In this document: piece after piece, positions 1 through 64,000 of the stretch | Layout of the letters: every line of letters starts with the position of its first letter | Numbering within the stretch: the first letter of the stretch is position 1 | Virus record (IMG/VR): IMGVR_UViG_3300048911_000270 | Location: 1,064 to 65,063 of that record | Source of the DNA: a virus | DNA length: 64,000 bases | Reading direction: 5' to 3' (one strand) | Translations under genes and position numbers: made by a program | Notes under the pieces: generated by a model | Told to the model about the DNA's origin: nothing | The model's input: only the letters and a program-made list of their open reading frames with translations | The model's database searches: none

Positions 1-3000
1 CTGATGCCGGGTGCCCGACGCGTAGCCGTGCAGGCTGCCCATCGACGCCATGCGCAGGGAGTCGCGGTTGTTGTAGACCGTCTCGCCGCCGTGGAAATTG
101 ACCAATTCGGGGCCGCGCTCGCCGACCCAGGCCAGGCCCGGGGCTGCGCCGTCGGTGCCGGTCCAGTAGCCCTTGGGGGCCTTGGAGGCGTTCGCCTGCT
201 GGACGTTGCTGATGTTACCGTAGGTAGCTACGATGTAACGGATTGCAGCCGCGACGTTCGCAACCGGGTCTGTGATTCCGCGTCCCCGCAGGCTGGAGGG
301 CACGTAGGCGTTGAAGGTCGACGGGATCGTTTGCGCCAGGCCCTGAGACGGGTGACCGGCCTTCGCGTTCGAGTCGGTCAGGTTGATCGCCTTGGGGTTC
401 CAGCCGCTCTCACGCGTGATCAGCGTGTTCAGGCCCGCCTGCCAGGCCGCGAGGGTGCCCGGCGGGGGAACCTTGGCCGCCTTCAGCGCCGCGTTGATGA
501 CCGCCAGGTGCTGCCCGGTGGGGATCGTCCCGTTGCGGGCGTGGAACGAGACCTTCTTGTCCTCGCTGTGGACGAAGTCCTTGATCTCCTTCAGCGGCTT
601 CTTCATGATCCCAGCGGCGAGGTTGCTCCAGTCGCCGCTGCCCGGAACCAGCTTGTCGATCGTGGAGTTGGCCTTGTTGATGACCGGGTCCACCACGACC
701 GCGAGAGCGCCCAGCGCGGCGTTCTCCAGGGCGTCCAAGCCCTTGCTGGCGGCGCTCTTCATGGAGGAGCCCGCGTCCTCGATCCAGCCGCCCAGACCGA
801 ACCGGCCGGAGCTGTTGGCGCCCTGGACGCTCCGGCCTCCGTGCAGGGCGGAGCGGAACGCCTTGACGCGCTCGTGGCCGCCCATCGCGGCGACGTCCTC
901 ACGGGTGAAAACGTGCTCGTCGGGCATCAGGACGGCGTTGACGGAGTCCTTGCCCGGCGTGGATCCCGGCGTGTGCGGGACGGCGCCGCCCTGGGCGAAG
1001 TGCGGGATCTTGTCGGTGTTGATCCGGCCCAGCGGGTTCTTCGTGTTGACGAAGCTCGCGATCTTGTCCATGATCGCGTAGATCGCGTCATTCCAGACAT
1101 ACTTGGCAACCCAGTAAATAGGCGTACCAATAGCCTTCTTGACGTTGTCCCAGACCTTCTGGATGCCCTTCCAGGCCGAGTCGAACGCGTCGATCAGGCC
1201 CTTCTTCATCGTCGTTCCCCAGCCGGGGATGGTCTTGGTGAAGAACGTCTTCATCGGCGCGAAGACGTTGTCCTTGATGGCCCGCCACTTCTCCCCGATC
1301 CAGTCCTGGATGCCCTGGAAGATCGGCTTGATGTACTGCGTCCACAGCGCCTTCGCCGCCCCGGCCACGGCGTCCCAGGCGGGCTTGATGATGTGGTTGT
1401 AGACCCACCGGAAGCCGTTGCCCATGGCCTTGAAGCCGTCGCCGATCCACCCGAACACCGGACCGAGGGTGTGGTTATACGTCGTCACAGCCGCAGAGGC
1501 GAACGCCTCCCAGGCAGGCTTCAGCAGGTGGTTGTACACCCACCGGAAGCCCGCGCCCAGAGCGTGCCACCCGGCCATGATCCAGCCGAAGACCGGCTTG
1601 AGGACGAAGAGCCACAGCGCCTTCACGGCGGCTTCCAGCAGGATGAAAACGACCTTGAAGATCGTGGAGTAGACGGTCCACCAGATCTTCGCCAGGAAGA
1701 CGAACGCGTCACCGATGAAGACCAGCGCGGGCTTGATGGTGTGCCACAGCCACAGAGCCCCGGCGGCGGTCGCCTCCCAGGCGGGCTTGAGCGCGTGGGT
1801 CCACAGCCACATGCCCCACTTGCCGACCTCCTGGAGGCCCGTCCAGATGCCCTGGAACATCGGCTTGAGGGCGTTGTTCCACACCCACAGGGAGGCCGTC
1901 TTGATTGCCGCCCAGGTGTAGGACCAGATCGTCTGGAACCAGGTCGTCTTGGTGGCGATCACGACCACGACTGCGATCAGCGCGACGATCGCGGTGACGA
2001 TCACACCGATCGGGCTGAGACCCCACGCGATCGTCAGGGCGATCCACGCGGTCTCCACGGCCTCGATCACGGTCACGAGGAAGCCCCAGACCGCCACGGC
2101 CGCGTTCCATCCGATGATGGCCAGCTTCCAGGCGATCATGGCGTCCGCGATCAGCCGGATCGTGCCCGGCGGCAGCGCGTTGACGATGTCCACGATCGCC
2201 TTGGAGGTGATCCCGATGACCGGGGCCAGCTCGATCGCCACGTCAGAGATCGACTGGAAGATCTCCCCCAGGGCCTTGACCGCTGCGGGCTTGAGGTTGG
2301 AGATCGCCAGGTTGATCGTGTCCAGCACGTCCGCGATGGCGTGCCCGTTGCTGGTGCCCGTCCCGTCGAGGATGTCCCAGATGTGCTTCACCGTCGTGAT
2401 CAGGCCGAGGAAGATCGGCTTGAGCTGGTGCCAGGACTGCATGAACCGCTCACGGAAACGTTCCGCCCCGCCGTTCTTGCCCCAGGCGCTCGCACGGTCG
2501 CCGAGCGTCTTGAAGTAGCCGGACATCTTCTCCGCGACCGGCCCGAAGGCCCGGACCAGCGCCCCGCCCGCCGTGGCGAAGCCCCGGAACGCCAGGATCG
2601 TGTTCCGGACGATCGGGATGCCGTACGTACGCAGGAAGGTCACGAACCGGGTCAGACCGTCGCCGGACATCCAGTTCTTGAGGCCGTCCGCGACATCCTG
2701 GATGACCGGGGCCATCTCCTTGATCAGCGGGATGAACTTCGGCAGCGCCAGCGCCGCGCCCTGGATGACCGTGGTGACCGGGGCCAGCGTGTACTTGCTG
2801 GTAGCCCCGATGAACGACTGCCAGGCACCCTTCGTCTGCTCCAGGGAGTTGTTGAACTTCTTCTCCGCCGGGGTGAGGTCATCAATGGCCTTCTTGTGGG
2901 CCTTCTCCGCCTCGGTGACGTCCTTCAGCGCCTTCTTGTACGCCTCGGTGCCCGCCGTGGTCCCGGCGAGGCGTTCCTGCGCCTTCTCCAGGGCGATCTG

Positions 3001-3852
3001 GGTCTGGTCGACGGCCTTCTTGTGGGCGACGGCCTGCTTGACCGCGCCCATCGTGGCCCCGGCGTAGATGCCCATGGCGCCACCGGCCGCGACACCGAAC
3101 GAGGCGGCGGCAGCGGTCGCCCCGCCCAGCAGGTTCGTCAGCGCGGGGAGCTGAGGCAGGACCGAGGCGATGAGCCCTGGAAGGCTCATGAGGGAACCCA
3201 GGTGCAGGTTCAGCGGGTCCTTGATCTTGCGGACCCTGCGCCGCGAGGTGTCGTCATCGTCGTCCGTGTCGCCGTCGCCGAGGTCCGGGACGCGCGGGGC
3301 ATCCGGGTCCGGGTCGGGAGTCGGGTCTCCCCCGCCGCGCCGGGCAGGACTGACACGCGGGTTGGGCCCGGTCGCGGTGCGGATCGTGATGGGGGCAGCG
3401 GCTGCGGCGCGGATGGCGGCGATGGAGGCTGCGGCGTTGCGGGTGTCCACGTCGGCGTGGATCGTGAGCGTCCGGGCGCTCATGGCGGTGATCGCTGCAT
3501 CTAAGGACGCGAGCGTCGCCAGGGCGGCCGTGTCGTCCACCTGGGCCCGGACGGTGATGGCCGTGTGGTTCAGGTGGTCGGCCTGGGCCTGTAACGAGGT
3601 GAGCTGTGCGGAGAGATCGGCGTAGCCCGATAAGGACGCGGTGACGGAGATGTCCCTAAGGCTGCGTAACTCCTCCTTCAAGGCGGTGATCTTGGCCTTG
3701 GCTTCGGTGTCGTCCAGCTCGATTTTCGGGGTGTACTTCTGCTTGGCGAACTCCTCGGCGTCCTTCTTGGCCTGCTGAAGGTCGCGGTTGAACTCGGAGC
3801 GGTCTAATCGAAGGTTGGCTTCGATGCTGCCAGCATTGTAAGAACCCGACAC
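1..3852 (-). CDS. Tape measure protein with C-terminal SLT lytic transglycosylase domain (runs off the window edge)
   Basis: Translated by hand from GTG at 3852 (RBS GAGGAG): MSGSYNAGSIEANLRLDRSEF..., long Ala/Trp-rich helical repeats, then SLT motif LITRESGWNPKAIN...GLAQTIPSTF...ANVAAAIRYI. Absent from the ORF track because there is no stop in the window. Lies downstream of the tail chaperone. Confidence 0.93.
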   Translation of the reverse strand, partial: MSGSYNAGSIEANLRLDRSEFNRDLQQAKKDAEEFAKQKYTPKIELDDTEAKAKITALKEELRSLRDISVTASLSGYADLSAQLTSLQAQADHLNHTAITVRAQVDDTAALATLASLDAAITAMSARTLTIHADVDTRNAAASIAAIRAAAAAPITIRTATGPNPRVSPARRGGGDPTPDPDPDAPRVPDLGDGDTDDDDDTSRRRVRKIKDPLNLHLGSLMSLPGLIASVLPQLPALTNLLGGATAAAASFGVAAGGAMGIYAGATMGAVKQAVAHKKAVDQTQIALEKAQERLAGTTAGTEAYKKALKDVTEAEKAHKKAIDDLTPAEKKFNNSLEQTKGAWQSFIGATSKYTLAPVTTVIQGAALALPKFIPLIKEMAPVIQDVADGLKNWMSGDGLTRFVTFLRTYGIPIVRNTILAFRGFATAGGALVRAFGPVAEKMSGYFKTLGDRASAWGKNGGAERFRERFMQSWHQLKPIFLGLITTVKHIWDILDGTGTSNGHAIADVLDTINLAISNLKPAAVKALGEIFQSISDVAIELAPVIGITSKAIVDIVNALPPGTIRLIADAMIAWKLAIIGWNAAVAVWGFLVTVIEAVETAWIALTIAWGLSPIGVIVTAIVALIAVVVVIATKTTWFQTIWSYTWAAIKTASLWVWNNALKPMFQGIWTGLQEVGKWGMWLWTHALKPAWEATAAGALWLWHTIKPALVFIGDAFVFLAKIWWTVYSTIFKVVFILLEAAVKALWLFVLKPVFGWIMAGWHALGAGFRWVYNHLLKPAWEAFASAAVTTYNHTLGPVFGWIGDGFKAMGNGFRWVYNHIIKPAWDAVAGAAKALWTQYIKPIFQGIQDWIGEKWRAIKDNVFAPMKTFFTKTIPGWGTTMKKGLIDAFDSAWKGIQKVWDNVKKAIGTPIYWVAKYVWNDAIYAIMDKIASFVNTKNPLGRINTDKIPHFAQGGAVPHTPGSTPGKDSVNAVLMPDEHVFTREDVAAMGGHERVKAFRSALHGGRSVQGANSSGRFGLGGWIEDAGSSMKSAASKGLDALENAALGALAVVVDPVINKANSTIDKLVPGSGDWSNLAAGIMKKPLKEIKDFVHSEDKKVSFHARNGTIPTGQHLAVINAALKAAKVPPPGTLAAWQAGLNTLITRESGWNPKAINLTDSNAKAGHPSQGLAQTIPSTFNAYVPSSLRGRGITDPVANVAAAIRYIVATYGNISNVQQANASKAPKGYWTGTDGAAPGLAWVGERGPELVNFHGGETVYNNRDSLRMASMGSLHGYASGTRHQ

Positions 3853-3963
3853 TGGCCCGACCTCTCCTCGCCCGAGTACGCATGTCGGATATGTAGCCGA
3901 CGCTCCAAGATTACCTTTTGGGGGTCGGGCAGTATAGAGCGATCTCCCGTTTATGAAAATGCT

Positions 3964-3998
3964 CGTGGGGTCGGAGCTATTTCAGCTCCGACCCCACG
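3964..3998. terminator. Stem-loop between the tail chaperone and tape measure genes
   Basis: CGTGGGGTCGGAGCT-atttc-AGCTCCGACCCCACG perfect inverted repeat. Confidence 0.5.
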
Positions 3999-4023
3999 AT
4001 CTCCACCCGGCACGGCGAGTCTT

Positions 4024-4269
4024 TTAGACCCCTGGAGGAAGGTCGTCCCAGCTCGTCAATTCGACGGCGCCTCCCGACGAACCACCGTCGTCGTCCTCCC
4101 CATGGAACTCAGGGTCCTGGTTTAGTTGTTCGACGTACATCCGCTGGTCGTGCCAGGGAAGTGCGTCCCACTGCTGCCGGGTGAGGCCGAGGATTTTCAG
4201 CACCGTGTAATACAACCGGCGCTGGTCCTCTCCTCCGGTCAGTCCGTCGTAGCGGCCATCAATTTTCCC
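4024..4269 (-). CDS. Tail assembly chaperone -1 frameshift extension
   Basis: The -1 frame after G GGA AAA reads PGKIDGRYDG...LGLTRQQWDALPWHDQRMY...; classic G/GT arrangement. Confidence 0.8.
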   Translation of the reverse strand, partial: GKIDGRYDGLTGGEDQRRLYYTVLKILGLTRQQWDALPWHDQRMYVEQLNQDPEFHGEDDDGGSSGGAVELTSWDDLPPGV

Positions 4270-4628
4270 GGGTTGAACTGCTCCTGGAGCCACCGGGAGA
4301 AGAGAACCTTGTGGCGCCAGGGAAGCTGGGCCAGGATCTCGACGGACGGGGTGTTCTTGCACAGACGCGCAGTGAGGGCGTCCATCTTCTTCTCCAGCTC
4401 ATCGGCGCGGTCGGAGATCTTGTCCATCTCCTCGTCCGATAACTGCTCGGGGTCGATGTCCTGGACGTCCTTGTACTCGCGGACGACGGCGAGGACGGCC
4501 TTGCGGTAGCCCGCCATGGCCTGCTGGGACGGCTCGGGAACCGTGCCCTTGGCCTCGGGGCCCTCCACGAAACCGGTGAAGTCGTAGTCCAGCGGCTCGA
4601 CGGCCGTTGCTGCGGTGAAACCTGCCAT
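4239..4628 (-). CDS. Tail assembly chaperone (short form)
   Basis: MAGFTAATAVEPLDYDF...QFNPGKLMAATTD, between major tail and tape measure; contains slippery GGGAAAA at 4269-4263. Confidence 0.85.
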   Translation of the reverse strand: MAGFTAATAVEPLDYDFTGFVEGPEAKGTVPEPSQQAMAGYRKAVLAVVREYKDVQDIDPEQLSDEEMDKISDRADELEKKMDALTARLCKNTPSVEILAQLPWRHKVLFSRWLQEQFNPGKLMAATTD

Positions 4629-4690
4629 GGTGCTGTAGTCCTTCTCGCTGTGCCGGGTGAATAGTTCGATGTGAGGGATCACGAAGGCCC

Positions 4691-5284
4691 TTAGAGAGCG
4701 GCGGCGATCATTTCCTGGATGACGACCTGGGACGGCGCGCACGTGCCTTCGAACTGGAAGCTGTACATGCGCTTCTCGTTGGACCGGCGGAACGAGGTGT
4801 CCACGTTCGATCCGACGACGCCCTGCGGGATCAGGTACCGGCGCCAGTAGCCCTGGACGTTGACCGTCTCCAGGCCGATGGCCCAGGAGTTGAGGTTGTC
4901 CTGGAGCGTGAGCGTCTGGTAGCCGGGGATGCCGGTCGCCGCAGCGGTGGTGACGAGCGTGCCGCCGCCGTAGGCCCACAGCGCGTGCTGAAGGTTGTCC
5001 TCGGCGAGGTCGCCTGACACCTGGTAGCTGTGGCTGTCGGCGAGGACGAGAGCGGGGGTGCTCTGCTCCTCGATGTTGATGGTCTTGGTCGACGTGCCGA
5101 TCTGGAGCTTCCAGCCCTGGTCGGTGGCGCCGAGGTTCTGCCAGTTACCGCCCCAGTCAGCCCCCTTGGCGACGGTAACCGCCGGTAAGAGAGCGGGGAT
5201 CGCCGGGTCGTACGGCTGGATCCAGGCACTTGCGACGCCGACGACGACGTTCTTCGGATTGATCGATCCGGGCGTAGTAACCAC
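4691..5284 (-). CDS. Major tail protein
   Basis: 197 aa with WQNLGATDQGWKLQI...INIEEQSTP motif typical of actinophage tail tube proteins; synteny. Confidence 0.8.
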   Translation of the reverse strand: MVTTPGSINPKNVVVGVASAWIQPYDPAIPALLPAVTVAKGADWGGNWQNLGATDQGWKLQIGTSTKTINIEEQSTPALVLADSHSYQVSGDLAEDNLQHALWAYGGGTLVTTAAATGIPGYQTLTLQDNLNSWAIGLETVNVQGYWRRYLIPQGVVGSNVDTSFRRSNEKRMYSFQFEGTCAPSQVVIQEMIAAAL

Positions 5285-5419
5285 TTCCCTAAATAGCTCT
5301 TCCGGTCCCCCGGATAGAGGCGTTTTCCTGGTCCGCGTTTGTTGGCCTTACGCCCGGACCTTAGAAGCCTGCCAGTGGCAAGTATAAAGTCGCGGATCAC
5401 CAATGCCAACTACGGGCTA

Positions 5420-5647
5420 TTACGCGCTTTCGCGGTAACGGATCCCGTACTTGAGGCACATCATGCGGACGATGTCCGCGTCCCGGGGCGAATAGCCGGT
5501 GCCCGCAGGAGTGAGGTCGGGAAGGCCCACGCCGCCCAACTGGAACAGCGTGTTCGGGTGCTCCAGGTAGAGGTACACCAGCGGCTCCGGAGCCTCGGGT
5601 GCCTTTTCCACCTGCGCCTTCGCCGGTGAAGCCTTTTCTACTGCCAT
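5420..5647 (-). CDS. Small hypothetical virion-module protein
   Basis: MAVEKASPAKAQVEK..., 75 aa, RBS GAGGA, in the structural operon. Confidence 0.55.
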   Translation of the reverse strand: MAVEKASPAKAQVEKAPEAPEPLVYLYLEHPNTLFQLGGVGLPDLTPAGTGYSPRDADIVRMMCLKYGIRYRESA

Positions 5648-5657
5648 GACGTTTTCC

Positions 5658-6101
5658 TCAGCTCTCGTAAATGCTGGATTCGGCTTCGACCACATACATG
5701 GCCTGAAAGGACGGCCGGTTGGCACTGTCCAGGGGCTGCCCGGCCGGGCTGCCCTGCGGGGTCGAGCCGAACCGGGAGATGTAGACGACCTGCTCACCAC
5801 CGATGACCGGGCGCCCGGCCGTGATGATGACCTTGTCGATGTCCCGGGCCAGTTGCTCCGTCTCGGCGAACACGTCGTTCCACGTCGCCGCAGACAACCC
5901 CATCCGGCCAACGACCTTCACCTGAAAGGCGCGGGCCTCGATGTGACCGTCGACCTGCATGCTCCCGCCGCCGACCGGAGTCACCACGAGGTACTTCCGG
6001 GGCTCCGACGGCGGACCCACGGGCCCTTGGTAGATGACCGGCATCTCCTGGCCGTCCAGGGGCTGCTCTCCCAGCCAGTTCATGAAGTCTCTGGTGAGCA
6101 T
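5658..6101 (-). CDS. Tail terminator-like protein
   Basis: MLTRDFMNWL...FQVKVVGR...RPSFQAMYVVE; position upstream of major tail; ATG overlaps the upstream TGA. Confidence 0.65.
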   Translation of the reverse strand: MLTRDFMNWLGEQPLDGQEMPVIYQGPVGPPSEPRKYLVVTPVGGGSMQVDGHIEARAFQVKVVGRMGLSAATWNDVFAETEQLARDIDKVIITAGRPVIGGEQVVYISRFGSTPQGSPAGQPLDSANRPSFQAMYVVEAESSIYES

Positions 6102-6561
6102 CAGAAGATCCCCAGCGCCTTCAGTTCCTGCTTGGCCCGCAGCTCGTCCTCGGTGAGGCGGTGCACGTTCGGCGGGCGGTGGTAGACCTGGTCGGTCCCG
6201 TCCAGCACTTCCGGGGAGCCCGACGCCCGCAGGTCGTGGAACTCCCGGGGGGCCAGCTCGTAGTACTCCAGGTTGAGGTCTTCCATGGACTCGGCCATCG
6301 CCCGGTGCATGGCCTCCCGGCCGTCCAGAATGGCGTCTGCGAGCTTGTGCAGGATCTCGGGGTTCTTGTTCATCAGCGCCGTGGCCAGAGCCAGCGCGAT
6401 ACCGCCCTGAGGGTGGTTGAACTCGATGCCGACTTCCTGGTAGTGAGCATAAACTGTATGCTAGGTCTGACCTGATCAACAGTGAGAGTGCCAGTTAAGT
6501 CGGTGGCACTCGCGTTGATCAGTTCGTCAATCCCTTCGGAGAAGGAATTACCCATGGACAT
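6101..6561 (-). CDS. HK97 gp10-like tail completion protein, frame-disrupted by a 17 nt insertion at about 6455-6471
   Basis: 5' part M(SM)GNSFSEGIDELIN...TLTVDQV and 3' part VYAHYQEVGIEFNHPQGG...LAPREFHDLRASG join into the family VDQVYAHYQ motif if 17 nt are skipped; strong RBS GAGGAGGTG. Confidence 0.7.
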
Positions 6562-7087
6562 CACCTCCTCGAACTCCGCCGAACCCGCAACCGGTTCCAG
6601 CACCTGCGCTGTGGACGACTGCACGAGCGCCGTGTGGGCCCGCAAGATGTGCTCCCGCCATTACCAAAACTGGCGGCTGTACGGCTCCCCACACGGCACT
6701 GGATGGCACGATCCCGACAACATCCGGGATCGTCGTATCGCGTTCTTCTGGGAGAACGTGACCAAGCAGGGACCTGACGACTGTTGGCCCTGGAATCGCA
6801 AGCCCACGGCCAACGGTTACGGACAACTCCGCTGGCTGACAGGCACCGTTTCTGCGCATCGCGCCGCCTACGAGATCGCTTACGGACAACCCCCGAAGGC
6901 GATCGACGGCAAACGCGTGAACATAGACCACACCTGCCATGACCCGGCGGTATGCAAGCTGAAGACGGATTGTCCGCACCGGCTGTGCTGCAACCCGGCC
7001 CATCTGGAAGCTGTGACCTGGAGAGAGAATTTGGACCGAGGAGACACCAGTCGTCCCGGAAACGGCGGCCTGCCCACGGCGCGATAG
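6554..7087 (+). CDS. HNH homing endonuclease, antisense to the structural operon
   Basis: CWPW...GYG...SAHRAAYE...IDHTC...CCNPAHLEAVTWRENL; RBS GAAGGA. Confidence 0.88.
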   Translation: MDITSSNSAEPATGSSTCAVDDCTSAVWARKMCSRHYQNWRLYGSPHGTGWHDPDNIRDRRIAFFWENVTKQGPDDCWPWNRKPTANGYGQLRWLTGTVSAHRAAYEIAYGQPPKAIDGKRVNIDHTCHDPAVCKLKTDCPHRLCCNPAHLEAVTWRENLDRGDTSRPGNGGLPTAR

Positions 7088-7092
7088 CAACC

Positions 7093-7545
7093 TCACCACC
7101 ACTCCCGGCTGAGGTTGAACTGCTCCAGGCTGAACATGGAGCCCTCGTAGGCGTTCTCCACGACGGGGTTGTCCGTGCGCTGGGTGGACGCGGCGCCCGG
7201 GAGGGACAGCATGATTTCCCCGGTGCGGATCTTTTCCAGCGTCGCCATGGCGGACCCGGCCTTGACCTGCACCGGGTGGTTCTGCGCGATGGGGATGCTG
7301 CCGAGGTAAGTGATCGTGGCGTAGGACGCGGCAAGGTCACGCGAGAGCATGCGCACGATGGGCGGGACGGCGGAGGCCTCGATCGGCAGGGAGTATCGGG
7401 CGGTCAGGTAGCCGTCGATGAGCGCGTCGGCTTCATCGATCTTGTCCTGGATGTCCGGGTCCGGTAACACGGCGGCGCTGGTGGGGTCCATCAGCCCGCC
7501 GGAAGCGAGGGCCGTTCTGACGCTCGCTAACGTGGAGTACGACAT
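7093..7545 (-). CDS. Head-to-tail adaptor (Mu gp36/DUF1320-like)
   Basis: MSYST...IDEADALIDGYLTARYSLP...PPIVRMLSRDLA...LEKIRTGEIML. Confidence 0.8.
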   Translation of the reverse strand: MSYSTLASVRTALASGGLMDPTSAAVLPDPDIQDKIDEADALIDGYLTARYSLPIEASAVPPIVRMLSRDLAASYATITYLGSIPIAQNHPVQVKAGSAMATLEKIRTGEIMLSLPGAASTQRTDNPVVENAYEGSMFSLEQFNLSREWW

Positions 7546-7569
7546 TACGGCCCTCCCCTCTCGTAGGTG

Positions 7570-7869
7570 TTACTCGGCAGCCTTGGGGCGGCCCGGACGG
7601 CGCGCGGGGGCCTTCGGCTCCTCGGCCTTCTCCTCGGCCTTCTCCTCGGCCTTCTCCTCGGACTCCTTCGGCCCCTCGGCCTCGGGCTCCGCGTCCGCGT
7701 CGGGCTCCACGATCTCGCCGACGCCGTTGCGCACGTGGTACTCCGCGATGGACTGGGGGAGCTTGATCGACTCGCCCGTCTGTACCGGAAGCAGGCTGAC
7801 GCCCCGGTCGGGATGGAAGATCGACGTGTTCGGCCGGGTGACCCGGAACAGAACGTTCGCTTCTGCCAT
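7570..7869 (-). CDS. Hypothetical head-associated protein with acidic EEKA repeats
   Basis: 99 aa; three 12 nt AEEK repeats; C-terminal RRPGRPK. Confidence 0.6.
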   Translation of the reverse strand: MAEANVLFRVTRPNTSIFHPDRGVSLLPVQTGESIKLPQSIAEYHVRNGVGEIVEPDADAEPEAEGPKESEEKAEEKAEEKAEEPKAPARRPGRPKAAE

Positions 7870-7974
7870 TTACCTGACTCCTTGTGTCACTATGCCGGGC
7901 TGTGAAATAGCCTCAATGGGTCTTATCAGACAGACCCAATTCTGACACAAAAGTCAAGGCCGGGCCATAGTGGG

Positions 7975-8811
7975 CTATTTCCCCGGGACGTACTTCTTAC
8001 CATTCAGAATGTCCGACAGAAGCGGGGCCGAAATAGCCTCCTGCTGCGCGAAAGCCGTCCTCGTACCCCTGTGACCAGCAAACCTAGCCCGGATCTCCTC
8101 CGCCCGCTCCACCGTCATCTTCACCCGAGGCTTCCCACCCGACGGCACATAATCCGGATCCACCCACGTCTGGTTCGCCAGCAGATACGTGATAGTCGCC
8201 TTCACCACGCCATACTCCGCCGCCAGTTCGCCGTGCCGGTAGTTGCCTGTCGCATACTTCGCCCGGATCTCCCGGACTAGGGGCCACGTCAACTCGGCGG
8301 CAGGATTGTTGTCTCCCCGGCGGTGCTCCCCGCCCAGGTTGCTGAGGGGGACATAAGCGGGGTCGTGCCACAGCTTGTTCTGGAGGACGTCCTGCACGGT
8401 AGACCGATCGACCTGGAACCGGGCCGCCAAGTCGGCCTGCGTCCACTTGCGGGTGGCGAACAGTTCGCGCAACCACGTGGCATCCGTGCGCGACAGAGCG
8501 GTGGTGCCGTTGATGACGCGGTCGTCCGACTGTTCAGCAGCGGTTCCCCAGCAGAGGTTGGAGAAGTGGTTGTTGAACGGGTTGCTGTCCCGGTGCCGTA
8601 CCTGCGCCTCCGGGAAGGGCTTCGCCCCGTGGAACGCCTCGCAGACCAACGTGTGGACGCGCCGGGAGTACTTCTTGCCGTCGAGGTGCACGATCACTTG
8701 CAGGTAGCCGTGGTTGCCTATCACCGGCTTCACCACCGAGCGCGGGCCGGTGATCTGCCCGTCTTCGCGGATCCGGTACAGGGTGAACGTGGGGTGTGTG
8801 AGTTCCAGCAT
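7975..8811 (-). CDS. HNH endonuclease with three C-terminal HTH-like repeats
   Basis: GYLQV...RVHTLVCEAFHG...VRHRDSNPFNNHFSNLCWGT, then repeated LAAxYGV/LAARFQV modules; TAGCAT -10 box 7 nt before ATG suggests a leaderless transcript. Confidence 0.85.
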   Translation of the reverse strand: MLELTHPTFTLYRIREDGQITGPRSVVKPVIGNHGYLQVIVHLDGKKYSRRVHTLVCEAFHGAKPFPEAQVRHRDSNPFNNHFSNLCWGTAAEQSDDRVINGTTALSRTDATWLRELFATRKWTQADLAARFQVDRSTVQDVLQNKLWHDPAYVPLSNLGGEHRRGDNNPAAELTWPLVREIRAKYATGNYRHGELAAEYGVVKATITYLLANQTWVDPDYVPSGGKPRVKMTVERAEEIRARFAGHRGTRTAFAQQEAISAPLLSDILNGKKYVPGK

Positions 8812-8839
8812 GCCCTACATGCTACATCATTACTAGAAC

Positions 8840-8873
8840 GCCAGAACCCCCTCCGTTTGGAGGGGGTTCTGGC
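8840..8873. terminator. Intrinsic terminator after the major capsid gene
   Basis: GCCAGAACCCCCTCC-gttt-GGAGGGGGTTCTGGC. Confidence 0.65.
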
Positions 8874-8902
8874 AGCTCGTAGGCCTGTGACCTGCGGGTA
8901 TG

Positions 8903-9817
8903 CTAGATACCCGTTATCACACGTCCTGCCTTCGGCTGGTCGAGGAAGATCGCCGACTGGCGGACGACGTTGCAGCGCCACGTCTCGTTCGTGGAGTTGT
9001 GCTCCAGCGGCGTGACGTCAAGGGCGCGCTCGTCGGCGATGCCGCCGATGGTGCCCGCCTCCAGGAGGATCGCGCTGTTGGTCGGCACGCGCCACGACTT
9101 GACGACGCGGAACTGACCGAAGAGCAGGCCCGGCAGGGACAGCTTGTCGGCGGACGCGGTGCGGTCCGAGCCGACGAAGTACTTGTTCATGTCCGAGTTG
9201 AGCGCCAGGTCCATCGCCCGCGCGTGGTGCAGGATCAGGGTGTTCGGCTCGAAGCCGAACTTGGCCACGCCGGTCTGGTTCGTGGTCTCCGCGTCGGCGA
9301 GCTGGATGGCCAGCATCGCGTTCGCCAGGGTCGAGCGGACGTCCGTGGCGGTCGCCCACGCGGTGCCGGAGGCGGTCGACGCGAGGCCCGCGATGGCCTG
9401 GGCCAGGAACGCGTCCTCCCAGGCGGCCTTCATCGAGTTCACGACCTGCGTGATCGACGTGTTGACCCTGTCCATGTCATTCCTGCGCCGCATCTCTTCG
9501 GTGAACTCGATACCGAAGGCCCGCTTGATGGTGCGCGCGGCCTTGCCGATGCCGAGGTTCGCCGTGATCAGCGGGATCTCGCCGCCTTCAGCGACCACCG
9601 AGGGGCCGCCGTTGGCGTAGAGCGGCGTGGACTCGTTGTACAGGACGACGCCGCTGGGGACGTCCTGTACCTTGCGTAACACCGTGTCGGTGATGAACTG
9701 CTGGTCGGCCAGGGAGAGGATCCTCTCCTTGATGACCGCCGGGCGCTTCAGCAGGGTGTTGACTGTGAGGCGGTAGCCGTCGTTGCTCGAAACGGTTCCG
9801 ACCGTGGTCTGAGGCAT
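8903..9817 (-). CDS. Major capsid protein (HK97 fold)
   Basis: 304 aa; VAEGGEIP...KRAFGIEFTEEMRRRN...; downstream of scaffold and decoration genes. Confidence 0.88.
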   Translation of the reverse strand: MPQTTVGTVSSNDGYRLTVNTLLKRPAVIKERILSLADQQFITDTVLRKVQDVPSGVVLYNESTPLYANGGPSVVAEGGEIPLITANLGIGKAARTIKRAFGIEFTEEMRRRNDMDRVNTSITQVVNSMKAAWEDAFLAQAIAGLASTASGTAWATATDVRSTLANAMLAIQLADAETTNQTGVAKFGFEPNTLILHHARAMDLALNSDMNKYFVGSDRTASADKLSLPGLLFGQFRVVKSWRVPTNSAILLEAGTIGGIADERALDVTPLEHNSTNETWRCNVVRQSAIFLDQPKAGRVITGI

Positions 9818-9849
9818 GTCTCAGTCGTCCTTTCTAGTTCTTCTCGGGA

Positions 9850-10311
9850 TCAGACGCCGAGACGGAGGTCGACCGGGCCGGTCGAGCCGTTGGAGATGGC
9901 GGCCTGCGCGATGCCGATGATCGCGGCCGGGGAGTCGGTGCCGGACACCCACGGAACGACGGTTCCGGCGGCCCCGGCCTTGAGGACGTCGAACGCGGCG
10001 ACGGCGCCTCCGGCGAGAAGGTTCCAGACACCGGCCTTGGAGACGGCGACGTAGTCGACCATCGTGGAGGTGTCGAAGGCCTTGCGGGTCACGCCCGTGC
10101 CGTAGGTGATGTCGTTGTCCGGGACGGAGGTACCGACCGCGTCGTCAGTCGCGACACCCGCGACCTTGAGCGAGGTGACGGCCGCTTCCTGGACCTTGGT
10201 GGTGCTGGACTCGGTGACGAACTCGACCAGGCGCCCGGCGCGGACGGCGCCGGAGCTGATGACCTGGAAGGTCTGCGGTGAACCGTGCTTGAAGACGGGG
10301 CTCACACCCAT
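9850..10311 (-). CDS. Capsid decoration/cement protein (DUF2190-like)
   Basis: 153 aa; GAVRAGRLV...AGVATDDA...GAVAAFDVLKAGAAG; between scaffold and capsid. Confidence 0.6.
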   Translation of the reverse strand: MGVSPVFKHGSPQTFQVISSGAVRAGRLVEFVTESSTTKVQEAAVTSLKVAGVATDDAVGTSVPDNDITYGTGVTRKAFDTSTMVDYVAVSKAGVWNLLAGGAVAAFDVLKAGAAGTVVPWVSGTDSPAAIIGIAQAAISNGSTGPVDLRLGV

Positions 10312-10347
10312 TGTTTTCTCCTTCGAGAGGTCTGCCGGGAGCCCCGG

Positions 10348-11946
10348 TCAGTAGTCGTACTGCTCGCCCCAGAGGGAGGCGAGCTTCTTGTCTTCCTGGG
10401 CCGCCAGGGCTTCGACGTCGTCGCGGTCCGGGGAGTAGCTGTGACCCCGTTCACGGGCGAGGTCGATGTAACCCGTGGCGGAGTCGAGGAGCTGCCGCAC
10501 AACGGCTGCTGCGTCCACGGTCTCGATGCCGCCGATCGCGTTGGAGAACTCCAACGTGGCTGCGGGTCCGGCCAGCAGGACCGGACGGGCCAGGTCGACC
10601 AGCGCGGCCGGGACGCCCTTGCGGACGTAGTCGGCCTTGAGGCTGTCGAACTGCTGCGCGGCGAGCTGGGACTGAAGGACAGCCACCTGGTTGGACAGGG
10701 CGACGACCTCGGGGCCCGCCTCGTTGGACAGGGAGACCGCTCCGGCTCCGACCAGCTCGCGGGATTCGGCCGGGGCCTCCTCCTGGACGGCTGCCGCCTG
10801 CTCTTCAGCGATGGCGGCGGCCTCTTCGGATCCGGCGGCCTGTGCGGCAGCGTCCTTGGCCTCGGCCTCGGCCCACAGCTTGGCCATCTCCTCGTCAGAG
10901 AAGCCTTCCAGGGAGTCGTCCTCCCCGAGCGTGGGGTCTTCGGTGCCCAGGCCGCTGTTGAAGTCGCCGGAGGCCAGGCGTTCGACCAGTTCGTCGTCCG
11001 TCGGCTCGGCCGTAACCTCGGCGACGGCCTCGGTCTCCTCGGAGACGGTCTCTTCGGCGGTGGCCTCGGTCTCGTCGGTGTTCTCCGCGCCGGTCTCGGT
11101 GTCGAGGCCCAGTTCGGCGGCCAGCTCGTCCAGTTCGGCGTCCGAGAGGGCTTCGACGGCGGCGGCGATGTCCTCCTCGGAGGGGATCCCGGCCTCTGCT
11201 TCGGCGTCGGCGAGGAAGTCGGCTTCACCCGGCTCTTCGATGAGTTCGTCGTCGTCCACCTCGGCGGTGGCGGTTTCGTCGGTGTCGAAGGCGGAGCCGA
11301 AGATTTCCAGCTCGTCGTCCGTCATTCCGAGGGCGTCCAGCGCTTCGGGGGTCATTCCGGCAGCCGTGGCCACCTGCTGTAAAAGGTCGGCACGTGTGGC
11401 CATGTGCTCCAACTCCTCGTAAGAGGTTGCGGACAGGTCGATCACGTTTTCCGCCGGACCTCCGTTGGACAGCGCCACCTCTTCCCAGGTGCCGAGTCCT
11501 GGAATGACCGGGTCTAACGTGCCCAGAACATGCTGAAGCGCCCGGGGGAAATGTTTCCCGTCCGAGCGCTGGTAGTTTTCGAGGATGCGGGCGGACACGC
11601 CTAACTTCGGGTTCTCGTCCAGAACCTTGGCTGCGTCCGGGGTGACCTGGAAGACGGCGTACAGGCCGTCTTCATCGACCTCTACTGACTTGACCTCGCC
11701 ACGGAACCGCTCGGGGTCGAGGGTGTGGGAGTTGTTGTCGGGGGCCATCATGAAGGCCACCTGGTCGTAGGCGCCCTGATGGAAGGAGTTCGCCAGGTCG
11801 GTGAGGTAGGCGTCATCGAAGCGGATTTTGCGGCCCTTGTAGTTGATCGTGGCCTTCGGGAGGATCCTCTTGCGATACACCTTCTGGGACAGCGCGATGG
11901 CGGCACCGTCGTCCTGAGGGGACAACAGTAATTCGCTCTCGGGCAT
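10348..11946 (-). CDS. Capsid maturation protease (Mu gpI-like) fused to an acidic scaffold
   Basis: N-terminal ~170 aa SHTLDPERFRGEV...LGVSARI...HVLGTLDPVIPGL, followed by a very Glu/Ala-rich region. Confidence 0.8.
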   Translation of the reverse strand: MPESELLLSPQDDGAAIALSQKVYRKRILPKATINYKGRKIRFDDAYLTDLANSFHQGAYDQVAFMMAPDNNSHTLDPERFRGEVKSVEVDEDGLYAVFQVTPDAAKVLDENPKLGVSARILENYQRSDGKHFPRALQHVLGTLDPVIPGLGTWEEVALSNGGPAENVIDLSATSYEELEHMATRADLLQQVATAAGMTPEALDALGMTDDELEIFGSAFDTDETATAEVDDDELIEEPGEADFLADAEAEAGIPSEEDIAAAVEALSDAELDELAAELGLDTETGAENTDETEATAEETVSEETEAVAEVTAEPTDDELVERLASGDFNSGLGTEDPTLGEDDSLEGFSDEEMAKLWAEAEAKDAAAQAAGSEEAAAIAEEQAAAVQEEAPAESRELVGAGAVSLSNEAGPEVVALSNQVAVLQSQLAAQQFDSLKADYVRKGVPAALVDLARPVLLAGPAATLEFSNAIGGIETVDAAAVVRQLLDSATGYIDLARERGHSYSPDRDDVEALAAQEDKKLASLWGEQYDY

Positions 11947-12093
11947 CCCGTTACCTCACTTCACTTTCGACTGCGCATCATCTTAACTGACTAGTCCCAG
12001 TATTGGCTATCATGCGCCCTTGAATCAAGCAATACCAGGATGAGCTGGGCATGCTTTTTACGGGCTATTTCCGCGGGCTATTTCAGTGGGCCT

Positions 12094-13902
12094 TTATCGG
12101 CGTTCCAGGGAAATCCAACTGCCTGCGCCCAGCGTCGCCGTCTGCCCTGCGGTTCCCGAGGCGAACGTGACCGTCAGGTTCCCGGCCGTTCCGGTAGTGA
12201 TCAAGGACCCCGTGAGCATCGCCGTCTTGTTGGCGCCGGACCCGGACCATGTGTCGATCGAGGAGATGAGCGGGAAGCTCGTCGCCACCGAGTCGCCCCA
12301 GATCATCGTGGCGCCGGACGGCCCCGTGAAGCCGTGGGTGAAGGACACACCCGCCGGGGACTGGATGACCAGGCAGCCGCGCAGCAGGTACGTGGTGTTC
12401 GCCTCCACGGCGATGACGAGCTGCGTGGAGGCGGTCTGCGCGGTCACGGTGACGTTCTGGGCCGTGGACGCCAGCGCGGACAGGGTGTTCTGGATCACGA
12501 TGATCGCGCCGTTGGCCTGGCGCACCTTCAGGGTGTTGTTCTCGCAGTACATGACGGCGGCATTGGGGTTGGCGTTGGGGACCGTGGTGGCGTTCGTGAA
12601 CGCGATCAGTGCGCCGTTGCCTCCGCCGAACGATCCGGACGACCCCATGCGCAGGTTCGCCAACTGGCTGGTTCCGGAGGCCGTGAACGACGTGCCGGTG
12701 AAAGTCGTGCCCGTGAGGCCGCCGGTCAGGGTGCCGCCTGAGAGCTGGAGGTAGCGGGCGTCGCCCAGCGTCTGGGTCAGATAGCGGGCGTCGTTCGGGT
12801 CACCCGTGGTGCCACCGCCGATGTTGCCCCGGACCAGGCTGCCCGCGCCTGCGAGTTCCAGCGGGCCCTGCGCCAGGGTGCCGGAGACGATCAGGGTGTT
12901 GCCCTGGATGTTGTTGCTGCCGGTTCCTCCGGTGCTCTCCTCGCGGATGAGGGAGCGCCCGGCGCCGTTGGTCGGGGCCGAGCGGATGGTGTTGCCCTGG
13001 ACGACGTTGTTGATCGCACCGGACTCCAGGCGGATGCCGGAGGCGGTTCCGGCCGTGCCGAGGGCGCCGACGCCGAAGATCGTGTTGGAGGTGGCAGTGC
13101 AGTTGGGGGCGGCGATGAAGACGGCGTCCCCTCCGAGGCTGTCGAAGGTGCAGCCCAGGAGCTGTGTGCTGCCGACGGTCTGGATGCGGATGCCCTTGGC
13201 GGCGTTGGTGCCGCCGCCTACGAAGTTGCATTCCGAGACGGTCTGGAAACCGGCCAGGTCCAGGATGTGCACGGCGGTTCCGGTGCCGGTGCCGCCGGAG
13301 CCTCCGAGGGTTTCGAAGTCGCAGCCGATGATCTGGTTCTCGGTGCTGGACGACATGGTCAGGCCGCGTCCCGGGCCGGTCGAGCCGGTGGAGTTGTCGA
13401 AGAGGCAGCCGATGACGCGGTTGTTGTGGCCGAAGCTGCCGCCGGACATGCCGCCGAGGTACAGGGCGTCGTCGCGGCAGGCGGTGAAGTGGACGTTGTC
13501 GAACCGGCAGGCGATGGCTCCCAGGGCGTTGATGCCGCCGGAGCTGCCGAGGGTTCCCTGCGAGAGGCAGTTGCCGTCGATCGTCAGGTCCCGCATGGTA
13601 ATCCGGGTGTCGGCCCCGGTCATCTGGAAGATGTAGCAGTTCTTGTTGGCCTTGAGCTGAATGCGGGTGCCCCATCCGGCGCCGAAGATGCTCAGGCCCT
13701 CCCCGGCCGGGATGCTGATCGTGGAGGAGACCGCGTACGTACCGGCGGGTAAGTAGACGGAGGTGTGCGCGGAGGACGCGTCGTTGATCGCGGCCTGGAG
13801 TGCGGCCGTGTCGTCGGCCACCCCGTCGCCGATCGCTCCGTATGCGGGGCTCTTGACGTTGATGCCAGCGGACGCCCAGGGGCCCTCGATCATGTAAGCC
13901 AT
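12094..13902 (-). CDS. Tailspike/depolymerase-like right-handed beta-helix protein (pectate lyase 3-like)
   Basis: NVKSPAYGAIGDGVADDTAALQAAIN...VYLPAGTY followed by Gly/Asn/Thr-rich beta-helix repeats; start taken as ATG 13902. Confidence 0.8.
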   Translation of the reverse strand: MAYMIEGPWASAGINVKSPAYGAIGDGVADDTAALQAAINDASSAHTSVYLPAGTYAVSSTISIPAGEGLSIFGAGWGTRIQLKANKNCYIFQMTGADTRITMRDLTIDGNCLSQGTLGSSGGINALGAIACRFDNVHFTACRDDALYLGGMSGGSFGHNNRVIGCLFDNSTGSTGPGRGLTMSSSTENQIIGCDFETLGGSGGTGTGTAVHILDLAGFQTVSECNFVGGGTNAAKGIRIQTVGSTQLLGCTFDSLGGDAVFIAAPNCTATSNTIFGVGALGTAGTASGIRLESGAINNVVQGNTIRSAPTNGAGRSLIREESTGGTGSNNIQGNTLIVSGTLAQGPLELAGAGSLVRGNIGGGTTGDPNDARYLTQTLGDARYLQLSGGTLTGGLTGTTFTGTSFTASGTSQLANLRMGSSGSFGGGNGALIAFTNATTVPNANPNAAVMYCENNTLKVRQANGAIIVIQNTLSALASTAQNVTVTAQTASTQLVIAVEANTTYLLRGCLVIQSPAGVSFTHGFTGPSGATMIWGDSVATSFPLISSIDTWSGSGANKTAMLTGSLITTGTAGNLTVTFASGTAGQTATLGAGSWISLERR

Positions 13903-14086
13903 CAGGCACCCCGCCCGGGTAAGTCGCTTGGCATCCCGTTTACCCCCACTAGATAGATCCATCTCATGTTACGGGTTCAATGCCCGATTTCCTACGCCTG
14001 GAAGGCTTCCCTCCAGCTTCTTGCAGCGTTGCTTGCAGTGCTGGCTGTAGAGGGCTCGGGCAGGGGTCGGCAGCCGTCCACGAGGC

Positions 14087-14360
14087 GGTTACCCCATTCT
14101 GAAAGATGAGGTCGCCCCCTCCCCCGGGCGTGTGCGCGCGTACACGTACATGGATCACATCTCAAAACAGGGTAACGAGGTAACTCACATGCATTTACGC
14201 AGGTCAGAGCACATATTTGGGTTACTTTTTACGAGGTAACTTAGGGGTAACTAGAGGGTAACCAGGGCTGTTCCATGATCAACTAGCCAAGACTTTGTCC
14301 TGACATTTGAGCGACCAAGATCAAGTTACTTCCCTGGTTACCCCGCCGAAGTAACCGTGG
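14087..14360. other. Origin-like iteron element, copy A
   Basis: Ten GTAAC/GTTAC repeats, AT-rich patches and CGCAGGTCAGAG; homologous to 47515-47792. Confidence 0.6.
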
Positions 14361-14456
14361 ACACCTTGTGATCACGTGTTAGGGTGTGCCCCTGAAACGT
14401 AAGAACCCCCGACCGGCGGTCACCAGTCGGGGGGCTACTGAGAGGGCAAGCTCTCT

Positions 14457-16253
14457 ATGACGGAGAATATCTCCCCTACCACCCCGGCAGCAACCACCCT
14501 CGCCGCCACCCCGGTTACGAAAGCCACCCTCGACACGGGCTGGCTGATGACCCGGGACAACGTCGTCCACGTGATCACGCGTGGACGCGACCCCCAGGAC
14601 TCCTCCCAGTACATCCTGGACGAAGAACCCTACGGTGATTTCGACATCGTGGCACTCGGCATCATCGCCGACGACAAGACCGAGCGCCGGGCCTGGGACG
14701 TCGTGATCGTCCGGCAGAGCGACGGCAAGGAGCTGCGCCGCATCCTGGACGAGAAAACCCTCGCGGACAGCAAGAGGCTGACGCTGTGGCTGACCTCGGC
14801 CGGAGTCTCCGTGATGTGCCCCGACGGCGCGCTCGGCGGCGGTGTTGCCCAGGGCGTGCGCCTGCTGCGCTACATCAACGCGCAGAAGCCGCCGGAGGCC
14901 ACGATCGTGGACCAGGTGGGCTACCACCCCGACCTGAACGTTTTCGTGGCCCACGAGGGCGTCCTGCGCCCGGGAGACACCGCGTTCGACCCCAAGGCGC
15001 CCTACCGTCCCTCTGCGCAGCTCTCCACGTCCGGGGACGCCCCCTTCGCCTACGGGTTCGCGCCGAAGGGTCTGGAGGAGGTCCGGGACGTGCTGGCGCA
15101 GGTGCTGACGTTCCATGACGAAACGCCCCTGGCGGTCGCTGCGTCGTGGATGGTGATGTCCCTGGTGCAGTCCGCGATCATCCAGCACACGTCGCATTTT
15201 CCCGTGATGGCCATCGAGGCGCCGTCGGGGTCGGGCAAGACCACGGGTGCCCTGTCGATGCTCCGGCAGTTGCTCACGGGCAACACCTCCGGGCCCTCCC
15301 AGGGAACGATCCCCGACGTCCGCCAGAAGATCGCGTCCACCCGGTCCGGATTCGTCCACATTGACGACCTGGACGACCCGAAAGCCGTGTTCGAGATGCT
15401 GCGGCTGTCGACGGCCGACGGCACCAAGATGATGCGCTCGCACGCCTCGGGGTTCATGGCCTCCCAGCACTCCCAGCTCACCGGAACGATTCTGCTGACC
15501 GGCGAGTACCTGGGCCTGCGGTCCCAGAAGGCGCTGGTGGACCGGATTCTGATGCTGGAGCTGACGGACCCCACCAACCGCAAGTCCCAGATCCCCGGCC
15601 GGGAGCACATCTCCCAGTGGGCCGACGTGACGGCCCTGTCCCGCCGCTACCCGGGCACGGTCGTTGCGGAGATCCTGCGCTGGCTGGACGACATCGAAGC
15701 GCTGCTGGACGAGGTCAAGCCGTGCCCGGGACGTCTGGGTGACAAGTACGCGACGGTGCTGGCCGGGGCCTGCTTCGTGGATCACCTGCTCGGCGACTCC
15801 AAGGCGTGGATCAAAAAGGGTGATACGTACGCGCAGGTGATGGCCTGGGTCGAAGAGGACATGCAGTTCGCGAACTCCTGGGACAACGCCCTGACGACCG
15901 AAATCCTCCCCTGGGCCCTGCACGAGTACGGCGGCTGGGCCGGGGTGGACATCAACGCCTACGAACCGGTCAAGATCTCCGGCAAGACCTTCGTCACCGC
16001 GCCCGGCTTCTACAAGGAGGACGGGGACAACGGGGAGGGCATCTTCATTCACCCGCGCACCCTCGCCGACGCCTGGCGGGCCTACGTCGGTCACAAGGCC
16101 GAGGACCGTGTCCACTCGTCCGCCGCCATCGTCGCGCAGGCCAAGATCGCCGGGTTCGTGGAGAAGGTCATCAAGGTCCCCGGCGGCAAGTCCGTCAAGG
16201 GCTGGATCCTCCACGGCGACAAGGTGGAGATCATCCGCCAGCGCGCAAGCTGA
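14457..16253 (+). CDS. Replication helicase/ATPase (primase-associated type)
   Basis: 598 aa; Walker A APSGSGKTT, Walker B FVHIDD; adjacent to the iteron element. Confidence 0.65.
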   Translation: MTENISPTTPAATTLAATPVTKATLDTGWLMTRDNVVHVITRGRDPQDSSQYILDEEPYGDFDIVALGIIADDKTERRAWDVVIVRQSDGKELRRILDEKTLADSKRLTLWLTSAGVSVMCPDGALGGGVAQGVRLLRYINAQKPPEATIVDQVGYHPDLNVFVAHEGVLRPGDTAFDPKAPYRPSAQLSTSGDAPFAYGFAPKGLEEVRDVLAQVLTFHDETPLAVAASWMVMSLVQSAIIQHTSHFPVMAIEAPSGSGKTTGALSMLRQLLTGNTSGPSQGTIPDVRQKIASTRSGFVHIDDLDDPKAVFEMLRLSTADGTKMMRSHASGFMASQHSQLTGTILLTGEYLGLRSQKALVDRILMLELTDPTNRKSQIPGREHISQWADVTALSRRYPGTVVAEILRWLDDIEALLDEVKPCPGRLGDKYATVLAGACFVDHLLGDSKAWIKKGDTYAQVMAWVEEDMQFANSWDNALTTEILPWALHEYGGWAGVDINAYEPVKISGKTFVTAPGFYKEDGDNGEGIFIHPRTLADAWRAYVGHKAEDRVHSSAAIVAQAKIAGFVEKVIKVPGGKSVKGWILHGDKVEIIRQRAS

Positions 16254-16266
16254 CCCCGAGAACGCG

Positions 16267-16298
16267 AGACCCCCGCCGGACGTATCCGGCGGGGGTCT
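16267..16298. terminator. Bidirectional terminator between convergent genes
   Basis: AGACCCCCGCCGGA-cgta-TCCGGCGGGGGTCT. Confidence 0.7.
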
Positions 16299-16310
16299 TC
16301 TGCTGCAAGG

Positions 16311-16532
16311 TCAGGAAGCGGGGTTCCGCTTCGCCAGCCGCTCGCGGACCGCCTTCTTCACCATGTCCGTGCGGCCCCGGCGCTGACGGGCCTCCTGCTC
16401 CCGGGCGAACGCCGCACGCTCCTCGGCGGTCACCGCCACCGGGATCACCTGCATCTGCATGCGCTCCTGGACCTGGGCGATGTGCTCGTCCAGCCCTGCC
16501 TGGTCGTTGTCGTTGCTCTCGGGACCGCTCAT
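16311..16532 (-). CDS. Small ribbon-helix-helix-like protein
   Basis: VIPVAVTAEERAAF...RTDMVKKAVRERL pattern resembling CopG/Arc. Confidence 0.45.
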   Translation of the reverse strand: MSGPESNDNDQAGLDEHIAQVQERMQMQVIPVAVTAEERAAFAREQEARQRRGRTDMVKKAVRERLAKRNPAS

Positions 16533-16583
16533 GAACCGTCTCCTAGTAGTTCCTGCCAGTGTAGAACCGCTTGCCTGTTCGGA

Positions 16584-19500
16584 CTAATCCCATTCGTCGG
16601 TGGGGACGATCTCCACGACGATGTAGCGCTTGCCGCTGTACGGCTTGGTTCCGTCCGGCGGGGACGCCTGGTCCGAGACCACCCGGTACTTGGTGCCGCG
16701 CGGCAGCAGGATCTCCTGCTCGTGGGAGAACTTGGATCCCGTCGCGTAGTTGGCGTCGATGACCTTGTGCCCCTTGGGGATGCGGACTTCCATCCACACG
16801 TTGCCGCTGAAGGCGTTCTTGTCCTTGGCCGTCGAACCGTACGCCAGGTCCTGGTAGACGTTGCCGGGGTCCATCGGCGGCGGGAAGTCCGGGAACTGGC
16901 CGTTGGTGCCCATCTTGCGGACCGTGACGAGGTCGTGGGCCAGCGGCGGCGCCTGCCGGAACGCGTCGTCCATGTGCTTGATGGTGTCGTCCCAGTCACC
17001 GCCCGTGGCCCCGACCGGCGGCGTGATCATGGTGCCGTCGTAGTCGAAGTGGCCGCGAAGCTGACCGTTGATCTCCGAGTGCTCGTGACCCGTGTACGTG
17101 TACACGGCGGACGACGCCTTGCCCTTGGGCTTCCAGCCGTTGCCGATGTCCACACCGTTGGTCGCGGCCGTGTACCCGGCGGCGTGTGCCCCGGCGAACT
17201 GCGTCTTGGTGTGCGCCAGGACCGCGTCTTCGTCGCCCGCCTCGGCGGCCGTCATCCCCTTGGGGACCGCCTTGGCCGGGTCGAAGGACGCCGGATCGAA
17301 CGGCGAGCTGTAGTGCGCGTCCCAGTCCTTCTTCGCCTGCTTGTACAGGGCGATCTGCGCCGGGGTCGCGTTCGGGCCGTGGGCCTGGTCGTACAGCTTC
17401 TTCAGCAGTACCGCGTTCGCCTTCTTGGTGATACCCAGGCCGGTGTACTTGACCTCCGGAGCCGTCACCACGTCGGGCGAAAGACCCTGGCTCTTGAGGT
17501 ACGTCTTCGGCGAGTTCTGGGCCTGCGCGATGTCCAGCGTGGACGCGCCCGCCTTCTCGGCGGCTTCCTTGAGGTCGATGGACTTGTCATAGTCCCAGTG
17601 GTCACTGTTCTGCGGCAGGTTGTGCTCGGCCAGGGCCTTGAGCGCCGCCTGCTTGGCGGAGAGCGAACCGGTACCGGACGGTGCCGCCGCAGCCGCAGCC
17701 GTCGCCGGGTTGTTCTGCTTGTCCAGTTCGGCCTGGGCCTCGGTGTTCCAGTGCTTGTTGATGACGCCCTGCTTGAAGTCAGCGAACGCCTGCGGGTTCT
17801 CGTTCTTCCACTTGGCGAACTCCTCCTTCGTGAAGTTCTTGCCGCCGTAGTTCTTGGCCATCCACTCGGCGGCGAGCTTGGCCTCCTTCTGCGTCTTGAA
17901 CTTGTGCGAGCCCATCTTCATGCCGTCGGCCTGCGTCACCGACCAGCCGGAGCCACCGAGGGCCTTGTGGACCACGAGGTTCTTGGGACCGGCCACGCCC
18001 TGGGACATGTGCGTGTTGCCGTCGGCGTCCTTGACCCCGTGCTCCACCTTGGACCACTTGGCCTTCGGCTTGAACGGGTCCGTCTTCGGGCCGGACGGGG
18101 CCGCCGGAGCCGACGCGTCCGCCTCAGGGGCCTTCTTCTCCGCCGGAGCAGCCGCGCTCTCCTTGGCCTTCAGCGCCTTCAGCGTCTCGTCCGACTTGTA
18201 GTACGCCGCGTGGATCTCGTCGGGGGTGGCCCCGGCGTTGATGGCGGCGTTCTCCAGCTTCTCGGACGTCTGGTGGTTCCAGTCGGCGGTGTTGTCGTCG
18301 TGCTCGTGCGCGGCGAGCGCCTTGAGCGCCTTCTCCTTCTCCGACAGGCCCTGGGGCGCCGGAGTAGGTGCAGAGGACTTGGAGACCTTGTCCAGGAACG
18401 CCTTCGGGTTCTGGATGGCGGCGATGACTTCCTTGGGGTCCGCGCCCAGGTCGATGGCCTTCTGCTTCAGGGTCGTGTATTCGCCGGGCTCCCACTCTTC
18501 CCCGGAGGCCATCTTCTCGGCCATGGTCTTGATCACGGCGTCCTTCGCCGACAGACCGGAGTCCTTCGCAGAAGGCGACGGGGCCGAGGGGCTGTTGGCG
18601 AGGAAGGCGTCCGGGTCCTTGACCACGGAGGTGATTTCCGCCTTCGTGGCGCCCGCCGCGAGAGCCTTCGACTTTGCGACCTTGTAGTCGGTCTCGTTCC
18701 AGTCGTTGTCATCGATCTTCATCATCTCGGCGATGGCCTTGAGCGCGGCGTCCTTCTCCGCCGAACCGCCGGAACCGGCCTCCGGGGCATCGGCAGCCTT
18801 GGCCGCCTTCTGCGCCGGAGCAGCGCCCTGCTTGCCCTTGTCGGGCAGGTCGTCGTAGAGCTTCTGGAAGTCCTTGCCCAGGCTGTTCTTGTGGGCAACG
18901 ATCTTGTCGAGGAACTTCTCCTCGGTGTCGACGCCGCCCGGGAACTTGTGGCCGCTCGCGAGGGCCTGCTTGGCGTACGGGGCGAAGAGCCGCTTGAACT
19001 CCTCGTCCGGCATGTCCTGGATTGCCTTGATCGTTTTGGCGAACTCGTTGTCCCCGGACGGGTCCGGGAGCTGGATCTTGCCTTCCTTGGCAGCCTGCCA
19101 CAGGGCGGGGTACACGGCCGAGTGCGCGTTCGGGCCGTACGTGGTCAGCGGGTCGCCCTTGGACTTGCCGCCGTCGCCCTTGTACGGGTCGCCGTTGGAG
19201 GCGCCCACGGTGTACTTGAACGCCTGGCCCTGGTCGATCGACATGAGGCCGGTCGACGGGGACTTGATCCACTGGCCGTTGTGGGAGTCCTGGTTGCCGG
19301 TGGCGTAGTCCAGCACCTGGTGCTGGAGCATCTTCATGATGTCCTCGGGGGGCATCTTCGCGGCCATGTCGGCGTTGAACTTGTAGCCCGGGAACGCGTC
19401 CTCGGCGCCGGGGATCATGCCCTGGAGGTGACCGTCCTTGGTCTTCACGAACACCGGGGTCGGCAGGCCGACCTTGCGGTGCAGCGCGGCGACGGCGGGG

Positions 19501-21677
19501 TCAAGGCTGCGGGAGTACTCGTCCGTCTTCGCCAGCCACAGGTTCCCGTCCTCGTCCTTCATCAGCTTGCTGCCGTGGGAACCGAGCGTCTTGCCGGTGT
19601 ACGTCAGCTTGCCGACCGGCTTGAGAACCTTGCCGTCGTCGGCCGCGTCGACCTTCTTGACCGGAGCGGACGGAGCCTCGGCGGCCTTCTTGGTCGCGGC
19701 GGCGTCGGCCGCGTCACCGTGGTGCTGGACCAGGTTCTTGAACTTGTTGACGGCCCAGTCCTTGGGCTCGTCCTTGTCCTGCTCCGCCTTGAGGGCCTTC
19801 GCAGCCGCCTGACCGGCCGCCTGGTGGTCCTTGTGGTCCCCGGTGATCTCGGCGATGGACGACAGCGCGTTCGCCTTCATGGCGGGGCTGTCCGCCTTGT
19901 CGGCGAGTTCCGCGACCTTCTTGTAGTTCTCGATCGCCTTGTCTTTGTCCCCGGCCGTCAGGGCGTCGTCAGCGGCGTTGAACGCCTGCCCGGCCTGCTG
20001 GAGCGCCTGCGACTTCTCCGACTCGGCCTTGGCGGCAGCAGTGGCCTGCTCGCCGTGCTGGGTCGCCTTGGCCATGTGGCCCTGGGCGGCCTCCTTGTGG
20101 TCCGCCGCCAGGCCCTGGAAGCCCGCGTCCAAGGCGGCCTTCTCCGCGTTGGAGTGCAGCAGGGCCGCTTCCAGGTGCTTGGCGTTCAGCGTGTCGTCGC
20201 TGGCCTTGGCGTAGGTCGCCTCGTGCACCTCGGACGTCTTGGCGTGCGCCTTCTTGCCGTGGGCGTCGTACGCCTGCATCTTCGCGAGCGCTTCGGCGTT
20301 CTTCTTGTCGACCTCGGCGGCCTTGGCCTTGTACGAGGCGGCGTTCGCCTTGTGGTCCTCGGCCTCGTCGTGCAGACCGGCGGCCTTCGCAGCCTGGTGC
20401 GCCTTCTCGTACTTGGCGGCGGCGTCCTTGAACGCGGTCGACGCCGAACCCGAGTCCCCCAGCGCGTGGCCCTTGTTGGCGGCCTCGTCGGCGGCCTTGG
20501 CGTGCTTGGCGATCTCGGCCTGGGCCGCCTTCTGCTTGGCCTCGTGCTCGTCGTGCTGCTTCTGGAGCCCGGCCGCGATCTCCGCGTGCTTGGCCTCGTG
20601 CTGCTTGTGCTCGTTGACGGACTCGTCGTTGCCGATCTGCCCGTGCGCGTTCGCAGCCTGCCCGTGCGCCTGGGCGGCCTGGTTGTGCGCGTGCGCCTGC
20701 GCGGCCAGCGGGGTGTCACCCTCCTCGCTGGCAATCGACGCGCTCTTGGACTTCTTGTAGGCGCCGTCCGACATGGTGGCGGCGGCCTTGTCCAGTGAGT
20801 CGTGCGTCTTCTGCTGGTTCTCGGCGATCTTCTCGTGCTTGGCCACCGCTCCCGCGTGGGCCTCGCCGACGAACTTGTTCCCGGCCTCCTCGTTGGCGTG
20901 CTGCGCGTTCAGGTGCGCGGCAGCAGCCTTCGTGTGCAGCTCGGCGGCCTGCTTCGGCGTGTGGTTGCCGCCCTTGATCGAGGCGGTGAGTTCGTTCGCC
21001 TCGGCCGTGAGCTTGGTCGCCTTGGCCTTGGCGTCCGCCAGCTTCTTGGCCGCCGCAGCCTTCTCGGCCTCCAGCGCCTTGGCCGCGTCCTCCTTCGCAC
21101 CCTGCTCCAGCTTCGTCGCCTTCGAGGCGTGGATCGCGGAGTGCGCGGAGTGCGTGAGGACACCCGACTTCAGGCCGTCCTTGCCCATGCCCTGGAAGTG
21201 GTGGGCGGCGTCGGCGTGCTGAGTCGCCGCGACCTTGTGGGCCGCCGCCAGAACGGCCTTGGAAGCGCCGGACTCTTCGAGCTTGTGCACCATGTTGGTG
21301 GCGCGCTCGGCCTTCTGGACGGCTGCCTTCGCCGCTTCCTGCTTGGCCGCGACACCCGCCGCGCCCTTCTTGACCTCGGCCTCCCAGTCCGCCTTGGAGG
21401 CGTACCGGTTGACGGCCTTGAAGGAGATCTTGCCGTCGGCGCCCTTGACGAAGTGGCCGGTGGTGTGACCGCCGGAGATGTGGCCGTGCTGACGGGCGAG
21501 ACCGCCGCCGGACAGACCACGGGAGGGGATCAGGGGGTTGATCAAGATCCATCCGTGGCGGTATCTAAATGCAAGGGCGCCAGCGGGATTTTTCGAGAAA
21601 TCTAAGGTGTGAGCGTCAACAACCCTCACATTCTTAGGTAACACCCCGACGAACGCTAACTCATATTCCACGTTCAC
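16584..21677 (-). CDS. Giant head-cargo protein: His/Ala-rich region, HipA/PI3-4K-like kinase, four helical repeats, C-terminal ADP-ribosyltransferase
   Basis: Kinase: LWLAK...VLDYATGNQDSHNGQW...SIDQGQAF. ART (R-S-E): YTYTG...INGQLR...VTVRKM...YGSTA...EQEILLPRGTKYRV. Confidence 0.78.
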   Translation of the reverse strand: MNVEYELAFVGVLPKNVRVVDAHTLDFSKNPAGALAFRYRHGWILINPLIPSRGLSGGGLARQHGHISGGHTTGHFVKGADGKISFKAVNRYASKADWEAEVKKGAAGVAAKQEAAKAAVQKAERATNMVHKLEESGASKAVLAAAHKVAATQHADAAHHFQGMGKDGLKSGVLTHSAHSAIHASKATKLEQGAKEDAAKALEAEKAAAAKKLADAKAKATKLTAEANELTASIKGGNHTPKQAAELHTKAAAAHLNAQHANEEAGNKFVGEAHAGAVAKHEKIAENQQKTHDSLDKAAATMSDGAYKKSKSASIASEEGDTPLAAQAHAHNQAAQAHGQAANAHGQIGNDESVNEHKQHEAKHAEIAAGLQKQHDEHEAKQKAAQAEIAKHAKAADEAANKGHALGDSGSASTAFKDAAAKYEKAHQAAKAAGLHDEAEDHKANAASYKAKAAEVDKKNAEALAKMQAYDAHGKKAHAKTSEVHEATYAKASDDTLNAKHLEAALLHSNAEKAALDAGFQGLAADHKEAAQGHMAKATQHGEQATAAAKAESEKSQALQQAGQAFNAADDALTAGDKDKAIENYKKVAELADKADSPAMKANALSSIAEITGDHKDHQAAGQAAAKALKAEQDKDEPKDWAVNKFKNLVQHHGDAADAAATKKAAEAPSAPVKKVDAADDGKVLKPVGKLTYTGKTLGSHGSKLMKDEDGNLWLAKTDEYSRSLDPAVAALHRKVGLPTPVFVKTKDGHLQGMIPGAEDAFPGYKFNADMAAKMPPEDIMKMLQHQVLDYATGNQDSHNGQWIKSPSTGLMSIDQGQAFKYTVGASNGDPYKGDGGKSKGDPLTTYGPNAHSAVYPALWQAAKEGKIQLPDPSGDNEFAKTIKAIQDMPDEEFKRLFAPYAKQALASGHKFPGGVDTEEKFLDKIVAHKNSLGKDFQKLYDDLPDKGKQGAAPAQKAAKAADAPEAGSGGSAEKDAALKAIAEMMKIDDNDWNETDYKVAKSKALAAGATKAEITSVVKDPDAFLANSPSAPSPSAKDSGLSAKDAVIKTMAEKMASGEEWEPGEYTTLKQKAIDLGADPKEVIAAIQNPKAFLDKVSKSSAPTPAPQGLSEKEKALKALAAHEHDDNTADWNHQTSEKLENAAINAGATPDEIHAAYYKSDETLKALKAKESAAAPAEKKAPEADASAPAAPSGPKTDPFKPKAKWSKVEHGVKDADGNTHMSQGVAGPKNLVVHKALGGSGWSVTQADGMKMGSHKFKTQKEAKLAAEWMAKNYGGKNFTKEEFAKWKNENPQAFADFKQGVINKHWNTEAQAELDKQNNPATAAAAAAPSGTGSLSAKQAALKALAEHNLPQNSDHWDYDKSIDLKEAAEKAGASTLDIAQAQNSPKTYLKSQGLSPDVVTAPEVKYTGLGITKKANAVLLKKLYDQAHGPNATPAQIALYKQAKKDWDAHYSSPFDPASFDPAKAVPKGMTAAEAGDEDAVLAHTKTQFAGAHAAGYTAATNGVDIGNGWKPKGKASSAVYTYTGHEHSEINGQLRGHFDYDGTMITPPVGATGGDWDDTIKHMDDAFRQAPPLAHDLVTVRKMGTNGQFPDFPPPMDPGNVYQDLAYGSTAKDKNAFSGNVWMEVRIPKGHKVIDANYATGSKFSHEQEILLPRGTKYRVVSDQASPPDGTKPYSGKRYIVVEIVPTDEWD

Positions 21678-21693
21678 AAGCGGTTCGCTCCTT

Positions 21694-22191
21694 TCAGCGT
21701 GCCGTCTTCGAGCGGTAGTAAGAGCGGTCCGCTGTCCGCTTTGCTTCCAGTTCCTCGGGCGTCCAGGACGCCCGACGTGCGGCTGCCTTGTCCCTCATGC
21801 AGGCCAGGCAGTAGCGCCGGTTCTTCTTGTCCCGACGCGTGTTCTCCGGGGTGTACTCGTGCTGTTGAGGGCAGTGAGTCTTTCGACCGTTCCCGTTCTG
21901 GGTGCCCCGTGCTGCGTGCATGCGACGCTTGTTCTCTTCTGGTGTCACCCATTCGAGGCAGTCCGGATTTACACAGTTGCGGACCCTGCACAGGTGATCC
22001 GGCTCCAGCCCTTCCGGGCAAGGACCGACCAGCAGTTCCCAGACCAGCCGGTGAACCCGCCAAATCTTCAGCTTCCACGTCACCACGGCGTAGCCCGATT
22101 TGCTGGTATCTCCTGTCCAGCGCCAGCAGATCCCATCGGGTTCTACTCGCGCCCACAGTCGTTCCTCGCGCTGAGCATCCGTCACCATCAT
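21694..22191 (-). CDS. HNH homing endonuclease
   Basis: CWRWTG...GYA...VHRLVWE...DHLCRVRNCVNPDCLEWVTPEEN; KTHCPQQHEY; TATACT 6 nt before ATG 22191 suggests a leaderless transcript. Confidence 0.88.
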   Translation of the reverse strand: MMVTDAQREERLWARVEPDGICWRWTGDTSKSGYAVVTWKLKIWRVHRLVWELLVGPCPEGLEPDHLCRVRNCVNPDCLEWVTPEENKRRMHAARGTQNGNGRKTHCPQQHEYTPENTRRDKKNRRYCLACMRDKAAARRASWTPEELEAKRTADRSYYRSKTAR

Positions 22192-22230
22192 GAGATAAGT
22201 ATACCTCATGATGATAGCGGAAAGCGCAGG

Positions 22231-24123
22231 TCAGAGGCACTTTTTGCCCTTCTGACGCCGCTTCTTCTGCGCCTTGATCGCCGCATCCGCCAGGTAGCGC
22301 TTCGGATACTTCGTGGTCAGGCTGTTGACTGTGAGCCGTGCCCCGTCCTGGGAACTCCCGGTGGGTACGGTGACCTGCTCCGATGCCATGGGCTGGGACA
22401 GGTTGACGTTGTTGCGGAGGTTGTCCTTGATCTCTTCCTGCTGGGCCTCGTAGTGGTCCAGCAGCCGGACCTGGGTCGGGGTTAGCGGCCGACCGGCCTT
22501 CTTGTCCGCGAGGGCCTGACGGGTGGCGTCGGAGATCAGCTTCTGCTTGGCCTTGGCCTTCGCCGCCTTCTCCTTCGCCGCCTGCTTCTGCGCCCGGAGC
22601 TTGGCCACCTCCGCCTTCTTCTTGGCCATCTCCTTGGCGTGCGCGGCCTTCTTGGCGGCAGCCGCCTTGGCCCGCGCCGCCCGCTTGGCCTCGGCCTCGT
22701 GGTGCTTCTTGGCGGAAGCGGCCTTCTTCGATGCCTTCTTGGCGTCGGCGGTGGCCTTGTTCTTGTACGCCTGGGCGATGGCCGCCTTGGTGGCGTCGGT
22801 GTGACCGGTCATGTCCTTGATCTCCTGCGCAGACTTGTCTTTCTGCGAGGGACCGACGGGGTTGCCGTTCTTGTCGACGGGGACCCAGTTGTGTTTCCAG
22901 CCGACGGCGCCCGGGGGGAGCTGGTGCTTGCCGTGCGGGTTGTCCTTCGGCTTCTTGTCCTTGGCCTTCGGCTTGTGCGCCTTCTCCGGCCGGGGGCCGG
23001 AGGATCCCGCGATATCCGCCGGGACGGCCAGGTCGATCGCAGAGGAGCCGTCCAGGACGGCTCGCAGGAACGTCATCGGCTGGGACAACGTCACCTCCTC
23101 CCCCGGGTCGGATGCTGCGTGGGTAACGGTGACCACGGGGAACTCTCCTTCGTGTGAGACGTGTGTGACGTGCAGGCGGGTGCCGCGCGGCAGGACGGTT
23201 TCGTCTCCCCGGACGGGGATGATCGGGGCGCCCTTGCGGCCTTGGATGCGGAAGAGAACCTTTTTGCCGGTCTCGTGTCCGCGTTCGTGCATGTAGTACT
23301 CCGCCACGTCCCGGGAGAACGCGGCGGATCCGTAGCCCTTGTCGTGCAGGACGGAGCCGGGCGTGAGCGCGGCGATCTGGTCGTCGGTGAGGGAGGCCCC
23401 GCGCCACAGGTCGGCGTCCCGGCTCAGGGACGCCTTGGCGGCCACCGAGTCGAGTCCCTTGTTACGGGCCTCCTCCTCGGCGTCCAGGGCTTCCCCGTTG
23501 CGCAGCTTGCGGTTGATCCGCAGCGTGTCCTTGTCGAAGGCCACGTAGTCGTTGACGGCCGCGTGGTCACTCTTGCCCAGAACGGCTTCCCGCAGATGGG
23601 TGTTGCCGCCCGGCAGGGAGTCTGTGTCGGCGTCCGATACGGCCTTGCCGTGCACGGCGACGTTGGCCCAACTGCCCTTGTGGTCAACGGTCGGGTAGGG
23701 GCGGTCTTCGCCCTCTTCCTCTTCGGCCATGGCCAGCAGAGCCTTCATGGCGTCCATGGCCGACCACTTGCCGTCCGGGGTGCGGGGCTCGTCGGGGTTG
23801 AAGTTCGCCAGCTTGACCGTACGGCCCTTGTTCGGTGTCGCGTGGGCCCTGGCCTTGGAGGCTTCCCAGTCGGCCAGGGCGGCGGATGCGGCAGCGCGTA
23901 CTTCGGGGCGGACGTTGCCGCGCCCGGAGGCCCAGTTTTTGATGGTGCCGAGGGCCGTGGCGATGGCCCGGGACTTGTCCATGCCCCGCTTGGTCATCAG
24001 GCTGTGCGCGATGTTTTGCACGTACGGCGGAAGGCTCAGGGAGCGGTCCCCGAAGAGACCGGGTCCTCCCGGCTTCCCGAGCGGGTGCGGTGTGACCGCT
24101 AACGCCGCTGTCTCGGCACTCAT
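22231..24123 (-). CDS. Head-cargo protein with central ADP-ribosyltransferase domain
   Basis: FNPDEPRTPDGKW motif; ART: VNDYV...INRKLR...LWRG...HDKGYGSAA...DETVLPRGTRLHV; Lys/Ala-rich C-terminus. Confidence 0.72.
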   Translation of the reverse strand: MSAETAALAVTPHPLGKPGGPGLFGDRSLSLPPYVQNIAHSLMTKRGMDKSRAIATALGTIKNWASGRGNVRPEVRAAASAALADWEASKARAHATPNKGRTVKLANFNPDEPRTPDGKWSAMDAMKALLAMAEEEEGEDRPYPTVDHKGSWANVAVHGKAVSDADTDSLPGGNTHLREAVLGKSDHAAVNDYVAFDKDTLRINRKLRNGEALDAEEEARNKGLDSVAAKASLSRDADLWRGASLTDDQIAALTPGSVLHDKGYGSAAFSRDVAEYYMHERGHETGKKVLFRIQGRKGAPIIPVRGDETVLPRGTRLHVTHVSHEGEFPVVTVTHAASDPGEEVTLSQPMTFLRAVLDGSSAIDLAVPADIAGSSGPRPEKAHKPKAKDKKPKDNPHGKHQLPPGAVGWKHNWVPVDKNGNPVGPSQKDKSAQEIKDMTGHTDATKAAIAQAYKNKATADAKKASKKAASAKKHHEAEAKRAARAKAAAAKKAAHAKEMAKKKAEVAKLRAQKQAAKEKAAKAKAKQKLISDATRQALADKKAGRPLTPTQVRLLDHYEAQQEEIKDNLRNNVNLSQPMASEQVTVPTGSSQDGARLTVNSLTTKYPKRYLADAAIKAQKKRRQKGKKCL

Positions 24124-24150
24124 TCTGTCTACCTCGCCGTGCCGGTCAGG

Positions 24151-24474
24151 TCAGTGGAATGCGGCGATCTTGATGGTCGCCACGGACGCGGTGACCTTGA
24201 CGGTGTCTCCGGTGACGGAGTACGGGAAGTCCGCCGGGGCCAGGAGGTAGAACGTGCTCGCGGAGAGCGTGTAGACCTTGTCGGGCACGACCAGGCCGGT
24301 CGGCATGGTCACGTTGGACTTGACGGTGAGCGTGCCCCCGGCGGTGCCGCCATCGACGTACAGCCAGGTCTGGCCGTCGTTCTGGAAGGTGTTGCCGGTG
24401 ATGTCGGCGACGGCGGTGGCGATGGTCGCCAGGCCGACGGCCGAAGCAGAAACGACGTTTAACGCAGTAGCCAT
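24151..24474 (-). CDS. Small beta-rich virion protein
   Basis: 107 aa; GNTFQNDGQTWLYV; RBS GAGGGAG; head module. Confidence 0.6.
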   Translation of the reverse strand: MATALNVVSASAVGLATIATAVADITGNTFQNDGQTWLYVDGGTAGGTLTVKSNVTMPTGLVVPDKVYTLSASTFYLLAPADFPYSVTGDTVKVTASVATIKIAAFH

Positions 24475-24566
24475 TAGGGGTCTCCCTCACGCGAGTTTTC
24501 AGGCAGGCATGCCGGATACCAAACTACCCGTTTATCCGTCAATAAGGGAGGCTAGTACACGTCGAG

Positions 24567-25187
24567 CTATTTCCTTCTCAGATGTTCCGGAAGGGCCGTC
24601 ACCACTGGTTTTCCTTCGTAGGCGGGAAGGGGGTAGCAGCGGCAGCGCGGGTGTCTTCCTCCGGGGTGCAGTCCTTCCGGGGGTGTGCTCGCGGAGTAGT
24701 TCTTTCCGATAAGCCACCGACAGTCGGGGGTGGTGTTGTCGTCCAGAATTCCGCCCCAGCCGAGAGTGTCGCTGGATGTGGTGGTCTGCATGTTCACGGA
24801 GCCCTTGGCGGCGGCTATCCGGCGGGCGCACGCCTGTTGGTGCTGGGCGAACAGAGCCTTCTCCCGGGCGAGGGCTTTGCCCAGGTCAGGGGCGTCTGCG
24901 AGGCGTCGGACGGCTGCGGCGAGGTAGGCGGCCCGGTAGCGCATGTTCTCCCGGCGGGCTGCGGCGACGGGGTCCGTGCCTTTTGCGAGGGCCTTCTTAC
25001 CGGGCTTGTACTTCATCGCGGCGAGGATCCCGAGGACGAGCTTTTTCGGGGTTTTCAGCACAGCGGAAATAGCCTGTATTGCGGCGATGAGAGGAGGTCC
25101 CGCCAATAACACGGCGAGAACAGCCGCGATCTCGGCATCGTGCTGAGAAGGGGCCTTTTGGGCTATTTGCTGGTCTTGCTCGTCCAT
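24567..25187 (-). CDS. MuF-like head morphogenesis protein
   Basis: WGGILDDNTTPDCRWL...HPGGRHPRCRC; directly after portal. Confidence 0.8.
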   Translation of the reverse strand: MDEQDQQIAQKAPSQHDAEIAAVLAVLLAGPPLIAAIQAISAVLKTPKKLVLGILAAMKYKPGKKALAKGTDPVAAARRENMRYRAAYLAAAVRRLADAPDLGKALAREKALFAQHQQACARRIAAAKGSVNMQTTTSSDTLGWGGILDDNTTPDCRWLIGKNYSASTPPEGLHPGGRHPRCRCYPLPAYEGKPVVTALPEHLRRK

Positions 25188-25275
25188 GCGCTCTCCCGGT
25201 AACATCCGTTTCGGGTGGTTGGGTGATCGAACCCCCGCTAGTCGAAGCACTGCTCCTAGCGGGGGTTCGGTTTTT

Positions 25276-26856
25276 TTATTTGCCCTTCCCGGCACCCTGA
25301 CTACCGGTGGAACCCTTTGCCGCAGCGGCCTTCTGCTGGACCATCTTCGCGGCCTTGTTGATGCTCGCCCCGGCCTTCGCCAGCTCCGCCTTGCGCTGCA
25401 CGTTCGCAGCCCCCACGGCCGCGCCCGACTGCGGGCCGCCCTGGGCCGCGAGCTGCTTCTGCGCGTCCAGACCCGTGCGCTTGGTCTCCAGCTCCAGGTC
25501 CATGCGCTCGTCAATGCGGTCGGCGAGCTGCTTGAACTCCTGGTTGACCTCTTCCATCGGCATGTCGAGGTAGGTCCCCATCATGCGGGTCAGCTCCGTC
25601 ATGAACGCCTGGGGGACGCGGAGTTCGGTCGGGGTCGTGCCGAACGCCGTCAGCAGCTCCTTGACGACGGTCAGGTCACCCTCGGACAGCGGCCCGAACT
25701 CGAACGTCGGGCAGACCGCGCCGGGGCCGAAGTTGTACATGACCAGGTCGGCGATCACGTAGTTCGTGATCGATTCGGCCAGCTCCCGCGCGGTGCCCGT
25801 CAGGGACTGGAGGAAGAAGTCGCTCTGGTCCTTGGACAGGGCGTACGAACCGCCGGGGCTGTCGGGCAGGTTGGTGAACCCGGCCAGCACGGACGCGGCC
25901 ATCTGGTTGTCCAGGTAGTCGATGAACTCCTTGAACAGGGCGGCGGCCCCGGTGCCCAGCTCCAGCGTGCTGATGTCCGTCTCGGTCGACGTGCCCAGCA
26001 CACCGCCGTTCTTCAGGTGCCGCAGCGCCTGCGCGTACTGCCGGGCCCGGGTCTCGTCCTCGGCCCGCACGACGTACCGGCCGGTGGCGTTGGCCTCCAG
26101 GAACGTCGCCCAGAGGAACAGCACCTTCTGCTTCTTGTCGTGGAGCCAGTAGATCAGCTCCATGTCGGAGTGACCGCGCGCGGCGTTGATGTGCTGGTTG
26201 TTCAGGTGCACCCAGGCGTACTGGGCGGGGATGTCCACCCAGATGTCCGGCCAGATCTCCCCGCCGACCGACACCGGGCGCTGCCGGAAGCCCCGGAACG
26301 CGCCGGACTTGGGGTCGCGGGCGATGGCCGTGGTGGGTGAGGGGCGGAACGCCAGCCGGTCGTAGACGACCTTGCCGTCCTTGTCGGTGAAGACCTTCTC
26401 GAAGCAGGCCTTGCGGTAGGTACGCGCGGAGAGAGCCTGCGCGATGACCAGGCGCATCGGGGTCTTCATGCCGCCCTGGTTCGCCGGGGTCGTCAGCGCC
26501 TTGGTGACGAACTCGGCCTCGCCCTTGTCCCCCGGTCCGGCGACGATCTTCCACGGCGCGGAGCGGATCGGGAGGGTGAGCACCTGCTGGATCGTGCGGG
26601 CCTTGCCGTCCTTGGCGAGCATTTCGTCAAGGGACAGCGACCCCCATTCGTCCTCGTCCAGGAGAATGCGGCCGGGGATACCGGACCACGATGCGACATA
26701 AGCGTCGGTTGTGGTGAAAAGGCTACCGGCCTCCGTGTCAAGAACGACGTCGGGAGCCCCCTTCACCGTCTTGGTCGGTGCGGCCTTTTCAGGCGCGTTA
26801 CCCGACGCGTAAAAGGGTGCCGATAACGGCACATCGCCAGCCTGCTCTGCGCCCAC
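25276..26856 (-). CDS. Portal protein (Mu gp29/DUF935-like)
   Basis: 526 aa; QQVLTLPIRSAPW...ARGHSDMELIY...DNQMAASVLAGF...GSYALS; follows terminase. Confidence 0.88.
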   Translation of the reverse strand: MGAEQAGDVPLSAPFYASGNAPEKAAPTKTVKGAPDVVLDTEAGSLFTTTDAYVASWSGIPGRILLDEDEWGSLSLDEMLAKDGKARTIQQVLTLPIRSAPWKIVAGPGDKGEAEFVTKALTTPANQGGMKTPMRLVIAQALSARTYRKACFEKVFTDKDGKVVYDRLAFRPSPTTAIARDPKSGAFRGFRQRPVSVGGEIWPDIWVDIPAQYAWVHLNNQHINAARGHSDMELIYWLHDKKQKVLFLWATFLEANATGRYVVRAEDETRARQYAQALRHLKNGGVLGTSTETDISTLELGTGAAALFKEFIDYLDNQMAASVLAGFTNLPDSPGGSYALSKDQSDFFLQSLTGTARELAESITNYVIADLVMYNFGPGAVCPTFEFGPLSEGDLTVVKELLTAFGTTPTELRVPQAFMTELTRMMGTYLDMPMEEVNQEFKQLADRIDERMDLELETKRTGLDAQKQLAAQGGPQSGAAVGAANVQRKAELAKAGASINKAAKMVQQKAAAAKGSTGSQGAGKGK

Positions 26857-26914
26857 GGCACTCCCCTACTCCTGCGTATCTATCCGGCTTATGCTAACAT
26901 TCGCGATTTTTGCG

Positions 26915-28621
26915 CTACCAGCCCGCGAGTTCCATATCCGAGGAGGAATCCCACTTCTCCACGACGGTCTCGGTATCGACGGGCGGGGCGTACCTCTCGT
27001 CCGGGTCCTTCCATCCGGAGTCCTTCATCTCCTCGGCGCTCTGCACGACCGAGGGGAGCCAGAAGGCGTGGATGATGGCGTCCGCGCGGTCGGTGGACCG
27101 GCCCAGACGCTTCTTGATGTCATCCTTCTTTTCGATCTTGTACTTCGGGGTACCGGGCTGCGTGTCGAAGCGCGGGCAGGTCAGCTCCGCCAGCAGCTTT
27201 TCGTCCCTCGGGAACGCGATCGTCGCCCCGCCCCGGCGCGCCGGATTCAACAGCTCCCGCAGGTTCCACCAGGCCGCCGCACGGTCGTTGACGAACCCCA
27301 TCTTCTTGGTGGTGTCCTTGCGCCCGGAGTTCGCCGCCGCGATGAACGCGTACGTGTCCTGAGAGTCGCGGCGCAGCTTGGCCACCACGCCGGAACCCAC
27401 ACCGATGCCGTCCACGATGTACTTCGCGTTCGTCGGGGCGCCGTGCTTGACCGCGATCTGCTGAAGGTCGTCGGCCGTGGTCAACGGGTCCTTGGAGGGG
27501 AACGCCAGCAGCTCGCGGACCACGTCGCCCTGACGGACCGCAGCCGTCGTCTCGTCCTCGCCGCCGTCGGAGATGTCCGCGCCGATGACGATGTCACCGG
27601 GCTGCTGCTGCTTCGGCTCGACCAGGCAGACCGGCTCCTCGGTGTCCGGGTCGATGATGTACGTGCCGTCCCGCCAGCGCTCCCAGCGGGCCATGGCAGC
27701 CTCGGCCCAGGCCAGCGGGATGACGCCCTCGGAGGACGTCTCGGGGAACAGGGCCCGCACCTTGGACATGAACAGGGAACTGTCGGCGCCCCAGCCGACC
27801 ATCGACTCGTAGACCCAGGTCGGGCCGACCAGCGTCTTCTGGAGCGTCGGGGAGACCTCTTCGGTGGAGAAGGGGATGCCCTCCGCCTTCATGTACTCCA
27901 CCAGCTTGGGATACCGGGAGCATGCCTCCTCGGTCATCAGCGGGCTGCGTAAGGCGTCGATGCGGATCTTGTTCCACTTCTCGCCGAGCGGAGACTCCGG
28001 GTTGCACACGGAGCGGAAGTGGGAGCCCGGGTCGGTGGGGTTCCCGATGGCCAGCACGCGGGAGGACTCGTTGGTGACCAGGGAGTCGACGGCGTCCCAG
28101 ATGGACCGGTCGACGCCGCACGCCTCATCGATCACGACCAAGATCTTTTCGGCGTGGAAACCCTGGAACGCGGAGTCTTCCTTGTCCGGGGGCTTCTGGC
28201 CGATACCGACCAGCTCGCCGTTGATCTTCCACGAGGGGATCGGGGAGGACAGGATCTGACCGGGGATGGGGAAGCCGCGTTCGGCCGCGAGGTTGTGGGC
28301 GCGCTGGATGTAGCGCCACAGGATGGAGGCCACCTGGCGGGCTGTGGGCGCCGTGGTGACGAGGAAGACCTCGTTCATGGGGATGGTGGCGATCCACCAG
28401 GCTGCGAGCCGGGATGCGAGGTGGGACTTGCCTGCGGCGTGACAGGACTGGACGGCTGTGAATCGGTGGTCCCGGACGGATTCGCAGATCTGTGTCTGCA
28501 TGGACCACATGTCCTCGCCGAGGACGTCGTTAACCCAGCGGGCGGGATTGCGGTGGTCGTCCTTTTTGGCCTGTAACTCGTAGAGAACGGCAAGCCTGTC
28601 CGCCCATGCGCTACCTGCCAC
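26915..28621 (-). CDS. terL: Terminase large subunit
   Basis: TAVQSCHAAGKS Walker A-like, LVVIDEA Walker B, LAIGNP, nuclease IGADIS...VDGIGVG...STDRADA. Confidence 0.93.
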   Translation of the reverse strand: MAGSAWADRLAVLYELQAKKDDHRNPARWVNDVLGEDMWSMQTQICESVRDHRFTAVQSCHAAGKSHLASRLAAWWIATIPMNEVFLVTTAPTARQVASILWRYIQRAHNLAAERGFPIPGQILSSPIPSWKINGELVGIGQKPPDKEDSAFQGFHAEKILVVIDEACGVDRSIWDAVDSLVTNESSRVLAIGNPTDPGSHFRSVCNPESPLGEKWNKIRIDALRSPLMTEEACSRYPKLVEYMKAEGIPFSTEEVSPTLQKTLVGPTWVYESMVGWGADSSLFMSKVRALFPETSSEGVIPLAWAEAAMARWERWRDGTYIIDPDTEEPVCLVEPKQQQPGDIVIGADISDGGEDETTAAVRQGDVVRELLAFPSKDPLTTADDLQQIAVKHGAPTNAKYIVDGIGVGSGVVAKLRRDSQDTYAFIAAANSGRKDTTKKMGFVNDRAAAWWNLRELLNPARRGGATIAFPRDEKLLAELTCPRFDTQPGTPKYKIEKKDDIKKRLGRSTDRADAIIHAFWLPSVVQSAEEMKDSGWKDPDERYAPPVDTETVVEKWDSSSDMELAGW

Positions 28622-28698
28622 ACCCGCCCCTTTTCCCCGCTAAATCCGACCCTTGTACACGCATTGTACGGAAAGATCCAGCGGGGAAAACAGGTGAG

Positions 28699-29067
28699 CT
28701 ATTTGGATCCGGTGCCGCCCCCGTATCCGTGCTCTTTCACGAATGCTTCGACGGCTTCATTGAGGGATTCTCCGGCCTTGTCGGTGAGCGTTCCGACGTA
28801 CCGGCTGAACGTCATCAGTTCGTGCCCGGTCTTCACCCGCTCCGTGGTGACGATGTAGGGCCACTCGTCGCCGTCGGGGTCATGCCGGTCCAGCCAGTGC
28901 TGGACGAACGACCGGGTGTCCGGTCCGCCCTTCTCGGCCAGCTCCGGGGCGAACGTGTTCAGCAGCCGCAGGTGAATGCTCTTGGTGTCCCCGAAGCCCT
29001 GGTCCAGGACCACGATCAGGGTGTCTCCGTCGTGCGTGGCGGTGACCCGGGCCCGCCGGTCCCACAT
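28699..29067 (-). CDS. Thermonuclease (SNase-like) protein
   Basis: HDGDT...HLRLLNTFAPE...FSRYVG. Confidence 0.7.
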   Translation of the reverse strand: MWDRRARVTATHDGDTLIVVLDQGFGDTKSIHLRLLNTFAPELAEKGGPDTRSFVQHWLDRHDPDGDEWPYIVTTERVKTGHELMTFSRYVGTLTDKAGESLNEAVEAFVKEHGYGGGTGSK

Positions 29068-29412
29068 TCAGTACTCTCCGGCCGAGGTCTCAGGCATCGC
29101 GGCCAGGTCTTCCTTCATGTGGCGCTTCATCCGCGACCGGGCGTCCTCGCGCAGCCGCGTCTTGAGCCGGTGGTCCCGCAGCTCCTCCTTGAGCGAGGCG
29201 CGGGCCGCGAACGACCGGGCCTGGGACTCGAAGAAGTCCGCGAAGGCGCCGACGACCGCGCCGATGGCGTCCAGGGCGTCGATGAGCAGGCACGTCGGCG
29301 TCCAGCGCAGGGACGGCAGATCGGTGCTCTCGATCTTCCCCGCCACGTACACGGCGGTGAGAGCGTCGTCCTCGGAGTCGAAGTGTTCGTCAGACATGGG
29401 ATCCTCCGTCAC
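29068..29412 (-). CDS. Hypothetical protein
   Basis: ORF translationally coupled to both neighbours. Confidence 0.5.
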   Translation of the reverse strand: MTEDPMSDEHFDSEDDALTAVYVAGKIESTDLPSLRWTPTCLLIDALDAIGAVVGAFADFFESQARSFAARASLKEELRDHRLKTRLREDARSRMKRHMKEDLAAMPETSAGEY

Positions 29413-30662
29413 AGAATTTCAAGGTCGGACCAGCCGTCCGAACCCACGGAAAACACCAGGAGCCCCGCACGGGAGTCGTCCCCGCTGGTGTTCGAGTACC
29501 AGGAAGACCCGTTGTCGAGGGCCGGAGCCTGGAGCCAGAGCTTCCCGGACCCCACCTCTTCCGCCCGGAAATGGTGGAAATGCCCGGTCAGGAGGATGCG
29601 GGCGGCAGCGACCGGCTGCTCCCCGAACGTCTGGCCGCGCCACCAGTCCACGATCTTGCCGGGGCTGCGGACCTGGTGGCCGTGCGAGAGACCGACGACG
29701 GTCCCGGCGACGTCCACGGACACGGTCTCCTGCCACTTCTCCGGCAGGACGAACCGCACGTGGCCGTAGGCGTCGGGGTTGCAGTTGAACGCGTCGGCGA
29801 CCTGCTGCATCGTCTCGATGCCCCAGTCATCGCTGGGCGGGCCGACCATCTTCCCGTTCACCCGGTGCTGGGCGTGGTTGGAGGCGGCGACCGCTGCGGT
29901 GACGGAGTCGAACTGCCGGGCGAGCCGGTTGAGCCCGTCGAAGGTCAGGCGCCTGTGCAGGCGGACCATCTCGGTCATCGTCAGGTCGTTCGTGCCGAGC
30001 TGCGCGGCCACGTTCTGCTGGCCCTCGATGCAGTCCCCTGCGTCCATCCAGAATGCGGAGTCGACCGGGCGGCCCACGGCCTTGAGGTCGCGGACGTGGT
30101 CCTGGAGCCGGTCGAACTTCTCGGCTACGCGGGCGATCAGCTCGGGGGTGCCGCCCCGGCGGTCGACCTTGCCGGTCTGGGGGTCGGCGTAGGCGACCAC
30201 GAGGCCCCGGGAGGCCGCTGCGAGGCGCCTGGGGGTCCTCTTGACCCTCATGGCGTCCCGGACCATCGTCGCGACGTCCTCGGCCCCGTAGCCCGCCATG
30301 GTGGCCGGTGCGACACGGAACTTCAGGCGCCAGACGGCCTGGGTGACGGCGTCCTCGCCCTCGGCCGCGCGGGTCCAGGCGGCCGGGTCGTACTTGGCCT
30401 CGGCAAGCTGGACGGTCCAGCCCTCGGGAACGGTGAGCCCCAGCTCCTCGACGGCAGCCTTCCAGGCGTTCTGGTCCTGCGGTCCGGTCGTGGTGGGGGC
30501 GGTGACGACGGTCATGGAGCCGTCGGCACCGAAAGCGACGCCGGGCTGCCACTCGCGGCCGACGGGGGCCGTGGGGTTCACTCCGGCCCTGGACGGTGCT
30601 GCCTGGCCCTGGGAGAGCCGCAGCAGGTCGTCCAGGTCGCGGGATAACCCGCTGCCGCTCAC
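29409..30662 (-). CDS. Calcineurin-like metallophosphoesterase
   Basis: AYADPQTGK...DAGDCIEG...SNHAQHR...SHGHQ...TGHFHH...APALDNGS; GTG start overlaps the upstream TGA. Confidence 0.82.
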   Translation of the reverse strand: MSGSGLSRDLDDLLRLSQGQAAPSRAGVNPTAPVGREWQPGVAFGADGSMTVVTAPTTTGPQDQNAWKAAVEELGLTVPEGWTVQLAEAKYDPAAWTRAAEGEDAVTQAVWRLKFRVAPATMAGYGAEDVATMVRDAMRVKRTPRRLAAASRGLVVAYADPQTGKVDRRGGTPELIARVAEKFDRLQDHVRDLKAVGRPVDSAFWMDAGDCIEGQQNVAAQLGTNDLTMTEMVRLHRRLTFDGLNRLARQFDSVTAAVAASNHAQHRVNGKMVGPPSDDWGIETMQQVADAFNCNPDAYGHVRFVLPEKWQETVSVDVAGTVVGLSHGHQVRSPGKIVDWWRGQTFGEQPVAAARILLTGHFHHFRAEEVGSGKLWLQAPALDNGSSWYSNTSGDDSRAGLLVFSVGSDGWSDLEIL

Positions 30663-30925
30663 GCGGCTTCCTGCGGGCAGTGGCAGCCGGAGGACTGGCC
30701 GCGCTTGCGGTGGCGCAGGACGGTCTTGTCGGCGACCGGGTAGCCGTTGCTGGTGAGGGCTCCGGCGATGACGGAGCCGGGGATCTCGGGGTTGTCGATG
30801 ACGCGGGTGAGGTTGGTGCGCTCGTCCTCGGAGAGCTGGCTCATGATCCGGGCGACGGTGCACTGCGGTCCCGGGAAGGTGCCCCGCCGGGACTCGATTT
30901 TCGACAGGTCGGCTATGAGGCTCAT
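30659..30925 (-). CDS. Small HTH/Zn-like protein preceding the phosphoesterase
   Basis: CTVARI...VLRHRKRG..GCHC; common neighbour of this phosphoesterase in actinophages (recalled). Confidence 0.6.
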   Translation of the reverse strand: MSLIADLSKIESRRGTFPGPQCTVARIMSQLSEDERTNLTRVIDNPEIPGSVIAGALTSNGYPVADKTVLRHRKRGQSSGCHCPQEAA

Positions 30926-31162
30926 GATCCCCTACAGGTGCGTACAGGTCCCGTGTAAGTGGACCGATTATTTCCGGCTACTTGCACGTTAGCTTACCGG
31001 GGACGTTTAAGGGAGCCTGCAACTAAGCCTGCAAAAGGCCGATCGAATCTTCTCGGATAAGAGGATAGATATAGCAGGTTGACGGTATCCCCTAAGATTC
31101 CTCTGAGCCTCCTGGGACGCCAGCCCCTGTAGAGGCCCCAACTCACTCCAGGGGGAGCCCAC

Positions 31163-31657
31163 ATGAGCCAGACGACGCAGCCGGTGACGCCCCAGGCCGA
31201 GCCGCCCAAGAAGAAGCGCAAGGGCCTGTACTTCCTTCTGATCGTCGCGGTCTTCGTCGTGATCGGGATCGCGGCGTCGTCCAACGGCGACAAGGACTCC
31301 TCGGAGCCCCCGGCCTTCTCCAAGGGCACCGGCAGCCACCAGAGCGCCGCGAAGCCGGAGCCGAAGGCCGTGGACGCGTTCAAGGCGTACGTGGAGAAGA
31401 ACGGCACGGCCGTCGAGAAGGCCGCCGCCAAGCACGTCACCAAGGTCCAGGGCGCGGACGGCAACAACGACATCCTGGACGCGGCGGACATCTACACCGA
31501 CTACGCGGGTGACATGGTCAGCGACGACGCCGGACGCGGCAAGCTGCTCGCCGCCGCGTTCGCCGACTGGCAGCAGAGCCGGGGCAAGGAGTCCAAGAAC
31601 GGCCTGGTCACCGTCTACAACAATACCGGCGACATTCTCAGCAACGGCAAGTACTAG
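31163..31657 (+). CDS. Membrane-anchored extracytoplasmic protein
   Basis: KKKRK followed by a hydrophobic helix (GLYFLLIVAVFVVIGIAA) and a soluble domain; isolated on the + strand. Confidence 0.7.
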   Translation: MSQTTQPVTPQAEPPKKKRKGLYFLLIVAVFVVIGIAASSNGDKDSSEPPAFSKGTGSHQSAAKPEPKAVDAFKAYVEKNGTAVEKAAAKHVTKVQGADGNNDILDAADIYTDYAGDMVSDDAGRGKLLAAAFADWQQSRGKESKNGLVTVYNNTGDILSNGKY

Positions 31658-31858
31658 ACCCGCACGCGCCGAAGGGGCAGGGAGAGTGATCTCCCTGCCC
31701 CTTCGGCATTTAGCGTCTGTTTGCGGTCCACGGGTGGGCCTTGTAGGGGTAGGGCATCTTGGGGAAGGGCGGGAGGGAGAGGGGCATGCTGAACTCCATG
31801 TACTTGACGATATATCTACCCTAGCAAGGAAGGGCGGGAGGGTGCAAATCCCCGCCCC

Positions 31859-32026
31859 TCAGTCCTGCTTGGTCTGCCGGACGACCGGCGGATCCGGGCA
31901 CAGCGGGTCCGTCACGCCGCCGCCCAGATCGTGCGCCCAGGCGAGTCCGGTCCGGAACTTCTCGTACACGATCCGCCCCCCGCACCACGGGCAATGCGTC
32001 AGCGGAACGTCCGCCGATGTGTGCAT
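31859..32026 (-). CDS. Small Cys-containing hypothetical protein
   Basis: MHTSADVPLTHCPWCGGRIVYEKF... 55 aa; downstream of the motif at 32058; not in the ORF track (<60 aa). Confidence 0.5.
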   Translation of the reverse strand: MHTSADVPLTHCPWCGGRIVYEKFRTGLAWAHDLGGGVTDPLCPDPPVVRQTKQD

Positions 32027-32107
32027 AGTGATCACTTCCTGGCATACCGACCCGGAATATCTACACTAGCGCGCGGCCGTGGCGCGGGGTGGCGGAACGG
32101 GGCGTAC

Positions 32108-32653
32108 TCAGGTGTCCAGGAACGTCAGGATGACCGGGTCCACCCCGTACACGGCCTGGAAGCCGCTGTAGAGGGCCTGGCCGGGCAGCGTGAGGGTTTC
32201 CTTGGTGACCTGGAAGTACCGGCCCAGGCGGGCGTCCCAGAGGCTCTGGTGGGTCGATCCGAGGAACACCGCCACCAGCAGGGGCACGCTGAGATCGTCC
32301 TGCCCGAGGGTTCCGAACAGCGCCCGGCGGAGCGGGCTGGTCTCCCCCTCCCCTTCCGCTGCCGTGACCAGCTTTTCGAGTGTCATCGAGTGATCGAACC
32401 AAGAGTTGCGGTGCTCGTAGGGCACAAAGACCTGGGAGCACTCGGGGCTGACGCACACGTCCGGTCGGTTGATCATGAGGCGGGGCCGGGAGAGGTAGGC
32501 GGTCACGTCAACGTGGCAGTTGTTGCCGTACACGTTGGGGCCGGGGACATCTCCGTCGGTCATCGCCTCGGGGACGATCATCCAGGCGAACAGGCCGCCC
32601 TCCCCCGAGTCGGTCAGGTCCAGCGTGCCCGGCCAGTTGACCAGTTCTTCCAT
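32108..32653 (-). CDS. Hypothetical protein
   Basis: 181 aa; RBS GAGAGGA; normal codon usage. Confidence 0.6.
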   Translation of the reverse strand: MEELVNWPGTLDLTDSGEGGLFAWMIVPEAMTDGDVPGPNVYGNNCHVDVTAYLSRPRLMINRPDVCVSPECSQVFVPYEHRNSWFDHSMTLEKLVTAAEGEGETSPLRRALFGTLGQDDLSVPLLVAVFLGSTHQSLWDARLGRYFQVTKETLTLPGQALYSGFQAVYGVDPVILTFLDT

Positions 32654-32706
32654 GGGAATTCCTCTCTAAACGGGTGAAGGGGCCCCGAAGGGCCCCTTGT
32701 TGGGTG

Positions 32707-33207
32707 TTACCAGCCCATCTTGTCTGCACAGATGGGGCCGATGCCCTTCGCGACGGACTCTGCGTTCGTCAGGAGCTTGGAGCAGATGCAGCAGTGTCCC
32801 GTCTTTTTGCCGAACTTCGCCGCCTGCGCCTCCGTCAGCTTGTCGGCCAGCGTCAGGGTCTTGACGATGCCCGGGGCGTAGGCCCACTTGGAGTGCCCGC
32901 CGGTCCAAACCTTCGCGTACTTCGCGCCCGACGTCTTCGAGGTCTGGACCTTGTAGACGTTGTCGCCTACGCAGTAGAAGCCCTCAGGGACGATCTCCGT
33001 GGCAACCGCCTTGACCTGCGTGCTCTGCGTGCCCGAGATGAAGGGGCACTTCTTGAGCTTGGTGATCATGCTCGACGCCTGGGTCTTCGTCAGGTCCGAG
33101 GAGAATCCGGCGGCCAGGCCCTTGGGGGCGAGACGCGAGGCCAGCAGGGACTTGATGTAACCCTCCTGCGCGGAGGTCATCTTGTCGGAAGCGAAGGTGA
33201 GTGCCAT
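32707..33207 (-). CDS. DUF6011-like Zn-binding protein
   Basis: C-terminal CCICSKLLTNAESVAKGIGPIC; downstream of the motif. Confidence 0.65.
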   Translation of the reverse strand: MALTFASDKMTSAQEGYIKSLLASRLAPKGLAAGFSSDLTKTQASSMITKLKKCPFISGTQSTQVKAVATEIVPEGFYCVGDNVYKVQTSKTSGAKYAKVWTGGHSKWAYAPGIVKTLTLADKLTEAQAAKFGKKTGHCCICSKLLTNAESVAKGIGPICADKMGW

Positions 33208-33356
33208 GGGGAGTCTCCTCGGTGTTGGTGTCTCCGTGTTGATGTATCTACCCTAGCATGTGATTTGGAACGTGTGCAACCCCCAACCGGAAAACCCGCG
33301 AAATCTCTACCCTGATATTCTGGCGAACACAGTCCCTCACACCCTGACGAGGAGAA

Positions 33357-34202
33357 ATGGCCCAGAACACCACCCCCGCCAACATCCGCGCACGCATCGA
33401 GAGCCTGCTGCGTCTCGCCGAGGACAAGGACGCCTCCGAAGGCGAGCGGAACAACGCCCTCGACCGCATCGCCACCCTCACCGAGAAGTACAAGATCGAC
33501 GCCTCCCGCCTCGACCCCCACAGCGGCCAGTGGGTCCGCGAGGAGATCGAGGTCGACACGTTCCACCTGCCCTCTACCTACGGCATCGGGGCCGACCGGC
33601 ACCACGGCGTTTACCAGGTGGTCGAAGCCATGGGAGCCAGCGCCTACGTGATCAAGCAGGGCCACCGCCGCAGGAACGGAGGACAGCGGTACGTGCCGGA
33701 AGGCGTCACCGTCCACGCGACCGCGTCCACAATGCAGGTGCTCAGGGTGCTCATACCTTCCCTGGTCCTCCAGGAGACCTCCGCGAGCACGGCGTTCATC
33801 GCCAGGCTGAAGAAGACCGATGATGCTCTGGTGGCGCTCCAGGACTTGATCAAGCTGCTCCGCAGCAACAACGCCGACCCCAAGAAGTACGTGAACGACC
33901 TGAACCGGCGGATCAAGCTGCACCGCAAGAGCTTCTGCTTCGCGTTCTTCGTGGAAGCTGCCAAGCGGATTCGCGACAAGCGGGCGGATGCCGTCCAGCA
34001 GGCTGACGACAGGTACGCGCTCGTCGTCACGGACATCAAAAAGCGCCTCGCGGAATCCATGGCCGCCGAGGAGCTGACCGTCAGCTCCCGCCAGGGGCGA
34101 TACAGCGCGATCGGCTGGGACGGCGGGACCGAGGCGGGCCAGCAGGCGATGGTCGGGCAGACCGAACTCCACGGCGGACGTCTGGCGATCGAGGGGTGTT
34201 AG
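33357..34202 (+). CDS. DUF2786-domain protein
   Basis: IRARIESLLRLAED...EGERNNALDRIATLTEKYKID. Confidence 0.7.
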   Translation: MAQNTTPANIRARIESLLRLAEDKDASEGERNNALDRIATLTEKYKIDASRLDPHSGQWVREEIEVDTFHLPSTYGIGADRHHGVYQVVEAMGASAYVIKQGHRRRNGGQRYVPEGVTVHATASTMQVLRVLIPSLVLQETSASTAFIARLKKTDDALVALQDLIKLLRSNNADPKKYVNDLNRRIKLHRKSFCFAFFVEAAKRIRDKRADAVQQADDRYALVVTDIKKRLAESMAAEELTVSSRQGRYSAIGWDGGTEAGQQAMVGQTELHGGRLAIEGC

Positions 34203-34307
34203 GATCACTGCGGGTCCAGGTGTTAGAGGGGAGTCGTTGACGGCGGCTCCCCTCAGACGTAATCTGACCAGCACAACCCCGCTTGCAGCGTTCGTTGCAG
34301 CACACCA

Positions 34308-34389
34308 GCCCCCGTGGTGGAAATGGCATACACCGCAGCCTCAAAAGCTGCCGCCGAAAGGCTTGTGGGTTCGAATCCCACCGAGGGCA
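34308..34389 (+). tRNA. tRNA-Leu(CAA)
   Basis: Acceptor GCCCCCG/CGAGGGC (one C-A mismatch), D loop with GG, anticodon stem GCAGC/GCTGC with loop CTCAAAA, long variable arm closed by GAAA, T arm GTGGG-TTCGAAT-CCCAC; CCA not encoded. Confidence 0.9.
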
Positions 34390-34390
34390 C

Positions 34391-34588
34391 GTGAACAACA
34401 CCCGGACGGCACTCCGGGACGCCATCCTCACTGCCCAGCAGTGGTATCTGGGACCTGAGAGAGACGACGCCTGGTTCGCCGCATACGCAGCCACCTACCC
34501 GTCGGACATTGAGAAGGGCCTGCACGCACTCCGCACCGGAGGCGAACAGGCCCTTGACGCATATCTGGAGGCACCCCGTGGATCTTGA
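34391..34588 (+). CDS. Hypothetical protein
   Basis: GTG start immediately after the tRNA; 65 aa; overlaps the next gene. Confidence 0.45.
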   Translation: MNNTRTALRDAILTAQQWYLGPERDDAWFAAYAATYPSDIEKGLHALRTGGEQALDAYLEAPRGS

Positions 34589-35120
34589 CCTGGCCTGCGA
34601 GTTCTACGAGAACGGGCGCACCATCGACCTGATCTCCCTGGCGATCGTGGCGCCGGACGGCGAGTTCTTCTACGCGATCAACCAGGGGATGCCGTTCGGG
34701 CCGATCTTCCGGCACCGCTACCTCCCCGAGCACGTGATGCCGTACCTGCCGGTGCGGGAGGGGCACTTCAACCCGTGGGACACCGAGCACCCGGACTATC
34801 AGTTCGTGATGCCGCTCGCGTCGATCGCGCAGGGCGCCCGGAAGTTCATCACCCGCTACTCGGATCCGTGCCTGTGGGCGGACTACGGGGCGTACAACCA
34901 CGTGGTGTTCGCGCAGTTGTGGGGCCGGATGCAGGACTACCCGGTGGGGCTGCCCATGTGGACGGCGAACACCCAGCAGGAGATCCGGCGCCTGGGCTCT
35001 CCTGCGGTTCCTCCGATGGTGGGCGGGGATCCGACGGCGTTGCGCAAGGCGATGCATAACCAGACCGTCCGCAAGTTCCTGCGGGAGTACGAGAAGGAGA
35101 TTCACGATGGATGCCGCTGA
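34578..35120 (+). CDS. RNase AS/Rv2179c-like 3'-5' exonuclease homologue with degenerate active site
   Basis: CEFYENGRTIDLISLAIVAPDG...LWADYGAYNHVVFAQLWGRM...LPMWT; DEDDh positions substituted. Confidence 0.7.
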   Translation: MDLDLACEFYENGRTIDLISLAIVAPDGEFFYAINQGMPFGPIFRHRYLPEHVMPYLPVREGHFNPWDTEHPDYQFVMPLASIAQGARKFITRYSDPCLWADYGAYNHVVFAQLWGRMQDYPVGLPMWTANTQQEIRRLGSPAVPPMVGGDPTALRKAMHNQTVRKFLREYEKEIHDGCR

Positions 35121-35319
35121 GTTACGGAATCGGTTCGAGTACCACCCGCCGAAGGGGCCGGAGACCGCGTCTGCGCATGAGGTGACGCGGGAGGCGTGCG
35201 CGACGATGGCGGAGTTCTTGAACGTCGTGGTGCCGGAGGGCCGGGAGAAGGCGCTGGCGATGACGCATCTGGAGACGGTGATGTTCTGGGCGAATGCAGC
35301 GATTGCCCGGCAGTCATAG
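35107..35319 (+). CDS. Small Tad1/Acb2-like helical hairpin protein
   Basis: RNRFEYHPP...VPEGREKALAMTHLETVMFWANAAIAR. Confidence 0.6.
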   Translation: MDAAELRNRFEYHPPKGPETASAHEVTREACATMAEFLNVVVPEGREKALAMTHLETVMFWANAAIARQS

Positions 35320-35406
35320 TCTTGTCTGATTTGTCTACCCTTGCACGTTCAATTCAGAATGTGCTAGGGTAGATACATCACCCCAACACCCCAGGAGTAC
35401 ACCACC

Positions 35407-36486
35407 ATGACCTTCACCACCCAGCAGAAGAAGCTGTCCTCCCTCATCGGCGGCGCCCTCGGAGACGCCCTCGGCTACAGCCGCGAGTTCTCCCCCGTCG
35501 GCCAGCACCTCAAGAACATCCCCGGCCGCGACTGGCGCAACGCCGACTTCGACAACGCACCCAACGCCGCGCACTACCAGGACGAGACCGGGCACGCGCT
35601 CGTCTCCGACGACACACAGATGACCATCGCCACGGGCCGGGCGCTCCTCGCCGCCGAGAACGGTTTTCGCATCCAGTACACCAACAACCTCGCGGCCGAA
35701 CTGGCACGAAAGTATGTCGCCTGGTCCAAGCACCCCGACAACACACGGGCCCCGGGCGGGGCGTGCATGAGCGCCTGCCGGAAGCTGGACGACGACCGGT
35801 CCTGGGAGACCGAGCTGGGTACCTGGATCCGGGCCACGGACATCGACACGATGGGCTGCGGCGCCAACATGCGCGTTGCGCCGATCGGCCTGTACATGAA
35901 CCCGGGCGCCGGATCCCTGATCGATATCGCCTACCTGTCCTCGGCCATGACGCACGCCCACCCTGCCGCGCTCGCCTCGGCCGCGCTCACCACGGCCGCC
36001 GTCACGGGCGCCTTCGACGGGATGAACGGCCGGGAGATCCTGGACATGCTGCTGGACATGTGCGAGATGTCCCAGTTCATTCACTACCCGGAGACCGTCC
36101 TCGGCCCCCTGTGGGAGCTGTCCCAGTTCGACTCGGCCCTGTCCTACCTCCAGGCCGGATACCAGCGCTGCGGCTTCTACCTGCGCCAGGCGGACAGGGC
36201 GCTGCGGAACGGCTGGAAGGGCCAGAACGACCCGTGCATCATCACGGGTGAGGGCTGGACCGCGCCGGAAGCCCTCGCGGGCGCGATGCTGTGCACCGTG
36301 GGCCTGTGGGACGAGCCCGTGCAGGTTCTCCAGCGCGCGGCCGTCTCCAAGGGCGACAGCGACTCCCTGGCGTCCATCGCGGGCAACATCCGTGGGGCGG
36401 CCGGAGTCGAGTGGCCGGAGCACCTGGTGAGCCGTCTGGAGCAGGGCCCCGTACGGGAGCTGCACGCCCTCGCCAAGGCCCTGTAA
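35407..36486 (+). CDS. ADP-ribosylglycohydrolase (DraG/ARH family)
   Basis: GGALGDALG, SDDTQMT, GCGANMRVAP, MTHAHP, GDSDSLASIAG. Confidence 0.92.
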   Translation: MTFTTQQKKLSSLIGGALGDALGYSREFSPVGQHLKNIPGRDWRNADFDNAPNAAHYQDETGHALVSDDTQMTIATGRALLAAENGFRIQYTNNLAAELARKYVAWSKHPDNTRAPGGACMSACRKLDDDRSWETELGTWIRATDIDTMGCGANMRVAPIGLYMNPGAGSLIDIAYLSSAMTHAHPAALASAALTTAAVTGAFDGMNGREILDMLLDMCEMSQFIHYPETVLGPLWELSQFDSALSYLQAGYQRCGFYLRQADRALRNGWKGQNDPCIITGEGWTAPEALAGAMLCTVGLWDEPVQVLQRAAVSKGDSDSLASIAGNIRGAAGVEWPEHLVSRLEQGPVRELHALAKAL

Positions 36487-36551
36487 GAAACCCTCCGGGG
36501 GTTGTACGGGATAATCCCGTACAACCCCCTTTTGCTGATTGGAGAACCGCT

Positions 36552-37058
36552 GTGCCTGACCGCCCCGACTGGGACGCCTATTTTCTCGGAATCGCGCGAG
36601 CTGTAGCGGCCCGTGCCGACTGCACCCGCCGTCAGGTGGGCGCCGTGATCGTGGACGAAGATCACCGCATCATCGTCACCGGGTACAACGGAAGCCCGCC
36701 CGGCGGCCTGTCCTGCCTCAAGGGGGAATGCCCTCGCGGACGGCACTACAAGCAGGCCGACAAGTGGTGCCATGTGCACAACGAAACCGACTGCTCTTGC
36801 GCGGATTGGCGTTGCGCCTGCGGTGAGTACTGGCCATGTACGCAAGCCGCACAACCCGGCAGTTCCTATGACACCGGGGCCGGGGCATGCGTTTCGGTAC
36901 ATGCCGAGGCGAATGCACTGCTTTTCGCCCGCGCTTCCGTGAAAGGGGCCACGCTGTATTGCACGGATGCCCCGTGCGGAGGATGTTCTCGTCTCATCCG
37001 GGGCGCCGGGATAGCCCGGGTGATCATCCCAGGAGCCTCACCGGTTCCAGCCAACTGA
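36552..37058 (+). CDS. dCMP deaminase family protein
   Basis: RPDWDAYFL...CTRRQVGAVIV...TGYNG...HAEANA...PCGGC, with a Cys-rich insert. Confidence 0.9.
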   Translation: MPDRPDWDAYFLGIARAVAARADCTRRQVGAVIVDEDHRIIVTGYNGSPPGGLSCLKGECPRGRHYKQADKWCHVHNETDCSCADWRCACGEYWPCTQAAQPGSSYDTGAGACVSVHAEANALLFARASVKGATLYCTDAPCGGCSRLIRGAGIARVIIPGASPVPAN

Positions 37059-37070
37059 ATACCGAGCAGT

Positions 37071-37116
37071 AACGCCGATAGCCGTCCACCTCGTGTGTGC
37101 GGCTATCGGCGTTTTT
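37071..37116 (+). terminator. Intrinsic terminator
   Basis: AACGCCGATAGCCG...CGGCTATCGGCGTT followed by TTT. Confidence 0.7.
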
Positions 37117-37225
37117 GTCGGAATTGACGATTCCTCAGGACACGCCTAACCAGCGCATTTTAACGGCATGTCAGACAGGGAGTGCTAGACTAGCACCACT
37201 TTAGCCACCTGAAAGGACCGCCGAA

Positions 37226-38773
37226 ATGAAGATCGACTCGCCCCCGCCGGAACGCGAAGTCCCCTCTCTGGGGCGCTTCGAAAAGGTGCTCCTCGGGGTG
37301 GTGACCGTGGGGGCGATCACGGGTGGCGGAATCGGTCTGTACTCGTCTGTTGACTCCGTGTCCGCTGCTGCGGCGCGGTGGGGATTCGACCCGCCGATCA
37401 TTCTCCCGGTGGCCCTGGATATTTCCATTCCGGTGTTCTCGCTCGTCAACCTGCTGCTGATCCGGCTCGATATGCCGCTCGCCTGGGTGCGCATGGTTCC
37501 GTGGGCGTTGACGGCTGTGACGGTCTACATGAACGTCACGGCAGCGGGTGACGCTGTGGCCGCCCAGATCGGTCACGGCGCGCTGCCGATGCTGTGGGTT
37601 CTGCTCTCCGAGGTTGCCGCGCACGTGTACCGGACCCGCATCGGAGCGGTGACCGGGAAGCGGATGGATAAGGTCCGGAAGTCGAGGTGGCTTCTGGCGC
37701 CGATCTCCACCTGGACCCTGTGGCGGCGGATGGTCCTGTGGGAGGTCATCTCTTACCGGGTGGGCCTGCTGCTGGAGCGGAACCGGAAGCTGATGCGAGC
37801 CGATCTTCAGGACCAGTTCGGCAAGGGCTGGCGGAGGAAGATCACGGAGCGCCAGAAGGTGCTGCTCCGTCTTGGCGAACTGGCGCCCGCAGAGCTGTCG
37901 GCGGAGTTGGCGGCAGACGAACTGGCGGCAGTTCCTGGCGGCGAACTGGCGACAGGAGCGGAGACCCCTTCCGTTGTTGGCGGCGAGCTGGCGGCGCGAA
38001 CTGGCGGCAAGGACACCCACGAACTGGCGGCTGGAACTGGCGCCAACTTGGCGACAGGAAGCGAACTGGCGGCAGCAGCTTCTACCGCCAAGAGCGCCCC
38101 CGCCAACTGGGAGAAGCGCCAGGAAGACCTGGCGACAACTCGCGGAACTGGCGACAAGAAGCCTCTGACCAGCACTTTCGCTGTTGGCGGCGACAAGAAG
38201 CGGGCCGTGACCGTCTCTATTGGCGATCTCCCGGAGGAGGCGGCGGACCCCGGCTTCATCGACTTCCTGGCGGTTGGCGACGAACTGGCGGCAGCCGCTC
38301 TTGGCGCCAACAACGGAGCTGGCGACAGCTCGGACGGAGCTGGCGACAGCTCGGACGGAGCTGGCGACAACTGGGCCGGAGCTGTCGATGAGCCCGTCGG
38401 AGCTGGCGCCAACAGCGGACGAACTGGCGACAGGAGCGACAGCGGAACTGGCGACAGCTCGGCCGCCAACAGCGGAACTGGCGACAGCTCGGGAACTGGC
38501 GACAGCTCTTCTGGCGGCGCTTCTGGCGACAGCTCGGAGGTGTCGCCAACTGGCGGCAAGAGGGGCAAGCGGCGCCCGATGGCGGAGTGGATCGAACTGG
38601 CGAGCCCGATCTTCGACGCCGAGATGCGGCGCCGGAAGAGGCAGCCGAGCGGACCCGAGTTCGCCACCGCGATCGAGGAGGCGGGGTACGGGGCAGTGTC
38701 CGACTCGACCGCCAAGAACATCAGGACGGCGATCCTGGACCAGCGGGCCAAGGCCCTCACCGCGTCCCGCTGA
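37226..38773 (+). CDS. DUF2637-like membrane protein (plasmid Spd-like) with repetitive middle and C-terminal HTH-like region
   Basis: Four hydrophobic helices...HGALPMLWVLLSE...RWLLAPISTWTLWRRMVLW; ELAA/TGDS repeats; C-terminal RQPSGPEFATAIEEAGYG.VSDSTAKNIR. Confidence 0.75.
   Translation: MKIDSPPPEREVPSLGRFEKVLLGVVTVGAITGGGIGLYSSVDSVSAAAARWGFDPPIILPVALDISIPVFSLVNLLLIRLDMPLAWVRMVPWALTAVTVYMNVTAAGDAVAAQIGHGALPMLWVLLSEVAAHVYRTRIGAVTGKRMDKVRKSRWLLAPISTWTLWRRMVLWEVISYRVGLLLERNRKLMRADLQDQFGKGWRRKITERQKVLLRLGELAPAELSAELAADELAAVPGGELATGAETPSVVGGELAARTGGKDTHELAAGTGANLATGSELAAAASTAKSAPANWEKRQEDLATTRGTGDKKPLTSTFAVGGDKKRAVTVSIGDLPEEAADPGFIDFLAVGDELAAAALGANNGAGDSSDGAGDSSDGAGDNWAGAVDEPVGAGANSGRTGDRSDSGTGDSSAANSGTGDSSGTGDSSSGGASGDSSEVSPTGGKRGKRRPMAEWIELASPIFDAEMRRRKRQPSGPEFATAIEEAGYGAVSDSTAKNIRTAILDQRAKALTASR
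37872..38602. repeat. Intragenic array of YTGGCG / GAACTGGCG repeats
   Basis: Roughly 40 copies, one orientation, read in more than one frame (GAA CTG GCG = ELA; ACT GGC GAC = TGD). Confidence 0.8.
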
Positions 38774-38847
38774 CCGCCCGCAGCACGCACGAAGAGCCCG
38801 TCCCCAAGGCAAGTGGGGACGGGCTCTTCTGTGTCAGCTTACCGCCG

Positions 38848-39414
38848 TCAGCGGAGCCGCTGGTACAACGACCCCGGGGTGCAGTAACCCTCCCAACGGG
38901 AATCCGAGAACAGCTTGATTCCCGCCCGCCGGTACGCGTTGTCACAAAGCTGGGAACAGATCTGGTGGCCCGTCGCGGAAACGAATTCCCGCAATCCCGG
39001 AATGGGCAGACGTAACCGGTGTGCCGCAATTGCGGCGTAATCCACGAAGGAGTACTCGACGCCCTCGAAAGAGCGGGCCACGTCACAGATTCGCTTCCGG
39101 TCCAAATCTGTGAGACCGGCCGGGGAAACGTACAGGACGTCGTAGTCGTCGTAGTCGGACAGCGGCACGATCTGCGCGCCGCCCGGCATTGCCTCGATCA
39201 GCATCCCGTCCTCCAGGACGATGAACGCGTGCTCGAAGTGGGAGAAGCCGTCTCCGTTCAGCCACTGCCCTATGCGTATGAGGGCGCCCACGAAGCCGCT
39301 GATGCTGGTTAAGCCGATATCCCCCGGCTGGGGTGAGTTGTGAATCAAAGCGACCTCCCGGGCGCGTAGCAGGATTTTCTGTTCGGCGGCCGGAGCCGTC
39401 TCTGTGGAAGGCAT
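38848..39414 (-). CDS. Permuted papain-like amidase (YiiX/YebB-like)
   Basis: QPGDI...SHFEHAFI...IEA...YSF...ICSQLC; catalytic His precedes Cys. Confidence 0.78.
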   Translation of the reverse strand: MPSTETAPAAEQKILLRAREVALIHNSPQPGDIGLTSISGFVGALIRIGQWLNGDGFSHFEHAFIVLEDGMLIEAMPGGAQIVPLSDYDDYDVLYVSPAGLTDLDRKRICDVARSFEGVEYSFVDYAAIAAHRLRLPIPGLREFVSATGHQICSQLCDNAYRRAGIKLFSDSRWEGYCTPGSLYQRLR

Positions 39415-39648
39415 TTACTCCGGCTCTGGGAAGGCCACTGACAGCGTTGCAGGGGCGGGACGGGTGACGTGTAGGCCGCAGCGCTCTAAGGCCCGTACGA
39501 AGCCGTCCAGGTGGCCCCTCGGCCCGCTCACGATAACTGTGCGGTTCGGGCCCGGGGTGATACGGCAGTCGGGGCGCATTTGCGAGAAGACGGGGTGCAT
39601 CAGGATCCCGGTGACCCGGCGCATCGCTTCTTCCATGGTGACCGGCAA
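39415..39648 (-). CDS. Hypothetical protein
   Basis: 77 aa; coupled to the next gene; RBS GGAGAA. Confidence 0.5.
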   Translation of the reverse strand: MPVTMEEAMRRVTGILMHPVFSQMRPDCRITPGPNRTVIVSGPRGHLDGFVRALERCGLHVTRPAPATLSVAFPEPE

Positions 39649-39775
39649 CGGGTTCTCCTTCGGGCAAAAGAAAACCCCGCATCCTGGTGAGGATGCGGGG
39701 TGTGGGTGCCGCCAGTGTAACCCGTGTGAAAGGGGCGGCCTGCCCGGGAAAAGGCGCGGTTTTGGTTGCGCTATT

Positions 39776-40579
39776 TCAGCTCTCGACGGTCCCGGGGCAT
39801 TGCACTGCCTTTCGGCCCTTCAGCCACTTGTGCGGCTCGTGGGTCTTCGTGCGGTAGCACGGCTGAGGGGTTTCCCCGGCCGGGGTGTTCTGGACCGCCT
39901 GCATCTCCGCAGGGACCGGGGCCAGCGGCTGGATCTCCTGGTTCGGGTCCATGACGTTCACGGTGCCGGAGACGTCTTGCAGCTTGGACATGAGGACGGG
40001 GAGGCTGTTGGCGGCTGCCACGGTCCGTTTCGGGTCGTCGTCCTGAAGAGCGACGAACCCGCCCGGGATCGATCGGATGCGTACGTCGATCGGGAGCTTG
40101 GGGGACGGCAGGCGGGTGTTGGTGGGGTGGTAGGTGCTGTCCTCGGGGTGCAGGCGCAGCAGTGCCTCGCGCATCTTCTGACGGGCGTCCTTGGGGACCG
40201 GGTGCGCCTCCTCCAGCTCCCGGGCTCCCGGCGGGCTGGAGGCTTCCAGGAGGGCATCGAAGGTCTCCGGGACCGCGCGGTTCTCCCGGGGCTTGTTGAA
40301 CGGCCGGTCGTAGGTCTTCAGCGCGGGGAGCTTCGCCGGGTAGTACCGGAAGTCCCAGATCGCCTCCATGACGTCGGCCATGCCCGCCAGGTAGACGTGT
40401 TTGGCGTTGCGGGACTCCATCACGCCCCGGTGCTCTCGGCCGTGGGAGAGGGCTTCGTCCAGGATCTCGTCCCCGACGGCTCGGTAGTAATTCAGGAGGG
40501 CGTCCTCCGCGAAGTGCTCGCGGAGGAACGCGTCGATCTGGGCGGGGGAGGCATGGAAGCGGCTGGGCTGCTCGGTCAC
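39776..40579 (-). CDS. Hypothetical protein
   Basis: 267 aa; C-terminal C..TKTHEPH.W...CPG motif. Confidence 0.6.
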   Translation of the reverse strand: MTEQPSRFHASPAQIDAFLREHFAEDALLNYYRAVGDEILDEALSHGREHRGVMESRNAKHVYLAGMADVMEAIWDFRYYPAKLPALKTYDRPFNKPRENRAVPETFDALLEASSPPGARELEEAHPVPKDARQKMREALLRLHPEDSTYHPTNTRLPSPKLPIDVRIRSIPGGFVALQDDDPKRTVAAANSLPVLMSKLQDVSGTVNVMDPNQEIQPLAPVPAEMQAVQNTPAGETPQPCYRTKTHEPHKWLKGRKAVQCPGTVES

Positions 40580-40824
40580 TGGGTGTCCTCGGGGCGGGTA
40601 AGGGAGTAACTGATGGGGTCTCCGGGCAGGCGCCGGACGTGGACGAGACGGGGAGGGTTCTGGGCCAGGATGGTGATGATGACGGTTTCGTACCGGTCGC
40701 CGTGCAGGGCCAGCTCGGTCACCTTCCCTTCGACCCAGTCCCCGTGATTGGCGCGGACCTTGATGTAGTCGCGAAGGCGGGTCTCGTCGGCGCGCTGGGT
40801 GTCTCGGAACTCAGGAGTAGGCAT
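40576..40824 (-). CDS. Hypothetical protein
   Basis: MPTPEFRDTQ...; overlapping operon arrangement. Confidence 0.5.
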   Translation of the reverse strand: MPTPEFRDTQRADETRLRDYIKVRANHGDWVEGKVTELALHGDRYETVIITILAQNPPRLVHVRRLPGDPISYSLTRPEDTQ

Positions 40825-41059
40825 TCGGGGGCTCGATTCCGTGCTCGCGGAGGGTCTGCTCCAGGAAGGCGATGCGGTTCCAGGCGCGCTCCATACGGCG
40901 GGAGGCGTTGGTGGCGGCGTAGTTGTCCAGCACCAGATCGATGATCTCGCGCTGCTCCGGGTCGTCGTAGTCGTCCTCGTCGGTGAAGACGTAGACCTCG
41001 TCGGGGAGGATGCCGTTCTCCTCGCGGTACTGCATGGCGTACATCTCGGTGCGGTCCAC
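40811..41059 (-). CDS. Hypothetical protein
   Basis: 82 aa; acidic; C-terminal coiled coil. Confidence 0.55.
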   Translation of the reverse strand: MDRTEMYAMQYREENGILPDEVYVFTDEDDYDDPEQREIIDLVLDNYAATNASRRMERAWNRIAFLEQTLREHGIEPPNAYS

Positions 41060-41060
41060 G

Positions 41061-41228
41061 TCAGTTTCCCTTCAGCTCGGCGGGGGTGATGCCGCACTCG
41101 GTGCAGCCGATGCCCTCTTCGCCCTCGTGCTCGAAGGGCTGCATGTCGTGGTCGCCGACGGAGCAGGGGTCGACGTCTTCGTCACCGCCGTCCCATTCCT
41201 GGCACATCGGGTCGAATTCGGGGTACAT
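41061..41228 (-). CDS. Small acidic Cys-containing protein
   Basis: MYPEFDPMCQEW...CTECG; first gene after the motif at 41261. Confidence 0.55.
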   Translation of the reverse strand: MYPEFDPMCQEWDGGDEDVDPCSVGDHDMQPFEHEGEEGIGCTECGITPAELKGN

Positions 41229-41340
41229 CGCGGTCTCCTCGGTTCGGTGTCCAACTGATGTATCTACCCTAGCATGTTGGGGTGGCCGGGACAACAAGAA
41301 ACCCCCGGCGAGTCCGCCAGGGGTTCCAAGGCCGAACAGA

Positions 41341-41751
41341 TCAGGCGTTGCGGCGCCGCGTCTGCTCCGCGACCAGCTCCGCGTGCAGGTCCAGGAGCGG
41401 AGGAGTCGGGGTCTGATCAATCCGCCGGGTCACCCGGTCTATCGTCTTCTGGAGGAAGGCGTCATCCCAGTCCTCGTACAGCTCCTGCGGGGTAAGCCCG
41501 GCGGAGGCCAGCAGGCTCAGGACCGCCCGGCCCACGGCCCCGACCGGCTTGGGCCCCTCGTACTTGCCGCCGCGCCGGTTGTACTCGTCGTTGGCAACGT
41601 TCATGAAGGCCGAGGTGGGGCCGCCGTCCGGGGAGGTGATCTCCTCGCGCGGGACACCGTGCAGGCCCCGGGCCATGGCGATGACGACGGGGTCCTTGCG
41701 CAGGGCCTGGACGGCGTCTTCGAGGTGGTTGGTGTGGAGGGCGGTCATCAA
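41341..41751 (-). CDS. Hypothetical protein
   Basis: 136 aa; downstream of the motif at 41782. Confidence 0.6.
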   Translation of the reverse strand: MMTALHTNHLEDAVQALRKDPVVIAMARGLHGVPREEITSPDGGPTSAFMNVANDEYNRRGGKYEGPKPVGAVGRAVLSLLASAGLTPQELYEDWDDAFLQKTIDRVTRRIDQTPTPPLLDLHAELVAEQTRRRNA

Positions 41752-41811
41752 GGGCTCCTCGGTGTGGTGTCCGGCGGGAAGTATCTACCCTAGCTCAGGG
41801 GTGTGCGGGGC

Positions 41812-42327
41812 TCAAGCGGTCCGGCGGTATGCCTGCCACCAGGCGCGGTAAGCCTCAGGACACGCGCAGGTCAGCTCCCCGATCTTCTTGCCCTCGCGGA
41901 TGTGCCGGTTGGCCGCCTGGATCGTCCCGCACTCCACGGGTGAGCCCTTGCGGCTGTTCAGGGACAGGGCGGGAGGGGTCAGGCGCCGGTAGGGGCTGCG
42001 GACCGGGGCGGACAGCTCGGCGGGGACCTCGGCGTACTCCTCGCACGGGCCGCACAGGGGGATCCCGTGGTCTTCGTGCCACGTCAGGGCCTTCTCTGTG
42101 CCGTGCTGAGCGGTCGTTCCGGCCAGCAGGGCGGGGTTGGCCCGGGTGGCGATGAGGACCGCGTGCATGTTGGTGAGGGCGCCCAGCTTCCGGCGGGCCC
42201 GGTCCATGTACTTGTTCACGGTGGCCGGGGTCACGAACATCTCGTCGGCGATCTGGGACGGGGACAGGCCCTCTGCGGACATGCGGAGGGCTTCCCGCTC
42301 GCGGCGGGAGAGGGAAGTGTCGATCAT
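41812..42327 (-). CDS. LuxR-type HTH regulator with Cys/His-rich C-terminal modules (leaderless)
   Basis: LSRREREAL...GLSPSQIADEMFVTPATVNKYMDRARRKLG; HGT...CGPC and CGT...CACPEA modules. Confidence 0.8.
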   Translation of the reverse strand: MIDTSLSRREREALRMSAEGLSPSQIADEMFVTPATVNKYMDRARRKLGALTNMHAVLIATRANPALLAGTTAQHGTEKALTWHEDHGIPLCGPCEEYAEVPAELSAPVRSPYRRLTPPALSLNSRKGSPVECGTIQAANRHIREGKKIGELTCACPEAYRAWWQAYRRTA

Positions 42328-42476
42328 GTATCTACCCTAACGCTTAGCTGCTCCCGAGCCTAGCAAAAGGGCAGGGCACTTTGGAGTGCCCTGCCCTGTG
42401 GTGTGCTCTTCAGACGCCGTGTGAGGGGACCGCTGCGGGCGCTCGGCGCCTGGGGTCTACCGCTTCACGAGGGGCG

Positions 42477-42941
42477 CTACGGCCTGCCGTAATACGACCA
42501 GCGGGACGGTCCGTCGGTGTACCAGCGGATCTGGTGGTAGCCGACCGTGCTGCCGGTGCGCGGGGCGTCCAGCATCCAGCCGTGACCGTTCCAGAAGCCT
42601 GCGTAGAACCCGGTGTGGTAAACGCCGTTGCGGTCTGCGATGAAGATGCTGTCGCCGACCTGCCGGTTCGCCTGACTTACGTGGTGCATGGAGTTGTACT
42701 GCGAAGCGGCCGTGCGGGGGATGCTCTTTCCCACCTTGCCGTAGCTGTACTTGGTGAGGCCGGAGCAGTCGAACCGGTAGGGACCGGCGGCGCCGTAGGA
42801 GTACGGCGCACCTATATGGCGTTTCGCTTCGTTCAGGGCTCTGATCTTGAGCGCGGTCGCGGCCTGTGAGTCGGTTGCGGTGCCGAGGACCGCCCCACCT
42901 GCGAGGGCGAGGCACACGGAGGCGCTGGCGAACTTGTTCAC
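42477..42941 (-). CDS. Secreted NlpC/P60 peptidase
   Basis: Signal peptide ending SQA-A; GAPYSYGAAGPYRFDCSGL...HTGFY. Confidence 0.88.
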   Translation of the reverse strand: MNKFASASVCLALAGGAVLGTATDSQAATALKIRALNEAKRHIGAPYSYGAAGPYRFDCSGLTKYSYGKVGKSIPRTAASQYNSMHHVSQANRQVGDSIFIADRNGVYHTGFYAGFWNGHGWMLDAPRTGSTVGYHQIRWYTDGPSRWSYYGRP

Positions 42942-43111
42942 GACGATCTATCTCCCTGTTCGGGGCATGACTTGACCCCGGCATTACACCGGGGCCAGGC
43001 ACACGTTTTGGTAAATTTGATCGAATCTGTGAGCTATACCTCGTTTGTTCGATAGGGTCTTGCGCTTCAAGCGGGCACATGTCCCCGCGAAGTTGTTTCT
43101 ACCCTAGCACA

Positions 43112-43342
43112 TCATTCGCTGGAGTCCTGCCATGCTGCCGGAGGGAACCCCTTTCGGGACATCCAGTCATCGAGCTGCAAGAACGCCTCCGCAAGGGCTG
43201 CCTCGTTCGCGGCCACCTCTTCGCAGGTCTCCGGGTTGTCCAGATCGGCCATCGTCTGCGCGGCAAGTTCCCGCAGGTTACGGAGCAGGACGTTCGGATC
43301 TACGGATGTCACCGGGTCGGTTTCGAGGCTGGTCAGGTCCAT
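43112..43342 (-). CDS. Hypothetical protein
   Basis: 76 aa; DPNVLL...LAEAFLQLDDWMSRKGFPPAAW. Confidence 0.6.
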   Translation of the reverse strand: MDLTSLETDPVTSVDPNVLLRNLRELAAQTMADLDNPETCEEVAANEAALAEAFLQLDDWMSRKGFPPAAWQDSSE

Positions 43343-43458
43343 GGGTCTCCCCCCAGGGTAAGTAAGGTTTATCTACCCTAAATAGAAGTGGCCCCACATG
43401 CAAGAAAACCCGCCGTCAGGGGTTCGGCGGGCTTCCTGCTGTACACCGTGCACGGGCG

Positions 43459-43968
43459 TCATGACTTGATGAAATCGAGCCACTGCCAGATGTTCGCCAT
43501 GTCGTCCACGGTGAGCCCCCATCGGGGATCCACGCGGTACAACAGCGCCGGGGCGGGGTACTCCCGGGCGGCTCGGACGGTGTCGGCGCCGGTGATGGCG
43601 TCATCTATCCATACGAACGGACGGCCCTCCGCGTTCATCATTACCTCGTTGAGTTTCCAGTGGGAGCCGTCGGGGTGGTTGACGTACTTGTGGGGGAACG
43701 TCACGTGCGGCATCTCCGGGAGGCCGATCCGCGTACCGATCTCCCGGTTCGCGTCGCCCTCCCAGGACGTCGCCCAGTTCAGGTCGCACTTGAGGGCGCG
43801 CAGCCACGGGCCGTGCTTGGGGTTCAGCCAGATGGCCTTTCCCGTGCCCACGGACGTCCCTGCCCCGCCACGGGTCACGCGGTAGGTCTGGTAGCCCTTG
43901 GGCCTGCGGGTCGCGTAGGTCGGGATAAGCACACCGTCAACGTCGACCTGAATGAGGGGAGTTGTCAC
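43459..43968 (-). CDS. HAD-family phosphatase (Swiss-Army-Knife RNA-repair-like)
   Basis: DVDGVL, WATSWE, FVWIDD, VDPRWGLT. Confidence 0.8.
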   Translation of the reverse strand: MTTPLIQVDVDGVLIPTYATRRPKGYQTYRVTRGGAGTSVGTGKAIWLNPKHGPWLRALKCDLNWATSWEGDANREIGTRIGLPEMPHVTFPHKYVNHPDGSHWKLNEVMMNAEGRPFVWIDDAITGADTVRAAREYPAPALLYRVDPRWGLTVDDMANIWQWLDFIKS

Positions 43969-44051
43969 ATTTACCTCCTGTAGATACAACTGCTTGCGAT
44001 GTATCTACCCTAGCACATTCAAGGTGGGAGCTGCAACGACCTCCGTCCGGC

Positions 44052-44360
44052 CTACCTCTCGCGGTACAGACCATCCAGCTCATGGAGATTCAGCGGCTCG
44101 TACCCCAGGTCCGCTTCCAGCTCCGCCGTCCGGTGCCGGATCGCCTCCAGTTCCCGGACCCGCCGCTCCTCCAGCCGCACCGCCTTCGACTTACCGTCCG
44201 TAAAGAGGTCCCACATCATCCAGCCCACCCAGGCGAAACCTACGGGCAGAGACACATAGGCGACCTCCGGATGCGTCGGAGTCAGCGCAATGGGCAGCCC
44301 CACGACCAGGGGAAACAAGAAGAAAACGTCCTTGGGACGGATCTTCTTACGCTTTGTCAC
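44052..44360 (-). CDS. Small two-helix membrane protein
   Basis: Two hydrophobic segments followed by a coiled coil. Confidence 0.55.
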   Translation of the reverse strand: MTKRKKIRPKDVFFLFPLVVGLPIALTPTHPEVAYVSLPVGFAWVGWMMWDLFTDGKSKAVRLEERRVRELEAIRHRTAELEADLGYEPLNLHELDGLYRER

Positions 44361-44378
44361 AGTTTCTTCTCCTAGGTA

Positions 44379-45350
44379 TCAAGGCGCCGGACGACCGCGA
44401 CCGGCCGTCCGCCGCCGGGCCTGTTCCACCACGTCCCACGGGTTGAACCCGCTGCCGTCCGTCACCCTCGGCAGCACCTCCCGGATCAACCGGTCACCCT
44501 CCTTGACGGAGATCGTGTTCCACGGCGAGTTCACGATCTCAAAAATCGTGCAGCAGGCCCGGAAGATGCCCATCGTCCAGCCGGTAGGAGCGTCCTGGAG
44601 CGCCCGCAGTTCGTTACGGGCCCCCGTGACGACCCAGTCCGCATAGAAGTCCCACCGCTGGGCCGTCGCACCGTCCGGAGGGGCCGTGTACGCCGTGCTG
44701 CCGGTCTGAACGGTGCCTTCCTGCCCCTCGGCGTCGGACTGCTTCTCGCAGAGCGCCAGGAGCCACCTGGGGGCCTTCTGGATCGGGTCGTCGGACAAGA
44801 CCTCGTAGACGCCCTTGCCCGACACCGACGGCGGCAGGACGATGAACGCCCCGCCGTCGCCCGCCTTGAAGTCGAGATCCGGGTAAGGGTCCGGGTCCCC
44901 GAGCTTCCAGCCGCTCGGCCTGCCAAGGGAAGACAGGGCCGTCTTCAGTGCCGGACCCCGGTAGGTGAACAGGTACTGCGCACCGCCGCCGCCCGTCTTG
45001 TGCTGCCGGGTGCCTTCCAGGTCGTCCCAGCCGTACACGGCGGCCAGCTTCTCCAGGGACTCCCGGCCCTTCTTGCCCTCGTCGGTGTCGACGTCCAGCA
45101 CGACCACGCCCGTGGGCGTTCCGGTGATCAATCCGATGTTGTAGAGCCCGCTGCCGAACGCGGCCTCGGCCTGCTCCAGCGTGCGGATGCTGTGCTCGCC
45201 GTGTGGGTCCTTGTAGACGGGGTGCTTGCCCGCGCGTTTGCCGCACCGCCCGCCACAGGTGCAACTGCCCTTGCGGGTGATCCCGTGCAGCTTGGTCAGT
45301 ACGTAGCCGTCGGTGATCCACTCCGACGCGGCTTCCAGCTTCTCGTGCAT
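44379..45350 (-). CDS. Bifunctional primase/polymerase (Prim-Pol) N-terminal domain protein (leaderless)
   Basis: CTCGGRCGKRAGKHP...YNIGLITG...VVLDVD...HKTGGGGAQYLF...LDFKAGDGGAFIVLPPS. Confidence 0.88.
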   Translation of the reverse strand: MHEKLEAASEWITDGYVLTKLHGITRKGSCTCGGRCGKRAGKHPVYKDPHGEHSIRTLEQAEAAFGSGLYNIGLITGTPTGVVVLDVDTDEGKKGRESLEKLAAVYGWDDLEGTRQHKTGGGGAQYLFTYRGPALKTALSSLGRPSGWKLGDPDPYPDLDFKAGDGGAFIVLPPSVSGKGVYEVLSDDPIQKAPRWLLALCEKQSDAEGQEGTVQTGSTAYTAPPDGATAQRWDFYADWVVTGARNELRALQDAPTGWTMGIFRACCTIFEIVNSPWNTISVKEGDRLIREVLPRVTDGSGFNPWDVVEQARRRTAGRGRPAP

Positions 45351-45401
45351 ATATCTACCCTAACGCAAAGGCCCCGGGGCGAGAACCCCGGGGCGTCGTG
45401 C

Positions 45402-45587
45402 CTACTTCTCGACAGGCTTCGCATGGATGAAGCCCCAGTGACCGCAGTCGTTGACGAAGGTCCAGGTGCGCCCGGGAGCGCACTCCATGAGCCATAGACC
45501 TTCGGTGGCCACGCAGTTCTCTGCCGGGCACCTCTCCATGACGGGGTTGCCTTCTTCTGACGGCTCGAAGTCGTGGTCGAAGGTCAC
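45402..45587 (-). CDS. Small Zn-ribbon-like protein
   Basis: CPAENC...C...CGH. Confidence 0.5.
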   Translation of the reverse strand: MTFDHDFEPSEEGNPVMERCPAENCVATEGLWLMECAPGRTWTFVNDCGHWGFIHAKPVEK

Positions 45588-45591
45588 TTGT

Positions 45592-46101
45592 TTACCTGCC
45601 CTGCTTGTGAGCGCTGTAGCGGCCGGTTCCCTTGCGGAAACGGTCCTGCGGGTGACGGCCGACGGCCACGTCCCACACGTCCAGGCTGTTCAGCTCCTCG
45701 AAGTGCCCCATCCAGACCCGGGTGTACTCCTTGCCGTTGTGCTCGAACCGGTAGCGGTCCTGGAAGCGGGAAGATACCGGGTCCGCCTTCGCGGCCTTCA
45801 GCAGGCCCTCGGCCTCCTCGGGGGTGGCGAAGACGTCCAGTACCTTGGCGTGACCTCCGGAACGTCCGGACGTGTCGCCGCTGCTGTAGTCCGCGACGAC
45901 CGCGTACACGATGTCCCCGAGCTTGACGGGGAGGTCGGCACTGGCGGAGTCGCCATAGCTGTAGTACTCCTTGCCCGACATGTCCTGCCAGGCGGTGACG
46001 TTGGAGACACGGCCGTCGGTGTCTCCGTTGTCCATCTCGTCGTCGGGGTCGCGGAGCCGGGAATGCCAGGTCTCGGTCTCGGCGCTCACGATGATCTTCA
46101 C
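45592..46101 (-). CDS. Hypothetical protein
   Basis: 169 aa; downstream of the motif at 46135. Confidence 0.6.
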   Translation of the reverse strand: MKIIVSAETETWHSRLRDPDDEMDNGDTDGRVSNVTAWQDMSGKEYYSYGDSASADLPVKLGDIVYAVVADYSSGDTSGRSGGHAKVLDVFATPEEAEGLLKAAKADPVSSRFQDRYRFEHNGKEYTRVWMGHFEELNSLDVWDVAVGRHPQDRFRKGTGRYSAHKQGR

Positions 46102-46204
46102 AGGGGTCTCCTCGTTCTGGTGTTCCCTACGATGTATCTACCCTATCATAACCAGTGGCGAGGCAGACACGGGTTGAAGCCGCCCAGTAAGCCTTCCAGG
46201 GAGG

Positions 46205-46429
46205 TCACCGCACTATCACCGTGTTCGGGTCAGGCTTCGGGCAGGCCAGCACGTAATGCGCCGTCTTGTTCGGCAGCGGACCGCCGTGATCCGGACACCG
46301 GGCGTCGTAACGCCCCTCGTACTGCGCCCCGCACGGCGACCAACTGTCCTTCGGACACGTGCACTTGGGCGTACGGCTCACGTGCACGTGCATCAGGTAG
46401 GGCAGGACCGCCCGCTCCAGATCCGTCAC
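46205..46429 (-). CDS. Small Cys-rich hypothetical protein
   Basis: CTC...CG...CPDHG...CP. Confidence 0.5.
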   Translation of the reverse strand: MTDLERAVLPYLMHVHVSRTPKCTCPKDSWSPCGAQYEGRYDARCPDHGGPLPNKTAHYVLACPKPDPNTVIVR

Positions 46430-46725
46430 TGGGACCTCCGGCTGTCCAGGAACTCCACCGCTGCCTCCACGGCCAGATCACGCGTTGCGTGCGGACCGCC
46501 GGGAACGGTCTTCCCGTCGATGCGCGGGATGAACTCACCGTTCACCTGCTTCGGCGTCAGGTTCGCAACCCGGCCGCGTTCGGCCAGGGGAGCCCCCTTC
46601 GGCCGCTCGGGGTCCGCCATGTACTGGGCGATGGAGCGCTGCTCGACCTGGCGATGATCATTGGCCTTGACGACGTACCTGCGGACCGCGTCGGGTTCCA
46701 CGAAGTACACGGCGTAGTACTGCAT
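46426..46725 (-). CDS. Hypothetical protein
   Basis: 99 aa; downstream of the motif at 46756. Confidence 0.55.
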   Translation of the reverse strand: MQYYAVYFVEPDAVRRYVVKANDHRQVEQRSIAQYMADPERPKGAPLAERGRVANLTPKQVNGEFIPRIDGKTVPGGPHATRDLAVEAAVEFLDSRRSQ

Positions 46726-46821
46726 GACGTGTCTCCCTCGGGTGTCTGGGCGAGCTATCTACACTAGCAAAAACAAGGGGGTGGAAAGCCGTAACTTTCC
46801 ACCCCCGGTCAACTGTTGTGC

Positions 46822-47175
46822 TTAGTCCTCGATCGGCAGGTCGTAGAAGTCCATGGCGTCCTGCTTGATCTTCTCCGTGAGCTGCGCCATCAGGAAGGTC
46901 CCGAGACCGTCCGTGGGCTCCACGCTGAAGACCTCGGAGTGGATCATGACGGGGTCGCTGCCCTTGACCTTGTTGGTGAACAGGGAGCCCGTCTTGGCGT
47001 GCAGGAGGGTGATCTCCAGCTTGTTGTTGCTCACGCGGCGGACCGAGAAGACCTCTCCTCGGCTGACGACCTGCTTGCCGTCAACGGCCACCTGGAACGA
47101 GATCTTGTAGCCCGGCCGCACGGCGGCGAAGGGAACCTTGACGGCGGGGACGGTGGCAAGGGAGGAAGAAGGCAT
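46822..47175 (-). CDS. Hypothetical protein
   Basis: 117 aa; downstream of the motif at 47211. Confidence 0.6.
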   Translation of the reverse strand: MPSSSLATVPAVKVPFAAVRPGYKISFQVAVDGKQVVSRGEVFSVRRVSNNKLEITLLHAKTGSLFTNKVKGSDPVMIHSEVFSVEPTDGLGTFLMAQLTEKIKQDAMDFYDLPIED

Positions 47176-47262
47176 TTCCGGTCTCCTAGATGTGGTGTCC
47201 GTGTGTTGATGTATCTACCCTAGCATGTTCCCTCGGGGCTGTCTACACCCGAGGGAAGGCAG

Positions 47263-47445
47263 TCAGCTCGCGGCGGGTTCCGACTCTTCTATGACCTCGA
47301 AGATCGCCCAGCCACTGCCGTACCGCTGGCGGGCGTACATCGTCTTCTGCCCTGTCTTCTTGCGGTAGGCGGCGAGGTCGAGCCAGAGTCGGTCGGCGTC
47401 CTTGAGGGGCAGTTGGCGGCTGACTCGCTCGTAGCGCTTGGCCAT
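47263..47445 (-). CDS. Hypothetical protein
   Basis: 60 aa; first leftward gene; motif at 47482. Confidence 0.55.
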   Translation of the reverse strand: MAKRYERVSRQLPLKDADRLWLDLAAYRKKTGQKTMYARQRYGSGWAIFEVIEESEPAAS

Positions 47446-47514
47446 CGTGAGGTCTCCTTGGTGATGTCCTCGGGGTGTTGATATCTACCCTAGCACATGA
47501 ACGTTTCTTCAGAT

Positions 47515-47792
47515 GGTTACCCCATTCCGAAAGATGAACCCCCCTCGCCTCCTGCGCACACACGCGCACGTATAGGGGCGTACATACAGAGGTAACCAGG
47601 TAACCCACATGCATAAGCGCAGGTCAGAGTACGTATTGAAGAAGTAACTTTTCGGGTAACCACTGGAGTAACCATGAGGTAACCAGAGGGATTTGGCATC
47701 TCAGGGGCTTAGATGATCTTCGTTTGTCCGGACAAAGTCGGGGCGGCTCATGCCGGTTACTTCCCCAGTTACCCCTGCGAGGTAACCCGTGG
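47515..47792. other. Origin-like iteron element, copy B
   Basis: Ten GTAAC/GTTAC repeats; GGTTACCCCATTCCGAAAGATGA and CACATGCAT..CGCAGGTCAGAG shared with 14087-14360; sits at the transcription divergence point. Confidence 0.6.
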
Positions 47793-47868
47793 AGGGCACA
47801 CTTCCCGGTCTCTTCCGGCTCCTTTCGCGGTAGGGTAGAGAAAACCCGAGCACCCGAGGAGACGACGC

Positions 47869-48396
47869 GTGAGCATGGACGAGAAGGACGTACCGCAGGC
47901 GTGGATTGACGCCGCGATGGTCGGAGCGAGCCCCGGCTGCCGGGACGACGCACGGGCATATTTGGCCAAGGCCCGCGACACGATGTTCCAGGACTTCCTG
48001 TGGGGAATCCTGGACGAGGACCCGTGGGTGCGCTGCGCGTGCGGGCAGATGTGGGAAGTGCTGGTGTCCCAGGGCCCCGATGCCGGACACGGACGTACGA
48101 AGTGCCCGGCCGCCGCCGACGCCTCCGTCACGGTTGGCGGAGTCACCCTGTGGCTCTATGAGTGGCGGCTCATGCGCTACGCCGACCAGGCCGGACAGTC
48201 CGGGTGGCACGGGATCACCGGACGGGTGCGGAACTACGAGCGGGGGCTGCACGTCCCGGAAGGCCCGCTGGAGGACACCTATCTGCCGTCGTACTTCTAC
48301 AGCCCCGCGCAGGGGCAGCGGGTCCAGGTGGAGATCTCGTACGACGGTATCCGTAAGGACCCGTTCCTCAGCATGAAGTGGCACAGCCGGAGTTGA
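47869..48396 (+). CDS. Hypothetical protein
   Basis: 175 aa; RBS GAGGAG; followed by a hairpin. Confidence 0.55.
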   Translation: MSMDEKDVPQAWIDAAMVGASPGCRDDARAYLAKARDTMFQDFLWGILDEDPWVRCACGQMWEVLVSQGPDAGHGRTKCPAAADASVTVGGVTLWLYEWRLMRYADQAGQSGWHGITGRVRNYERGLHVPEGPLEDTYLPSYFYSPAQGQRVQVEISYDGIRKDPFLSMKWHSRS

Positions 48397-48522
48397 CGGT
48401 TCGGCGGGGGGTGAAGGGCTCGGTTTCGGCCGGGCCCTTTTTCCGTGCTCGGTTGTATCTACCCTGACAGGGTGCTAGTGTAGATACATCAAGCAGGGAC
48501 ACCAACTCAAGGAGACCCCGTC

Positions 48523-48876
48523 ATGAACGCTCGCACCCGCCAGGCCCGTCGCACCCTCCGCCAGCGCTCGGCCGCCACGCGCTTCACCTCCTCCCTCAAG
48601 CGCGGCCGGTCCATCGCCACGCACGCCATCGCCGCCGGAGTCGCCGAGAGCGACGTCAAGGGCCTCTCGGCAGCCCTCAGCAAGGTCGCCAAGCGCCTGG
48701 AGATCAAGCCCGTCAAGGTCTCGCGCACCCGTAACACGGTCGACGGCAAGGGCGGCCGGAAGGCCAAGCTGCGCAAGGTCAACCACTACACGGCCGCGCA
48801 GGTCCAGCGCCTGAACGCCGCCTACAAGCCGCGTAAGGCGGAGCTGAAGACCGCGAAGCTGACGCTGGCCGCGTAA
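48523..48876 (+). CDS. Highly basic small protein
   Basis: 117 aa; Arg/Lys/Ala-rich; downstream of an inverted motif pair. Confidence 0.7.
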   Translation: MNARTRQARRTLRQRSAATRFTSSLKRGRSIATHAIAAGVAESDVKGLSAALSKVAKRLEIKPVKVSRTRNTVDGKGGRKAKLRKVNHYTAAQVQRLNAAYKPRKAELKTAKLTLAA

Positions 48877-48994
48877 GACCTCCTGAAACCCCGGCCCGAC
48901 GGATCTAAGGTAGATACATCGGGCCGGGGCTCCCCGGGCTGTCAGACCCGCCCGATAGCGTCGGAAGCCACCCACCCCTGAGGAGAGTTACCTC

Positions 48995-49453
48995 ATGAGC
49001 ACCCAGAACGAAGCCGAACGCCCCGCCTCCTGGCCCTACCTGACCATGCCCGAACAGCACCACTTCGTCGGTGACTGGAAGATGGGCATGTCCGCCGGAG
49101 GCTCCATGGTCATCTGGCCCTCCAACAAGCCGTTCCCCGCCTCCCTGCACCTGATCGAGGCGTTCCGGGGCACGAAGGAAGAACTGGAGCGCTTCCAGGT
49201 GACCTTCTGCCGCCACGGCTGGGAGAAGGACCCGCTGCACAAGTACCAGGACAACGACACCTGGCTCTTCAACTGGGCCCCCGGCACCCTTGCGCAGGTC
49301 TACATCGCCGGGCAGTGCGCCAAGCTGCTCTTCGCCGGGCAGTACAACGAGGCGTGGGAGGTCGGGCACCGGTTCCGGGACGCGATCCAGGACGCGGAGA
49401 ATGGCGCCGTGGTGGACGGTCAGGCCCGAGCGACCGGGGTGAAGGCCGAGTGA
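48995..49453 (+). CDS. Hypothetical protein
   Basis: 152 aa; RBS GAGGAG. Confidence 0.6.
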   Translation: MSTQNEAERPASWPYLTMPEQHHFVGDWKMGMSAGGSMVIWPSNKPFPASLHLIEAFRGTKEELERFQVTFCRHGWEKDPLHKYQDNDTWLFNWAPGTLAQVYIAGQCAKLLFAGQYNEAWEVGHRFRDAIQDAENGAVVDGQARATGVKAE

Positions 49454-49620
49454 CCCCCGAGGAGGAGCCCGAGGGCTGCACGTGGCAGGTGGGCGGGAAC
49501 TACCTGGACACCCCGCCGGAGTACTGCGAGCTGGAGTCTGACGGCGAGTACTGCCCCAAGCACACGGCAATGGCCGCCGCCATGGCGGAACTTGACACAC
49601 CGTGCGAAGCATCCGGGTAG
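49450..49620 (+). CDS. Small Cys-containing hypothetical protein
   Basis: GTG overlaps upstream TGA; C.W...YC...YCPKH. Confidence 0.5.
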   Translation: MTPEEEPEGCTWQVGGNYLDTPPEYCELESDGEYCPKHTAMAAAMAELDTPCEASG

Positions 49621-49727
49621 CCCGTGTGAAGTTGTAGGCGCTCAGGGGGAGTGATCTTGCGATCACTCCCCCTGATTGCGTAGGATAGATATAAAGTACC
49701 CACGCGTCTGACCAGGGAGATTACGCC

Positions 49728-49964
49728 ATGCCTACCACCATCGGCCGGAACCGCCGCCAGTACGTCATCAACGTCAAGGAAGCGTTCACCGCCTGCCTCC
49801 ACTACAACCCGGAGACCGGCGAGATGGACCCGGTCCCTGCCTCCGAAGCCTGGGACCTGCTGGAACGCGCCAAGAACGCCCGGCTGCTGGAGTCGGACGA
49901 CCAGAAGTCCTACACCATCCGTCTCGGCAACGACTTTTACGAGCTGCGGCAGCCCAGCGCGTGA
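49728..49964 (+). CDS. Hypothetical protein
   Basis: 78 aa; downstream of a motif variant at 49679. Confidence 0.6.
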   Translation: MPTTIGRNRRQYVINVKEAFTACLHYNPETGEMDPVPASEAWDLLERAKNARLLESDDQKSYTIRLGNDFYELRQPSA

Positions 49965-50241
49965 GGGGCTACTACAACGTCACCTGCGCCGAGTGCGGGG
50001 ACTCCTGGGCGGGCTGGCTCGAAGGTTTCTACCGGCTCTGTCATCGTCACGCGAAGACCGGGGCCCGCTGGGTCTCCGAGGGCTGGTGGCTGGGTGATTA
50101 GCATTTTGTAGGTGACGAATCTCCGGGCCGCGCTCCGGTTCATCTCTCCTGGTAGATGAGCTGGGGCGCGGTTTTTTGTGCCCGTTACTACCTTTGTCTG
50201 ATAGGGTAGATATAACTTTCCGAAATGATCTTGGAGCCGAC

Positions 50242-50667
50242 ATGCCCGAACACATCGACACCAACGACCCCGACACCCCCGAAGGCACCGCCCACAGCGA
50301 AGAACTCGACATCGCCGTCTACTACCCCGACGACAACCGGTGGGCCCTCACCAGCACCGCGATCACCGACCTCGCCGACGGCCGGGAAAAGCTCGCCGCC
50401 CGGCGCAACAGCAACAGGAAACGCCCTCTCCGCTTCAAGCTGGTCGTCGTCAACCGCACCGTCCGCATCACCGAGGTCCCCGACGAAGGGCCGGTCACCT
50501 GGCGCGTCACCGCCATCGGTGTCGCCGGAACCGAGTTCACCTACGTCGTGGAAGCCCCCACCCCGGAAACCGCCATGGCCCTCGCCTACGCCCGGCACGG
50601 CAACCGTCTGCGCAAAGAGCACGCCCTCGAAGCCCTCGGCCCCGGCTGCTACGCCACCCGCCTCTAA
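50242..50667 (+). CDS. Hypothetical protein
   Basis: 141 aa; downstream of the motif at 50200. Confidence 0.6.
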   Translation: MPEHIDTNDPDTPEGTAHSEELDIAVYYPDDNRWALTSTAITDLADGREKLAARRNSNRKRPLRFKLVVVNRTVRITEVPDEGPVTWRVTAIGVAGTEFTYVVEAPTPETAMALAYARHGNRLRKEHALEALGPGCYATRL

Positions 50668-50688
50668 CCCGGAAGGAACCCCGACACC

Positions 50689-50895
50689 ATGGCCAAGCAA
50701 TCCGAAGTCATCGGCGAGCGCACCCACAACAGCAAAGCCGTCTACACCAGTTGGATCCGCAAGATCGGCAAATCCACCTACCGTTTCAAGATCACCGACC
50801 GCTCCGACGGCTACTGGAACATCCGCGTAGACCGCTCCCTCGGACGCGGCTGGGAGACCGTCCACCACTGGCCCACCGGGAACGAGGACACCTGA
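50689..50895 (+). CDS. Hypothetical protein
   Basis: 68 aa; RBS GGAAGGA. Confidence 0.55.
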   Translation: MAKQSEVIGERTHNSKAVYTSWIRKIGKSTYRFKITDRSDGYWNIRVDRSLGRGWETVHHWPTGNEDT

Positions 50896-51287
50896 TGGGG
50901 GGCCGTTGGAAGGGCCGGAAGTGGTGCCCCACCCTCGGAAAGATCAAGTACGCCGACGAAGACGCCGCCACCACGGCCGCAGCCGATCAGACCGAGAAGT
51001 ACGGCACCCGGTTCAAGCCGTACCTGTGCTCCTGCGAGTGGTGGCACACCTACAGCGTCGCCAAGGGCCGGGCCATCGACAACGCCCGGGAACCCCGCAA
51101 CGCCCGCAGGCGCCGCAGCAAGCGCGGAGAACCGCCCGTCGGACCGCGCCCACCGGACCCCGAAAAAGTTCAGAGAGTCGTGGACAACGCCCTCGCCCGG
51201 CGCCGTCGAAGGCGCGTACAGAAGTCCATGCCCTTCTTCGTCTGGGCAGACGACGGAGGGGCCTTTCACCCCGAGGAGGGGGTCTGA
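50895..51287 (+). CDS. Hypothetical basic Zn-finger-like protein
   Basis: CPTLGKIKYADE..A...PYLCSCEWWH. Confidence 0.55.
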   Translation: MGGRWKGRKWCPTLGKIKYADEDAATTAAADQTEKYGTRFKPYLCSCEWWHTYSVAKGRAIDNAREPRNARRRRSKRGEPPVGPRPPDPEKVQRVVDNALARRRRRRVQKSMPFFVWADDGGAFHPEEGV

Positions 51288-51775
51288 TGCTCCAGCTCCG
51301 AGACGCAGAGATCTTCGATATGGACGGGACGCTGTGTGACGTCCGGTCCATCCGCCACCTGATACACGGCCCCGGTGGCTTCGACGCGTTCCACCGGGCG
51401 TCCGTCAACTGCCCGCCGCACGACTGGGTTGTTGAGGCCGCCAGACAGGCCCGGAGGGACGGGAAAGCCGTCCTGATCGTGACCGGCCGGTCCACGAAGT
51501 ACCGCAACGTCACAGCGATGTGGCTTGCCCTGCACGGCGTGCCCTCCGACGTCCTGTGGATGCGGCGTGCCGGGGACATGCGCAAGGACGTGATGGTCAA
51601 GCGGGACATCCTGCGGCGCATCCGGAATCTGTACAACCCGGTGCACGCCTGGGACGACAACCCGGCGATCCTCGACCTGTGGGAGGCGGAGAACATCCCC
51701 TTCACCGTGGTCCCGGGCTGGGTGGACTTGATACCACCGTCGGACGCCGTCCAGTTGGGGTTTGAGGAGGAATGA
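51287..51775 (+). CDS. Polynucleotide 3'-phosphatase (T4 Pnk C-terminal HAD-like)
   Basis: IFDMDGTL, IVTGR, LWMRRAGDMRKD..VK, AWDDNP. Confidence 0.85.
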   Translation: MLQLRDAEIFDMDGTLCDVRSIRHLIHGPGGFDAFHRASVNCPPHDWVVEAARQARRDGKAVLIVTGRSTKYRNVTAMWLALHGVPSDVLWMRRAGDMRKDVMVKRDILRRIRNLYNPVHAWDDNPAILDLWEAENIPFTVVPGWVDLIPPSDAVQLGFEEE

Positions 51776-51954
51776 GCATGCAGGACGCCGAGCACATACC
51801 GGTGATGGTGTACGCCCGCGACGACGAATTCCAGGTCGGGGTGCCTGCCGAGATCTGTTACGCGTGCAGCGACACGGATGCCGGGCGGCTGGTCCCCGCG
51901 TCGTTCTGCGAGCGGGCCAAGGCCCGTCTGGACCCCGCTCCGTGGGAGTCCTGA
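51772..51954 (+). CDS. Small CxxC protein
   Basis: EICYACSD...VPASFC. Confidence 0.5.
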   Translation: MSMQDAEHIPVMVYARDDEFQVGVPAEICYACSDTDAGRLVPASFCERAKARLDPAPWES

Positions 51955-52089
51955 CGGGATTCGGCATTTGCCAGGGAAACGTGACTGCGCCAACCTAGAG
52001 TGACTGCGAGTGAGTTGACGCTCACTCAGCATGAGTGCTAGGGTAGATATAAGGCAGTCGCCTTACCCACCCACAGAAGGGACCACCCC

Positions 52090-52221
52090 ATGTTCGTGTA
52101 CGACGAACGCCTTCAGATGAACGTCCTCGCCGACGGCACCGCACTGATCGACACCGGGCACGCCCTCGGCTACAGCATCTGCCAGGGCGGCGACGACGAC
52201 GTCCCCCGGGAAGATGACTAG
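52090..52221 (+). CDS. Putative ATP-grasp RiPP (graspetide) precursor peptide
   Basis: 43 aa, MFVYDERLQMNVLADGTALIDTGHALGYSICQGGDDDVPREDD; YD..xQ leader and acidic tail; RBS AGAAGG; stop overlaps the ligase ATG. Confidence 0.8.
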   Translation: MFVYDERLQMNVLADGTALIDTGHALGYSICQGGDDDVPREDD

Positions 52222-53119
52222 CCGTACCCCGGTCGTCGTGATCGTCACCTCCCGGAAAGACGTACCCGCCGACATGGTGGTACGCCTCCTGGGAGGTGAC
52301 GGTTTTCCGGTCGACGTCCACCGCGTCGACCCGGCCGACATAGAGACCGGCTACCTCAAGCTCCGCGCCGTTCTGCGTCAGGGGCGCTGCACCTTCACCC
52401 TTTCCGACCCCCACCGCACCACCGAGTCGGACCGGATCGCCGCCATCTGGTGGCGCAAGCCGATGACCACCACCAGCAACGAGGGCCACGCCCAGCTAGA
52501 GGGCCTGCTGAGGACGCTGGACGGGGTCAGGTGGCTCAACCACCCCGACATCAACACCAAGGCCGCCCACAAGCCCGTGCAGCTCCTGCGGGCCCACCAG
52601 GCGGGCCTGAGGGTCCCGGAGACCGTACTTCCCGCCGGGTCCCAATCCCTCGCCTCCGTGTTCTCCGCGTCGCACGCGGCCGGGGCCGTGGCCAAGACCC
52701 TCGCCATCAAGGGCGGCGTCACCTGGGTCACCGGGGACTGGGAATCCAGCCTCGCCGCCGGTCCCATCGCACTCCAGGAGCGCGTGGCCAAGGACTACGA
52801 CGTCAGGGTCACAGCAGTGGACGGCAAACTCTTCGCCGCGACCGTTACCCCGCCCAACGGGGAAGTCGACTGGCGCCGCGTCCAGGAGGACTGCGTCTAC
52901 TGGCCCATCGCCGTCCCCGAGGACGTCGCCCGGGGCATCTCCATCTACCTGGAGATGCAGAACCTGACCTACGGCGCGTTCGACTTCGCGGTCGACGGGG
53001 AGGGGCAGTGGTGGTTCCTGGAGTGCAACCCGAACGGGCAGTCCGCGTTCATCGAGATCCGCACGGGCCTGCCCATCGCCCAGGCGCTCGCCGAAACCCT
53101 GGCGGTCGCTCCGAGTTAA
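52214..53119 (+). CDS. ATP-grasp ribosomal peptide maturase (MvdC/SAV_5884-like)
   Basis: IWWRKP, WLNHP..K..QL..A...GLRVPET, LQERVAKDYDVRVT, DWR, YGAFDFAV...WWFLECNPNGQ. Confidence 0.92.
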   Translation: MTSRTPVVVIVTSRKDVPADMVVRLLGGDGFPVDVHRVDPADIETGYLKLRAVLRQGRCTFTLSDPHRTTESDRIAAIWWRKPMTTTSNEGHAQLEGLLRTLDGVRWLNHPDINTKAAHKPVQLLRAHQAGLRVPETVLPAGSQSLASVFSASHAAGAVAKTLAIKGGVTWVTGDWESSLAAGPIALQERVAKDYDVRVTAVDGKLFAATVTPPNGEVDWRRVQEDCVYWPIAVPEDVARGISIYLEMQNLTYGAFDFAVDGEGQWWFLECNPNGQSAFIEIRTGLPIAQALAETLAVAPS

Positions 53120-53155
53120 TCCATGCACGACCTTCCCAATCCAGGAGGTACGACC

Positions 53156-53296
53156 ATGGCACACCGCGTGATCTGGTATCAGAGTGAGGATGAGGACGTC
53201 CCGAGAGTCCGTCACAAGGGGGTGCCCGTCCGTACCGTCGAGATAGTCGCGCTTTGGGCTGTAATCACCCTGGTTATGTGGAAGGGCTGCTTTTAG
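53156..53296 (+). CDS. Small C-terminally membrane-anchored peptide
   Basis: MAHRVIWYQSEDEDVPRVRHKGVPVRTVEIVALWAVITLVMWKGCF; RBS GGAGG. Confidence 0.6.
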   Translation: MAHRVIWYQSEDEDVPRVRHKGVPVRTVEIVALWAVITLVMWKGCF

Positions 53297-53351
53297 CGGC
53301 GTTGTCAGTGGTACGTCCTAGGGTGTGGGCACCGAGCAACTGGAGGTGTCC

Positions 53352-53552
53352 ATGTCCCAGGACCAGGCAGTAGGAACGCTGGGAGAGGCCCCGCTGGGGC
53401 TTCTGCTGGCGGCGGCTGAAGAAGAGGTCCGGCAGCTAGGTCAACGGCTGTCGGACCGTGGCGTTTTGGCGTCCGATCCGGTGGCCGCCGAGCTGCTGGT
53501 CCGGGTCCGTGCGTGCCTTCTGGTGGCGGGTGAGCGGGTGGATTCTGCCTGA
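53352..53552 (+). CDS. Hypothetical protein
   Basis: 66 aa; RBS GGAGG. Confidence 0.5.
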   Translation: MSQDQAVGTLGEAPLGLLLAAAEEEVRQLGQRLSDRGVLASDPVAAELLVRVRACLLVAGERVDSA

Positions 53553-53630
53553 TGACCGAGGGGGCGGGGGTGTACTCTCCGCCCCCTTAGTGCTAGGGTA
53601 GATACATCGTCACAACGTTTGGAGAAAGCC

Positions 53631-54398
53631 ATGTCCCAGGTCTTCAACCTCACCGGCCGCGAGCGCCACAAGCTGAACAGCGGCTACAAGTTCGGCAGCA
53701 AGATCAACGTCTGGGGCAACGACACCGCCCTGATCGCGAGCCTCACCGAACGCGGCCTCGTGGAGAAGGACCCCGACGGCCCCTACGTCCTGCTCACCGA
53801 CCTCGGCCGCATCGCGATGGACTTCATCGCCTCCAAGCGGGAAGAGGAACGGGAGGTCTGGGCCGTCGCGCTGGCCACCGTGAAGGAGATCGAGAGCACC
53901 CACGAGGCGTACGCCGGAACCTCCCGCGACGGCGCCACGTACACCCACCACGAGGACGGCACCATCGACGTCCGCACCGTCTACAAGGCCGGGAACCAGG
54001 ACGGCTCCGACTCCGTGTTCACCGTCACCGCGACGCGGCACCCGAAAGCCGTCCACAAGGGTGAGCCGGTCATCACGGTCACCATCGATGAGACCGTGAC
54101 CCACGCCGACGACTTCTGGGGACCCGGCGGCCCGCGCGACGAGGACGACCCCGCCTGCCGCGTCGTCGTCAACAACGTCCACTACATCATCGTCCCGGAC
54201 ACGAACAGCCGCTTCCAGGGCCACGGCGGCGCGGTGTTCGAGATCGCGTTCCACGACGGCCGCCGCGTCACCTCCCGCAACCTCTGGACCCAGGGCAAGA
54301 TCCCCCCGAAGTGGCGCGACCGCTTCCCCAACAACGCCGAGTTCATCCAGCGTGACCGCCCGTCCCTCGCCGACCAGTTGGGCCTCAAGGCCATCTGA
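53631..54398 (+). CDS. Hypothetical protein with wHTH-like N-terminus
   Basis: ASLTERGLVE...VLLTDLGR; downstream of the motif at 53590. Confidence 0.6.
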   Translation: MSQVFNLTGRERHKLNSGYKFGSKINVWGNDTALIASLTERGLVEKDPDGPYVLLTDLGRIAMDFIASKREEEREVWAVALATVKEIESTHEAYAGTSRDGATYTHHEDGTIDVRTVYKAGNQDGSDSVFTVTATRHPKAVHKGEPVITVTIDETVTHADDFWGPGGPRDEDDPACRVVVNNVHYIIVPDTNSRFQGHGGAVFEIAFHDGRRVTSRNLWTQGKIPPKWRDRFPNNAEFIQRDRPSLADQLGLKAI

Positions 54399-54530
54399 CG
54401 CTACGATGCATGCTGTCTTTGACGAGACGGTGAAAGGCCCGCACGGCTGCTGTTCCTGTTCGCGCAGGAAGCCGGTGCGGGTCTTTCTCGTTTCTCCCGG
54501 ATCCGGGAAACCTCGTGGTGGACTACGGGC

Positions 54531-54689
54531 ATGGACAAGACGCACGCTGTGACGATCATCTACAACGGCAACAACCCCGACGTCCTGGAATGGCTCCAGA
54601 AGATCAACTCCCAGGCCAGCCACCCGCGTTTCCAGGGGGGCATCGTGATCGGGGAGCCGTACCTGCTAAACGACCCGACGGCGGACTGA
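54531..54689 (+). CDS. Small hypothetical protein
   Basis: 52 aa, MDKTHAVTIIYNG... Confidence 0.4.
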   Translation: MDKTHAVTIIYNGNNPDVLEWLQKINSQASHPRFQGGIVIGEPYLLNDPTAD

Positions 54690-54971
54690 AAGGATGCTAG
54701 TCTCTTACCTGTCGGGCCAAGAGGTCCGGAAGTAGGGTCGGATCCCTCGCGGGATAGCGAGCATCCGGCCCCGCGCCCGAGGGCGACGGTCTTCGGGTGG
54801 GATTCGGGTGGCCGCGCTTCGTGTTGGAGGTCTCCCTGACGTACGGGTGGCGGGGCCGCGTACGCACCCTGGAACAACCGCCTCATCCGGTGCTCACCCA
54901 CCGGGCGGGGCGGTTTTCCTTTGCCCCCAAATATGCTAGGGTAGATACATCACCTAGCGAGGAGAACACCC

Positions 54972-55235
54972 ATGCTGCGACGCATCACCACCCGAGCCGA
55001 ACTCCAGGAACTCACCAAGGAGTTGGGCGTCGCCGGAGACTGGCACGAGAACGACCAGATGGACGTCACCGCCACCCTCCACGGAACCAGCTTCGACACC
55101 GCCGGATTCTGGCCGGAGGACCCCAAGCGGAACACGGCCACCGAGCAGCACGTCATCCTCTACAAGGAGGGTGAGCCGGTCGCGGCCGTCAACATCGCGA
55201 TGCTGTTCGCCTGGGCCAACGGCTACGGGGACTGA
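54972..55235 (+). CDS. Hypothetical protein
   Basis: 87 aa; downstream of the motif at 54933. Confidence 0.6.
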   Translation: MLRRITTRAELQELTKELGVAGDWHENDQMDVTATLHGTSFDTAGFWPEDPKRNTATEQHVILYKEGEPVAAVNIAMLFAWANGYGD

Positions 55236-55394
55236 CCCTGCTAGGCTGTCACCGCTAACTCGGTTGCGCTAGGCCGGGGTAGACATCCGGAGAGCCCCGC
55301 CGTAGGAGCCCCGCCGAGAGGCTATGGGGTGACCGCAAGGCGGGGTTTTCTGTTGCCCGCAGGCCCTGCCGAAAGCATGTGCTAGGGTAGATCC

Positions 55395-55548
55395 AATGGT
55401 TGGATTGGTGAGCGTAGACCGCGTTCGATTCCGGTCGTCCCCCTGGCGGGGGTGTGGGGTTCAATTCCCCTTCACCATCGGTGGCAAAAAGCGAGGGCCG
55501 CGCGCCTGATGACCGCGCAGAGGGGTTCGAATCCCCTCCCAACCATTA
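55395..55548 (+). ncRNA. tRNA-mimic structured RNA with three T-loops
   Basis: Own promoter motif and terminator; acceptor-like GGTTGG/CCAACC plus T-arm GAGGGG-TTCGAAT-CCCCTC; two extra GTTCRATTC hairpins. Confidence 0.72.
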
Positions 55549-55583
55549 CAGCCCCTCCCGAGTCGGCTCGGGAGGGGCTGTTT
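55549..55583 (+). terminator. Intrinsic terminator of the ncRNA
   Basis: CAGCCCCTCCCGAG-tcgg-CTCGGGAGGGGCTG-TTT. Confidence 0.8.
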
Positions 55584-55776
55584 GCGTGCTAGCCTCTTAC
55601 TTGCTACTGACAGTGAGGTCGCGATTCGGTTTTCGAGGACTTGGGCGTGACCTCACATAGCAGCAAACTGCCCCCTCCCGCGCTGTAGTCGGGAGGGGGC
55701 AGTTCTGCGATGCGACAACCCTCCCGGAGTCAGGAGGGAAGGCGCAACACTCACACCGGAGTCAGTAACACCGGGG

Positions 55777-55917
55777 TTAGCTCTTGCTGATCAGTCCCCG
55801 GGCCCGCTCGGCGGCAGCCCGCAGATCCTCGTCCGGCGCGGGGTCGGAGTCATCCGCCATCATCTCGTCGTACAGATCCGGCGGGACGACCGTCACATGT
55901 TCACTGCTCTGAGTCAT
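55777..55917 (-). CDS. Small peptide resembling the C-terminal half of DUF1778 antitoxins
   Basis: MTQSSEHVTVVPPDLYDEMMADDSDPAPDEDLRAAAERARGLISKS; RBS GATGGGG; hairpin downstream at about 55665-55702. Confidence 0.4.
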   Translation of the reverse strand: MTQSSEHVTVVPPDLYDEMMADDSDPAPDEDLRAAAERARGLISKS

Positions 55918-56072
55918 GCCCCCATCATGCACCCGCTGACGAGACGTCAACTACTAAATTGGTAGCTACTAGTAGGTAACTAGTAGTCCGGGATTCAAGT
56001 AGTGGGCCGTTCTGACGGGTCCTCCGGTACCTCCCGGAGACCTCTCCCCCGCTGAACCCCAATTCTCAACGC

Positions 56073-56185
56073 TGTGCCAGTGAATAGAGTATTCTGTGGC
56101 ACAAAATTAGCGCACAGTAACCGAATCGGTCACTGTGCGTATCAGTTTGCGGCCCCCGGCTACCCGGAACACATTCACTGGCACA
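56073..56185. other. Nested inverted repeats; candidate recombinase site
   Basis: Core GCGCACAGTAA-CCGAATCGG-TCACTGTGCGT (56110-56140) flanked by TGTGCCAGTGAAT / ATTCACTGGCACA. Confidence 0.55.
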
Positions 56186-56209
56186 ACCACCAGGACCGAG
56201 GACACCCAC

Positions 56210-57112
56210 ATGAGCCTTCCGCTGGAACGGGCCATCTCCCAATGGCTCGACACCACTCCGCCGCCCTTCACGGAAAGGACCACCGTCCGGGACTACCGGC
56301 TCACTCTCACCCGCTGCGCTGCATCCATCGGCTGCAACCAAGACGTTCGCAGCGTTCCCGGGGAGCAGTGGTACGCAACGTTGCTTGCACTGTGGGGCAC
56401 CAAGAGCCCCAGCACGTGGAACCGGAACCGGGCGGCCGTCCGGGCGTTCCTCCAGTACCTCCGGGACGCTGGAGAAGCCGACACGGAACTGCCCGCTCTG
56501 TGCAAGGCCCGCAAGGTCACCATCGACCGCACCAAGGCCGTGGACGAAGACGAGATCGAGCGCCTGTGGGCGGCCGAACTGCGCCTCCGGGAGCGGACGT
56601 TGTGGCGGCTGCTGTACGACACGTCCTCCCGCGCAGAGGCCATTTTGTCCCTGGACGTCCCGGACGTCGACCTCAAGAGGAACCGGGCCCGTACGGTTAT
56701 CAAGGGCGGCGACACCAACTGGATCTACTTCGACAACCCCAGCGCCAAGCTGCTGCGGGAGTACATCGGTCTCCGCACGGCTGGGCCTTTGTTCCTGACC
56801 GACGGCATGCCCCGGAACTGGCGCACCCGGGCGCCCGAGGACCGGGAACCCGGAGGTCGTCGCTACCGGCTGTCATACAACCGGGCGGAGCGCATCCTCA
56901 AGGAGACCACTGGAGGTTGGACGCTGCACCGGATCCGGCACTCCCGGCTGTCCCACCTTGCCGGTGATGGGATCCCGACACCGATGCTGATGGCCATCTC
57001 CGGGCACACCAGCCCGACCACCCTGCAACGCCGCTACGCCATCCCCTCCGGCGCCGCAGTGGCCCGCCTGTTCGAACAGATGCGCAAGAAGAACGGAAGC
57101 TCCGATGACTGA
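56210..57112 (+). CDS. Tyrosine recombinase (XerC/D-like, no arm-binding domain)
   Basis: R (SSR), K (IKGG), HRIRH, SGH, Y (RRY). Confidence 0.92.
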   Translation: MSLPLERAISQWLDTTPPPFTERTTVRDYRLTLTRCAASIGCNQDVRSVPGEQWYATLLALWGTKSPSTWNRNRAAVRAFLQYLRDAGEADTELPALCKARKVTIDRTKAVDEDEIERLWAAELRLRERTLWRLLYDTSSRAEAILSLDVPDVDLKRNRARTVIKGGDTNWIYFDNPSAKLLREYIGLRTAGPLFLTDGMPRNWRTRAPEDREPGGRRYRLSYNRAERILKETTGGWTLHRIRHSRLSHLAGDGIPTPMLMAISGHTSPTTLQRRYAIPSGAAVARLFEQMRKKNGSSDD

Positions 57113-57590
57113 TCAGCCTTTGCCGAACCTGGCGTTCATCCGCTCCCGGAAACGCGCCTATGAAGACGGCGTACCGGCGTGTTGGGACTGGGACCCAACA
57201 CGACCTGCCCTGTCGGAGGCTTACGCAGGGTTCTCCCCCGACACACTGGCGCTCCTGGGAGACGGGTTGATCCTCTCGTCCTGGCAGAGGGGCCGCTGTG
57301 CCGTCTGCGGGGGCAGAGAGCAGGTGGAGGACCACGACCACGAAACCGGGTACGTACGCGGCCTGCTATGTCGTTCCTGCAACTCAATGGAGGGGGCGGC
57401 CTACCGGGATTATCCGGTGTTCGAGAACTACCGGCAGCGGTACCCAACACTGATCCTTGGCCTGAAGATCCGCTATATCAACCCGCTAGGTCACCCCACA
57501 ACGCGTCAGGAACAACGGGATTGGGAGCAGCAGGTATTCGGGGACAAGCCGTCGGATTCGGGGGACAACGCCATGCGAGGAGTGCTGTGA
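57105..57590 (+). CDS. Endonuclease VII-domain protein
   Basis: QRGRCAVCG...DHDHETGYVRGLLCRSCN. Confidence 0.85.
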   Translation: MTDQPLPNLAFIRSRKRAYEDGVPACWDWDPTRPALSEAYAGFSPDTLALLGDGLILSSWQRGRCAVCGGREQVEDHDHETGYVRGLLCRSCNSMEGAAYRDYPVFENYRQRYPTLILGLKIRYINPLGHPTTRQEQRDWEQQVFGDKPSDSGDNAMRGVL

Positions 57591-57609
57591 GATGTGCTAG
57601 GGTAGATAC

Positions 57610-58011
57610 ATGACCGAAGACGAGTACACCGAACTGCTCAAGGACCGTTTCGCCGAACCCCGCGTCTACACCAGCGACTTCGACGGAGCCGACCGAACCC
57701 TCTTGTACGGCATGACCACCAAGGGCCTGACCTGGCACGTCTACCTCAAGGACAGCCACATCTGCCGCCTGACCTACACCGGCAACGAGGCGCGGGCCTG
57801 TGAGCACGCCACCGACTTCCGGGCCGACCTCCTGATCCCGTCCAAGGTGGTCTTCCCGGAGGCCACCGATCATCAGATGGCGCAGCGGCTCCAGGAGTTG
57901 GGCGTCTCGGTTCCGTACGCGCCGTTCAACGTGACCCGGCGGGACTATTACGCGGAGCTGGAGCGGGACAGGGGCGCCGAGTTCCTGGGGCTGCTCCCGA
58001 CGGACTTCTAG
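57610..58011 (+). CDS. Hypothetical protein, paralogue of 59229-59633 (leaderless)
   Basis: DRTLLYG...TWHVYLKD...FPEATD. Confidence 0.7.
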   Translation: MTEDEYTELLKDRFAEPRVYTSDFDGADRTLLYGMTTKGLTWHVYLKDSHICRLTYTGNEARACEHATDFRADLLIPSKVVFPEATDHQMAQRLQELGVSVPYAPFNVTRRDYYAELERDRGAEFLGLLPTDF

Positions 58012-58340
58012 TAGACCCCGAACACCACGAAAGGCCCGTCGCACCTAAGGGATGCGGCGGGCCTTTCGCGCAGCGTGCCCGATCCGATTCAGGTCACGGC
58101 CTCCTACGGTAGGGAGATCCGGGGGCGCAGGCAAGGGCGCACGGGTGCACGGAAGGCCCGTCCGGTCCTGCGCCAACAGGGTTGCTACCGGGCGGGCCTT
58201 GCGCTCTGTACGGGTTGGAGCCAGCAGCAGGCAGTGCACCCGTGGCTGACCAGAACTCCACCGTAGGGGGAGGCTGTTGACCTGGGCAAGCGGTACCGGT
58301 GATGTGGGACAGAACTGAATCAACCCGATAGGATAGATAC

Positions 58341-58580
58341 ATGACAACTGACGCTGACTTTTCCTGGCTTAACCGCACTTCCCCCACCGAGCCTGTTGTC
58401 CGCATACAACTGTCCCGGACCGAGATGGCCGCCCTGTTGCTCCTCGTTCGTCCCCGGGACCACGAGCGCGCACAGCGGCTTGTCCACGAGGTGTTCGGGA
58501 GCGACGCGGAGTGGGCCGGGCGGGAGATGAACGCCGTCGCGGAGCAGCTCGGATTTATCTACGACCGGGAGATGCAGTGA
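58341..58580 (+). CDS. Hypothetical protein (leaderless)
   Basis: ATG is part of a motif variant. Confidence 0.55.
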   Translation: MTTDADFSWLNRTSPTEPVVRIQLSRTEMAALLLLVRPRDHERAQRLVHEVFGSDAEWAGREMNAVAEQLGFIYDREMQ

Positions 58581-58858
58581 GCCACGAGAGCGAACATTCG
58601 TCCTACGCGGAGTGGGACAAGCTGACCGGCCCTCAGCGGCGGCTGGTCCGGCAATTCCTGGCTGATCTGGAGCGGGCCGTCGAGGCGCCGGAGTGGCGGC
58701 GGCCGGTCATGGTGCCGGGGGCGGCGTATCTGGTGCAGACGTACGGGGCGGCGATGGAGGATGCCGAGGCGGTGGCCCAGTGGTGCAGGAGGGCCCGGCA
58801 TGAAGATGCGGTGCGTGACCAGGTGCGGGGTACCCTGAAAGGTCATGTGCTAGGGTAG
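58577..58858 (+). CDS. Hypothetical protein
   Basis: GTG overlaps upstream TGA. Confidence 0.5.
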   Translation: MSHESEHSSYAEWDKLTGPQRRLVRQFLADLERAVEAPEWRRPVMVPGAAYLVQTYGAAMEDAEAVAQWCRRARHEDAVRDQVRGTLKGHVLG

Positions 58859-58862
58859 ATAC

Positions 58863-59165
58863 ATGGCTTACAACAACCGGACCGCCCGAGGGGCCGCCGC
58901 CCACAAAGAGGCGATGGCCCACATCGCCAAACTCACCCAGACCACCGAGATGCTGCGCAGCGCGCCCGCTCTGTGGCTGCCGGAGACGTGGCAGCGGGCG
59001 GCGTTTGGGGTGATGATGCTGGTGAACGTCTCGATGTCGTTCGTGACCCGTTTCCATTCGGCGTATCAGCCGTGGTGCCCGTACTGCCGTCGTGGCGGCG
59101 GGGGCGGGAAGCGGGCGCCGGAAGCCGCGCCGGATCCGTCGTCCAACCAGCCTGTTCCTGCCTGA
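58863..59165 (+). CDS. Hypothetical protein (leaderless)
   Basis: ATG is part of the motif; WCPYC. Confidence 0.55.
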   Translation: MAYNNRTARGAAAHKEAMAHIAKLTQTTEMLRSAPALWLPETWQRAAFGVMMLVNVSMSFVTRFHSAYQPWCPYCRRGGGGGKRAPEAAPDPSSNQPVPA

Positions 59166-59228
59166 CCCGCTGGGCCTGTGGGCCCCGGTTGCCTCGCGCA
59201 GCCGGGGCCCTCGTGTTAGGGTAGATAC

Positions 59229-59633
59229 ATGCTGATTGAAGAGTACGAATACCTGCAACGCAATCCCGAGTCCGCCCCGCTGATCCGGGCCACCGACCTT
59301 CCCAACAACCGGGAGGATCGCACCCTCCTCTACGGCTACACCGTGGAGCGCACCACCTGGCACGTCTACCTCAAGGACGGCCTGATCCACCGGATCGAGT
59401 ACCGGTCCGACGCCAAGGGGCCGTACATGGTGGGGGTCTGCCACGGCGTACAGAAGGCGTGGGCGCCGCGTCGTCTCCTGCCGGACAAGCGGGCCTACCC
59501 GGAGCGCACCGACTACCAGTTCGCCCGGCTGTGCCGGGACGCGGGATGCCGGATCGAGTTCACGACCTACGATGCAGACCGCGTTGTGCAGGATGCCGCC
59601 TTCCAGGGGCTCATCCTGGAGGAGATGGTCTGA
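59229..59633 (+). CDS. Hypothetical protein, paralogue of 57610-58011 (leaderless)
   Basis: DRTLLYG...TWHVYLKD...YPERTD. Confidence 0.7.
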   Translation: MLIEEYEYLQRNPESAPLIRATDLPNNREDRTLLYGYTVERTTWHVYLKDGLIHRIEYRSDAKGPYMVGVCHGVQKAWAPRRLLPDKRAYPERTDYQFARLCRDAGCRIEFTTYDADRVVQDAAFQGLILEEMV

Positions 59634-59792
59634 GAAACCGAGAAGCCCGTATGCGTGCCCCTGACCAGGGGGAGAGATCACGCGTACGGGCTTCTGCGAC
59701 GACACAGACCGGGTTATCTGAACCCAGGTACAGCGTACAGGACGTTCGCGGGGGTGTTAGCCACCCCCACCCCAATATGCTAGGGTAGATAC

Positions 59793-60086
59793 ATGGAACG
59801 ACACGAGATCGAAGAATTGCAGACCGAGGTCGGGGACCACCTGAAGAAGAACGGCTACCGGCCGTTCATCGAGTTCCGGGAGGACGAGACCGCCGACGAC
59901 GACCGGGGGCGCATCGAGATCTACTTCCTCGGTGTCCACGTCCAGACCATCCGGGACGTCAACAACCGCCCCGGCGGCTGGAACTACACCGACAAGGAGC
60001 AGACCACCCGGCGCGCCGAGAAGGCCGTCAAACACCTGTGGAACCTCGTGGGCGAGGCCACCCCCGAAACCCGGACGGAGTGGTGA
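59793..60086 (+). CDS. Hypothetical protein (leaderless)
   Basis: ATG is part of the motif; 97 aa. Confidence 0.6.
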   Translation: MERHEIEELQTEVGDHLKKNGYRPFIEFREDETADDDRGRIEIYFLGVHVQTIRDVNNRPGGWNYTDKEQTTRRAEKAVKHLWNLVGEATPETRTEW

Positions 60087-60388
60087 CCGTGGCGGTGAGC
60101 ATCCCCGAGGCGCTGCGCAGCATCGCAGACCTGGATGCGACGATCGATGATCTCCAGGAGCAGCGCGACCGGTTCACGGATCCGCTGGAGAAGGCCGCCA
60201 TGGCGTACCACGAGGGGAACCCGGCCAGCCATCCCCCGAACCGGCTGTCCTGCTCCCGCTGCCACTTCGTCTTCTGGCGGCAGGAGCAGGAGGTCATTCA
60301 CTTCGGGACCGACTGCTCCTGGTGCGGCAAGGACTCCGGCAGCGGTCTGACGGTGCACATCCAGCGGCTGGAACCGTTCATGAAGTAA
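60083..60388 (+). CDS. Hypothetical Zn-ribbon protein
   Basis: CSRC...CSWC; GTG overlaps upstream TGA. Confidence 0.55.
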   Translation: MTVAVSIPEALRSIADLDATIDDLQEQRDRFTDPLEKAAMAYHEGNPASHPPNRLSCSRCHFVFWRQEQEVIHFGTDCSWCGKDSGSGLTVHIQRLEPFMK

Positions 60389-60452
60389 GTGCTAGGGTAG
60401 ATACCTCGCCTTCACCGGCAGGTATCTACCCTCTCATCTTGAGGAAACCCGC

Positions 60453-61097
60453 ATGCCCAGATACGACCCCGAGCGCTACACCGCCACCCCCGACGACGTC
60501 CTCGAAGCCCTCGGCCCCCGCAGCCCCGACCCCTTCGGCCACGGCAGCACCCCGCAGACCGAGTTCACGATCGCTTCCCTGATCGCCTCCGACCGCCGTC
60601 TCGGCCGTCCCGGGGCCCCGCTCAGCAAGTTGATCAATCGCAGCAAACTGGCGTTGCTCCTGGAAGAAATGGCCTCCGACGGCCGTCTCGTGGGAATGAC
60701 GAGCAAGGAGTGGGCGGCTCTCAACCGGATTCCTCCGTCCCGTAGCAAGACCCCGCTTTATGTCACCCCGGAAAAGGCCCGCGAATGGGGAATGATGGAA
60801 AAGGCCCGACCTGAGACAGACCGCTGGACCCTCACCATTGAATTCGATGACCTGAAGACACAGAGCACCGTCGACCCGGAACTGACCTTCCCCCACGACG
60901 AGTGCAGCAGCCTTATCGCCTACATCGGAGACCTCTGGGGCATGCTGCCCGAACAGCTCACCGAGATCGCGGAGTGGACCTCCACCCGCATCACGCTCCA
61001 ACTGGACAACCTGGAGTTCGTCGGCGCCCTCGTGGATTGGGTCAGCCACAACACCGTCCCCCAGAACATCACCGTCACCCGCAACGAACCCCGCTAA
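60453..61097 (+). CDS. Hypothetical protein
   Basis: 214 aa; RBS GAGGA. Confidence 0.55.
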   Translation: MPRYDPERYTATPDDVLEALGPRSPDPFGHGSTPQTEFTIASLIASDRRLGRPGAPLSKLINRSKLALLLEEMASDGRLVGMTSKEWAALNRIPPSRSKTPLYVTPEKAREWGMMEKARPETDRWTLTIEFDDLKTQSTVDPELTFPHDECSSLIAYIGDLWGMLPEQLTEIAEWTSTRITLQLDNLEFVGALVDWVSHNTVPQNITVTRNEPR

Positions 61098-61218
61098 CTG
61101 CCGGGGAAATAGCTCGAAAAGGGGTCGTCCAATGGGCGGCCCCTTTTTCTGTGGGTTTTGTAATACTCGGATCGCTTCCATCGTGGAATACTTGAGAGGT
61201 CTACCTCTGGAGGCTGAA

Positions 61219-62127
61219 ATGACAGGCACTGTATGGGTTCCCGGCGTCGAGCGATTAGGTGACGGCTCGATCGGTGGGGGAATGGACACCCCCGGCAAGG
61301 CTCCCCGCGTCACGTGGCACACCACGGAAAGCGGCGCCGGTAATGCGGCGTTCGACGCGGTGGCCCGGTACCTCATCCAGGAGGGTTACGAGCCGCACTT
61401 CCTCTACGACCCGACCACGGACCGGCTAGGCCAGTTCGGGCCGCTGAACGAGTCCGCCAAGGCCCTCCAGAACGACGGCTCCGTCCGCACCAACCGGACC
61501 GGTCGGGTCAACATCCAGATCGAGGTCATGGCGCGTGCCGCGACCGCGTTCACCGGGTACTGGAAGCCCGGCCCGAATTTCCGGGCGATGATGGCCGCGA
61601 TCCGGAGCTGGGGCGTCCCGGACGTCTTCCCGCTGCCGCTGGCCTCCACGTCCTCCAACTGCGTGCGTACCCGCAGCGTGTGGGACGACACGCCGGGCCA
61701 CTACGGGCACTGCAACACCCCGGGCAACTCCCACTGGGATCCGGGCAACCTCAACACGAAGGCGCTGTTCGCGGCGGCCCCGGTCGCTGTCCCGAAGCCG
61801 ACCCCTAAGCCGACGCCGAAGCCCGCTCCGAAGCCGGTCGTCTACCTGTCGCGGATCGTCGCCGCCCGCGACAAGGATCTGCCCGCTGCCACCGGGCACA
61901 AGACGTACCCGGCGGACGTGAAGATCGTGGAGGCAGCCCTCCACGCCGAGGGCCTGCTCGGCTCCAAGTGGGTTGACGGCTCGTGGGGGTCCATGACGGA
62001 CGCGGCCTACCACAACTTCCGGATCAAGATGGGGTACACCGGGGCTGCGGCCGACGGTGACCCGGGCATGGAGTCCCTGTCGCTCCTGGGCAAGCGGCAT
62101 GGCTTCACCGTGAAGGCGAAGCCCTAG
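61219..62127 (+). CDS. Endolysin (N-acetylmuramoyl-L-alanine amidase plus cell-wall-binding domain)
   Basis: WHTTE, PHFLYD, NIQIE, GHYGHC..PGNSHWDPG; PKPT linker; VDGSWG...DGDPG. Confidence 0.9.
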   Translation: MTGTVWVPGVERLGDGSIGGGMDTPGKAPRVTWHTTESGAGNAAFDAVARYLIQEGYEPHFLYDPTTDRLGQFGPLNESAKALQNDGSVRTNRTGRVNIQIEVMARAATAFTGYWKPGPNFRAMMAAIRSWGVPDVFPLPLASTSSNCVRTRSVWDDTPGHYGHCNTPGNSHWDPGNLNTKALFAAAPVAVPKPTPKPTPKPAPKPVVYLSRIVAARDKDLPAATGHKTYPADVKIVEAALHAEGLLGSKWVDGSWGSMTDAAYHNFRIKMGYTGAAADGDPGMESLSLLGKRHGFTVKAKP

Positions 62128-62249
62128 CCAGCGGGTACGGCGAACCGCTCCGGATGCGTCCGGGGCGGTTTTTCGTTCCCCTGTTGTATCTACCCTAGTA
62201 CGTGTGCTAGTGTAGATACATCAGCAGGAACACCTACCGAGGAGATCCC

Positions 62250-63203
62250 GTGGCCGCCAAGTACGCCAAGAAGAGCCCCGCCTACGCCAAGAAGCTGGCC
62301 AACGAGCTGCACGCCCAGCTCACCGAGACCGTGGAAGCCCTCGTCACCTCCGACGCCTGGCCCAAGCTCCTCAAGACCATGGCGCAGCGCAACGGCACGG
62401 AGATCGGCCGCTACAGCTTCCAGAACATGCTGCTGGTCCTCTCGCAGTGCCCCGAGGCCACGGCCGTATGCAGCTTCAAGGCCTGGGTCGAGCGCGGCCG
62501 GGCGTCCGTCAAGGGCTCCAAGTCCCTGCGCATCTACGCGCCGATGACGCTCCGCGAGAAGGACCGCGACGGAAACGTCAGGAAGACCGAGGACGGCAAG
62601 GACCGTACGCGCGTCGGGTTCCGCATGATCCCCGTCTTCGACGTCTCGCAGACCGCGCCCCTGTGGCAGGACCCGTGCCAGGGGCCGATGTTCATCACGC
62701 CCTCGGTCGGCAAGCCCTCGATCGTCAAGCAGCTCCAGGGCAAGGCCCCCGAGGACATGTGGGACGCGGTCGCGGAGCAGATCGAGAACCTTGGGTACAC
62801 GATCGAGCGCGGCGCCACGGGCTCCGCGATGGGCTACACGAACCCCAAGAACAAGACCGTGCGCGTCTCTGACGGCGTCTCCGAGGCGCAGGCGGCCAAG
62901 ACCCTCGCGCACGAGCTGGCGCACATCCTCGCGGACCACGTCTCGGACCTGGCGGCCTACCGCGAGCACCGAGGAGAGGCGGAGACGGTGGCGGAATCCG
63001 TGGCATATATGATCAGCGCGTACTACGGGATGGACTCCGTAGCCTATTCTGCTCCTTACATCGGCACCTGGGCCGACAAGGACCCCGAGAAGGTCATGGC
63101 CACGGTCCAGGCCACGGGCAAGCAGGTGCTGCTGATGTTCCGGAAGTTCGTGACGGCGGTGGAGTCCCCCGAGCTGGAAGCGGCAAGGCTTATGCCGGTG
63201 TAG
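62250..63203 (+). CDS. ArdC-like antirestriction/ssDNA-binding protein with metallopeptidase-like domain
   Basis: RYSFQNMLL...F.AW...GR...KG...VFDVSQT; HELAH; EAETVAESVAY. Confidence 0.85.
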   Translation: MAAKYAKKSPAYAKKLANELHAQLTETVEALVTSDAWPKLLKTMAQRNGTEIGRYSFQNMLLVLSQCPEATAVCSFKAWVERGRASVKGSKSLRIYAPMTLREKDRDGNVRKTEDGKDRTRVGFRMIPVFDVSQTAPLWQDPCQGPMFITPSVGKPSIVKQLQGKAPEDMWDAVAEQIENLGYTIERGATGSAMGYTNPKNKTVRVSDGVSEAQAAKTLAHELAHILADHVSDLAAYREHRGEAETVAESVAYMISAYYGMDSVAYSAPYIGTWADKDPEKVMATVQATGKQVLLMFRKFVTAVESPELEAARLMPV

Positions 63204-63295
63204 CTCAGCCCTCACACCCCTAGCACGTAGAATGGCCAGTACAAGGCTCGCAACCTCTGTACTGGCCATTCTCTTTGCCCTAGGAGGGCTCTCAC

Positions 63296-63760
63296 ATGAT
63301 ACCGCCTCGCTACATCGTCCTTGCCAACGGAACCGTTATAGGTCCGCGCGGGAAACCCTTGAAGGCCAGCCCCAATAACCACGGCTACCCTGCGTTCACC
63401 GCATGGTGTTTCGGGAAGAAACGTACTTTCCTACTGCACCAGGTGATCTGTGAAGCCTTCCACGGGGTTAAGCCGTTCCCTGGTGCGCAGGCCCGCCACC
63501 TGGACGGCAACCCGCTCAACAACCGGGCCGACAACATCAAGTGGGGTTCGGCCAAGGAGAACATCGCAGATAAACGGGTCCACGGTCGTGTGTCCGAGGG
63601 GGAACGGAATGGTCAAGCCAAGCTGACTGCACCGCAGGTGTTGGCCATTCGGGAGCGCCGGGCAGCGGGGGTCTCGCAGGTCGGGCTAGCGCGGGAATAC
63701 GGCGTCACCGAGCGCGTTATCTGGCTCATTGTGACTCGCCGGGCGTGGCAGCACATTTAG
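63296..63760 (+). CDS. HNH endonuclease with C-terminal HTH
   Basis: HQVICEAFHG...RHLDGNPLNNRADNIKWGS.KEN; GERNGQAKLT; paralogue of 7975-8811. Confidence 0.88.
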   Translation: MIPPRYIVLANGTVIGPRGKPLKASPNNHGYPAFTAWCFGKKRTFLLHQVICEAFHGVKPFPGAQARHLDGNPLNNRADNIKWGSAKENIADKRVHGRVSEGERNGQAKLTAPQVLAIRERRAAGVSQVGLAREYGVTERVIWLIVTRRAWQHI

Positions 63761-63886
63761 GGCCCGACGGTAGATAAAAGGGGCGGGGAGTCTTCGGATT
63801 CCCCGCCCCTTTGTGCTAGGGTAGATACATCGAGTGAAGGCGGCATTTGCCCCTCCTCCCCCGAACGTCGACAAGGAGAGAAAGCC

Positions 63887-64000
63887 ATGACGGAGACCGA
63901 GACCGTAGACCAGAAGTTCGACCGCTGGACCGCTCGCCTCAAGGACATCATCGCGATGCGGTCGGGGCCGGAGCAGGACGAAGCGTGGAAGACCGCGCTG
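63887..64000 (+). CDS. Hypothetical protein (partial, runs off the window)
   Basis: RBS AAGGAG; downstream of the motif at 63813. Confidence 0.5.
   Translation, partial: MTETETVDQKFDRWTARLKDIIAMRSGPEQDEAWKTAL

Follow-up and report, generated by a model that had tools for sequence, protein, structure and literature searches.

In-frame UUA codons in the virion and lysis genes of a high-GC phage suggest a translational gate tied to host tRNA-Leu(UAA)

Introduction

The tRNA that reads UUA, tRNA-Leu(UAA), is scarce in high-GC actinomycetes. Streptomycetaceae have one such tRNA, bldA, which is under developmental regulation. In host genomes, TTA occurs in just 2–3% of genes, mostly regulators and genes of secondary metabolism, and the regulatory role of bldA is debated, since expression of some TTA genes does not require it (PMC13500790). 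A strong skew of TTA towards 5' ends has been reported as a signature of Streptomycineae only (PMC4255298). The phage-tail-like SLP/eCIS particles are under bldA control via the LuxR regulator SCO4263/slpR (PMC8505568). Streptomyces phages are usually devoid of UUA, and 3 of 100 surveyed Streptomyces phage terminases have any (PMC10732093). In phage Hau3, the UUA is followed by 7–10-nt frame-breaking inserts, and Smith et al. 2013 (described in PMC10732093) proposed that, without the tRNA, its terminase is made via bypassing.

Here, we describe a 64,000-nt window (the whole stretch of DNA analyzed) that is part of an incomplete phage record (89 kb, GC 65.6%; G000), which was compared with the relatives G001, G002, and G003. 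A first-pass annotation of the window had proposed that assembly and lysis need BldA, so that progeny would be released only when the colony enters development.

Results

TTA codons in virion and lysis genes

The minus-strand virion module, from the tape measure gene to position 30662, has 25 in-frame TTA codons spread over 14 of 25 genes, and one more is found in the endolysin, distant from the module (Table 1). The approximately 110 remaining genes have five in all. Every TTA coordinate in the first-pass annotation checks out. Its count of about 27 virion and lysis codons is borne out for 26; the 27th lies in a “gp10-like” ORF (5658–6479) that was not accepted as a gene, and this TTA was left uncounted. 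Elsewhere, the TTA codons that it listed in the Acb2/Tad1-like and papain-like genes stand, whereas its third location (39415–39648) does not look like a gene. Prim-Pol, ARH, ArdC, LuxR, and both HAD genes lack TTA, as had been claimed. The NlpC/P60 hydrolase also lacks TTA, and thus not every possible lysis function would be gated.

Table 1. Coordinates of the features discussed, with in-frame TTA codons.
Feature	Position	Strand	TTA codons	Remarks
Tape measure protein (SLT domain)	1..3852	-	16, 62, 74, 87, 117	N-terminal 1284 aa within window, gene extends to contig position 165; plus-strand TAA at 3805-3807, 3667-3669, 3631-3633, 3592-3594, 3502-3504
Tail assembly chaperone-like gene	4239..4682	-	81	Orthologues: 62 instead
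Major tail protein	4691..5284	-	33	Orthologues (89% aa identity): 102 instead
Mu gp36-like head-tail adaptor	7093..7545	-	6, 27	Orthologues without TTA
HNH endonuclease	7975..8811	-	none	Inserted in virion module; internal control
Major capsid protein	8903..9817	-	47	Conserved in G002 and G001
532-aa scaffold/protease-like head gene	10348..11946	-	6, 115, 144, 189	115 conserved in G002 and G001; 6 and 189 in G001 and G003
Pectate-lyase-like tailspike	12094..13902	-	51	
Polymerase/primase-like gene	14457..16253	+	none	Opposite strand within module; internal control
1697-aa protein, C-terminal ADP-ribosyltransferase domain	16584..21677	-	7, 13, 25	Codon numbers presuppose GTG 21677 start
630-aa virion-module protein	22231..24123	-	8	
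107-aa protein	24151..24474	-	5	
MuF-like head protein, 206 aa	24567..25187	-	27	ATG 25187 start
Mu-type portal	25276..26856	-	11	Relatives: 6 instead
Large terminase	26915..28621	-	16, 224	Continuous reading frame
Exonuclease/phosphoesterase (phrog_284)	29409..30662	-	6	Head of module; relatives: 12-13 instead
tRNA gene, anticodon CAA	34308..34390	+		Reads UUG, not UUA; sole tRNA gene
Acb2/Tad1-like small protein	35107..35319	+	6	Not conserved in relatives
Permuted papain-like (YaeF/YiiX C92) amidase-like protein, 188 aa	38848..39414	-	35, 134	Both conserved in G002, whose copy has four TTA
LuxR	41812-42327		none	
NlpC/P60 hydrolase	42477-42941		none	
Distant endolysin	61219..62127	+	13	Amidase-like N-terminal domain, peptidoglycan-binding C-terminus

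For statistical comparison, conservative gene calls were divided into a late set of 25 virion/lysis-class genes and another set of 111 genes. The gene caller used penalizes TTA, and our own counts are therefore conservative. TTA makes up 21 of 661 leucine codons in the late set versus 5 of 1171 in the other (Fisher OR 7.65, P = 3.5e-6), and at least one TTA is present in 12/25 late versus 4/111 other genes (P = 1e-7), which agrees with the virion/lysis specificity originally claimed. Under independence (TTG x CTA / CTG), 0.17 late TTA codons would be expected, compared with the 21 observed; the same estimate for early genes gives 0.8 expected and 5 observed. About half of the late genes, chiefly small ones, have no TTA.

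The starts given by the gene caller disagree with those of the first-pass annotation at a few genes. The start of the 1697-aa ORF is backed by an AAGGAG ribosome-binding site and an N-terminus conserved in relatives. Upstream of the MuF-like ATG, at 13–15 nt, there is an additional TTA.

Codon and position specificity

When all degenerate codons were ranked by the late-versus-other contrast, TTA came first in both G000 and G002 (OR 7.36, P = 2e-7 in the latter, a 125-kb genome that is 97% complete), and the rest of the top eight codons had ORs not above about 2. Use of A/T-ending codons is lower overall in late genes, with fewer CTA, CGA, and GTA; TTG is not raised (21/661 late versus 57/1171 other). 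The GC3 of late genes equals or exceeds that of the other genes, and late genes show no excess of TTA out of frame.

The TTA codons lie close to gene starts. Their median position is codon 47 in G000 and 22.5 in G002, compared with about 240 for other leucine codons (P = 9e-8 and 1e-10, respectively). Within codons 2–30, TTA accounts for 9/63 late leucines in G000 and 14/94 in G002, versus 1/257 and 1/358 in other genes; in G000 this corresponds to 14% versus 0.4%. Across this interval, the remaining A/T-ending codons are just 1.2–1.3-fold more frequent in late than in other genes. Generally AT-rich 5' ends do not account for the TTA codons.

Conservation and turnover in relatives

The late-gene TTA pattern was found across nine lineages with terminase nucleotide identities of 82–89%. 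Conservation in related phages is near-invariant at some sites: TTA is present at terminase codon 16 in 15/15 relatives covering the codon, at codon 5 of the 107-aa gene in 17/17, and at codon 8 of the 630-aa gene in 16/17. G002 and G003 likewise have TTA at tape measure codons 16 and 74, and two of the three sites in the 1697-aa ORF are common to relatives. Other sites turn over. Terminase codon 224 is TTA in 0/18 relatives, and a family-wide test of five TTA sites found two private to G000. In the portal, major tail, chaperone, exonuclease, and tailspike genes, TTA is displaced to a different codon in the orthologue; in G002, TTA codons 3 and 7 are found in two genes, the best tailspike match (53% aa) and the adjoining 837-aa gene. 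Across the relatives, retention is about 14% for the rare codons CTT and TTG and 74% for the preferred CTG. Genome-wide, 9/22 and 10/19 of the TTA codons of G000 persist, versus 10–15% for TTG. Compared with all A/T-ending codons, the positional retention of TTA is of modest significance (P = 0.35 and 0.04).

The endolysin counterparts in G002 and G001 are GH25 endolysins that share the C-terminal domain and have a swapped catalytic domain. Their TTA codons are 93 and 279 in G002 and 89, 93, and 273 in G001, so that the endolysin has TTA in all three genomes despite its distance from the module and the catalytic swap. The G002 holin has one TTA. Outside the family, Streptomyces phage Bogota, the nearest Streptomyces isolate, has no TTA across 50 kb, and high-GC IMG/VR relatives at 33–42% terminase identity have 0–4, without 5' bias.

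tRNA gene and probable host

A tRNA-Leu(UAA) gene was not found in any family member, and the CAA tRNA is present in every member covering the locus. It has been kept at one locus family-wide, although the tRNA body has been replaced several times. With no phage tRNA reading UUA, the phage must use the host tRNA-Leu(UAA).

Several genes point to Streptomycetaceae, and we consider a Streptomyces-like host quite likely. The best matches to the wall-binding half of the endolysin are Streptomyces phage endolysins; 309 of 314 plasmid records matching the DUF2637 protein come from Streptomycetaceae; the top ArdC matches are Kitasatospora and Streptomyces plasmids; and the closest matches to the virion genes are Streptomyces phages, the nearest cultured relatives sharing only ~40% protein identity. 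Against such a host, no WhiB gene was found in the phage, and a “Bacillota bacterium” MAG of ~62% GC includes one related contig, although this bin has no further pieces of the phage.

Discussion

The explanation we favor, with moderate confidence, is a selected translational gate that would tie virion and lysis proteins to the host supply of tRNA-Leu(UAA); in a Streptomyces host, which the data suggest, this scarce tRNA would be the bldA tRNA. A clade of ~125-kb high-GC siphophages, whose head module is Mu-like and whose accessory genes are plasmid-like, would have gained UUA within the first ~5–120 codons of about half of its virion/lysis genes, where selection would maintain it, the remaining genes being essentially UUA-free. 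UUA decoding would be limiting and state-dependent in the host. A ribosome stalled at a UUA in the first ~10–20 codons would also cover the start region, and a tRNA shortage could thereby throttle initiation cheaply and on many late messages together. Such a gate would act on top of any transcriptional control, with assembly and lysis following the supply of charged tRNA-Leu(UAA). The phage might benefit by silencing toxic late proteins while in a carrier or plasmid state, or by timing virion release to development. A UUA gate would be consistent with several outcomes, and the one originally proposed, release of progeny only upon colony development, is less likely than not; the first-pass interpretation as a whole is partly supported.

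UUA could instead form a generic slow-start ramp that slows the first steps of elongation on strongly translated late mRNAs, for ribosome spacing or tuning of protein ratios, with an invariant host tRNA and no sensing of host state. The 5' bias fits such a ramp, UUA is its obvious codon since it is the slowest in any high-GC host, and the early genes are near compositional expectation rather than purged. However, TTA is just as common in the genes of low-copy proteins (terminase, portal, and exonuclease) as in those of high-copy ones such as capsid and major tail, other rare codons were not recruited, and Bogota, other distant high-GC relatives, and two actinomycete plasmids manage without the pattern, which makes this reading unlikely. 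More doubtful still is a timer or insulation device run by the phage, which would alter UUA decoding or buffer UUG via tRNA(CAA), so that late translation lags transcription regardless of host developmental state. The persistence of that tRNA at its locus and the RNA-repair-like HAD_PNKP and HAD_SAK_2 genes speak for it, but CAA does not read UUA, no enzyme that would change its reading was found, and TTG shows no late enrichment.

Recoding of the kind proposed for Hau3, in which bypassing or frameshifting at UUA when the tRNA is missing yields alternative or corrected products, is highly improbable: the terminase bears UUA, as do those of Hau3 and StrepC.1 (PMC10732093), but every ORF with a TTA is uninterrupted, its alignment to relatives runs through the TTA sites with no insert or frame break, and there is no excess of SD-like motifs upstream of TTA (6/48 versus 474/2500, P = 0.35). 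Finally, an absence of function (a pattern left by base composition, by a regional bias in mutation, by a module of foreign origin, or by erroneous gene calls) could appeal to the few disputed starts but is contradicted by the tests run, namely late GC3, the out-of-frame control, recurrence in independent lineages with invariant sites, conservative counts, and TTA-free controls inside the module, and deserves next to no credence.

Comparison with known systems

Like the Streptomyces bldA/TTA regulon, this phage has in-frame TTA in GC-rich genes with a strong gene-start bias, conservation in orthologues, and no alternative decoder; it differs in being a virus, and in having the codon in about half of one functional class. 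Phage tRNAs can compensate for host-rare codons, whereas here the tRNA (CAA) is mismatched to the enriched codon and therefore cannot relieve UUA dependence. Codon usage of the papillomavirus L1/L2 capsid genes was reportedly found by Zhou et al. in 1999 to be mismatched to undifferentiated cells. There too, rare codons and tRNA supply would confine capsid translation to a host differentiation state, but that virus is eukaryotic and its bias is global across genes, while here a single codon at 5' ends is involved. The SLP/eCIS particle, which is phage-derived and made only with bldA, via a 5' UUA, can be likened to what is proposed for our phage; there the single UUA is in the cluster regulator, and here UUA is in structural and lysis genes themselves, the phage LuxR gene having none. 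The “sensor” of Hau3 and prophage StrepC.1 shares with our phage a UUA in an essential late gene, the terminase, that would read host state, but it concerns one gene, compared with at least 14 here. Since the codons described here are in frame and the ORFs intact, the logic would be the opposite, with the tRNA being required. The gate proposed here would thus extend the bldA idea and invert the Hau3 proposal.

TTA codons and gene starts in the virion module

Based on Pfam and PHROGs assignments, the minus-strand block running from the tape measure gene to approximately position 30925 is a classical virion module. Genes were predicted with a caller trained on the genome's own codon usage, which returned 136 genes. 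In-frame TTA codons occur 25 times in 14 virion-module genes, once in the endolysin gene, and three times in the remainder of the window; beyond the window, small ORFs contain two more, both at their very 3' ends. The TTA-bearing ORFs of the module are uninterrupted and have homologues among known virion proteins. The surrounding virus record, of which the window spans bases 1064–65063, comprises 89,483 bp, with a GC content of 65.6% and an estimated completeness of 70% (CheckV). It is not circular: circular permutation of the contig was ruled out by the lack of in-frame read-through at the end junction, which entails that the record is a fragment.

The first-pass annotation had listed TTA positions gene by gene, and every one of these was found to be present, although the ORF carrying its "gp10-like" TTA was not accepted as a gene. 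Since 5' TTA codons score as non-coding, the codon-usage-trained caller trimmed the true starts of three genes, namely those encoding the 1697-aa protein, MuF, and the endolysin. The caller cut the 1697-aa ORF back to a downstream TTG, whereas the longer version proposed earlier, starting at GTG 21677, is borne out by an AAGGAG site and by the conservation in relatives of the 26 added residues, in which two of the three TTA leucines are shared with relatives. For MuF, the most likely start is ATG 25187, which aligns with the sole available starts in two relatives and places its one TTA at codon 27. The TTA of the distant endolysin was likewise correctly placed, at codon 13 of an ORF starting at ATG 61219 after a GGAGG motif. 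Hence, the signal in this family tends to be hidden by automated annotation. Another in-frame TTA (25200–25202) lies five codons upstream of the MuF ATG, also in two relatives' records (G002 and G001); the surrounding stretch is conserved at the protein level, but two of the three genomes lack a usable start codon there.

Features of the window and of related loci. Coordinates refer to the window unless a locus or genome is named; TTA positions are codon numbers.
Feature	Coordinates	Strand	TTA, window	TTA, relatives	Placement
Tape measure protein, SLT domain		-			Virion module
Major tail protein		-	33	102	Virion module
Chaperone-like protein			81	62	
Mu gp36-like adaptor		-			Virion module
Major capsid protein		-			Virion module
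Scaffold protein		-			Virion module
Pectate-lyase-like tailspike		-	51	3 and 7	Virion module
HNH homing endonuclease	7975–8811	-			Inserted in virion block
Polymerase/primase-like gene	14457–16253	+			Inserted in virion block
1697-aa protein, C-terminal ADP-ribosyltransferase domain	16584–21677	-			Virion module (head)
MuF	24567–25187	-	27		Virion module
Mu-type portal		-	11	6	Virion module
Large terminase		-	16, 224	16	Virion module
Exonuclease		-	6	12	Virion module
tRNA(CAA)	34308–34390	+			
tRNA(CAA), relatives	L046 (G002):5898–5972; L004:2930–3005; L059:175–257				
Acb2/Tad1-like sponge	35107–35319	+			Outside virion block
ADP-ribosylglycohydrolase	35407–36486	+			Outside virion block
188-aa protein	38848–39414				
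NlpC/P60	42477–42941				Outside virion block
HAD/RNA-repair-like proteins (two)	43459–43968; 51287–51775	-; +			Outside virion block
Prim-Pol; LuxR					Outside virion block
DUF2637, Xer-like tyrosine recombinase, ArdC	37226–38773, 56210–57112, 62250–63203				Outside virion block
Endolysin	61219–62127		13	93, 279 (G002); 89, 93, 273 (G001)	
ParA	G002:42191–43162 (L046:2191–3162)				G002; also in G001

Enrichment of TTA in late genes

Using conservative gene calls, TTA accounted for 21 of 661 leucine codons in the late genes of the window's genome and for five of 1171 in its other genes (odds ratio 7.65, P = 3.5e-6). When all degenerate codons were normalized within their synonymous families, TTA was the strongest outlier between late and other genes, and none of the other codons among the eight strongest outliers had an odds ratio above about 2. 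Composition does not account for the effect: A/T-ending codons overall make up 9.5% of codons in late genes versus 11.6% in others, and CTA, CGA, and GTA are rarer in late genes. From the product rule TTG × CTA/CTG, 0.17 TTA codons would be expected in late genes. Out of frame, in either of the other two frames, TTA showed no late-gene enrichment, and a regional effect was not seen either, in that the two non-virion genes inserted in the virion block contain zero TTA codons.

None of the late TTA codons lies beyond codon 224, although some of the proteins have 1,500 residues or more. The median TTA position is codon 47 in the window's genome and 22.5 in G002, compared with approximately 240 for other leucine codons (P = 9e-8 and 1e-10, respectively). 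Within codons 2–30 of the window's genes, TTA constitutes nine of 63 leucine codons in late genes versus one of 257 in others. The first-pass annotation had itself named generally AT-rich 5' ends as a counter-explanation. AT-rich or weakly structured ends would raise every A/T-ending codon close to the start, whatever the gene class; within codons 2–30, however, the other A/T-ending codons are only 1.2 to 1.3 times more frequent in late than in other genes, whereas the TTA share of leucine is about 35 times higher, in late genes only. Thus, the TTA enrichment in late genes exceeds chance by each null model built, and the statistical signal is secure.

Taking all TTA codons of the window's genome and G002, the preceding base is G in 59% of cases (35% for other leucine codons), and the following base is C or T in 61% (39% for other leucine codons; chi-square P = 0.0065 for the following base).

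Conservation of TTA among close relatives

Seventeen IMG/VR contigs encode terminases that are 84–91% identical to that of the window, and one more relative was found in a GTDB MAG. Together with the window, these represent nine lineages, with terminase genes sharing 82–89% nucleotide identity. Three relatives' records were fetched whole, of which G001 and G003 are overlapping pieces of one third phage, and G002 (124,939 bp, 97% complete) is about 74% identical to the window's genome in nucleotide sequence. G002 provided an independent repeat, in which TTA makes up 26 of 934 leucine codons in late genes and seven of 1807 in others (odds ratio 7.4, P = 1.6e-7). TTA is found in 18 of its 35 late genes versus three of the 152 others, and in the first 30 codons the fractions are 14/94 and 1/358.

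Conservation in relatives had been proposed as a check in the first-pass annotation, and three sites were found to be TTA in 94–100% of relatives across the nine lineages: codon 16 of the terminase gene (15/15), codon 5 of the 107-aa gene (17/17), and codon 8 of the 630-aa gene (16/17). For comparison, at columns where leucine is conserved, the codon itself is retained in about 14% of cases for CTT and TTG, 44% for CTC, and 74% for CTG. In several other genes, the TTA sits at a different codon in the relatives (see table), and terminase codon 224 and exonuclease codon 6 are TTA in the window only. Such turnover within genes is expected if selection favors an early UUA per gene rather than one given leucine, and at the gene level TTA retention persists despite it.

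TTA in lysis genes

The counterpart of the window's endolysin in G002 and G001 is a GH25 endolysin that shares with it only a C-terminal wall-binding domain of about 90 residues; the Atlas neighbors of the N-terminal domain in the window are amidases and peptidoglycan-binding proteins. The catalytic domain has been swapped, and the gene is surrounded by TTA-free genes, yet each version carries TTA. The r1t-type holin of G002 has one TTA. The 188-aa protein resembles a permuted papain-like amidase of the YaeF/YiiX kind; its gene contains two TTA codons in the window, both conserved, and four in G002; PDB sequence searches with this protein and the endolysin returned zero matches. Based on the endolysin, the holin, and the amidase-like gene, the TTA set can be described as virion plus cell-wall lysis, as had been suggested, with the exception of the NlpC/P60 gene, which has no TTA.

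A conserved tRNA that reads UUG

ARAGORN and Rfam point to a single tRNA in the window's genome and a single one in the near-complete G002. The anticodon loop reads CU-CAA-AA, and a CAA anticodon decodes UUG, not UUA. A CAA tRNA is present in all eight family loci that span this position. Compensation for rare codons by a phage tRNA was therefore rejected, the sole tRNA not being cognate to the enriched TTA in any member examined. Without a phage decoder, UUA must be decoded by the host. The bodies of the family tRNAs differ, some being 83-nt, class-II, leucine-like forms, and two distinct 76-nt, class-I-like forms also occur, one of which has a body resembling tRNA-Gln. The conserved part of this tRNA appears to be the anticodon. 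The two HAD proteins are of RNA-repair type (HAD_SAK_2 and HAD_PNKP); these assignments hint that tRNA or other RNA is repaired while infection proceeds and could bear on a tRNA-centered arms race.

Distant relatives, lifestyle, and host

Among cultured phages, the closest infect Streptomyces and include Bogota, JackieB, and Marky; their terminases and capsid proteins are about 40% identical to those of the window. Bogota has 0 TTA in 50 kb, and high-GC IMG/VR relatives at 33–42% terminase identity have 0 to 4 TTA per locus without the 5' bias. The bias is also absent from an 86-kb phage-plasmid of Saccharopolyspora pogona (terminase 39%, capsid 38%), in which 12 TTA codons are scattered, and a 130-kb plasmid of Streptomyces sp. 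NBC_01220 has five. The 5' enrichment in late genes is, hence, a clade-specific trait.

The nearest homologues of the plasmid-style genes (DUF2637, recombinase, and ArdC in the window, and ParA in G002 and G001) are on circular Streptomyces plasmids of about 125–130 kb, which also encode a distant terminase. From its gene content, the family may have a phage-plasmid lifestyle; a carrier state is suggested by these same genes. The HNH gene, flanked by those for capsid and adaptor, has a lower GC3 (0.84) and lacks TTA; its site is empty of any gene in G002. The 1697-aa head-module protein terminates in an ADP-ribosyltransferase exoenzyme domain, and Bogota encodes a similar "ADP-ribosyltransferase" downstream of its portal and protease genes. 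The ADP-ribosylglycohydrolase and the Acb2/Tad1-like sponge are encoded a few kilobases away. The domain assignments suggest that the phage injects an effector and encodes the matching antidote, in addition to a function against CBASS/Thoeris.

The host probably belongs to Streptomycetaceae, judging from gene homologies. The best 15 matches of the wall-binding half of the endolysin are Streptomyces phage endolysins, and of the 215 records matched in all, 124 come from phages of Streptomyces. For the DUF2637 protein, 309 of 314 matching plasmids come from Streptomyces, Kitasatospora, or Actinacidiphila (52–60% identity). The best matches of ArdC are Kitasatospora and Streptomyces plasmids, the majority of all its matches being from Bacillota; the tyrosine recombinase has Actinomycetota genera alone among the matches listed, and the Atlas neighbors of the hydrolases are mainly actinobacterial. 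The sole nucleotide-level match was with Streptomyces phage genes for the major tail protein. An exact-protein look-up of the capsid returned metagenomes only. Two observations speak against such a host: the actinobacterial marker WhiB was not found in the window's genome or the three fetched records, and one related contig falls in a MAG labelled Bacillota. The latter came from a scan of genome contigs, which yielded one relative, a 15.9-kb contig (L059, JAQBPS010000646.1) in a "Bacillota bacterium" MAG with a GC content of about 62% and no WhiB. The MAG contains no other phage piece, and the contig was therefore counted as weak or mis-binned host evidence; it is probably mis-binned. Between the tRNA-Leu(CAA) of this MAG and the phage tRNA, only 59 of 83 positions agree.

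A proposed late program licensed by a host tRNA

In Streptomyces, UUA is read by a single tRNA, encoded by bldA, that is dispensable for growth and whose mature charged form accumulates late (PMC10732093, PMC2000904). TTA is present in just 2–3% of host genes (PMC13500790), and a 5' bias of TTA has been reported in Streptomycineae only (PMC4255298). Streptomyces phages usually lack UUA, and their almost complete avoidance of it has been interpreted as a way around a host able to withhold the bldA tRNA cost-free (PMC10732093). The present clade does the reverse and keeps it under selection, implying that tRNA dependence benefits the virus. Taken together, the codon patterns point to selection having made late and lysis proteins dependent on tRNA-Leu(UAA) from the host, and we consider this biological reading plausible. 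More tentatively, we propose that a whole clade of large Streptomyces phages, possibly phage-plasmids, places UUA early in its virion and lysis genes, at their 5' ends, so that the host bldA tRNA licenses particles and lysis. With the conserved phage tRNA(CAA), the decoding of UUG would stay outside this checkpoint.

A ribosome stalled at codons 5–16 would block the start site for the next ribosome, and many late messages could thus be throttled at once and cheaply. The outcome may be release at development; alternatively, toxic late genes could be kept silent in a carrier or plasmid state, or expression could simply be delayed. Bypassing of the Hau3 type is unsupported because the ORFs are continuous, the terminase being one 568-aa ORF that aligns end to end with relatives and Bogota, and because Shine–Dalgarno-like motifs are not enriched upstream of TTA (within 18 nt of 6/48 TTA versus 474/2500 other leucine codons, P = 0.35).

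If true, this would be the first phage gating its entire late program by a single rare codon, linking phage production to multicellular development or the physiological state of the host and offering a natural system of many genes in which the disputed role of bldA in regulation could be examined. Enrichment of 5' TTA could also mark late and lysis genes from sequence alone in uncultured actinophages, and perhaps their host range. The literature searched contained no phage lineage whose late genes are systematically and conservedly enriched in TTA near the 5' end, and nothing on phage growth on bldA mutants. Related work comprises speculation about nine TTA-bearing genes of phage CW39 (PMC13350457), tail-like particles under bldA through a regulator (PMC8505568), the Hau3/StrepC.1 terminase proposal, and general studies of bldA.

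Among known systems, the TTA upstream of the MuF start recalls the adpA upstream ORF that ends in UUA (PMC10732093). The logic of the Hau3 bypass model is opposite to that of licensing by bldA. Read as a developmental checkpoint, the pattern would be the bacterial counterpart of papillomavirus, in which capsid expression depends on differentiation.

Follow-up and report, generated by a model that had tools for sequence, protein, structure and literature searches.

The gene that directly follows the head-tail adaptor of this phage is interrupted by 17 nt of additional DNA, which we interpret as a coding gap that ribosomes probably cross by programmed bypassing and, at the same time, as part of a mobile cassette that includes the neighboring HNH endonuclease gene; there are no protein or ribosome-profiling data at present for this locus or its relatives. 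A hop from a GTC to a GTT codon across an HNH-linked insert had already been suggested by a sequence-only reading of this DNA, and the suggestion is now backed by the gaps found in HNH-bearing relatives, the matched codons at the gap borders, the rare or stop codons with which the gaps begin, and purifying selection downstream of them, translation across the gap itself remaining an inference. The window, by which we mean the whole 64,000-nt stretch of DNA analyzed, was taken from an IMG/VR record of 89.5 kb, about 70% complete (relatives measure 125–130 kb). The locus comprises the following elements:

7093..7545, minus strand: upstream head-tail adaptor (Mu Gp36-like; PF07030, E 4e-15; PHROG 195 'head-tail adaptor', E 4e-15)
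6554..7087, plus strand: free-standing HNH_3-type endonuclease gene (177 aa), which fills the space between the adaptor and the neck gene
6564..6570, minus strand: ribosome-binding site GAGGAGG, 8 nt 5' of the ATG at 6555 and within the opposite-strand HNH coding sequence (read from the sequence)
6469..6555, minus strand: neck-module gene part 1 (29 codons), starting at ATG 6555-6553 and ending with the take-off codon GTC 6471-6469
6498-6496, minus strand: TTA, codon 20 of part 1
6452..6468, minus strand: 17-nt insert (coding gap), AGACCTAGCATACAGTT
6468-6466, minus strand: AGA, first zero-frame codon of the insert
6463-6461, minus strand: TAG in the landing frame, inside the insert
6454-6452, minus strand: GTT, proposed landing codon and last triplet of the insert
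6101..6451, minus strand: neck-module gene part 2 (116 codons), starting at the resume codon TAT 6451-6449, read in the -1 frame relative to part 1 and closed by the stop 6103-6101
6371..6375, minus strand: TGATG, in which the zero-frame stop TGA 6375-6373 overlaps the Met57 ATG 6373-6371 of the productive frame
5658..6101, minus strand: downstream gene (147 aa), its start overlapping the neck-gene stop; no Pfam or PHROG match

Across the break, the coding strand reads ...GTT GAT CAG GTC AGACCTAGCATACA GTT TAT GCT CAC TAC CAG, and a second look at the sequence bore out that the next in-frame codon after the take-off site is AGA and that a TAG lies within the insert in the landing frame. The translation of part 1 (MGNSF...LTVDQV) aligned with residues 1–29 of continuous homologues, and that of part 2 (YAHYQEVGIEF...GIF) is 71–85% identical to their residues 30 to end, such that the two open reading frame parts rebuild one protein with no residue gained or lost at the join. 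The break in this minus-strand gene of about 145–148 codons is located exactly between VDQV and YAHYQE of the most conserved motif. If the zero frame is followed beyond the take-off codon, 32 junk codons lead to the TGA at 6375-6373. Two details of the sequence-only reading had to be adjusted. The ATG at 6561, from which it started the gene, is in frame but only 2 nt away from the ribosome-binding site, making ATG 6555-6553 with GAGGAGG 8 nt 5' of it the better start; and the TTA upstream of the take-off codon is present, although nine codons away (codon 20) and not 8. Such an upstream TTA was also considered as a general stimulator and rejected, as it was found in the window only among the lineages.

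The designation 'tail-completion gene' given in the sequence-only reading could not be upheld, since the gene has no Pfam, PHROG, or fold match (best Foldseek hit against the PDB, E 0.4; VIA-align Z ≤5.5) and its position follows a Mu Gp36-like adaptor. The gene order on the minus strand is adaptor, neck gene, two small genes, and probable major tail protein, which places the interrupted gene directly after the adaptor and three genes 5' of the major tail protein. A neck or head-closure role, as implied by the name used here, rests on this gene order only.

Alignment with homologues lacking the HNH gene, a check proposed along with the hop, revealed that all of them are continuous at the break and that the insert is absent from all. 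They include gp19 of the Streptomyces phages Stuff and Marky (148 aa; VVVDQVYAKYQHE), the protein of the closest IMG/VR relative, L004 (LTVDQIYAHYQE), and about 35 metagenomic proteins, with the motif …VDQ[VI]YA[HK]YQ… at the position of the break. In L004, the adaptor stop codon is followed by two bases and then by the neck-gene ATG, with neither HNH gene nor insert. Among 30 aligned homologues, V25, Q27, Y29, and A30 are invariant and D26, Y32, and Q33 nearly so, which is why we regard the insert as falling into the most conserved block of the protein; length variation at the break point was not seen in this set. Judged from this conservation, extra residues would be least tolerated at the gap sites in the V25–Q33 block. 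An AlphaFold model of a continuous homologue (pLDDT 84) has a helix at residues 4–15 and a strand at 19–24, and places residues 1–29 as well as 30–56 within the fold; as far as the model can be trusted, both parts would therefore be needed.

The insert is genuine DNA of a widespread phage and not an assembly error. It has the sequence described in the sequence-only reading and recurs in independent assemblies, namely the ENA/megahit assembly L005 (99.8% identical, the sole difference being a 12-nt repeat-length change elsewhere), the Logan assembly L006 (100%), and a 455-nt contig from a further root-metagenome run. In total, 21 runs with 19 study codes, from rhizosphere, root, and soil and dated 2017–2025, contain the stretch, none of them listed as an RNA run. 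A minor insert-free sub-population cannot be excluded because contigs rather than raw reads were compared, and contigs mask minor variants. The idea that an assembly chimera has been mistaken for an insert, or that most of the population lacks it, is nonetheless highly unlikely, considering that assemblies of different samples (ENA/megahit, Logan, IMG/VR) contain the identical insert, that no insert-free contig of the window strain was seen, and that analogous inserts occur in other loci from unrelated samples. A megablast search of the region against 50,697 phage records gave no near match, and an exact-match search of IMG/VR for the insert retrieved no further copy.

The HNH gene lies antisense and head-to-head to the neck gene, the two ATG codons overlapping by 2 nt in CCATGG. 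Its product matches PHROG HNH endonuclease families (E 1e-22), with Pfam PF13392 slightly below the cut-off, and the catalytic H, N, and H residues do not vary across the alignment of the HNH family. At this site, the gene is missing in L001, L002, L004, and 78 further loci and present at 10 further loci. A single-sequence search of IMG/VR with the HNH protein gave no match; a profile search of the same resource returned 160 HNH_3 loci, among which L090 was the sole informative new case, and a scan of genome contigs for the family yielded only two actinobacterial MAGs. No isolated plaque-forming phage with an HNH gene at this site was found, and viability can therefore not be derived from culture.

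The strongest support for a connection between insert and nuclease comes from these relatives. A family HNH gene is arranged head-to-head with the neck gene in 11 distinct loci, the window included, whose neighborhoods we read and compared with 78 IMG/VR loci that have the neck gene but no HNH gene within 1.8 kb. Frameshifting gaps (one or two, of 5–17 nt, at codons 29–38) were present in 10 of the 11 HNH-bearing loci, window included, and in none of the 78 HNH-less loci, all of which have a single uninterrupted reading frame (Fisher p ~2e-12; the loci are related, with some duplicates across samples, and hence not fully independent). The HNH proteins of the family are 42–76% identical to one another, and the overlapping CATG starts are the same in 5 of the 11 loci. 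The gaps, bracketed between the codon before and the codon after, are:

Window: GTC[AGACCTAGCATACAGTT]TAT, 17 nt, the longest gap in the set
L261, first gap: GTA[AGACCCGGGTC]TAT, 11 nt, AGA-led, located at the same codon of the gene as the window gap
L261, second gap: CTT[TTAGCTC]GAC, 7 nt
L170/L171: GTC[TTATACAGTA]TAC, 10 nt
L090 and L175/L176: ATA[TTAGCATA]TA(C/T), 8 nt
L173/L174: ATT[TTAGCATC]TAT, 8 nt
L260: ATA[TTACCATA]TAC, 8 nt
L007: GAA[TTACAGAG]GGC, 8 nt
L008: TAT[TGAAT]CAG, 5 nt
L009: TAC[CATAC]GCC, 5 nt

The two gaps of L261 are nine codons apart and jointly restore the frame. L259 has the HNH gene, with no gap in the portion of its neck gene covered by the contig, while L212, which encodes a distantly related HNH protein at the same site, has a similarly built insert of 9 nt that keeps the frame, CAG[TTACTCCAG]CAT.

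The gap types were conservatively counted as eight independent ones, and two features recur at their borders. In seven of the eight, the triplet that closes the gap encodes the same amino acid as the codon immediately preceding the gap, the pairs of codon and last triplet being GTC/GTT, GTA/GTC, ATA/ATA, ATT/ATC, GTC/GTA, GAA/GAG, CTT/CTC, TAC/TAC, and CAG/CAG; in L008, the landing triplet AAT after TAT is near-cognate only. Seven of the eight likewise begin, in the zero frame, with TTA (five types), AGA, or TGA. The UUA-led gaps are those of L007, L090, L170, L173, L175, L260, L261 (second gap), and L212, and the window gap is led by AGA. Rough binomial estimates put the probability of a chance origin of either border feature between ~1e-5 and ~1e-9. 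Being features at the codon level, they would be predicted if a peptidyl-tRNA in the P site re-pairs at a slow A site, and would be meaningless for splicing or for the mere disruption of a target sequence.

These border features also bear on whether an unknown type of small intron, or editing, removes the 17 nt from the mRNA. An exact deletion at the RNA level would restore the frame just as a hop would, yet we found no evidence of such a process, gaps of 5–17 nt are too short for self-splicing introns, conserved structure was not found, and what is conserved (synonymous borders, a rare first codon) is visible at the codon level. We consider RNA removal exceedingly unlikely.

Under the bypassing model, events would proceed as follows. 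After 29 codons, the ribosome would hold peptidyl-tRNA(Val) on GUC in the P site, facing the rare AGA in the A site. The slow A site would give the peptidyl-tRNA the opportunity to unpair, the mRNA would slide by 17 nt, with the UAG in the gap closing the productive frame to earlier shifts, and the same tRNA(Val) would re-pair with GUU. Decoding would restart at UAU, thereby generating the motif VDQV-YAHYQE within a full 145-residue protein. The junction peptide expected from bypass is ...LTVDQVYAHYQE (...TVDQVYAHYQE); ribosomes that decode AGA in the normal manner would terminate with a 61-residue dead-end product. If the analogy with T4 MobA holds, the HNH nuclease would be likely to recognize the most conserved DNA of the gene, the stretch interrupted by the insert, and a carrier genome may be shielded from its own nuclease with the protein left unchanged; this is an inference, cleavage of the uninterrupted site being untested. 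In sister lineages, the insert might in addition supply an extended -10 box for the HNH gene, a function that is doubtful in the window.

Other forms of recoding, for instance a -1 or +2 frameshift after the UAG of the insert that would add 2–6 residues to the motif, have to be weighed against the hop. The productive frame is open from the CAU at 6460, so that a shift within some 100 nt would rejoin the two frames, and in lineage A (AUA UUA GC AUA) a +2 slip from AUA to AUU is formally possible. On the other hand, the overlap in the window lacks a slippery heptamer, the +2 option is not conserved and fails in L173, L007, and L170, and the motif is invariant without length variation at this point in the 30 aligned homologues. 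Only re-pairing at a landing triplet explains the matched codons at the gap borders. A frameshift thus retains no more than a small probability, and we continue with the hop as the preferred reading.

A mobile insert could also simply have inactivated the gene as collateral damage of HNH invasion, either in a phage for which the gene is dispensable or in a defective lineage. Evolution after insertion is informative here. L173 and L174, which stem from different samples and share a gap, have 5 nucleotide differences within the 40 codons that follow, and each of the four codons affected is changed synonymously in the productive frame but non-synonymously in the other frames (an extra C-terminal frameshift in L173, possibly a long-read assembly error, led us to exclude that part). 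L175 and L176 differ by 14 nt, of which 11 are at third positions; 10 of the codon changes are synonymous and 3 non-synonymous. L090, L173, and L175 keep TTAGCAT[AC] at the same codon, their neck genes having diverged to about 60% identity in DNA and 56–59% in protein and their HNH proteins being 67–76% identical. L007 and L008 differ in their gaps and in their HNH proteins (42% identical) but share 70% identity of the neck proteins; gap type therefore tracks the nuclease lineage. These comparisons show, within what sequence conservation can tell, that gapped genes remain functional in both frames over long evolution; for the lineage of the window, the same is inferred from the family. The window lineage is represented by a single strain, with no diverged variant seen, and selection since the insertion is therefore not measurable in it. 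Inactivation is hard to reconcile with HNH-bearing relatives that keep both halves open under purifying selection over large divergence, with the conservation of the neck gene within the head-tail module of every relative examined, and with the recovery of the same strain in 21 runs and 19 study codes from 2017 to 2025, and it leaves the non-random first and last gap triplets unexplained. Selfish elements may be mildly harmful, however, expression data are absent, and the IMG/VR record is only 70% complete. Loss of function is improbable on balance but cannot be dismissed.

A further alternative is that the gene has been split, yielding two polypeptides, one of 61 residues from the N-terminal part and one of 90 residues from the C-terminal part, the latter re-initiated at ATG 6373. 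The TGATG stop-start overlap invites such an interpretation, gene callers predict the 90-aa open reading frame, and functional split proteins that arose by insertion of a homing endonuclease are known for MobA and MobE (bioRxiv 10.1101/2022.08.31.505936). The window furthermore has Met at position 57, where all 18 close homologues have Leu. We considered this Met as a restart adaptation, an idea weakened by more distant homologues, which lack the HNH gene and naturally have Met at the corresponding residue. No Shine-Dalgarno sequence precedes ATG 6373, Met57 is situated inside the helix formed by residues 49–69 of the AlphaFold model, and translation would skip the 27 codons from the insert to Met57 even though these are intact, consensus-like, and encode the most conserved residues of the family. 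A comparable restart is not evident in the other lineages: the 40 codons after the gap in L173 and L174 contain no Met, hence no fragment start, and change only synonymously. A split gene is unlikely on these grounds, and bypassing of the gap remains the explanation we favor.

The N-terminal 29 codons of the window are 62% identical to close homologues, compared with 78.5% for the C-terminal part. Co-conversion of these 29 codons might account for the difference, but the value lies within ~1.4 sd of the pattern of HNH-less pairs and may be taken as a weak hint at most.

The codons that open the gaps deserve attention with regard to decoding. TTA, ATA, and AGA are rare in this genome of 65.6% GC. 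AGA amounts to ~3 per 1000 codons in a crude set of open reading frames, thus being rare but less extreme than TTA, and neither the host nor its tRNA pool is known. The only tRNA gene in the record is tRNA-Leu(CAA), and two relatives that are 97–100% complete have one each (Leu-CAA and Met-CAT); none for TTA, AGA, or ATA was found in the record or in these relatives. With respect to RNA structure, a 6-bp hairpin (AGCAUA/UAUGCU) is predicted in the window, though the fold is no better than that of shuffled sequences (z -0.94), and no RNA structure or stimulator at the junctions was significant or common to the lineages. The bypass reading also has to accommodate that L259 shows no gap in the covered portion of its neck gene, that the window gap is the longest one at 17 nt, and that no conserved stimulator was found.

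The sequence-only reading had also placed a promoter for the HNH gene inside the insert, on the strength of a match to a recurrent phage motif. This motif, [AG]TGCTAGGGTAGATACAT, is of the extended -10 type (TGnTAGGGT) and occurs before early or middle genes; with ≤3 mismatches allowed, the window contains 24 copies where none would be expected by chance, and they all lie in the interval from 31.8 to 63.8 kb. The element in question is:

6458..6465, plus strand: ATGCTAGG, matching the first 8 nt of the motif, facing the HNH gene about 90 nt 5' of its ATG

The match ends there. The invariant remainder of the motif, GGTAGATAC, is absent from the insert, which continues with TCTGAC and thus shares 8 of 18 motif bases; the would-be -10 element reads TAGGTC and lacks the final T, and a sigma-70 consensus scan of 6250–7250 detected no site. 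The claim is accordingly weak for the window: the left part of the motif is there, the rest is not. Elsewhere in the family, insert plus flank on the HNH strand, ~90–100 nt before the HNH ATG, read TATGCTAATAT in L090 and L175, TATGGTAATAT in L260 (where the base that differs is the unconstrained 'n' of TGn), GATGCTAAAAT in L173, and TATGGTAGACT in L009. Inserts of these other lineages create boxes resembling extended -10 elements, TGnTAATAT- or TGnTAGACT-like, that face the HNH gene. Going by such motif matches, a promoter role of the insert appears plausible across the family and doubtful in the window.

Both precedents named in the sequence-only reading, T4 gene 60 and the phiHau3 terminase, proved accurate when looked up (PMC5009743; bioRxiv 10.1101/2022.08.31.505936; PMC10732093). 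The 50-nt gap in T4 gene 60 confers protection against the homing nuclease encoded next to it, and ribosomes cross this gap from one GGA codon to another while a stop codon occupies the A site (PMC5009743). MobA together with its bypass element constitutes a single mobile element, the gaps of some homologues open with a rare 'hungry' codon, and the T4 bypass cassette has been called unique (bioRxiv 10.1101/2022.08.31.505936). Our locus resembles this system in that a free-standing HNH gene adjoins a conserved gene bearing a non-coding insert ~100 nt away, that insert and nuclease co-occur and are jointly absent in relatives, that the insert resides in a highly conserved region of the protein, that take-off and landing codons are matched, and that the gap opens with a stop codon or with one that is rare in the genome. 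It differs in gap length (17 nt, and 5–17 nt in the family, versus 50 nt), in the lack of an evident take-off stem-loop or nascent-peptide signal, and in the host gene, which encodes a neck-module protein here and a topoisomerase in T4. The nuclease is of the HNH_3 type, as judged from matches to actinophage families, belongs to high-GC actinophages, and is encoded antisense and head-to-head with overlapping starts, and protection is untested; we do not classify it as part of the MobA element. Finally, many gap sequences and positions are found here, as opposed to one homologous cassette in T4.

The phiHau3 terminase gene has two 10-nt UUA-led gaps, and 7-nt gaps occur in two prophages, StrepC.1 and that of S. 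catenulae; full-length terminase was found in Streptomyces, and the junction peptide was identified by mass spectrometry in E. coli (PMC10732093). The phiHau3 gaps were also the subject of Smith et al. 2013, as cited in PMC10732093. Common to phiHau3 and the present family are short gaps in invariant motifs of actinophage genes, UUA as the leading codon (in five sister lineages), the matched landing codon, and the argument that extra residues are not tolerated, with phiHau3 alone having experimental support for bypass. The gene is a different one, however, the window gap has 17 nt and is led by AGA instead of UUA, and our gaps track an HNH gene, while the terms 'HNH' and 'homing' do not appear in PMC10732093.

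Similar short-range hops are known from E. coli, where they take place at stop or 'hungry' codons (Weiss et al. 1987; Gallant & Lindsley; cited in PMC5009743 and PMC10732093), and the mitochondria of Magnusiomyces capitatus have 'byp' inserts. In these systems, too, a peptidyl-tRNA in the P site re-pairs, when the A site is slow, with a cognate or near-cognate codon located a few to tens of nucleotides further 3', near-cognate landing being tolerated. The E. coli cases are synthetic or of low efficiency, and the mitochondrial inserts, 81 in number, are not linked to a nuclease. Compared with both, the present set consists of natural, conserved gaps, all within a single target of 10 codons next to a mobile gene. 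Our literature search found no paper that deals with this neck gene or this HNH family in the context of bypassing.

Although speculative, a more far-reaching scenario can be envisaged in which each member of an actinophage HNH family would come with its own 5–17-nt gap led by a hungry codon. The gap may at once destroy the nuclease target, drive the antisense nuclease gene via TGn/-10 elements, and render an essential neck protein dependent on a hop, and thus on the host supply of UUA or AGA tRNAs and thereby on growth phase. We put this forward only tentatively, as a possibility with less support than the bypassing model for the window.

In practical terms, gene callers give neck genes of this kind as truncated open reading frames of 90–130 residues next to an unexplained intergenic hole. 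Natural bypassing is known from very few systems, and T4 gene 60/MobA has so far been the only one linked to a homing endonuclease. If our reading is correct, the locus would represent a second case, independent and evolutionarily unrelated, in phages of high-GC Gram-positive bacteria, with a new gene and a different nuclease family. The family would then offer at least eight gap types as an allelic series provided by nature: they measure 5–17 nt, begin with TTA, AGA, TGA, or CAT, and span cognate and near-cognate landings, one gene with a double gap, and one in-frame gap. From such a series, the rules governing short-range hopping and nuclease self-immunity could be worked out.

Unusual arrangements of the neck gene, which in the window is broken by a 17-nt insert, were found at three further loci:
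L261:480-750 (SRR29078157), neck gene with two gaps
L212:1789-2313 (IMGVR_UViG_3300036783_000172), 9-nt in-frame insert CAG[TTACTCCAG]CAT
L259:1-330 (SRR21388356), neck gene with the HNH gene present, head-to-head

In L261, one neck gene contains an 11-nt gap that opens with AGA and, nine codons away, a 7-nt gap that opens with TTA; the two restore the frame jointly, recalling the phiHau3 terminase, which likewise has two gaps. The L212 insert adjoins an HNH gene that occupies the same site and is distantly related; the insert could either be read through, adding LLQ, or be skipped by an in-frame hop, both being possible. The L259 neck gene shows no gap in the stretch covered by its contig, and its motif reads VSQ, not VDQ, with unusual codons; this locus may represent substitution-based immunity or an element that has newly arrived.

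As to sequence quality, L173 (ENA ERZ25039540 contig_4161), an HNH-bearing locus whose contig is named in long-read style, has one more frameshift in its neck gene, close to the C-terminus (L173:1700-1800), which is probably an assembly indel, and the L173 junction itself was confirmed by the short-read contig L174. Over 6.3 kb, the sole difference between the window and L005, the ENA assembly of the same strain, is a 12-nt length change in a small gene encoding EEKA repeats (window 7570-7869, minus strand).

Further features of the window are as follows:
6496-6498, minus strand, TTA, codon 20 of the neck gene
7975-8811, minus strand, second gene of HNH_3 type, 278 aa, listed as PF13392 in the gene table of L005
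34308-34390, plus strand, tRNA-Leu(CAA), the single tRNA gene
31810-63830, both strands, motif [AG]TGCTAGGGTAGATACAT, 24 copies at up to 3 mismatches

The TTA codon lies 9 codons (27 nt), about one ribosome footprint, upstream of the take-off codon. Judged from sequence comparison, it is probably incidental, because no counterpart upstream of the take-off codon is present in the other lineages. Complete relatives also have one tRNA only, Leu-CAA or Met-CAT. The second HNH_3-type gene is situated within the structural module, with the major capsid gene on one side and a small gene on the other; since L004, the closest IMG/VR relative, which lacks the neck-gene HNH, has only a shorter version of 166 aa at that place, another putative mobile insertion is suggested. 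Copies of [AG]TGCTAGGGTAGATACAT, of which none would be expected by chance in the window, are confined to its non-structural half, usually with an RBS and ATG 20-40 nt downstream. This is a phage-specific motif, either an extended -10 type promoter or start-associated.

The 3' portion of several inserts (window, L175, L090 and L170 junctions) is an inverted copy of the codons that come next, for example:
window 6441-6466, minus strand, AGCATA…TATGCT
L175 junction, GCATA|TATGC
L170 junction, GTA|TAC

These inverted copies hint, at the level of sequence alone, that the inserts arose when a break at the V29/Y30 boundary was mended by fold-back repair; this boundary may be where the nuclease cuts.

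What the first reader, a model, noticed from the sequence alone, without database searches (positions are those of the whole stretch)
16584..21677. 1697 aa head cargo combining a HipA/PI3K-like kinase and an ADP-ribosyltransferase
Seen: N-terminal His/Ala repeats (A.H..AA..H), a kinase at about 19200-19630 (DYATGNQDSHNGQW...IDQG), four ~55 aa helical repeats (K.A.K..AE...W...K.KA...GA...I) and a C-terminal R-S-E ART at about 16590-17110. It is encoded in the head module near MuF and portal. Known: T4 Alt and MuF-fused toxins are injected effectors. Inference: a two-enzyme injected effector that phosphorylates and ADP-ribosylates host targets before phage transcription starts.
Basis: partly seen in the sequence, partly recalled or inferred. 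Interest (0 to 1): 0.74.

Follow-up and report, generated by a model that had tools for sequence, protein, structure and literature searches.

The report
Phage head kinase–ADP-ribosyltransferase with antidote genes
A soil-actinomycete phage encodes, among its head genes, a 1697-residue protein carrying two intact-looking enzymes (an atypical kinase and an arginine ADP-ribosyltransferase) plus genes that look like its antidotes; it is probably injected with the DNA, a known strategy, but this kinase family has not been studied.

Summary
Observation confirmed. The ORF (16584-21677, minus strand) lies in the head module of a Streptomyces-phage-like genome. Residues 683-950 fold as a PI3K/HipA-class kinase (pLDDT 91; Z 12.8 PI4KIIa, 11.9 CtkA); K717, D797 and D815 are invariant in 146 homologues. 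The C-terminus is an R-S-E ART with E-x-E (Z 17.8 to C3). Four 57-aa repeats and the His periodicity are real.

Added here: the next gene (73 aa) co-folds into the ART's NAD cleft (0.72 vs 0.00 controls). The genome encodes an ADP-ribosylhydrolase. The protein has almost no arginine (1.0% vs 6.5%), a depletion that follows ART presence in six within-genome comparisons and points to a promiscuous Arg-ART. It has no MuF domain; it starts with a putative prohead-protease site and a short tag used by swappable cargo in related phages.

Packaging, injection, activity and targets are inferred, not shown. It works like T4 Alt and the Bxa/Bsi/BAH MuF toxin. The kinase family is large (about 1600 clusters), unannotated in cultured phages, and this scan has already noted the kinase+ART pair on other DNA many times. 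New variant of a known kind.

The parts
16584..21677 (-). 1697-aa multidomain head-module protein (P0001)
   Evidence: ORF and translation; 15 close full-length homologues of 1474-2036 aa in the same gene context where checked
21384..21677 (-). N-terminal leader (aa 1-98): putative prohead-protease site (L-D-F-S, aa 25-28) followed by a conserved tag (F-R-Y-R-H-G-W, from aa 37); inferred packaging signal
   Evidence: Most conserved part of the protein (85% over aa 51-100); motif kept in 13 of 13 full N-termini; same tag heads unrelated cargo modules in relative G004 and sits inside Marky gp10
19668..21380 (-). Ala/Lys/His-rich helical repeat region (aa 100-670), variable length; function not determined (spacer or ejection-compatible stalk, inferred)
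   Evidence: 28% Ala, 13% Lys, 7% His; His i,i+7 excess; conservation 19-61%; not folded here
18828..19631 (-). PI3K/PI4K/HipA/CtkA-fold atypical kinase (aa 683-950); K717, D797, H799, Q802, D815
   Evidence: AF2 pLDDT 91, pTM 0.90; Z 12.8 PI4KIIa, 12.5 ATM, 11.9 CtkA, 10.1 HipA; K717, D797, D815 the only invariant columns of 146 sequences
18174..18761 (-). Three tandem ~57-aa helical repeats (aa 973-1030, 1043-1100, 1112-1168)
   Evidence: repeat 3 folds as a small helical unit, pLDDT above 90
17712..18065 (-). Conserved alpha/beta domain of unknown function (aa ~1205-1322)
   Evidence: 52-64% identity across relatives; folds confidently as a strand-rich unit plus helices; no family found
17484..17660 (-). 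Fourth helical repeat (aa 1340-1398)
16587..17231 (-). R-S-E ADP-ribosyltransferase of the Alt/VIP2/C3 type (aa ~1483-1697); R1587, S1615, E1653-x-E1655
   Evidence: PF03496 E 6e-13; Z 17.8 C3bot2, 16.2 VIP2; R1587, S1615, E1655 invariant in 86 sequences, E1653 in at least 90%
16311..16532 (-). 73-aa ORF, candidate structural immunity protein for the ART
   Evidence: A 67-81 aa ORF follows the ART in all 9 loci examined; predicted complex scores 0.72 vs best control 0.00 and covers N1537, R1541, R1587, S1615
35407..36486 (+). ADP-ribosylglycohydrolase (ARH/DraG family), candidate enzymatic antidote
   Evidence: PF03747 E 2e-46; present in 3 relatives and in Marky, McProf, Phrappuccino; absent from the complete relative without ART
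22231..24123 (-). 630-aa upstream head-module protein built of motif-delimited modules; carries an optional, divergent second ART-like cassette (about 23100-23810)
   Evidence: Cassette present only here and in L010, bounded by the motif on both sides; PF03496 E 7e-4, under cut-off; fused to the ART protein in Marky gp10
10348..11946 (-). Mu gpI-like prohead protease/scaffold; the likely processing enzyme
   Evidence: Atlas features 0.95 and TM 0.87 to Mu-like_Pro clusters; invariant H74, S118; 8 motif copies, flanking the protease domain
24567..25187 (-). Short stand-alone MuF-like minor head protein
   Evidence: PHROG minor head/head morphogenesis, E about 2e-3; orthologues carry PF04233

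Best explanation
A head-packaged, two-enzyme effector with its own antidotes. (1, shown by context) It is a gene of the head module, made with the capsid proteins. (2, inferred) Its N-terminal tag recruits it to the prohead and the Mu-type protease clips the leader. (3, inferred) In the producing cell the 73-aa protein plugs the ART's NAD cleft and the ADP-ribosylhydrolase removes stray modifications. (4, inferred) It is ejected with the DNA into a cell that lacks these antidotes. (5, predicted from residues and composition) The ART adds ADP-ribose to arginines of many host proteins and the kinase phosphorylates host proteins, most likely blunting defence systems or redirecting host machinery in the first minutes. 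(6, inferred) Newly made hydrolase and immunity protein then end the burst.
For: Folds and invariant catalytic residues. E-x-E in 96 of 98 ART domains where the motif was read. Arginine is 1.0% of the protein, 4 in aa 100-1480, against 6.5% in the proteome; cargo vs own TerL/portal/capsid R%: 1.0/5.9 here, 1.5/7.6 McProf, 1.3/6.2 Onyinye, 2.0/6.4 Marky after the tag, but 5.7/5.1 and 7.1/7.1 in two cargoes without an R-S-E ART. Predicted ART/73-aa complex 0.72, best of 3 controls 0.00; that mark was reached by 58 of 80 solved and 2 of 110 mismatched pairs; runs share at least 54% of contacts, partner pLDDT at least 67. Hydrolase co-occurs. The kinase+ART pair is MuF-fused in 66 of 193 family members. 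Precedents: T4 Alt is a core protein clipped by gp21 (PMC9958956) and injected (PMC5512222); Bxa is a promiscuous Arg-ART neutralised by Bsi and BAH (PMC11699363); T7 kinase disarms defences broadly (PMC13645617).
Against: The protease motif was defined after seeing the sequences, so its enrichment is partly circular. The tag is not exclusive to MuF-less members (21 of 94 vs 12 of 72, p 0.43). Hydrolase linkage has exceptions: Onyinye has the ART and no hydrolase; Phrappuccino has a hydrolase and gp195 has no R-S-E ART by Pfam. No antidote for the kinase was found. The kinase's closest solved fold is a lipid kinase. The family-wide Arg comparison is not corrected for kinship or GC.
Confidence: 0.62

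Rival explanations
1. Packaged and injected, but the kinase acts on a lipid or small molecule (phosphatidylinositol, which actinobacteria have, or a nucleotide signal), not on proteins.
For: Best structural match is PI4KIIa (Z 12.8) and PI3/PI4 kinases fill the Foldseek list; one family member carries Pfam LepB_N.
Against: Protein kinases ATM, CtkA, Fam20 and actin-fragmin kinase score within about 1.5 Z units. The family also occurs in Desulfobacterota, Gammaproteobacteria and Bacillota records, most of which lack phosphatidylinositol (own knowledge).
Confidence: 0.17
2. It acts in the cell that makes it (late counter-defence that protects head assembly, or a prophage toxin-antitoxin/exclusion unit) and is never injected.
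For: Position among late genes alone does not prove packaging; Iyer et al. 2022 name this alternative for head-linked ARTs (PMC9503650). The genome has a tyrosine recombinase gene.
Against: An adjacent protein predicted to block the active site argues against action in the producer. Direct MuF fusion of the same enzyme pair in many relatives and the leader shared with the protease's own flanks point to the capsid.
Confidence: 0.1
3. A virion-delivered antibacterial toxin: particles released by lysogens kill or stall non-immune neighbours (the high-toxicity MuF model of Jamet et al. 2017).
For: Toxin-then-small-gene layout, predicted immunity and hydrolase mirror Bxa/Bsi/BAH and the MuF model.
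Against: The ART, tag, small gene and hydrolase are kept in Marky, whose annotation lists no integrase or repressor; a phage that must grow in the cell it injects gains little from killing it.
Confidence: 0.07
4. Mainly a structural core or DNA-pilot protein whose enzyme domains are decayed passengers.
For: Over half the chain is Ala/Lys-rich helix or repeat; relatives manage without the kinase (Marky) or without both enzymes (G004).
Against: Catalytic residues are the only invariant columns at about 32% mean identity; arginine avoidance and antidote genes make sense only for an active ART.
Confidence: 0.04

Closest known systems
Bxa / Bsi / BAH of Bacteroides stercoris prophage, MuF toxin family (PMC11699363; Jamet 2017, PMC5576092)
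   Same: Head-module gene with C-terminal Arg-type ART, small downstream protein predicted in the active site, and an ARH-family hydrolase in the same phage.
   Different: No MuF domain here; a kinase is added; the hydrolase lies 14 kb away on the other strand instead of beside the toxin; nothing here is tested at the bench.
T4 Alt (Alt/VIP2 family of R-S-E ARTs; PMC9958956, PMC5512222, PMC9503650)
   Same: R-S-E ART, not MuF-fused, putative protease-clipped leader, inferred packaging and injection.
   Different: More than twice as long, with kinase, repeats and an unknown domain; actinophage, probably siphovirus; targets unknown; no sequence match to Alt was obtained.
Polyvalent proteins of phages (Iyer et al. 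2017, PMC5512222)
   Same: Large multi-enzyme protein in the packaging locus with swappable domains; relative G004 carries a HExxH-containing cargo in the same slot.
   Different: The paper's ARTs are mainly H-Y-D type and its kinases lack the C-terminal lobe and occur in Verrucomicrobia/Bacteroidetes; this kinase has a full helical C-lobe of the PI3K/HipA type.
Streptomyces phage Marky gp10 and ten relatives, annotated 'ADP-ribosyltransferase' or hypothetical (cluster BH, from memory)
   Same: Same gene order, same tag (65-75% identity), closest ART (45-46%), small downstream gene, hydrolase (gp78).
   Different: No kinase; the upstream 630-aa-type protein and the ART protein are one polypeptide.
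Mycobacteriophage McProf gp54, Onyinye gp16, Phrappuccino gp195
   Same: Carry the same kinase domain (34-36% identity, E 1e-24 to 1e-33); McProf and Onyinye also the R-S-E ART.
   Different: Annotated only as minor capsid/ART fusion, ART or hypothetical; the kinase is unnamed. Their ARTs fall in another clade.
HipA/HipT/CtkA kinases and T7 protein kinase (PMC13645617)
   Same: Same fold class as HipA and CtkA; T7K is the functional model of a broad anti-defence kinase that limits itself by autophosphorylation.
   Different: Under the Pfam HipA_C cut-off; metal-binding Asn is Gln here (Q 93, N 87 in the family); T7K is a different family made early, not a head protein.

Membership tests
R-S-E (Alt/VIP2/C3-like) ADP-ribosyltransferases | ART fold of the C2/C3/VIP2 type | tested here: met
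   PF03496 above cut-off; Z 17.8, rmsd 2.4, 172 aligned to C3bot2; Z 16.2, rmsd 3.0, 173 aligned to VIP2
R-S-E (Alt/VIP2/C3-like) ADP-ribosyltransferases | Catalytic R, S-T-x and E; E-x-E for arginine targets | tested here: met
   R1587, S1615-T1616, E1653-Q-E1655
R-S-E (Alt/VIP2/C3-like) ADP-ribosyltransferases | NAD-dependent transfer to a target | not testable with these tools
   Indirect only: arginine depletion
PI3K/PI4K/HipA-fold atypical kinases | Two-lobed PI3K-like kinase fold | tested here: met
   Z 12.8, rmsd 3.9, 220 aligned to PI4KIIa; Z 11.9, rmsd 4.8, 214 aligned to CtkA
PI3K/PI4K/HipA-fold atypical kinases | ATP-binding Lys, D-x-H-x-x-N catalytic loop, DFG-position Asp | tested here: met
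   K717, D797, D815 invariant; H799 at least 90%; the Asn position is Gln here and in half the family
HipA toxin family (PF07804) | Match over the HipA_C curated cut-off and a HipB/HipS partner | tested here: not met
   No match for P0001; best member E 0.07; no such partner among neighbouring genes. It shares the fold only.
MuF polymorphic toxins | N-terminal MuF domain on the toxin chain | tested here: not met
   No PF04233 in P0001 or its 15 close homologues; MuF is a separate 206-aa gene
MuF polymorphic toxins | C-terminal toxin domain followed by a small immunity ORF, in the head module | tested here: met
   Layout in 9 of 9 loci; binding predicted, not shown
Polyvalent proteins (Iyer 2017) | Two or more biochemically distinct effector domains in one chain in a packaging locus, with variable architecture | tested here: met
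   Architectures MuF-K-A 63, K-A 54, K 36, K-K 29 and others among 193; kinase and ART have different nearest relatives
Polyvalent proteins (Iyer 2017) | The kinase type described there (C-terminal subdomain lost) | tested here: not met
   Model has a full helical C-lobe; paper text
T4 Alt-like injected internal proteins | Packaged in the head, clipped by the prohead protease, ejected with DNA | not testable with these tools
   Motif and context evidence only

The most novel reading that the evidence does not exclude
Actinophages of this lineage run a MuF-independent, protease-site-plus-tag cargo slot that loads interchangeable enzymes into the capsid, and this member delivers a pre-made PI3K/HipA-fold kinase together with a promiscuous Arg-ART as a time-limited, general strike on host defences, switched off by a phage hydrolase and immunity protein. 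It would be the first virion-injected broad-spectrum kinase and would give a function to about 1600 unannotated protein clusters.
Probability: 0.35. Interest if true: 0.8.

Novelty: new variant of a known kind. Interest (0 to 1): 0.56.

Why it matters
The role of head-linked ARTs in actinophages is described as unclear (PMC7302621) and that of MuF toxins as unknown (PMC11699363). This locus makes the question testable: cultured phages on harmless hosts supply natural contrasts (Marky on S. griseus: ART only, with small gene and hydrolase; Onyinye on M. smegmatis: kinase plus ART, no hydrolase). It also flags a large kinase family that current annotation misses, a predicted new ART immunity protein, and arginine depletion as a simple sequence sign of an active Arg-ART.

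Tried and rejected
Sequence-only searches did not name the kinase: Pfam, NCBIfam and phmmer on PDB gave nothing for P0001; profiles gave only weak hits. The 1438-aa plus-strand ORF 16482-20798 is a shadow of the real gene: mirrored GC pattern, 4-10 stops in homologues. Antibiotic-inactivation reading (APH-like kinase, Arr-like ART): the APH hit was E 0.61, no APH was among the top 50 fold matches, and Arr is not R-S-E type (own knowledge). Own promoter for the 73-aa gene: a TAnnnT hexamer in 6 of 8 loci, but 29 of 73 genes of this genome have one and no consensus promoter was found: inconclusive. Tag and MuF mutually exclusive: not supported. Partner phosphatase PF22784: none in 5 genomes. Repeats resemble CMD/AhpD helical hairpins only at Z about 5: not significant. 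Domain at aa 1205-1322: no Atlas or phage-record hit; it was not folded alone, so no claim of a new fold. Marky gp11 is not detectably homologous to the 73-aa family. Gain or loss of the kinase relative to Marky is unresolved (open fork, quick tree). Ten literature searches found no paper on this kinase family; the library lacks most subscription journals.

Full report
Setting. The window is part of an 89.5-kb single-contig virus record, about 70% complete, 65% GC. On the minus strand the order is terminase (26915-28621), Mu-type portal (25276-26856), short MuF-like gene (24567-25187), 107-aa gene, 630-aa gene, HNH, the 1697-aa gene, a 73-aa gene, a primase-like gene on the other strand, a beta-helix gene, protease/scaffold (10348-11946), a 153-aa head gene and major capsid. 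Tape-measure and tail genes follow. The nearest cultured relatives are Streptomyces phages such as Marky (terminase 41%, portal 43%, protease 57%, capsid 40%). The host is therefore probably a soil actinomycete; this is inferred, not shown.

Observation. The ART matches PF03496 at aa 1523-1689 (E 6e-13). Four repeats score E 1e-12 to 1e-14 in leave-one-out tests and vary from 1 to 6 copies in homologues; His i,i+7 pairs occur 11 times against 2.8 expected. The kinase extends further than stated, to about 18828. The long plus-strand ORF over the gene is a shadow.

Kinase. No library names it by sequence. A 146-sequence alignment folds at pLDDT 91 and matches PI4KIIa (Z 12.8), ATM (12.5), CtkA (11.9), Fam20 (11.5) and HipA (10.1). 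The only invariant columns are K717, D797 and D815, the ATP lysine, catalytic base and metal aspartate. The metal-binding Asn is Gln here and in half the family. The profile finds 1596 cluster representatives at E 0.001 or better. Of 193 fetched, 123 carry an R-S-E ART and 68 a MuF domain. Cultured mycobacteriophages McProf, Onyinye and Phrappuccino have it, annotated only as ART fusion or hypothetical. It also occurs in bacterial genomes of several phyla. The fold does not tell protein from lipid substrate.

ART. The C-terminal model (pLDDT 87) matches C3bot2 (Z 17.8) and VIP2 (16.2). R1587, S1615 and E1655 are invariant in 86 sequences and E1653 nearly so. E-x-E marks arginine-modifying members (established knowledge of the family). 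Composition gives independent support: 17 Arg in 1697 residues (1.0%; proteome 6.5%), only 4 in aa 100-1480, with Lys at 11.6%; all close homologues have 0.7-1.5%. Against each phage's own terminase, portal and capsid proteins, Arg is 3- to 6-fold lower in the four ART-bearing cargoes and not lower in two cargoes without an R-S-E ART; in Marky gp10 the drop begins at the tag (6.3% before, 2.0% after). I read this as selection against self-modification by a promiscuous Arg-ART. The family-wide version (p 2e-7) is not corrected for kinship or GC and carries less weight.

A 67-81 aa ORF follows the ART in all nine loci examined. Following a lead from note e1-5349189, I co-folded the 73-aa protein with the ART: score 0.72, best of three controls 0.00; the mark was reached by 58 of 80 solved and 2 of 110 mismatched pairs; runs share at least 54% of contacts and partner pLDDT is at least 67. 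The interface includes N1537, R1541, R1587 and S1615, the NAD cleft. This supports binding but does not show it. The genome also encodes an ADP-ribosylglycohydrolase at 35407-36486 (E 2e-46). It is present in three relatives and in Marky, McProf and Phrappuccino, and absent from a complete relative (G004) that lacks ART and kinase. Its tblastn hits cover only 28 of 50,697 phage records, 8 of them among the 12 kinase-bearing records. Onyinye and Phrappuccino are exceptions in opposite directions. The trio mirrors Bxa, Bsi and BAH.

Packaging without MuF. The chain has no MuF domain. A four-residue motif, hydrophobic-x-L/F-S/A, occurs 8 times in the protease/scaffold (1.9 expected), flanking the protease domain, 4 times in the 630-aa protein, and twice in the first 28 residues here and nowhere else in the chain. 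I defined the motif after seeing the sequences, so those counts are partly circular. Better evidence is positional: the optional ART-like cassette of the 630-aa gene starts and ends at the motif, and in G004 the same slot holds different cargo modules, most starting at the motif plus a short tag, including the tag that heads this protein. The protease resembles Mu gpI. T4 Alt is the precedent for a clipped, packaged ART. Cleavage and packaging remain inferences.

Modularity. In a quick tree the ART groups with Marky gp10 (no kinase) and P0100 (kinase) at 97% SH-aLRT, apart from the MuF-fused ARTs, while the kinase's nearest outside relatives include MuF-fused proteins. So the two enzymes have been exchanged separately; the direction is unresolved.

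Mechanism. Most likely (0.62): made late, held off by the 73-aa protein and hydrolase, tagged into the prohead, clipped, ejected with the DNA, then a short burst of broad arginine ADP-ribosylation and phosphorylation that blunts defences or redirects host machinery, ended by newly made antidotes. Shown here: folds, conserved active sites, gene context, composition bias. Predicted: the immunity complex. Inferred: packaging, injection, timing, targets. Rivals: lipid or small-molecule kinase (0.17), action in the producer cell (0.10), inter-bacterial toxin (0.07), structural protein with dead enzymes (0.04).

Comparison and novelty. It works like T4 Alt and the Bxa-type MuF toxins. It is a member of the R-S-E ART family and fits the polyvalent-protein definition, but it is not a MuF toxin (no MuF) and not a HipA (under cut-off). 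Head-linked ARTs are well documented; the kinases described for polyvalent proteins are another type, and I found no paper on this family. This scan has noted the kinase+ART pair at least eight times on other DNA and this same protein in another record. What this locus adds is the MuF-free tagged form, a predicted immunity protein of no known family, the hydrolase link, the arginine signature and cultured comparators. Verdict: new variant of a known kind, interest 0.56.

Noticed in passing
window 23100-23810 (-), inside 22231-24123: Optional second ART-like cassette, present only here and in L010. It keeps Arg and a final Glu but has a shortened catalytic loop, a long tree branch, normal Arg content (6.6%) and no small gene behind it; possibly inactive or of other specificity.
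   Followed up: partly
window 21694-22191 (-): HNH endonuclease inserted between the 630-aa and 1697-aa genes, which abut or overlap in most relatives; intact in L063, a 3' remnant in L010.
   Followed up: yes
window 32707-33207 (-): 166-aa protein with the lowest Arg content of the genome (0.6%, Lys 12.7%), 2 kb from the hydrolase gene; may be an early protein shielded from the ART.
   Followed up: no
window 14457-16253 (+): Primase/helicase-like gene (phrog_5177, E 2e-92) on the opposite strand inside the head module, conserved there in all close relatives.
   Followed up: partly
window 12094-13902 (-): Beta-helix (pectate lyase-like) gene between the primase-like gene and the protease, present in only some relatives.
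   Followed up: no
L067:7500-15400 (G004): A complete relative fills the same slot with four Arg-rich polyproteins of motif-delimited modules, one with an HExxH motif, and has no ART, kinase or hydrolase.
   Followed up: partly
window 62250-63203 (+): ArdC-N plus metallopeptidase gene (PF08401 E 9e-11, PF06114), the hub domains of polyvalent proteins, as a stand-alone gene.
   Followed up: no
window 52090-53119 (+): Short peptide ORF followed by an ATP-grasp-like gene, possibly a peptide-modification pair; already noted by the scan.
   Followed up: no
window 56381-57112 (+): Tyrosine recombinase catalytic domain (phrog_1, E 1e-24); whether the phage is temperate was not tested.
   Followed up: no
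P0077, P0081, P0121, P0141; L012, L030, L048: The kinase family includes 2400-6350 aa proteins with several kinase and ART copies, MuF fusions in bacterial genomes, and 500-830 aa forms outside head modules, one near an ARH-like gene.
   Followed up: partly
window 16482-20798 (+): 1438-aa antisense ORF; a codon-bias shadow of the real gene, broken in homologues.
   Followed up: yes

Follow-up and report, generated by a model that had tools for sequence, protein, structure and literature searches.

Among the closest described systems in which a writer of ADP-ribosylation is paired with an eraser is Bxa/Bsi/BAH of the Bacteroides stercoris prophage PhiBxa (Alexei et al. 2024), where the hydrolase serves as a self-immunity protein (PMC11699363). 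BAH reverses the action of Bxa, and needs for this a glutamate equivalent to E27 of the enzyme described below (PMC11699363). Head-packaged ADP-ribosyltransferases (ARTs) of the VIP2 type are common in actinophages, and this tested precedent has its antidotes beside the toxin in a prophage. Passages of Iyer et al. 2022 (PMC9503650) describe ARTs of the Alt/VIP2 type that are packaged in phage heads, and note that ARG genes turn up sporadically in actinobacterial phages of medium size and that Aeromonas phages have an ART next to an ARG; they also predict that Nudix-regulated ARG operons of the host undo viral marks. Our searches of the literature, which covered papers outside subscription, recovered none on an unlinked pairing of an ADP-ribosylhydrolase (ARH) with an ART in actinophages.

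The DNA analyzed here (the window) is a 64-kb stretch, with a GC content of 65%, out of an 89.5-kb record of an uncultured soil virus that is ~70% complete; sibling genomes reach up to 125 kb. By capsid (38-40%) and terminase (47%) its nearest cultured phages are Marky, Microdon, JackieB and their kin, which we take to be cluster BH. As these phages infect Streptomyces, the host is probably a streptomycete.

The ARH gene of the window (35407-36486, plus strand) is an intact open reading frame of 359 aa, just as a preliminary description of this DNA had claimed, belonging to the ARH1/DraG family (PF03747, E 1.9e-46) and having a complete set of catalytic residues. The key positions are E27, D68-D69-T70, R114-A-P-G, G150-C-G-A-N-M-R, T182-H and D317-S-D-S320, and in an alignment E27, D68, D69, T70, T182, H183, D317, D319 and S320 are unchanged across 30 homologues. 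The catalytic glutamate, the two-metal ligands (E; S/T-D-D-T; D-x-D-S/T) and the TH motif all line up with those of human ARH1, which is the best solved relative by sequence (E 6e-9, with ARH3 at E 1e-3) and has the RAPG and GCGA-MR motifs in common with the window enzyme. The structure model displays the all-alpha ARH fold (pLDDT 94), and fold searches recover ARH1 and ARH3 at an equal rank, with a TM of about 0.7 to both. Hence specificity for arginine, which is likely, rests on the sequence motifs and is not fixed by the fold. The Pfam match begins at residue 12, there being no N-terminal extension before the catalytic domain, and the gene is conserved at the same genomic place in the clade with 53-79% identity. 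In one 125-kb relative (L048:9802-10834) its assembly shows a frameshift near the DDT motif, through either an assembly error or recent damage, and the called gene starts late. A distant ARH relative on a 54-kb contig (L050) is surrounded by genes for RNA ligase, polynucleotide kinase and RlaP.

An intrinsic terminator with a 15-pair stem and a T run (36497-36529, plus strand) closes the ARH transcript, making ARH a transcription unit of its own. Its promoter (35341-35378, plus strand) comprises the -35 element TTGCAC (35341-35346), an 18-nt spacer, an extended -10 element TG-N-TAGGGT (35365-35370) and a conserved downstream AGATACAT, and is followed by the ribosome binding site AGGAG (35393-35397, plus strand). 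We take TAGGGT to match the Streptomyces -10 consensus; a sigma-70 promoter scanner, the consensus of which is that of E. coli and not of Streptomyces, found nothing at ARH. The forward motif before ARH is kept in the relatives L001-L005 and L049. Thus, the promoter that the preliminary description had assigned to ARH is present as described, but it is one of many, with 32 exact copies of the motif genome-wide and 46 when one mismatch is allowed. The ~46 copies of TGCTAGGGTAGATACAT extend over 31813-63830 of the window and over the genome to 88 kb, several of them running directly into an ATG (leaderless), and none was found in the structural region. Given these near-identical copies across the non-structural genome, ARH is an ordinary member of a large class that is probably early, and its promoter, which is of the housekeeping type, is a putative early one.

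Two further features to which the same description had drawn attention proved less telling. An inverted motif copy does overlap the -35 element (35333-35346, minus strand), but it is degenerate, its -10 lacking the initial T, and five relatives with the forward motif retained have no such copy 5' of ARH. It is probably incidental, and a role as an operator or special regulator was rejected for this lack of conservation. ARH indeed lacks TTA codons, but this was discarded as evidence since it is expected by chance (probability 0.81 over 359 codons, given the TTA frequency in 37 other non-structural genes). Directly 5' of ARH lies an Acb2/Tad1 hairpin gene (35107-35319, plus strand; PF24729, E 1e-19; TTA at codon 6), which gives ARH a counter-defence neighborhood. 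On the 3' side are a dCMP deaminase and a DUF2637 membrane gene (36555-37058 and 37226-38773), between which relatives (L049:11985-13636) have ParA and a second gene that are absent from the window genome.

The presumed writer is a 1697-aa cargo protein of the head module (16584-21677, minus strand; TTA at codons 7, 13 and 25), encoded between the portal/MuF genes and the capsid gene, from which position we infer that it is packaged in the virion and injected. At its C-terminus is a VIP2/Alt-type ART domain (16611-17114, minus strand; PF03496, E 6e-13) with R, S-T-A and E-Q-E, an arginine-type signature, the nearest solved structures to which include VIP2 and Tre1. No other protein of the genome passes PF03496. 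Orthologues of the cargo with the ART are seen in every relative covering the region, the ARTs being 41-45% identical among these relatives, and the closest cultured ART is that of the Marky-type Streptomyces phages (45-46%). The central part of the protein contains a kinase-like domain (18798-19640, minus strand), which has no Pfam match and is recognized by its D-x-H-x-x-Q and D-x-G motifs; it is ~60-66% conserved in relatives, 34% in McProf (gp54), and absent in Marky. No MuF match was obtained within the cargo, and a weak MuF-like gene stands separately at 24567-25514.

Directly behind the ART is a 73-aa gene (16311-16532, minus strand), a candidate for a non-enzymatic inhibitor with a Bsi-like role. 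A gene of 66-81 aa occupies this position 3' of the ART not only in the window but also in each of the seven relatives checked and in the Marky-type phages; three of the relatives have a separate copy of the promoter motif in front of it. The predicted complex of the 73-aa protein with the ART scored 0.58, as against 0.00 for the best of three controls, with a contact agreement between runs of at least 61% and a partner pLDDT of at least 62. In our calibration, scores of 0.60 or below were given to 7 of 80 solved complexes and also to both of the two mismatches (of 110) that passed, and the complex is therefore weak support for what is probably a second, direct inhibitor of the ART.

The preliminary description had counted two TTA-bearing virion ARTs in this genome. 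Both genes do contain TTA codons, which are conserved in relatives, and "virion" is in either case a reading of their place among the head genes, but only the 1697-aa protein has a canonical ART. The other candidate is a sporadic insert (23152-23580, minus strand) in a 630-aa head-module protein (22231-24123, minus strand; TTA at codon 8), which retains the R and the last E but has S-A-A instead of S-T-S, a shortened ARTT loop, and G-D-E instead of E-x-E, with the first E gone. It matches PF03496 at an E of 4e-4, below the cut-off, and the cargo ART profile with an HH probability of 72. The insert is absent from G001, G002, G003 and G005, which have none or another one, and a single further phage proved to carry it, 72-74% identical and likewise with G-D-E. 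The 630-aa protein itself is a scaffold of repeated slots bounded by L-S-Q-P-M that hold differing inserts (also in L040, L042 and P0125), ART-like in the window and of other sequence in G002 and G005. The insert may be active in another way, its activity being uncertain. It is not what ARH tracks, nor is it needed for the link between writer and eraser; a two-writer circuit as a conserved feature was rejected, as the insert is sporadic among relatives.

To examine that link, viral records were gathered with an ARH profile and the whole records were then searched for PF03496. A VIP2-type ART was detected in 29 of 46 ARH-bearing records (19 of the 26 that are at least 90% complete) and in none of 95 control records gathered via neighboring genes (0/50 for dCMP deaminase and 0/45 for the Rv2179c-like nuclease), which sets an upper 95% bound of 3% on the ART base rate. 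ARH, too, was found in 0/45 of the records from the second control. The corresponding Fisher values of 1e-14 to 1e-18 overstate the association, as the records are not independent: 13 of them are one family, and about half of the first control looks like one mycobacteriophage group. Counted by lineage, roughly nine actinophage-like groups have both genes and two or three have ARH alone. In the ARH tree the window enzyme falls in a 32-row clade (support 98/96), and all 21 testable phages of this clade carry an ART. The window terminase matches those of two phages of the clade at 37-40% and that of a 13-member 57-kb family not at all; with terminases this distant or undetectable, the ART-carrying phages of the clade are not one phage family. 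A co-occurrence of ARH with cargo ARTs across phages, which the preliminary description had put forward for checking, was thus found, but the link is to one ART and not to two.

Both genes are present in Sixama, Forza, Morgana, GMA2, McProf, Aeh1 and LPCS28. ARH stands without a detectable VIP2-type ART in Phrappuccino, Trina, Weasels2, 7t3, phage G and seven near-complete IMG/VR records, all of which fall outside the window ARH clade. The ART profile of the clade, run with no positive control alongside, matched nothing in Phrappuccino, Trina, Weasels2, BetterKatz and Toast; as the searches were directed at VIP2-type ARTs, "ARH only" means free of an ART of that type. A direct pattern scan through viral contigs with the ART domain as the query, a method that is too strict, had no match either. 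Conversely, Elezi, Gretchen, ScarletRaider, LadyBird, Cicada, Touem01 and Mecenats66 carry the ART without ARH, which is thus dispensable in many lineages and an accessory. That the ARH of this clade is always accompanied by an ART, and the ART is often without ARH, fits an accessory antidote. In G022 (L125, L194 and L222; 65.5-71.5 kb), G026, G060 and G023 there are three to five tandem VIP2-type ART domains and one ARH.

The two genes differ widely in how closely they are linked. ARH and the cargo ART are ~19 kb apart in the window, and likewise in G001 and G002, with 16-25 kb being the range across the window clade, G019, G022 and the McProf-type prophages. ARH and the head ART share a strand in the 13-member 57-kb family and G021, where ARH follows after 0.8-1.7 kb (1.1-1.7 kb in the family) and small genes fill the interval; in LPCS28 the two are at the same locus. 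By eye, seven of nine inspected sister ARH genes are directly preceded by a -35/-10 pair (spacer of 17-18 nt), even within the head module, suggesting that uncoupling from the late operon is a recurrent feature of ARH expression. All 11 Marky-type Streptomyces phages combine the closest ART with an ARH from a different subtree, on a long branch, and the Marky-type and window ARHs are mutually undetectable by tblastn. These phages at first seemed to have an ART without ARH, none from Streptomyces being matched by the window ARH in tblastn, but a profile search overturned this. Marky gp78 (L078:2337-3308), a "hydrolase" in GenBank, is a clear ARH (PF03747, E 3e-62) that is closest to the ARHs of jumbo phages. 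Thus, the Marky-type phages appear from these comparisons to have replaced the ARH partner and yet kept one. The nearest bacterial relatives of the window ARH are Streptomyces enzymes encoded in NrtR-ARH operons, to which host clade it is sister. Two examples, L389 and L391, have the chromosomal Streptomyces sister ARH in an operon with NrtR (Nudix) next to scpAB, with two RlaP genes following in one of them.

We propose, with a probability of about 0.7, that ARH is an eraser of the arginine marks made by the phage's own cargo ART, both after injection and during late synthesis. Arguing for this are the co-occurrence throughout the clade, the adjacency of the genes in sister phages, the replacement of the partner in Marky-type phages and the matching chemistry of an E-x-E writer and an ARH1-like eraser. 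In this scheme the 1697-aa cargo would be synthesized late, packaged into the head and then injected, as the position of its gene suggests, and its E-x-E domain would, as in its family, tag arginines on many proteins. ARH, having a housekeeping-type promoter to itself, would be transcribed by host RNA polymerase irrespective of the head operon, and the enzyme would hence be present from early infection and could remove the arginine-linked ADP-ribose left by the injected ART copies, which would be harmful to a cell that the phage now needs. It would also clear stray marks set by newly synthesized cargo that has yet to be packaged, with the 73-aa protein serving as the second, direct restraint on the ART. 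Packaging, substrate, timing and the activity of ARH on the products of the cargo ART are the steps that we infer. A stricter version is that ARH and the ART generate a programmed pulse, in which the injected ART switches specific host proteins at entry and the ARH reverts this minutes later from its early promoter. This would fit the recurrence of a host-type promoter dedicated to ARH, and also the exchange of ARH for a different one in the Marky-type phages. However, neither feature distinguishes a timer from clean-up; a timer is a possible special case of the eraser, and we regard it as doubtful. Equally tentative is the suggestion that the pulse acts on, for example, transcription or defense factors and that its reversal opens the next stage of infection.

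The same co-occurrence would also be predicted if the ARH of a resident phage, in early infection or as a prophage, served mainly to undo what another phage with an ART had written on entering. For such an exclusion of kin or competitors it is apt that the promoter and terminator make ARH autonomous, that a tyrosine recombinase is encoded in the window and ParA in relatives, that McProf-type prophages carry both genes, and that an enzyme, unlike a binding inhibitor, would cover ARTs as divergent as 41-45% identity. Nevertheless, we consider it unlikely, because a close-relative scan of 185,579 species genomes found no prophage of the window clade (and one distant match, in Dietzia), Marky has both genes without an annotated integrase or repressor, and a general guard should be common in ART-free phages, whereas ARH occurs in 0/45 controls. 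Strict timing, exclusion of kin and self-protection are readings that sequence cannot separate.

A hydrolase directed against the host, reversing the marks of a defense or toxin-antitoxin ART, is a distinctly improbable role, although orphan antitoxin-like enzymes have precedents in the orphan NADARs acting against DarTG1, as one report describes (PMC11825919), and although ARH has an Acb2/Tad1-like neighbor, ARH-only phages exist and the nearest bacterial relatives come from Streptomyces NrtR-ARH operons. It leaves unexplained the carriage of an ART by 21 of 21 phages, the adjacency in sister phages and the Marky-type replacement; the Acb2/Tad1-type neighbor is kept in some relatives but replaced or missing in several that retain ARH; and an ARH-like enzyme from Streptomyces left guanosine and 2'-OH marks on RNA in place (PMC11833690). 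Of the three roles offered by the preliminary description, action on the phage's own marks is therefore favored, and reversal of host marks is the least supported, since on that view ARH would have no need of a phage ART. Least probable of all is that the enzyme is a housekeeper for O-acetyl-ADP-ribose or for phosphate-linked ADP-ribose on small molecules or RNA ends, co-occurring with the ART by shared ancestry. The ARH-like SCO5809 does remove ADP-ribose from phosphate ends of RNA, the window fold is equally close to ARH3, and one distant relative is found near RNA ligase and polynucleotide kinase genes; but the co-occurrence spans unrelated terminases and two ARH subtrees, and the window enzyme has motifs of the ARH1 type.

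These observations indicate that stand-alone ARH genes of actinophages are mostly distant partners of head ARTs, which surveys based on gene neighborhoods miss. They also point to a cultured test system on Streptomyces griseus, in the form of Marky gp10 (writer), gp11 (small partner) and gp78 (eraser), in which the reversal by a phage of its own injected modifications is directly testable. As the phage ARH is sister to the NrtR-regulated host ARH predicted to counter viral ARTs, the two sides of this conflict would share an enzyme. Should the programmed pulse prove true, reversible ADP-ribosylation would be a timing device of lytic actinophages and not mere self-protection.

Compared with Bxa/Bsi/BAH, the window phage has the same principal parts, namely an arginine-type R-S-ExE ART in the head module, a hydrolase that resembles ARH1 and has both the catalytic glutamate and the metal ligands, and a small, presumably non-enzymatic gene adjoining the ART, though this last is of no known family. 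In contrast to that system, its ARH is a transcription unit of its own ~19 kb from the ART and not adjacent to it; the arrangement with ARH close behind the ART and small genes between occurs among sister phages whose ARHs belong to this clade. Moreover, the window ART, which has no MuF fusion, is the C-terminal part of a 1697-aa protein that also contains a kinase-like domain, and the inferred host is actinobacterial, whereas PhiBxa is a prophage of Bacteroides. Tre1/Tri1, a Serratia T6SS effector with an ARH immunity protein (PMC8120803), similarly couples an R-S-E arginine ART to a DraG-like self-protective eraser. However, Tri1 is encoded adjacently and blocks the toxin with an N-terminal extension (PMC8120803) that the window ARH lacks, and Tre1 is delivered by the T6SS, whereas delivery here would be by the virion. 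DraT/DraG (PMC8120803) shares the reversible ADP-ribosylation of arginine and the hydrolase family with its E/D/D ligands, but is a regulated switch with one target in nitrogen fixers, whereas the writer of the window is of the VIP2/Alt type. The passages of Iyer et al. 2022 (PMC9503650) cited above differ from the present account in that they do not connect actinophage ARGs with unlinked head ARTs.

Marky, Microdon, JackieB and their relatives come close to the window in head layout, in having the closest ART (45%), in the small gene behind it and in the distant ARH, and differ in that their ARH is of another subtree, their genomes are of 54 kb and the Marky cargo is without the kinase-like domain. 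Pairs of writer and eraser are already known, but in the window the two genes are ~19 kb from each other and appear to be switched on at different times; the value of the case is in the statistical link between ARH and ART and in the cultured test system.
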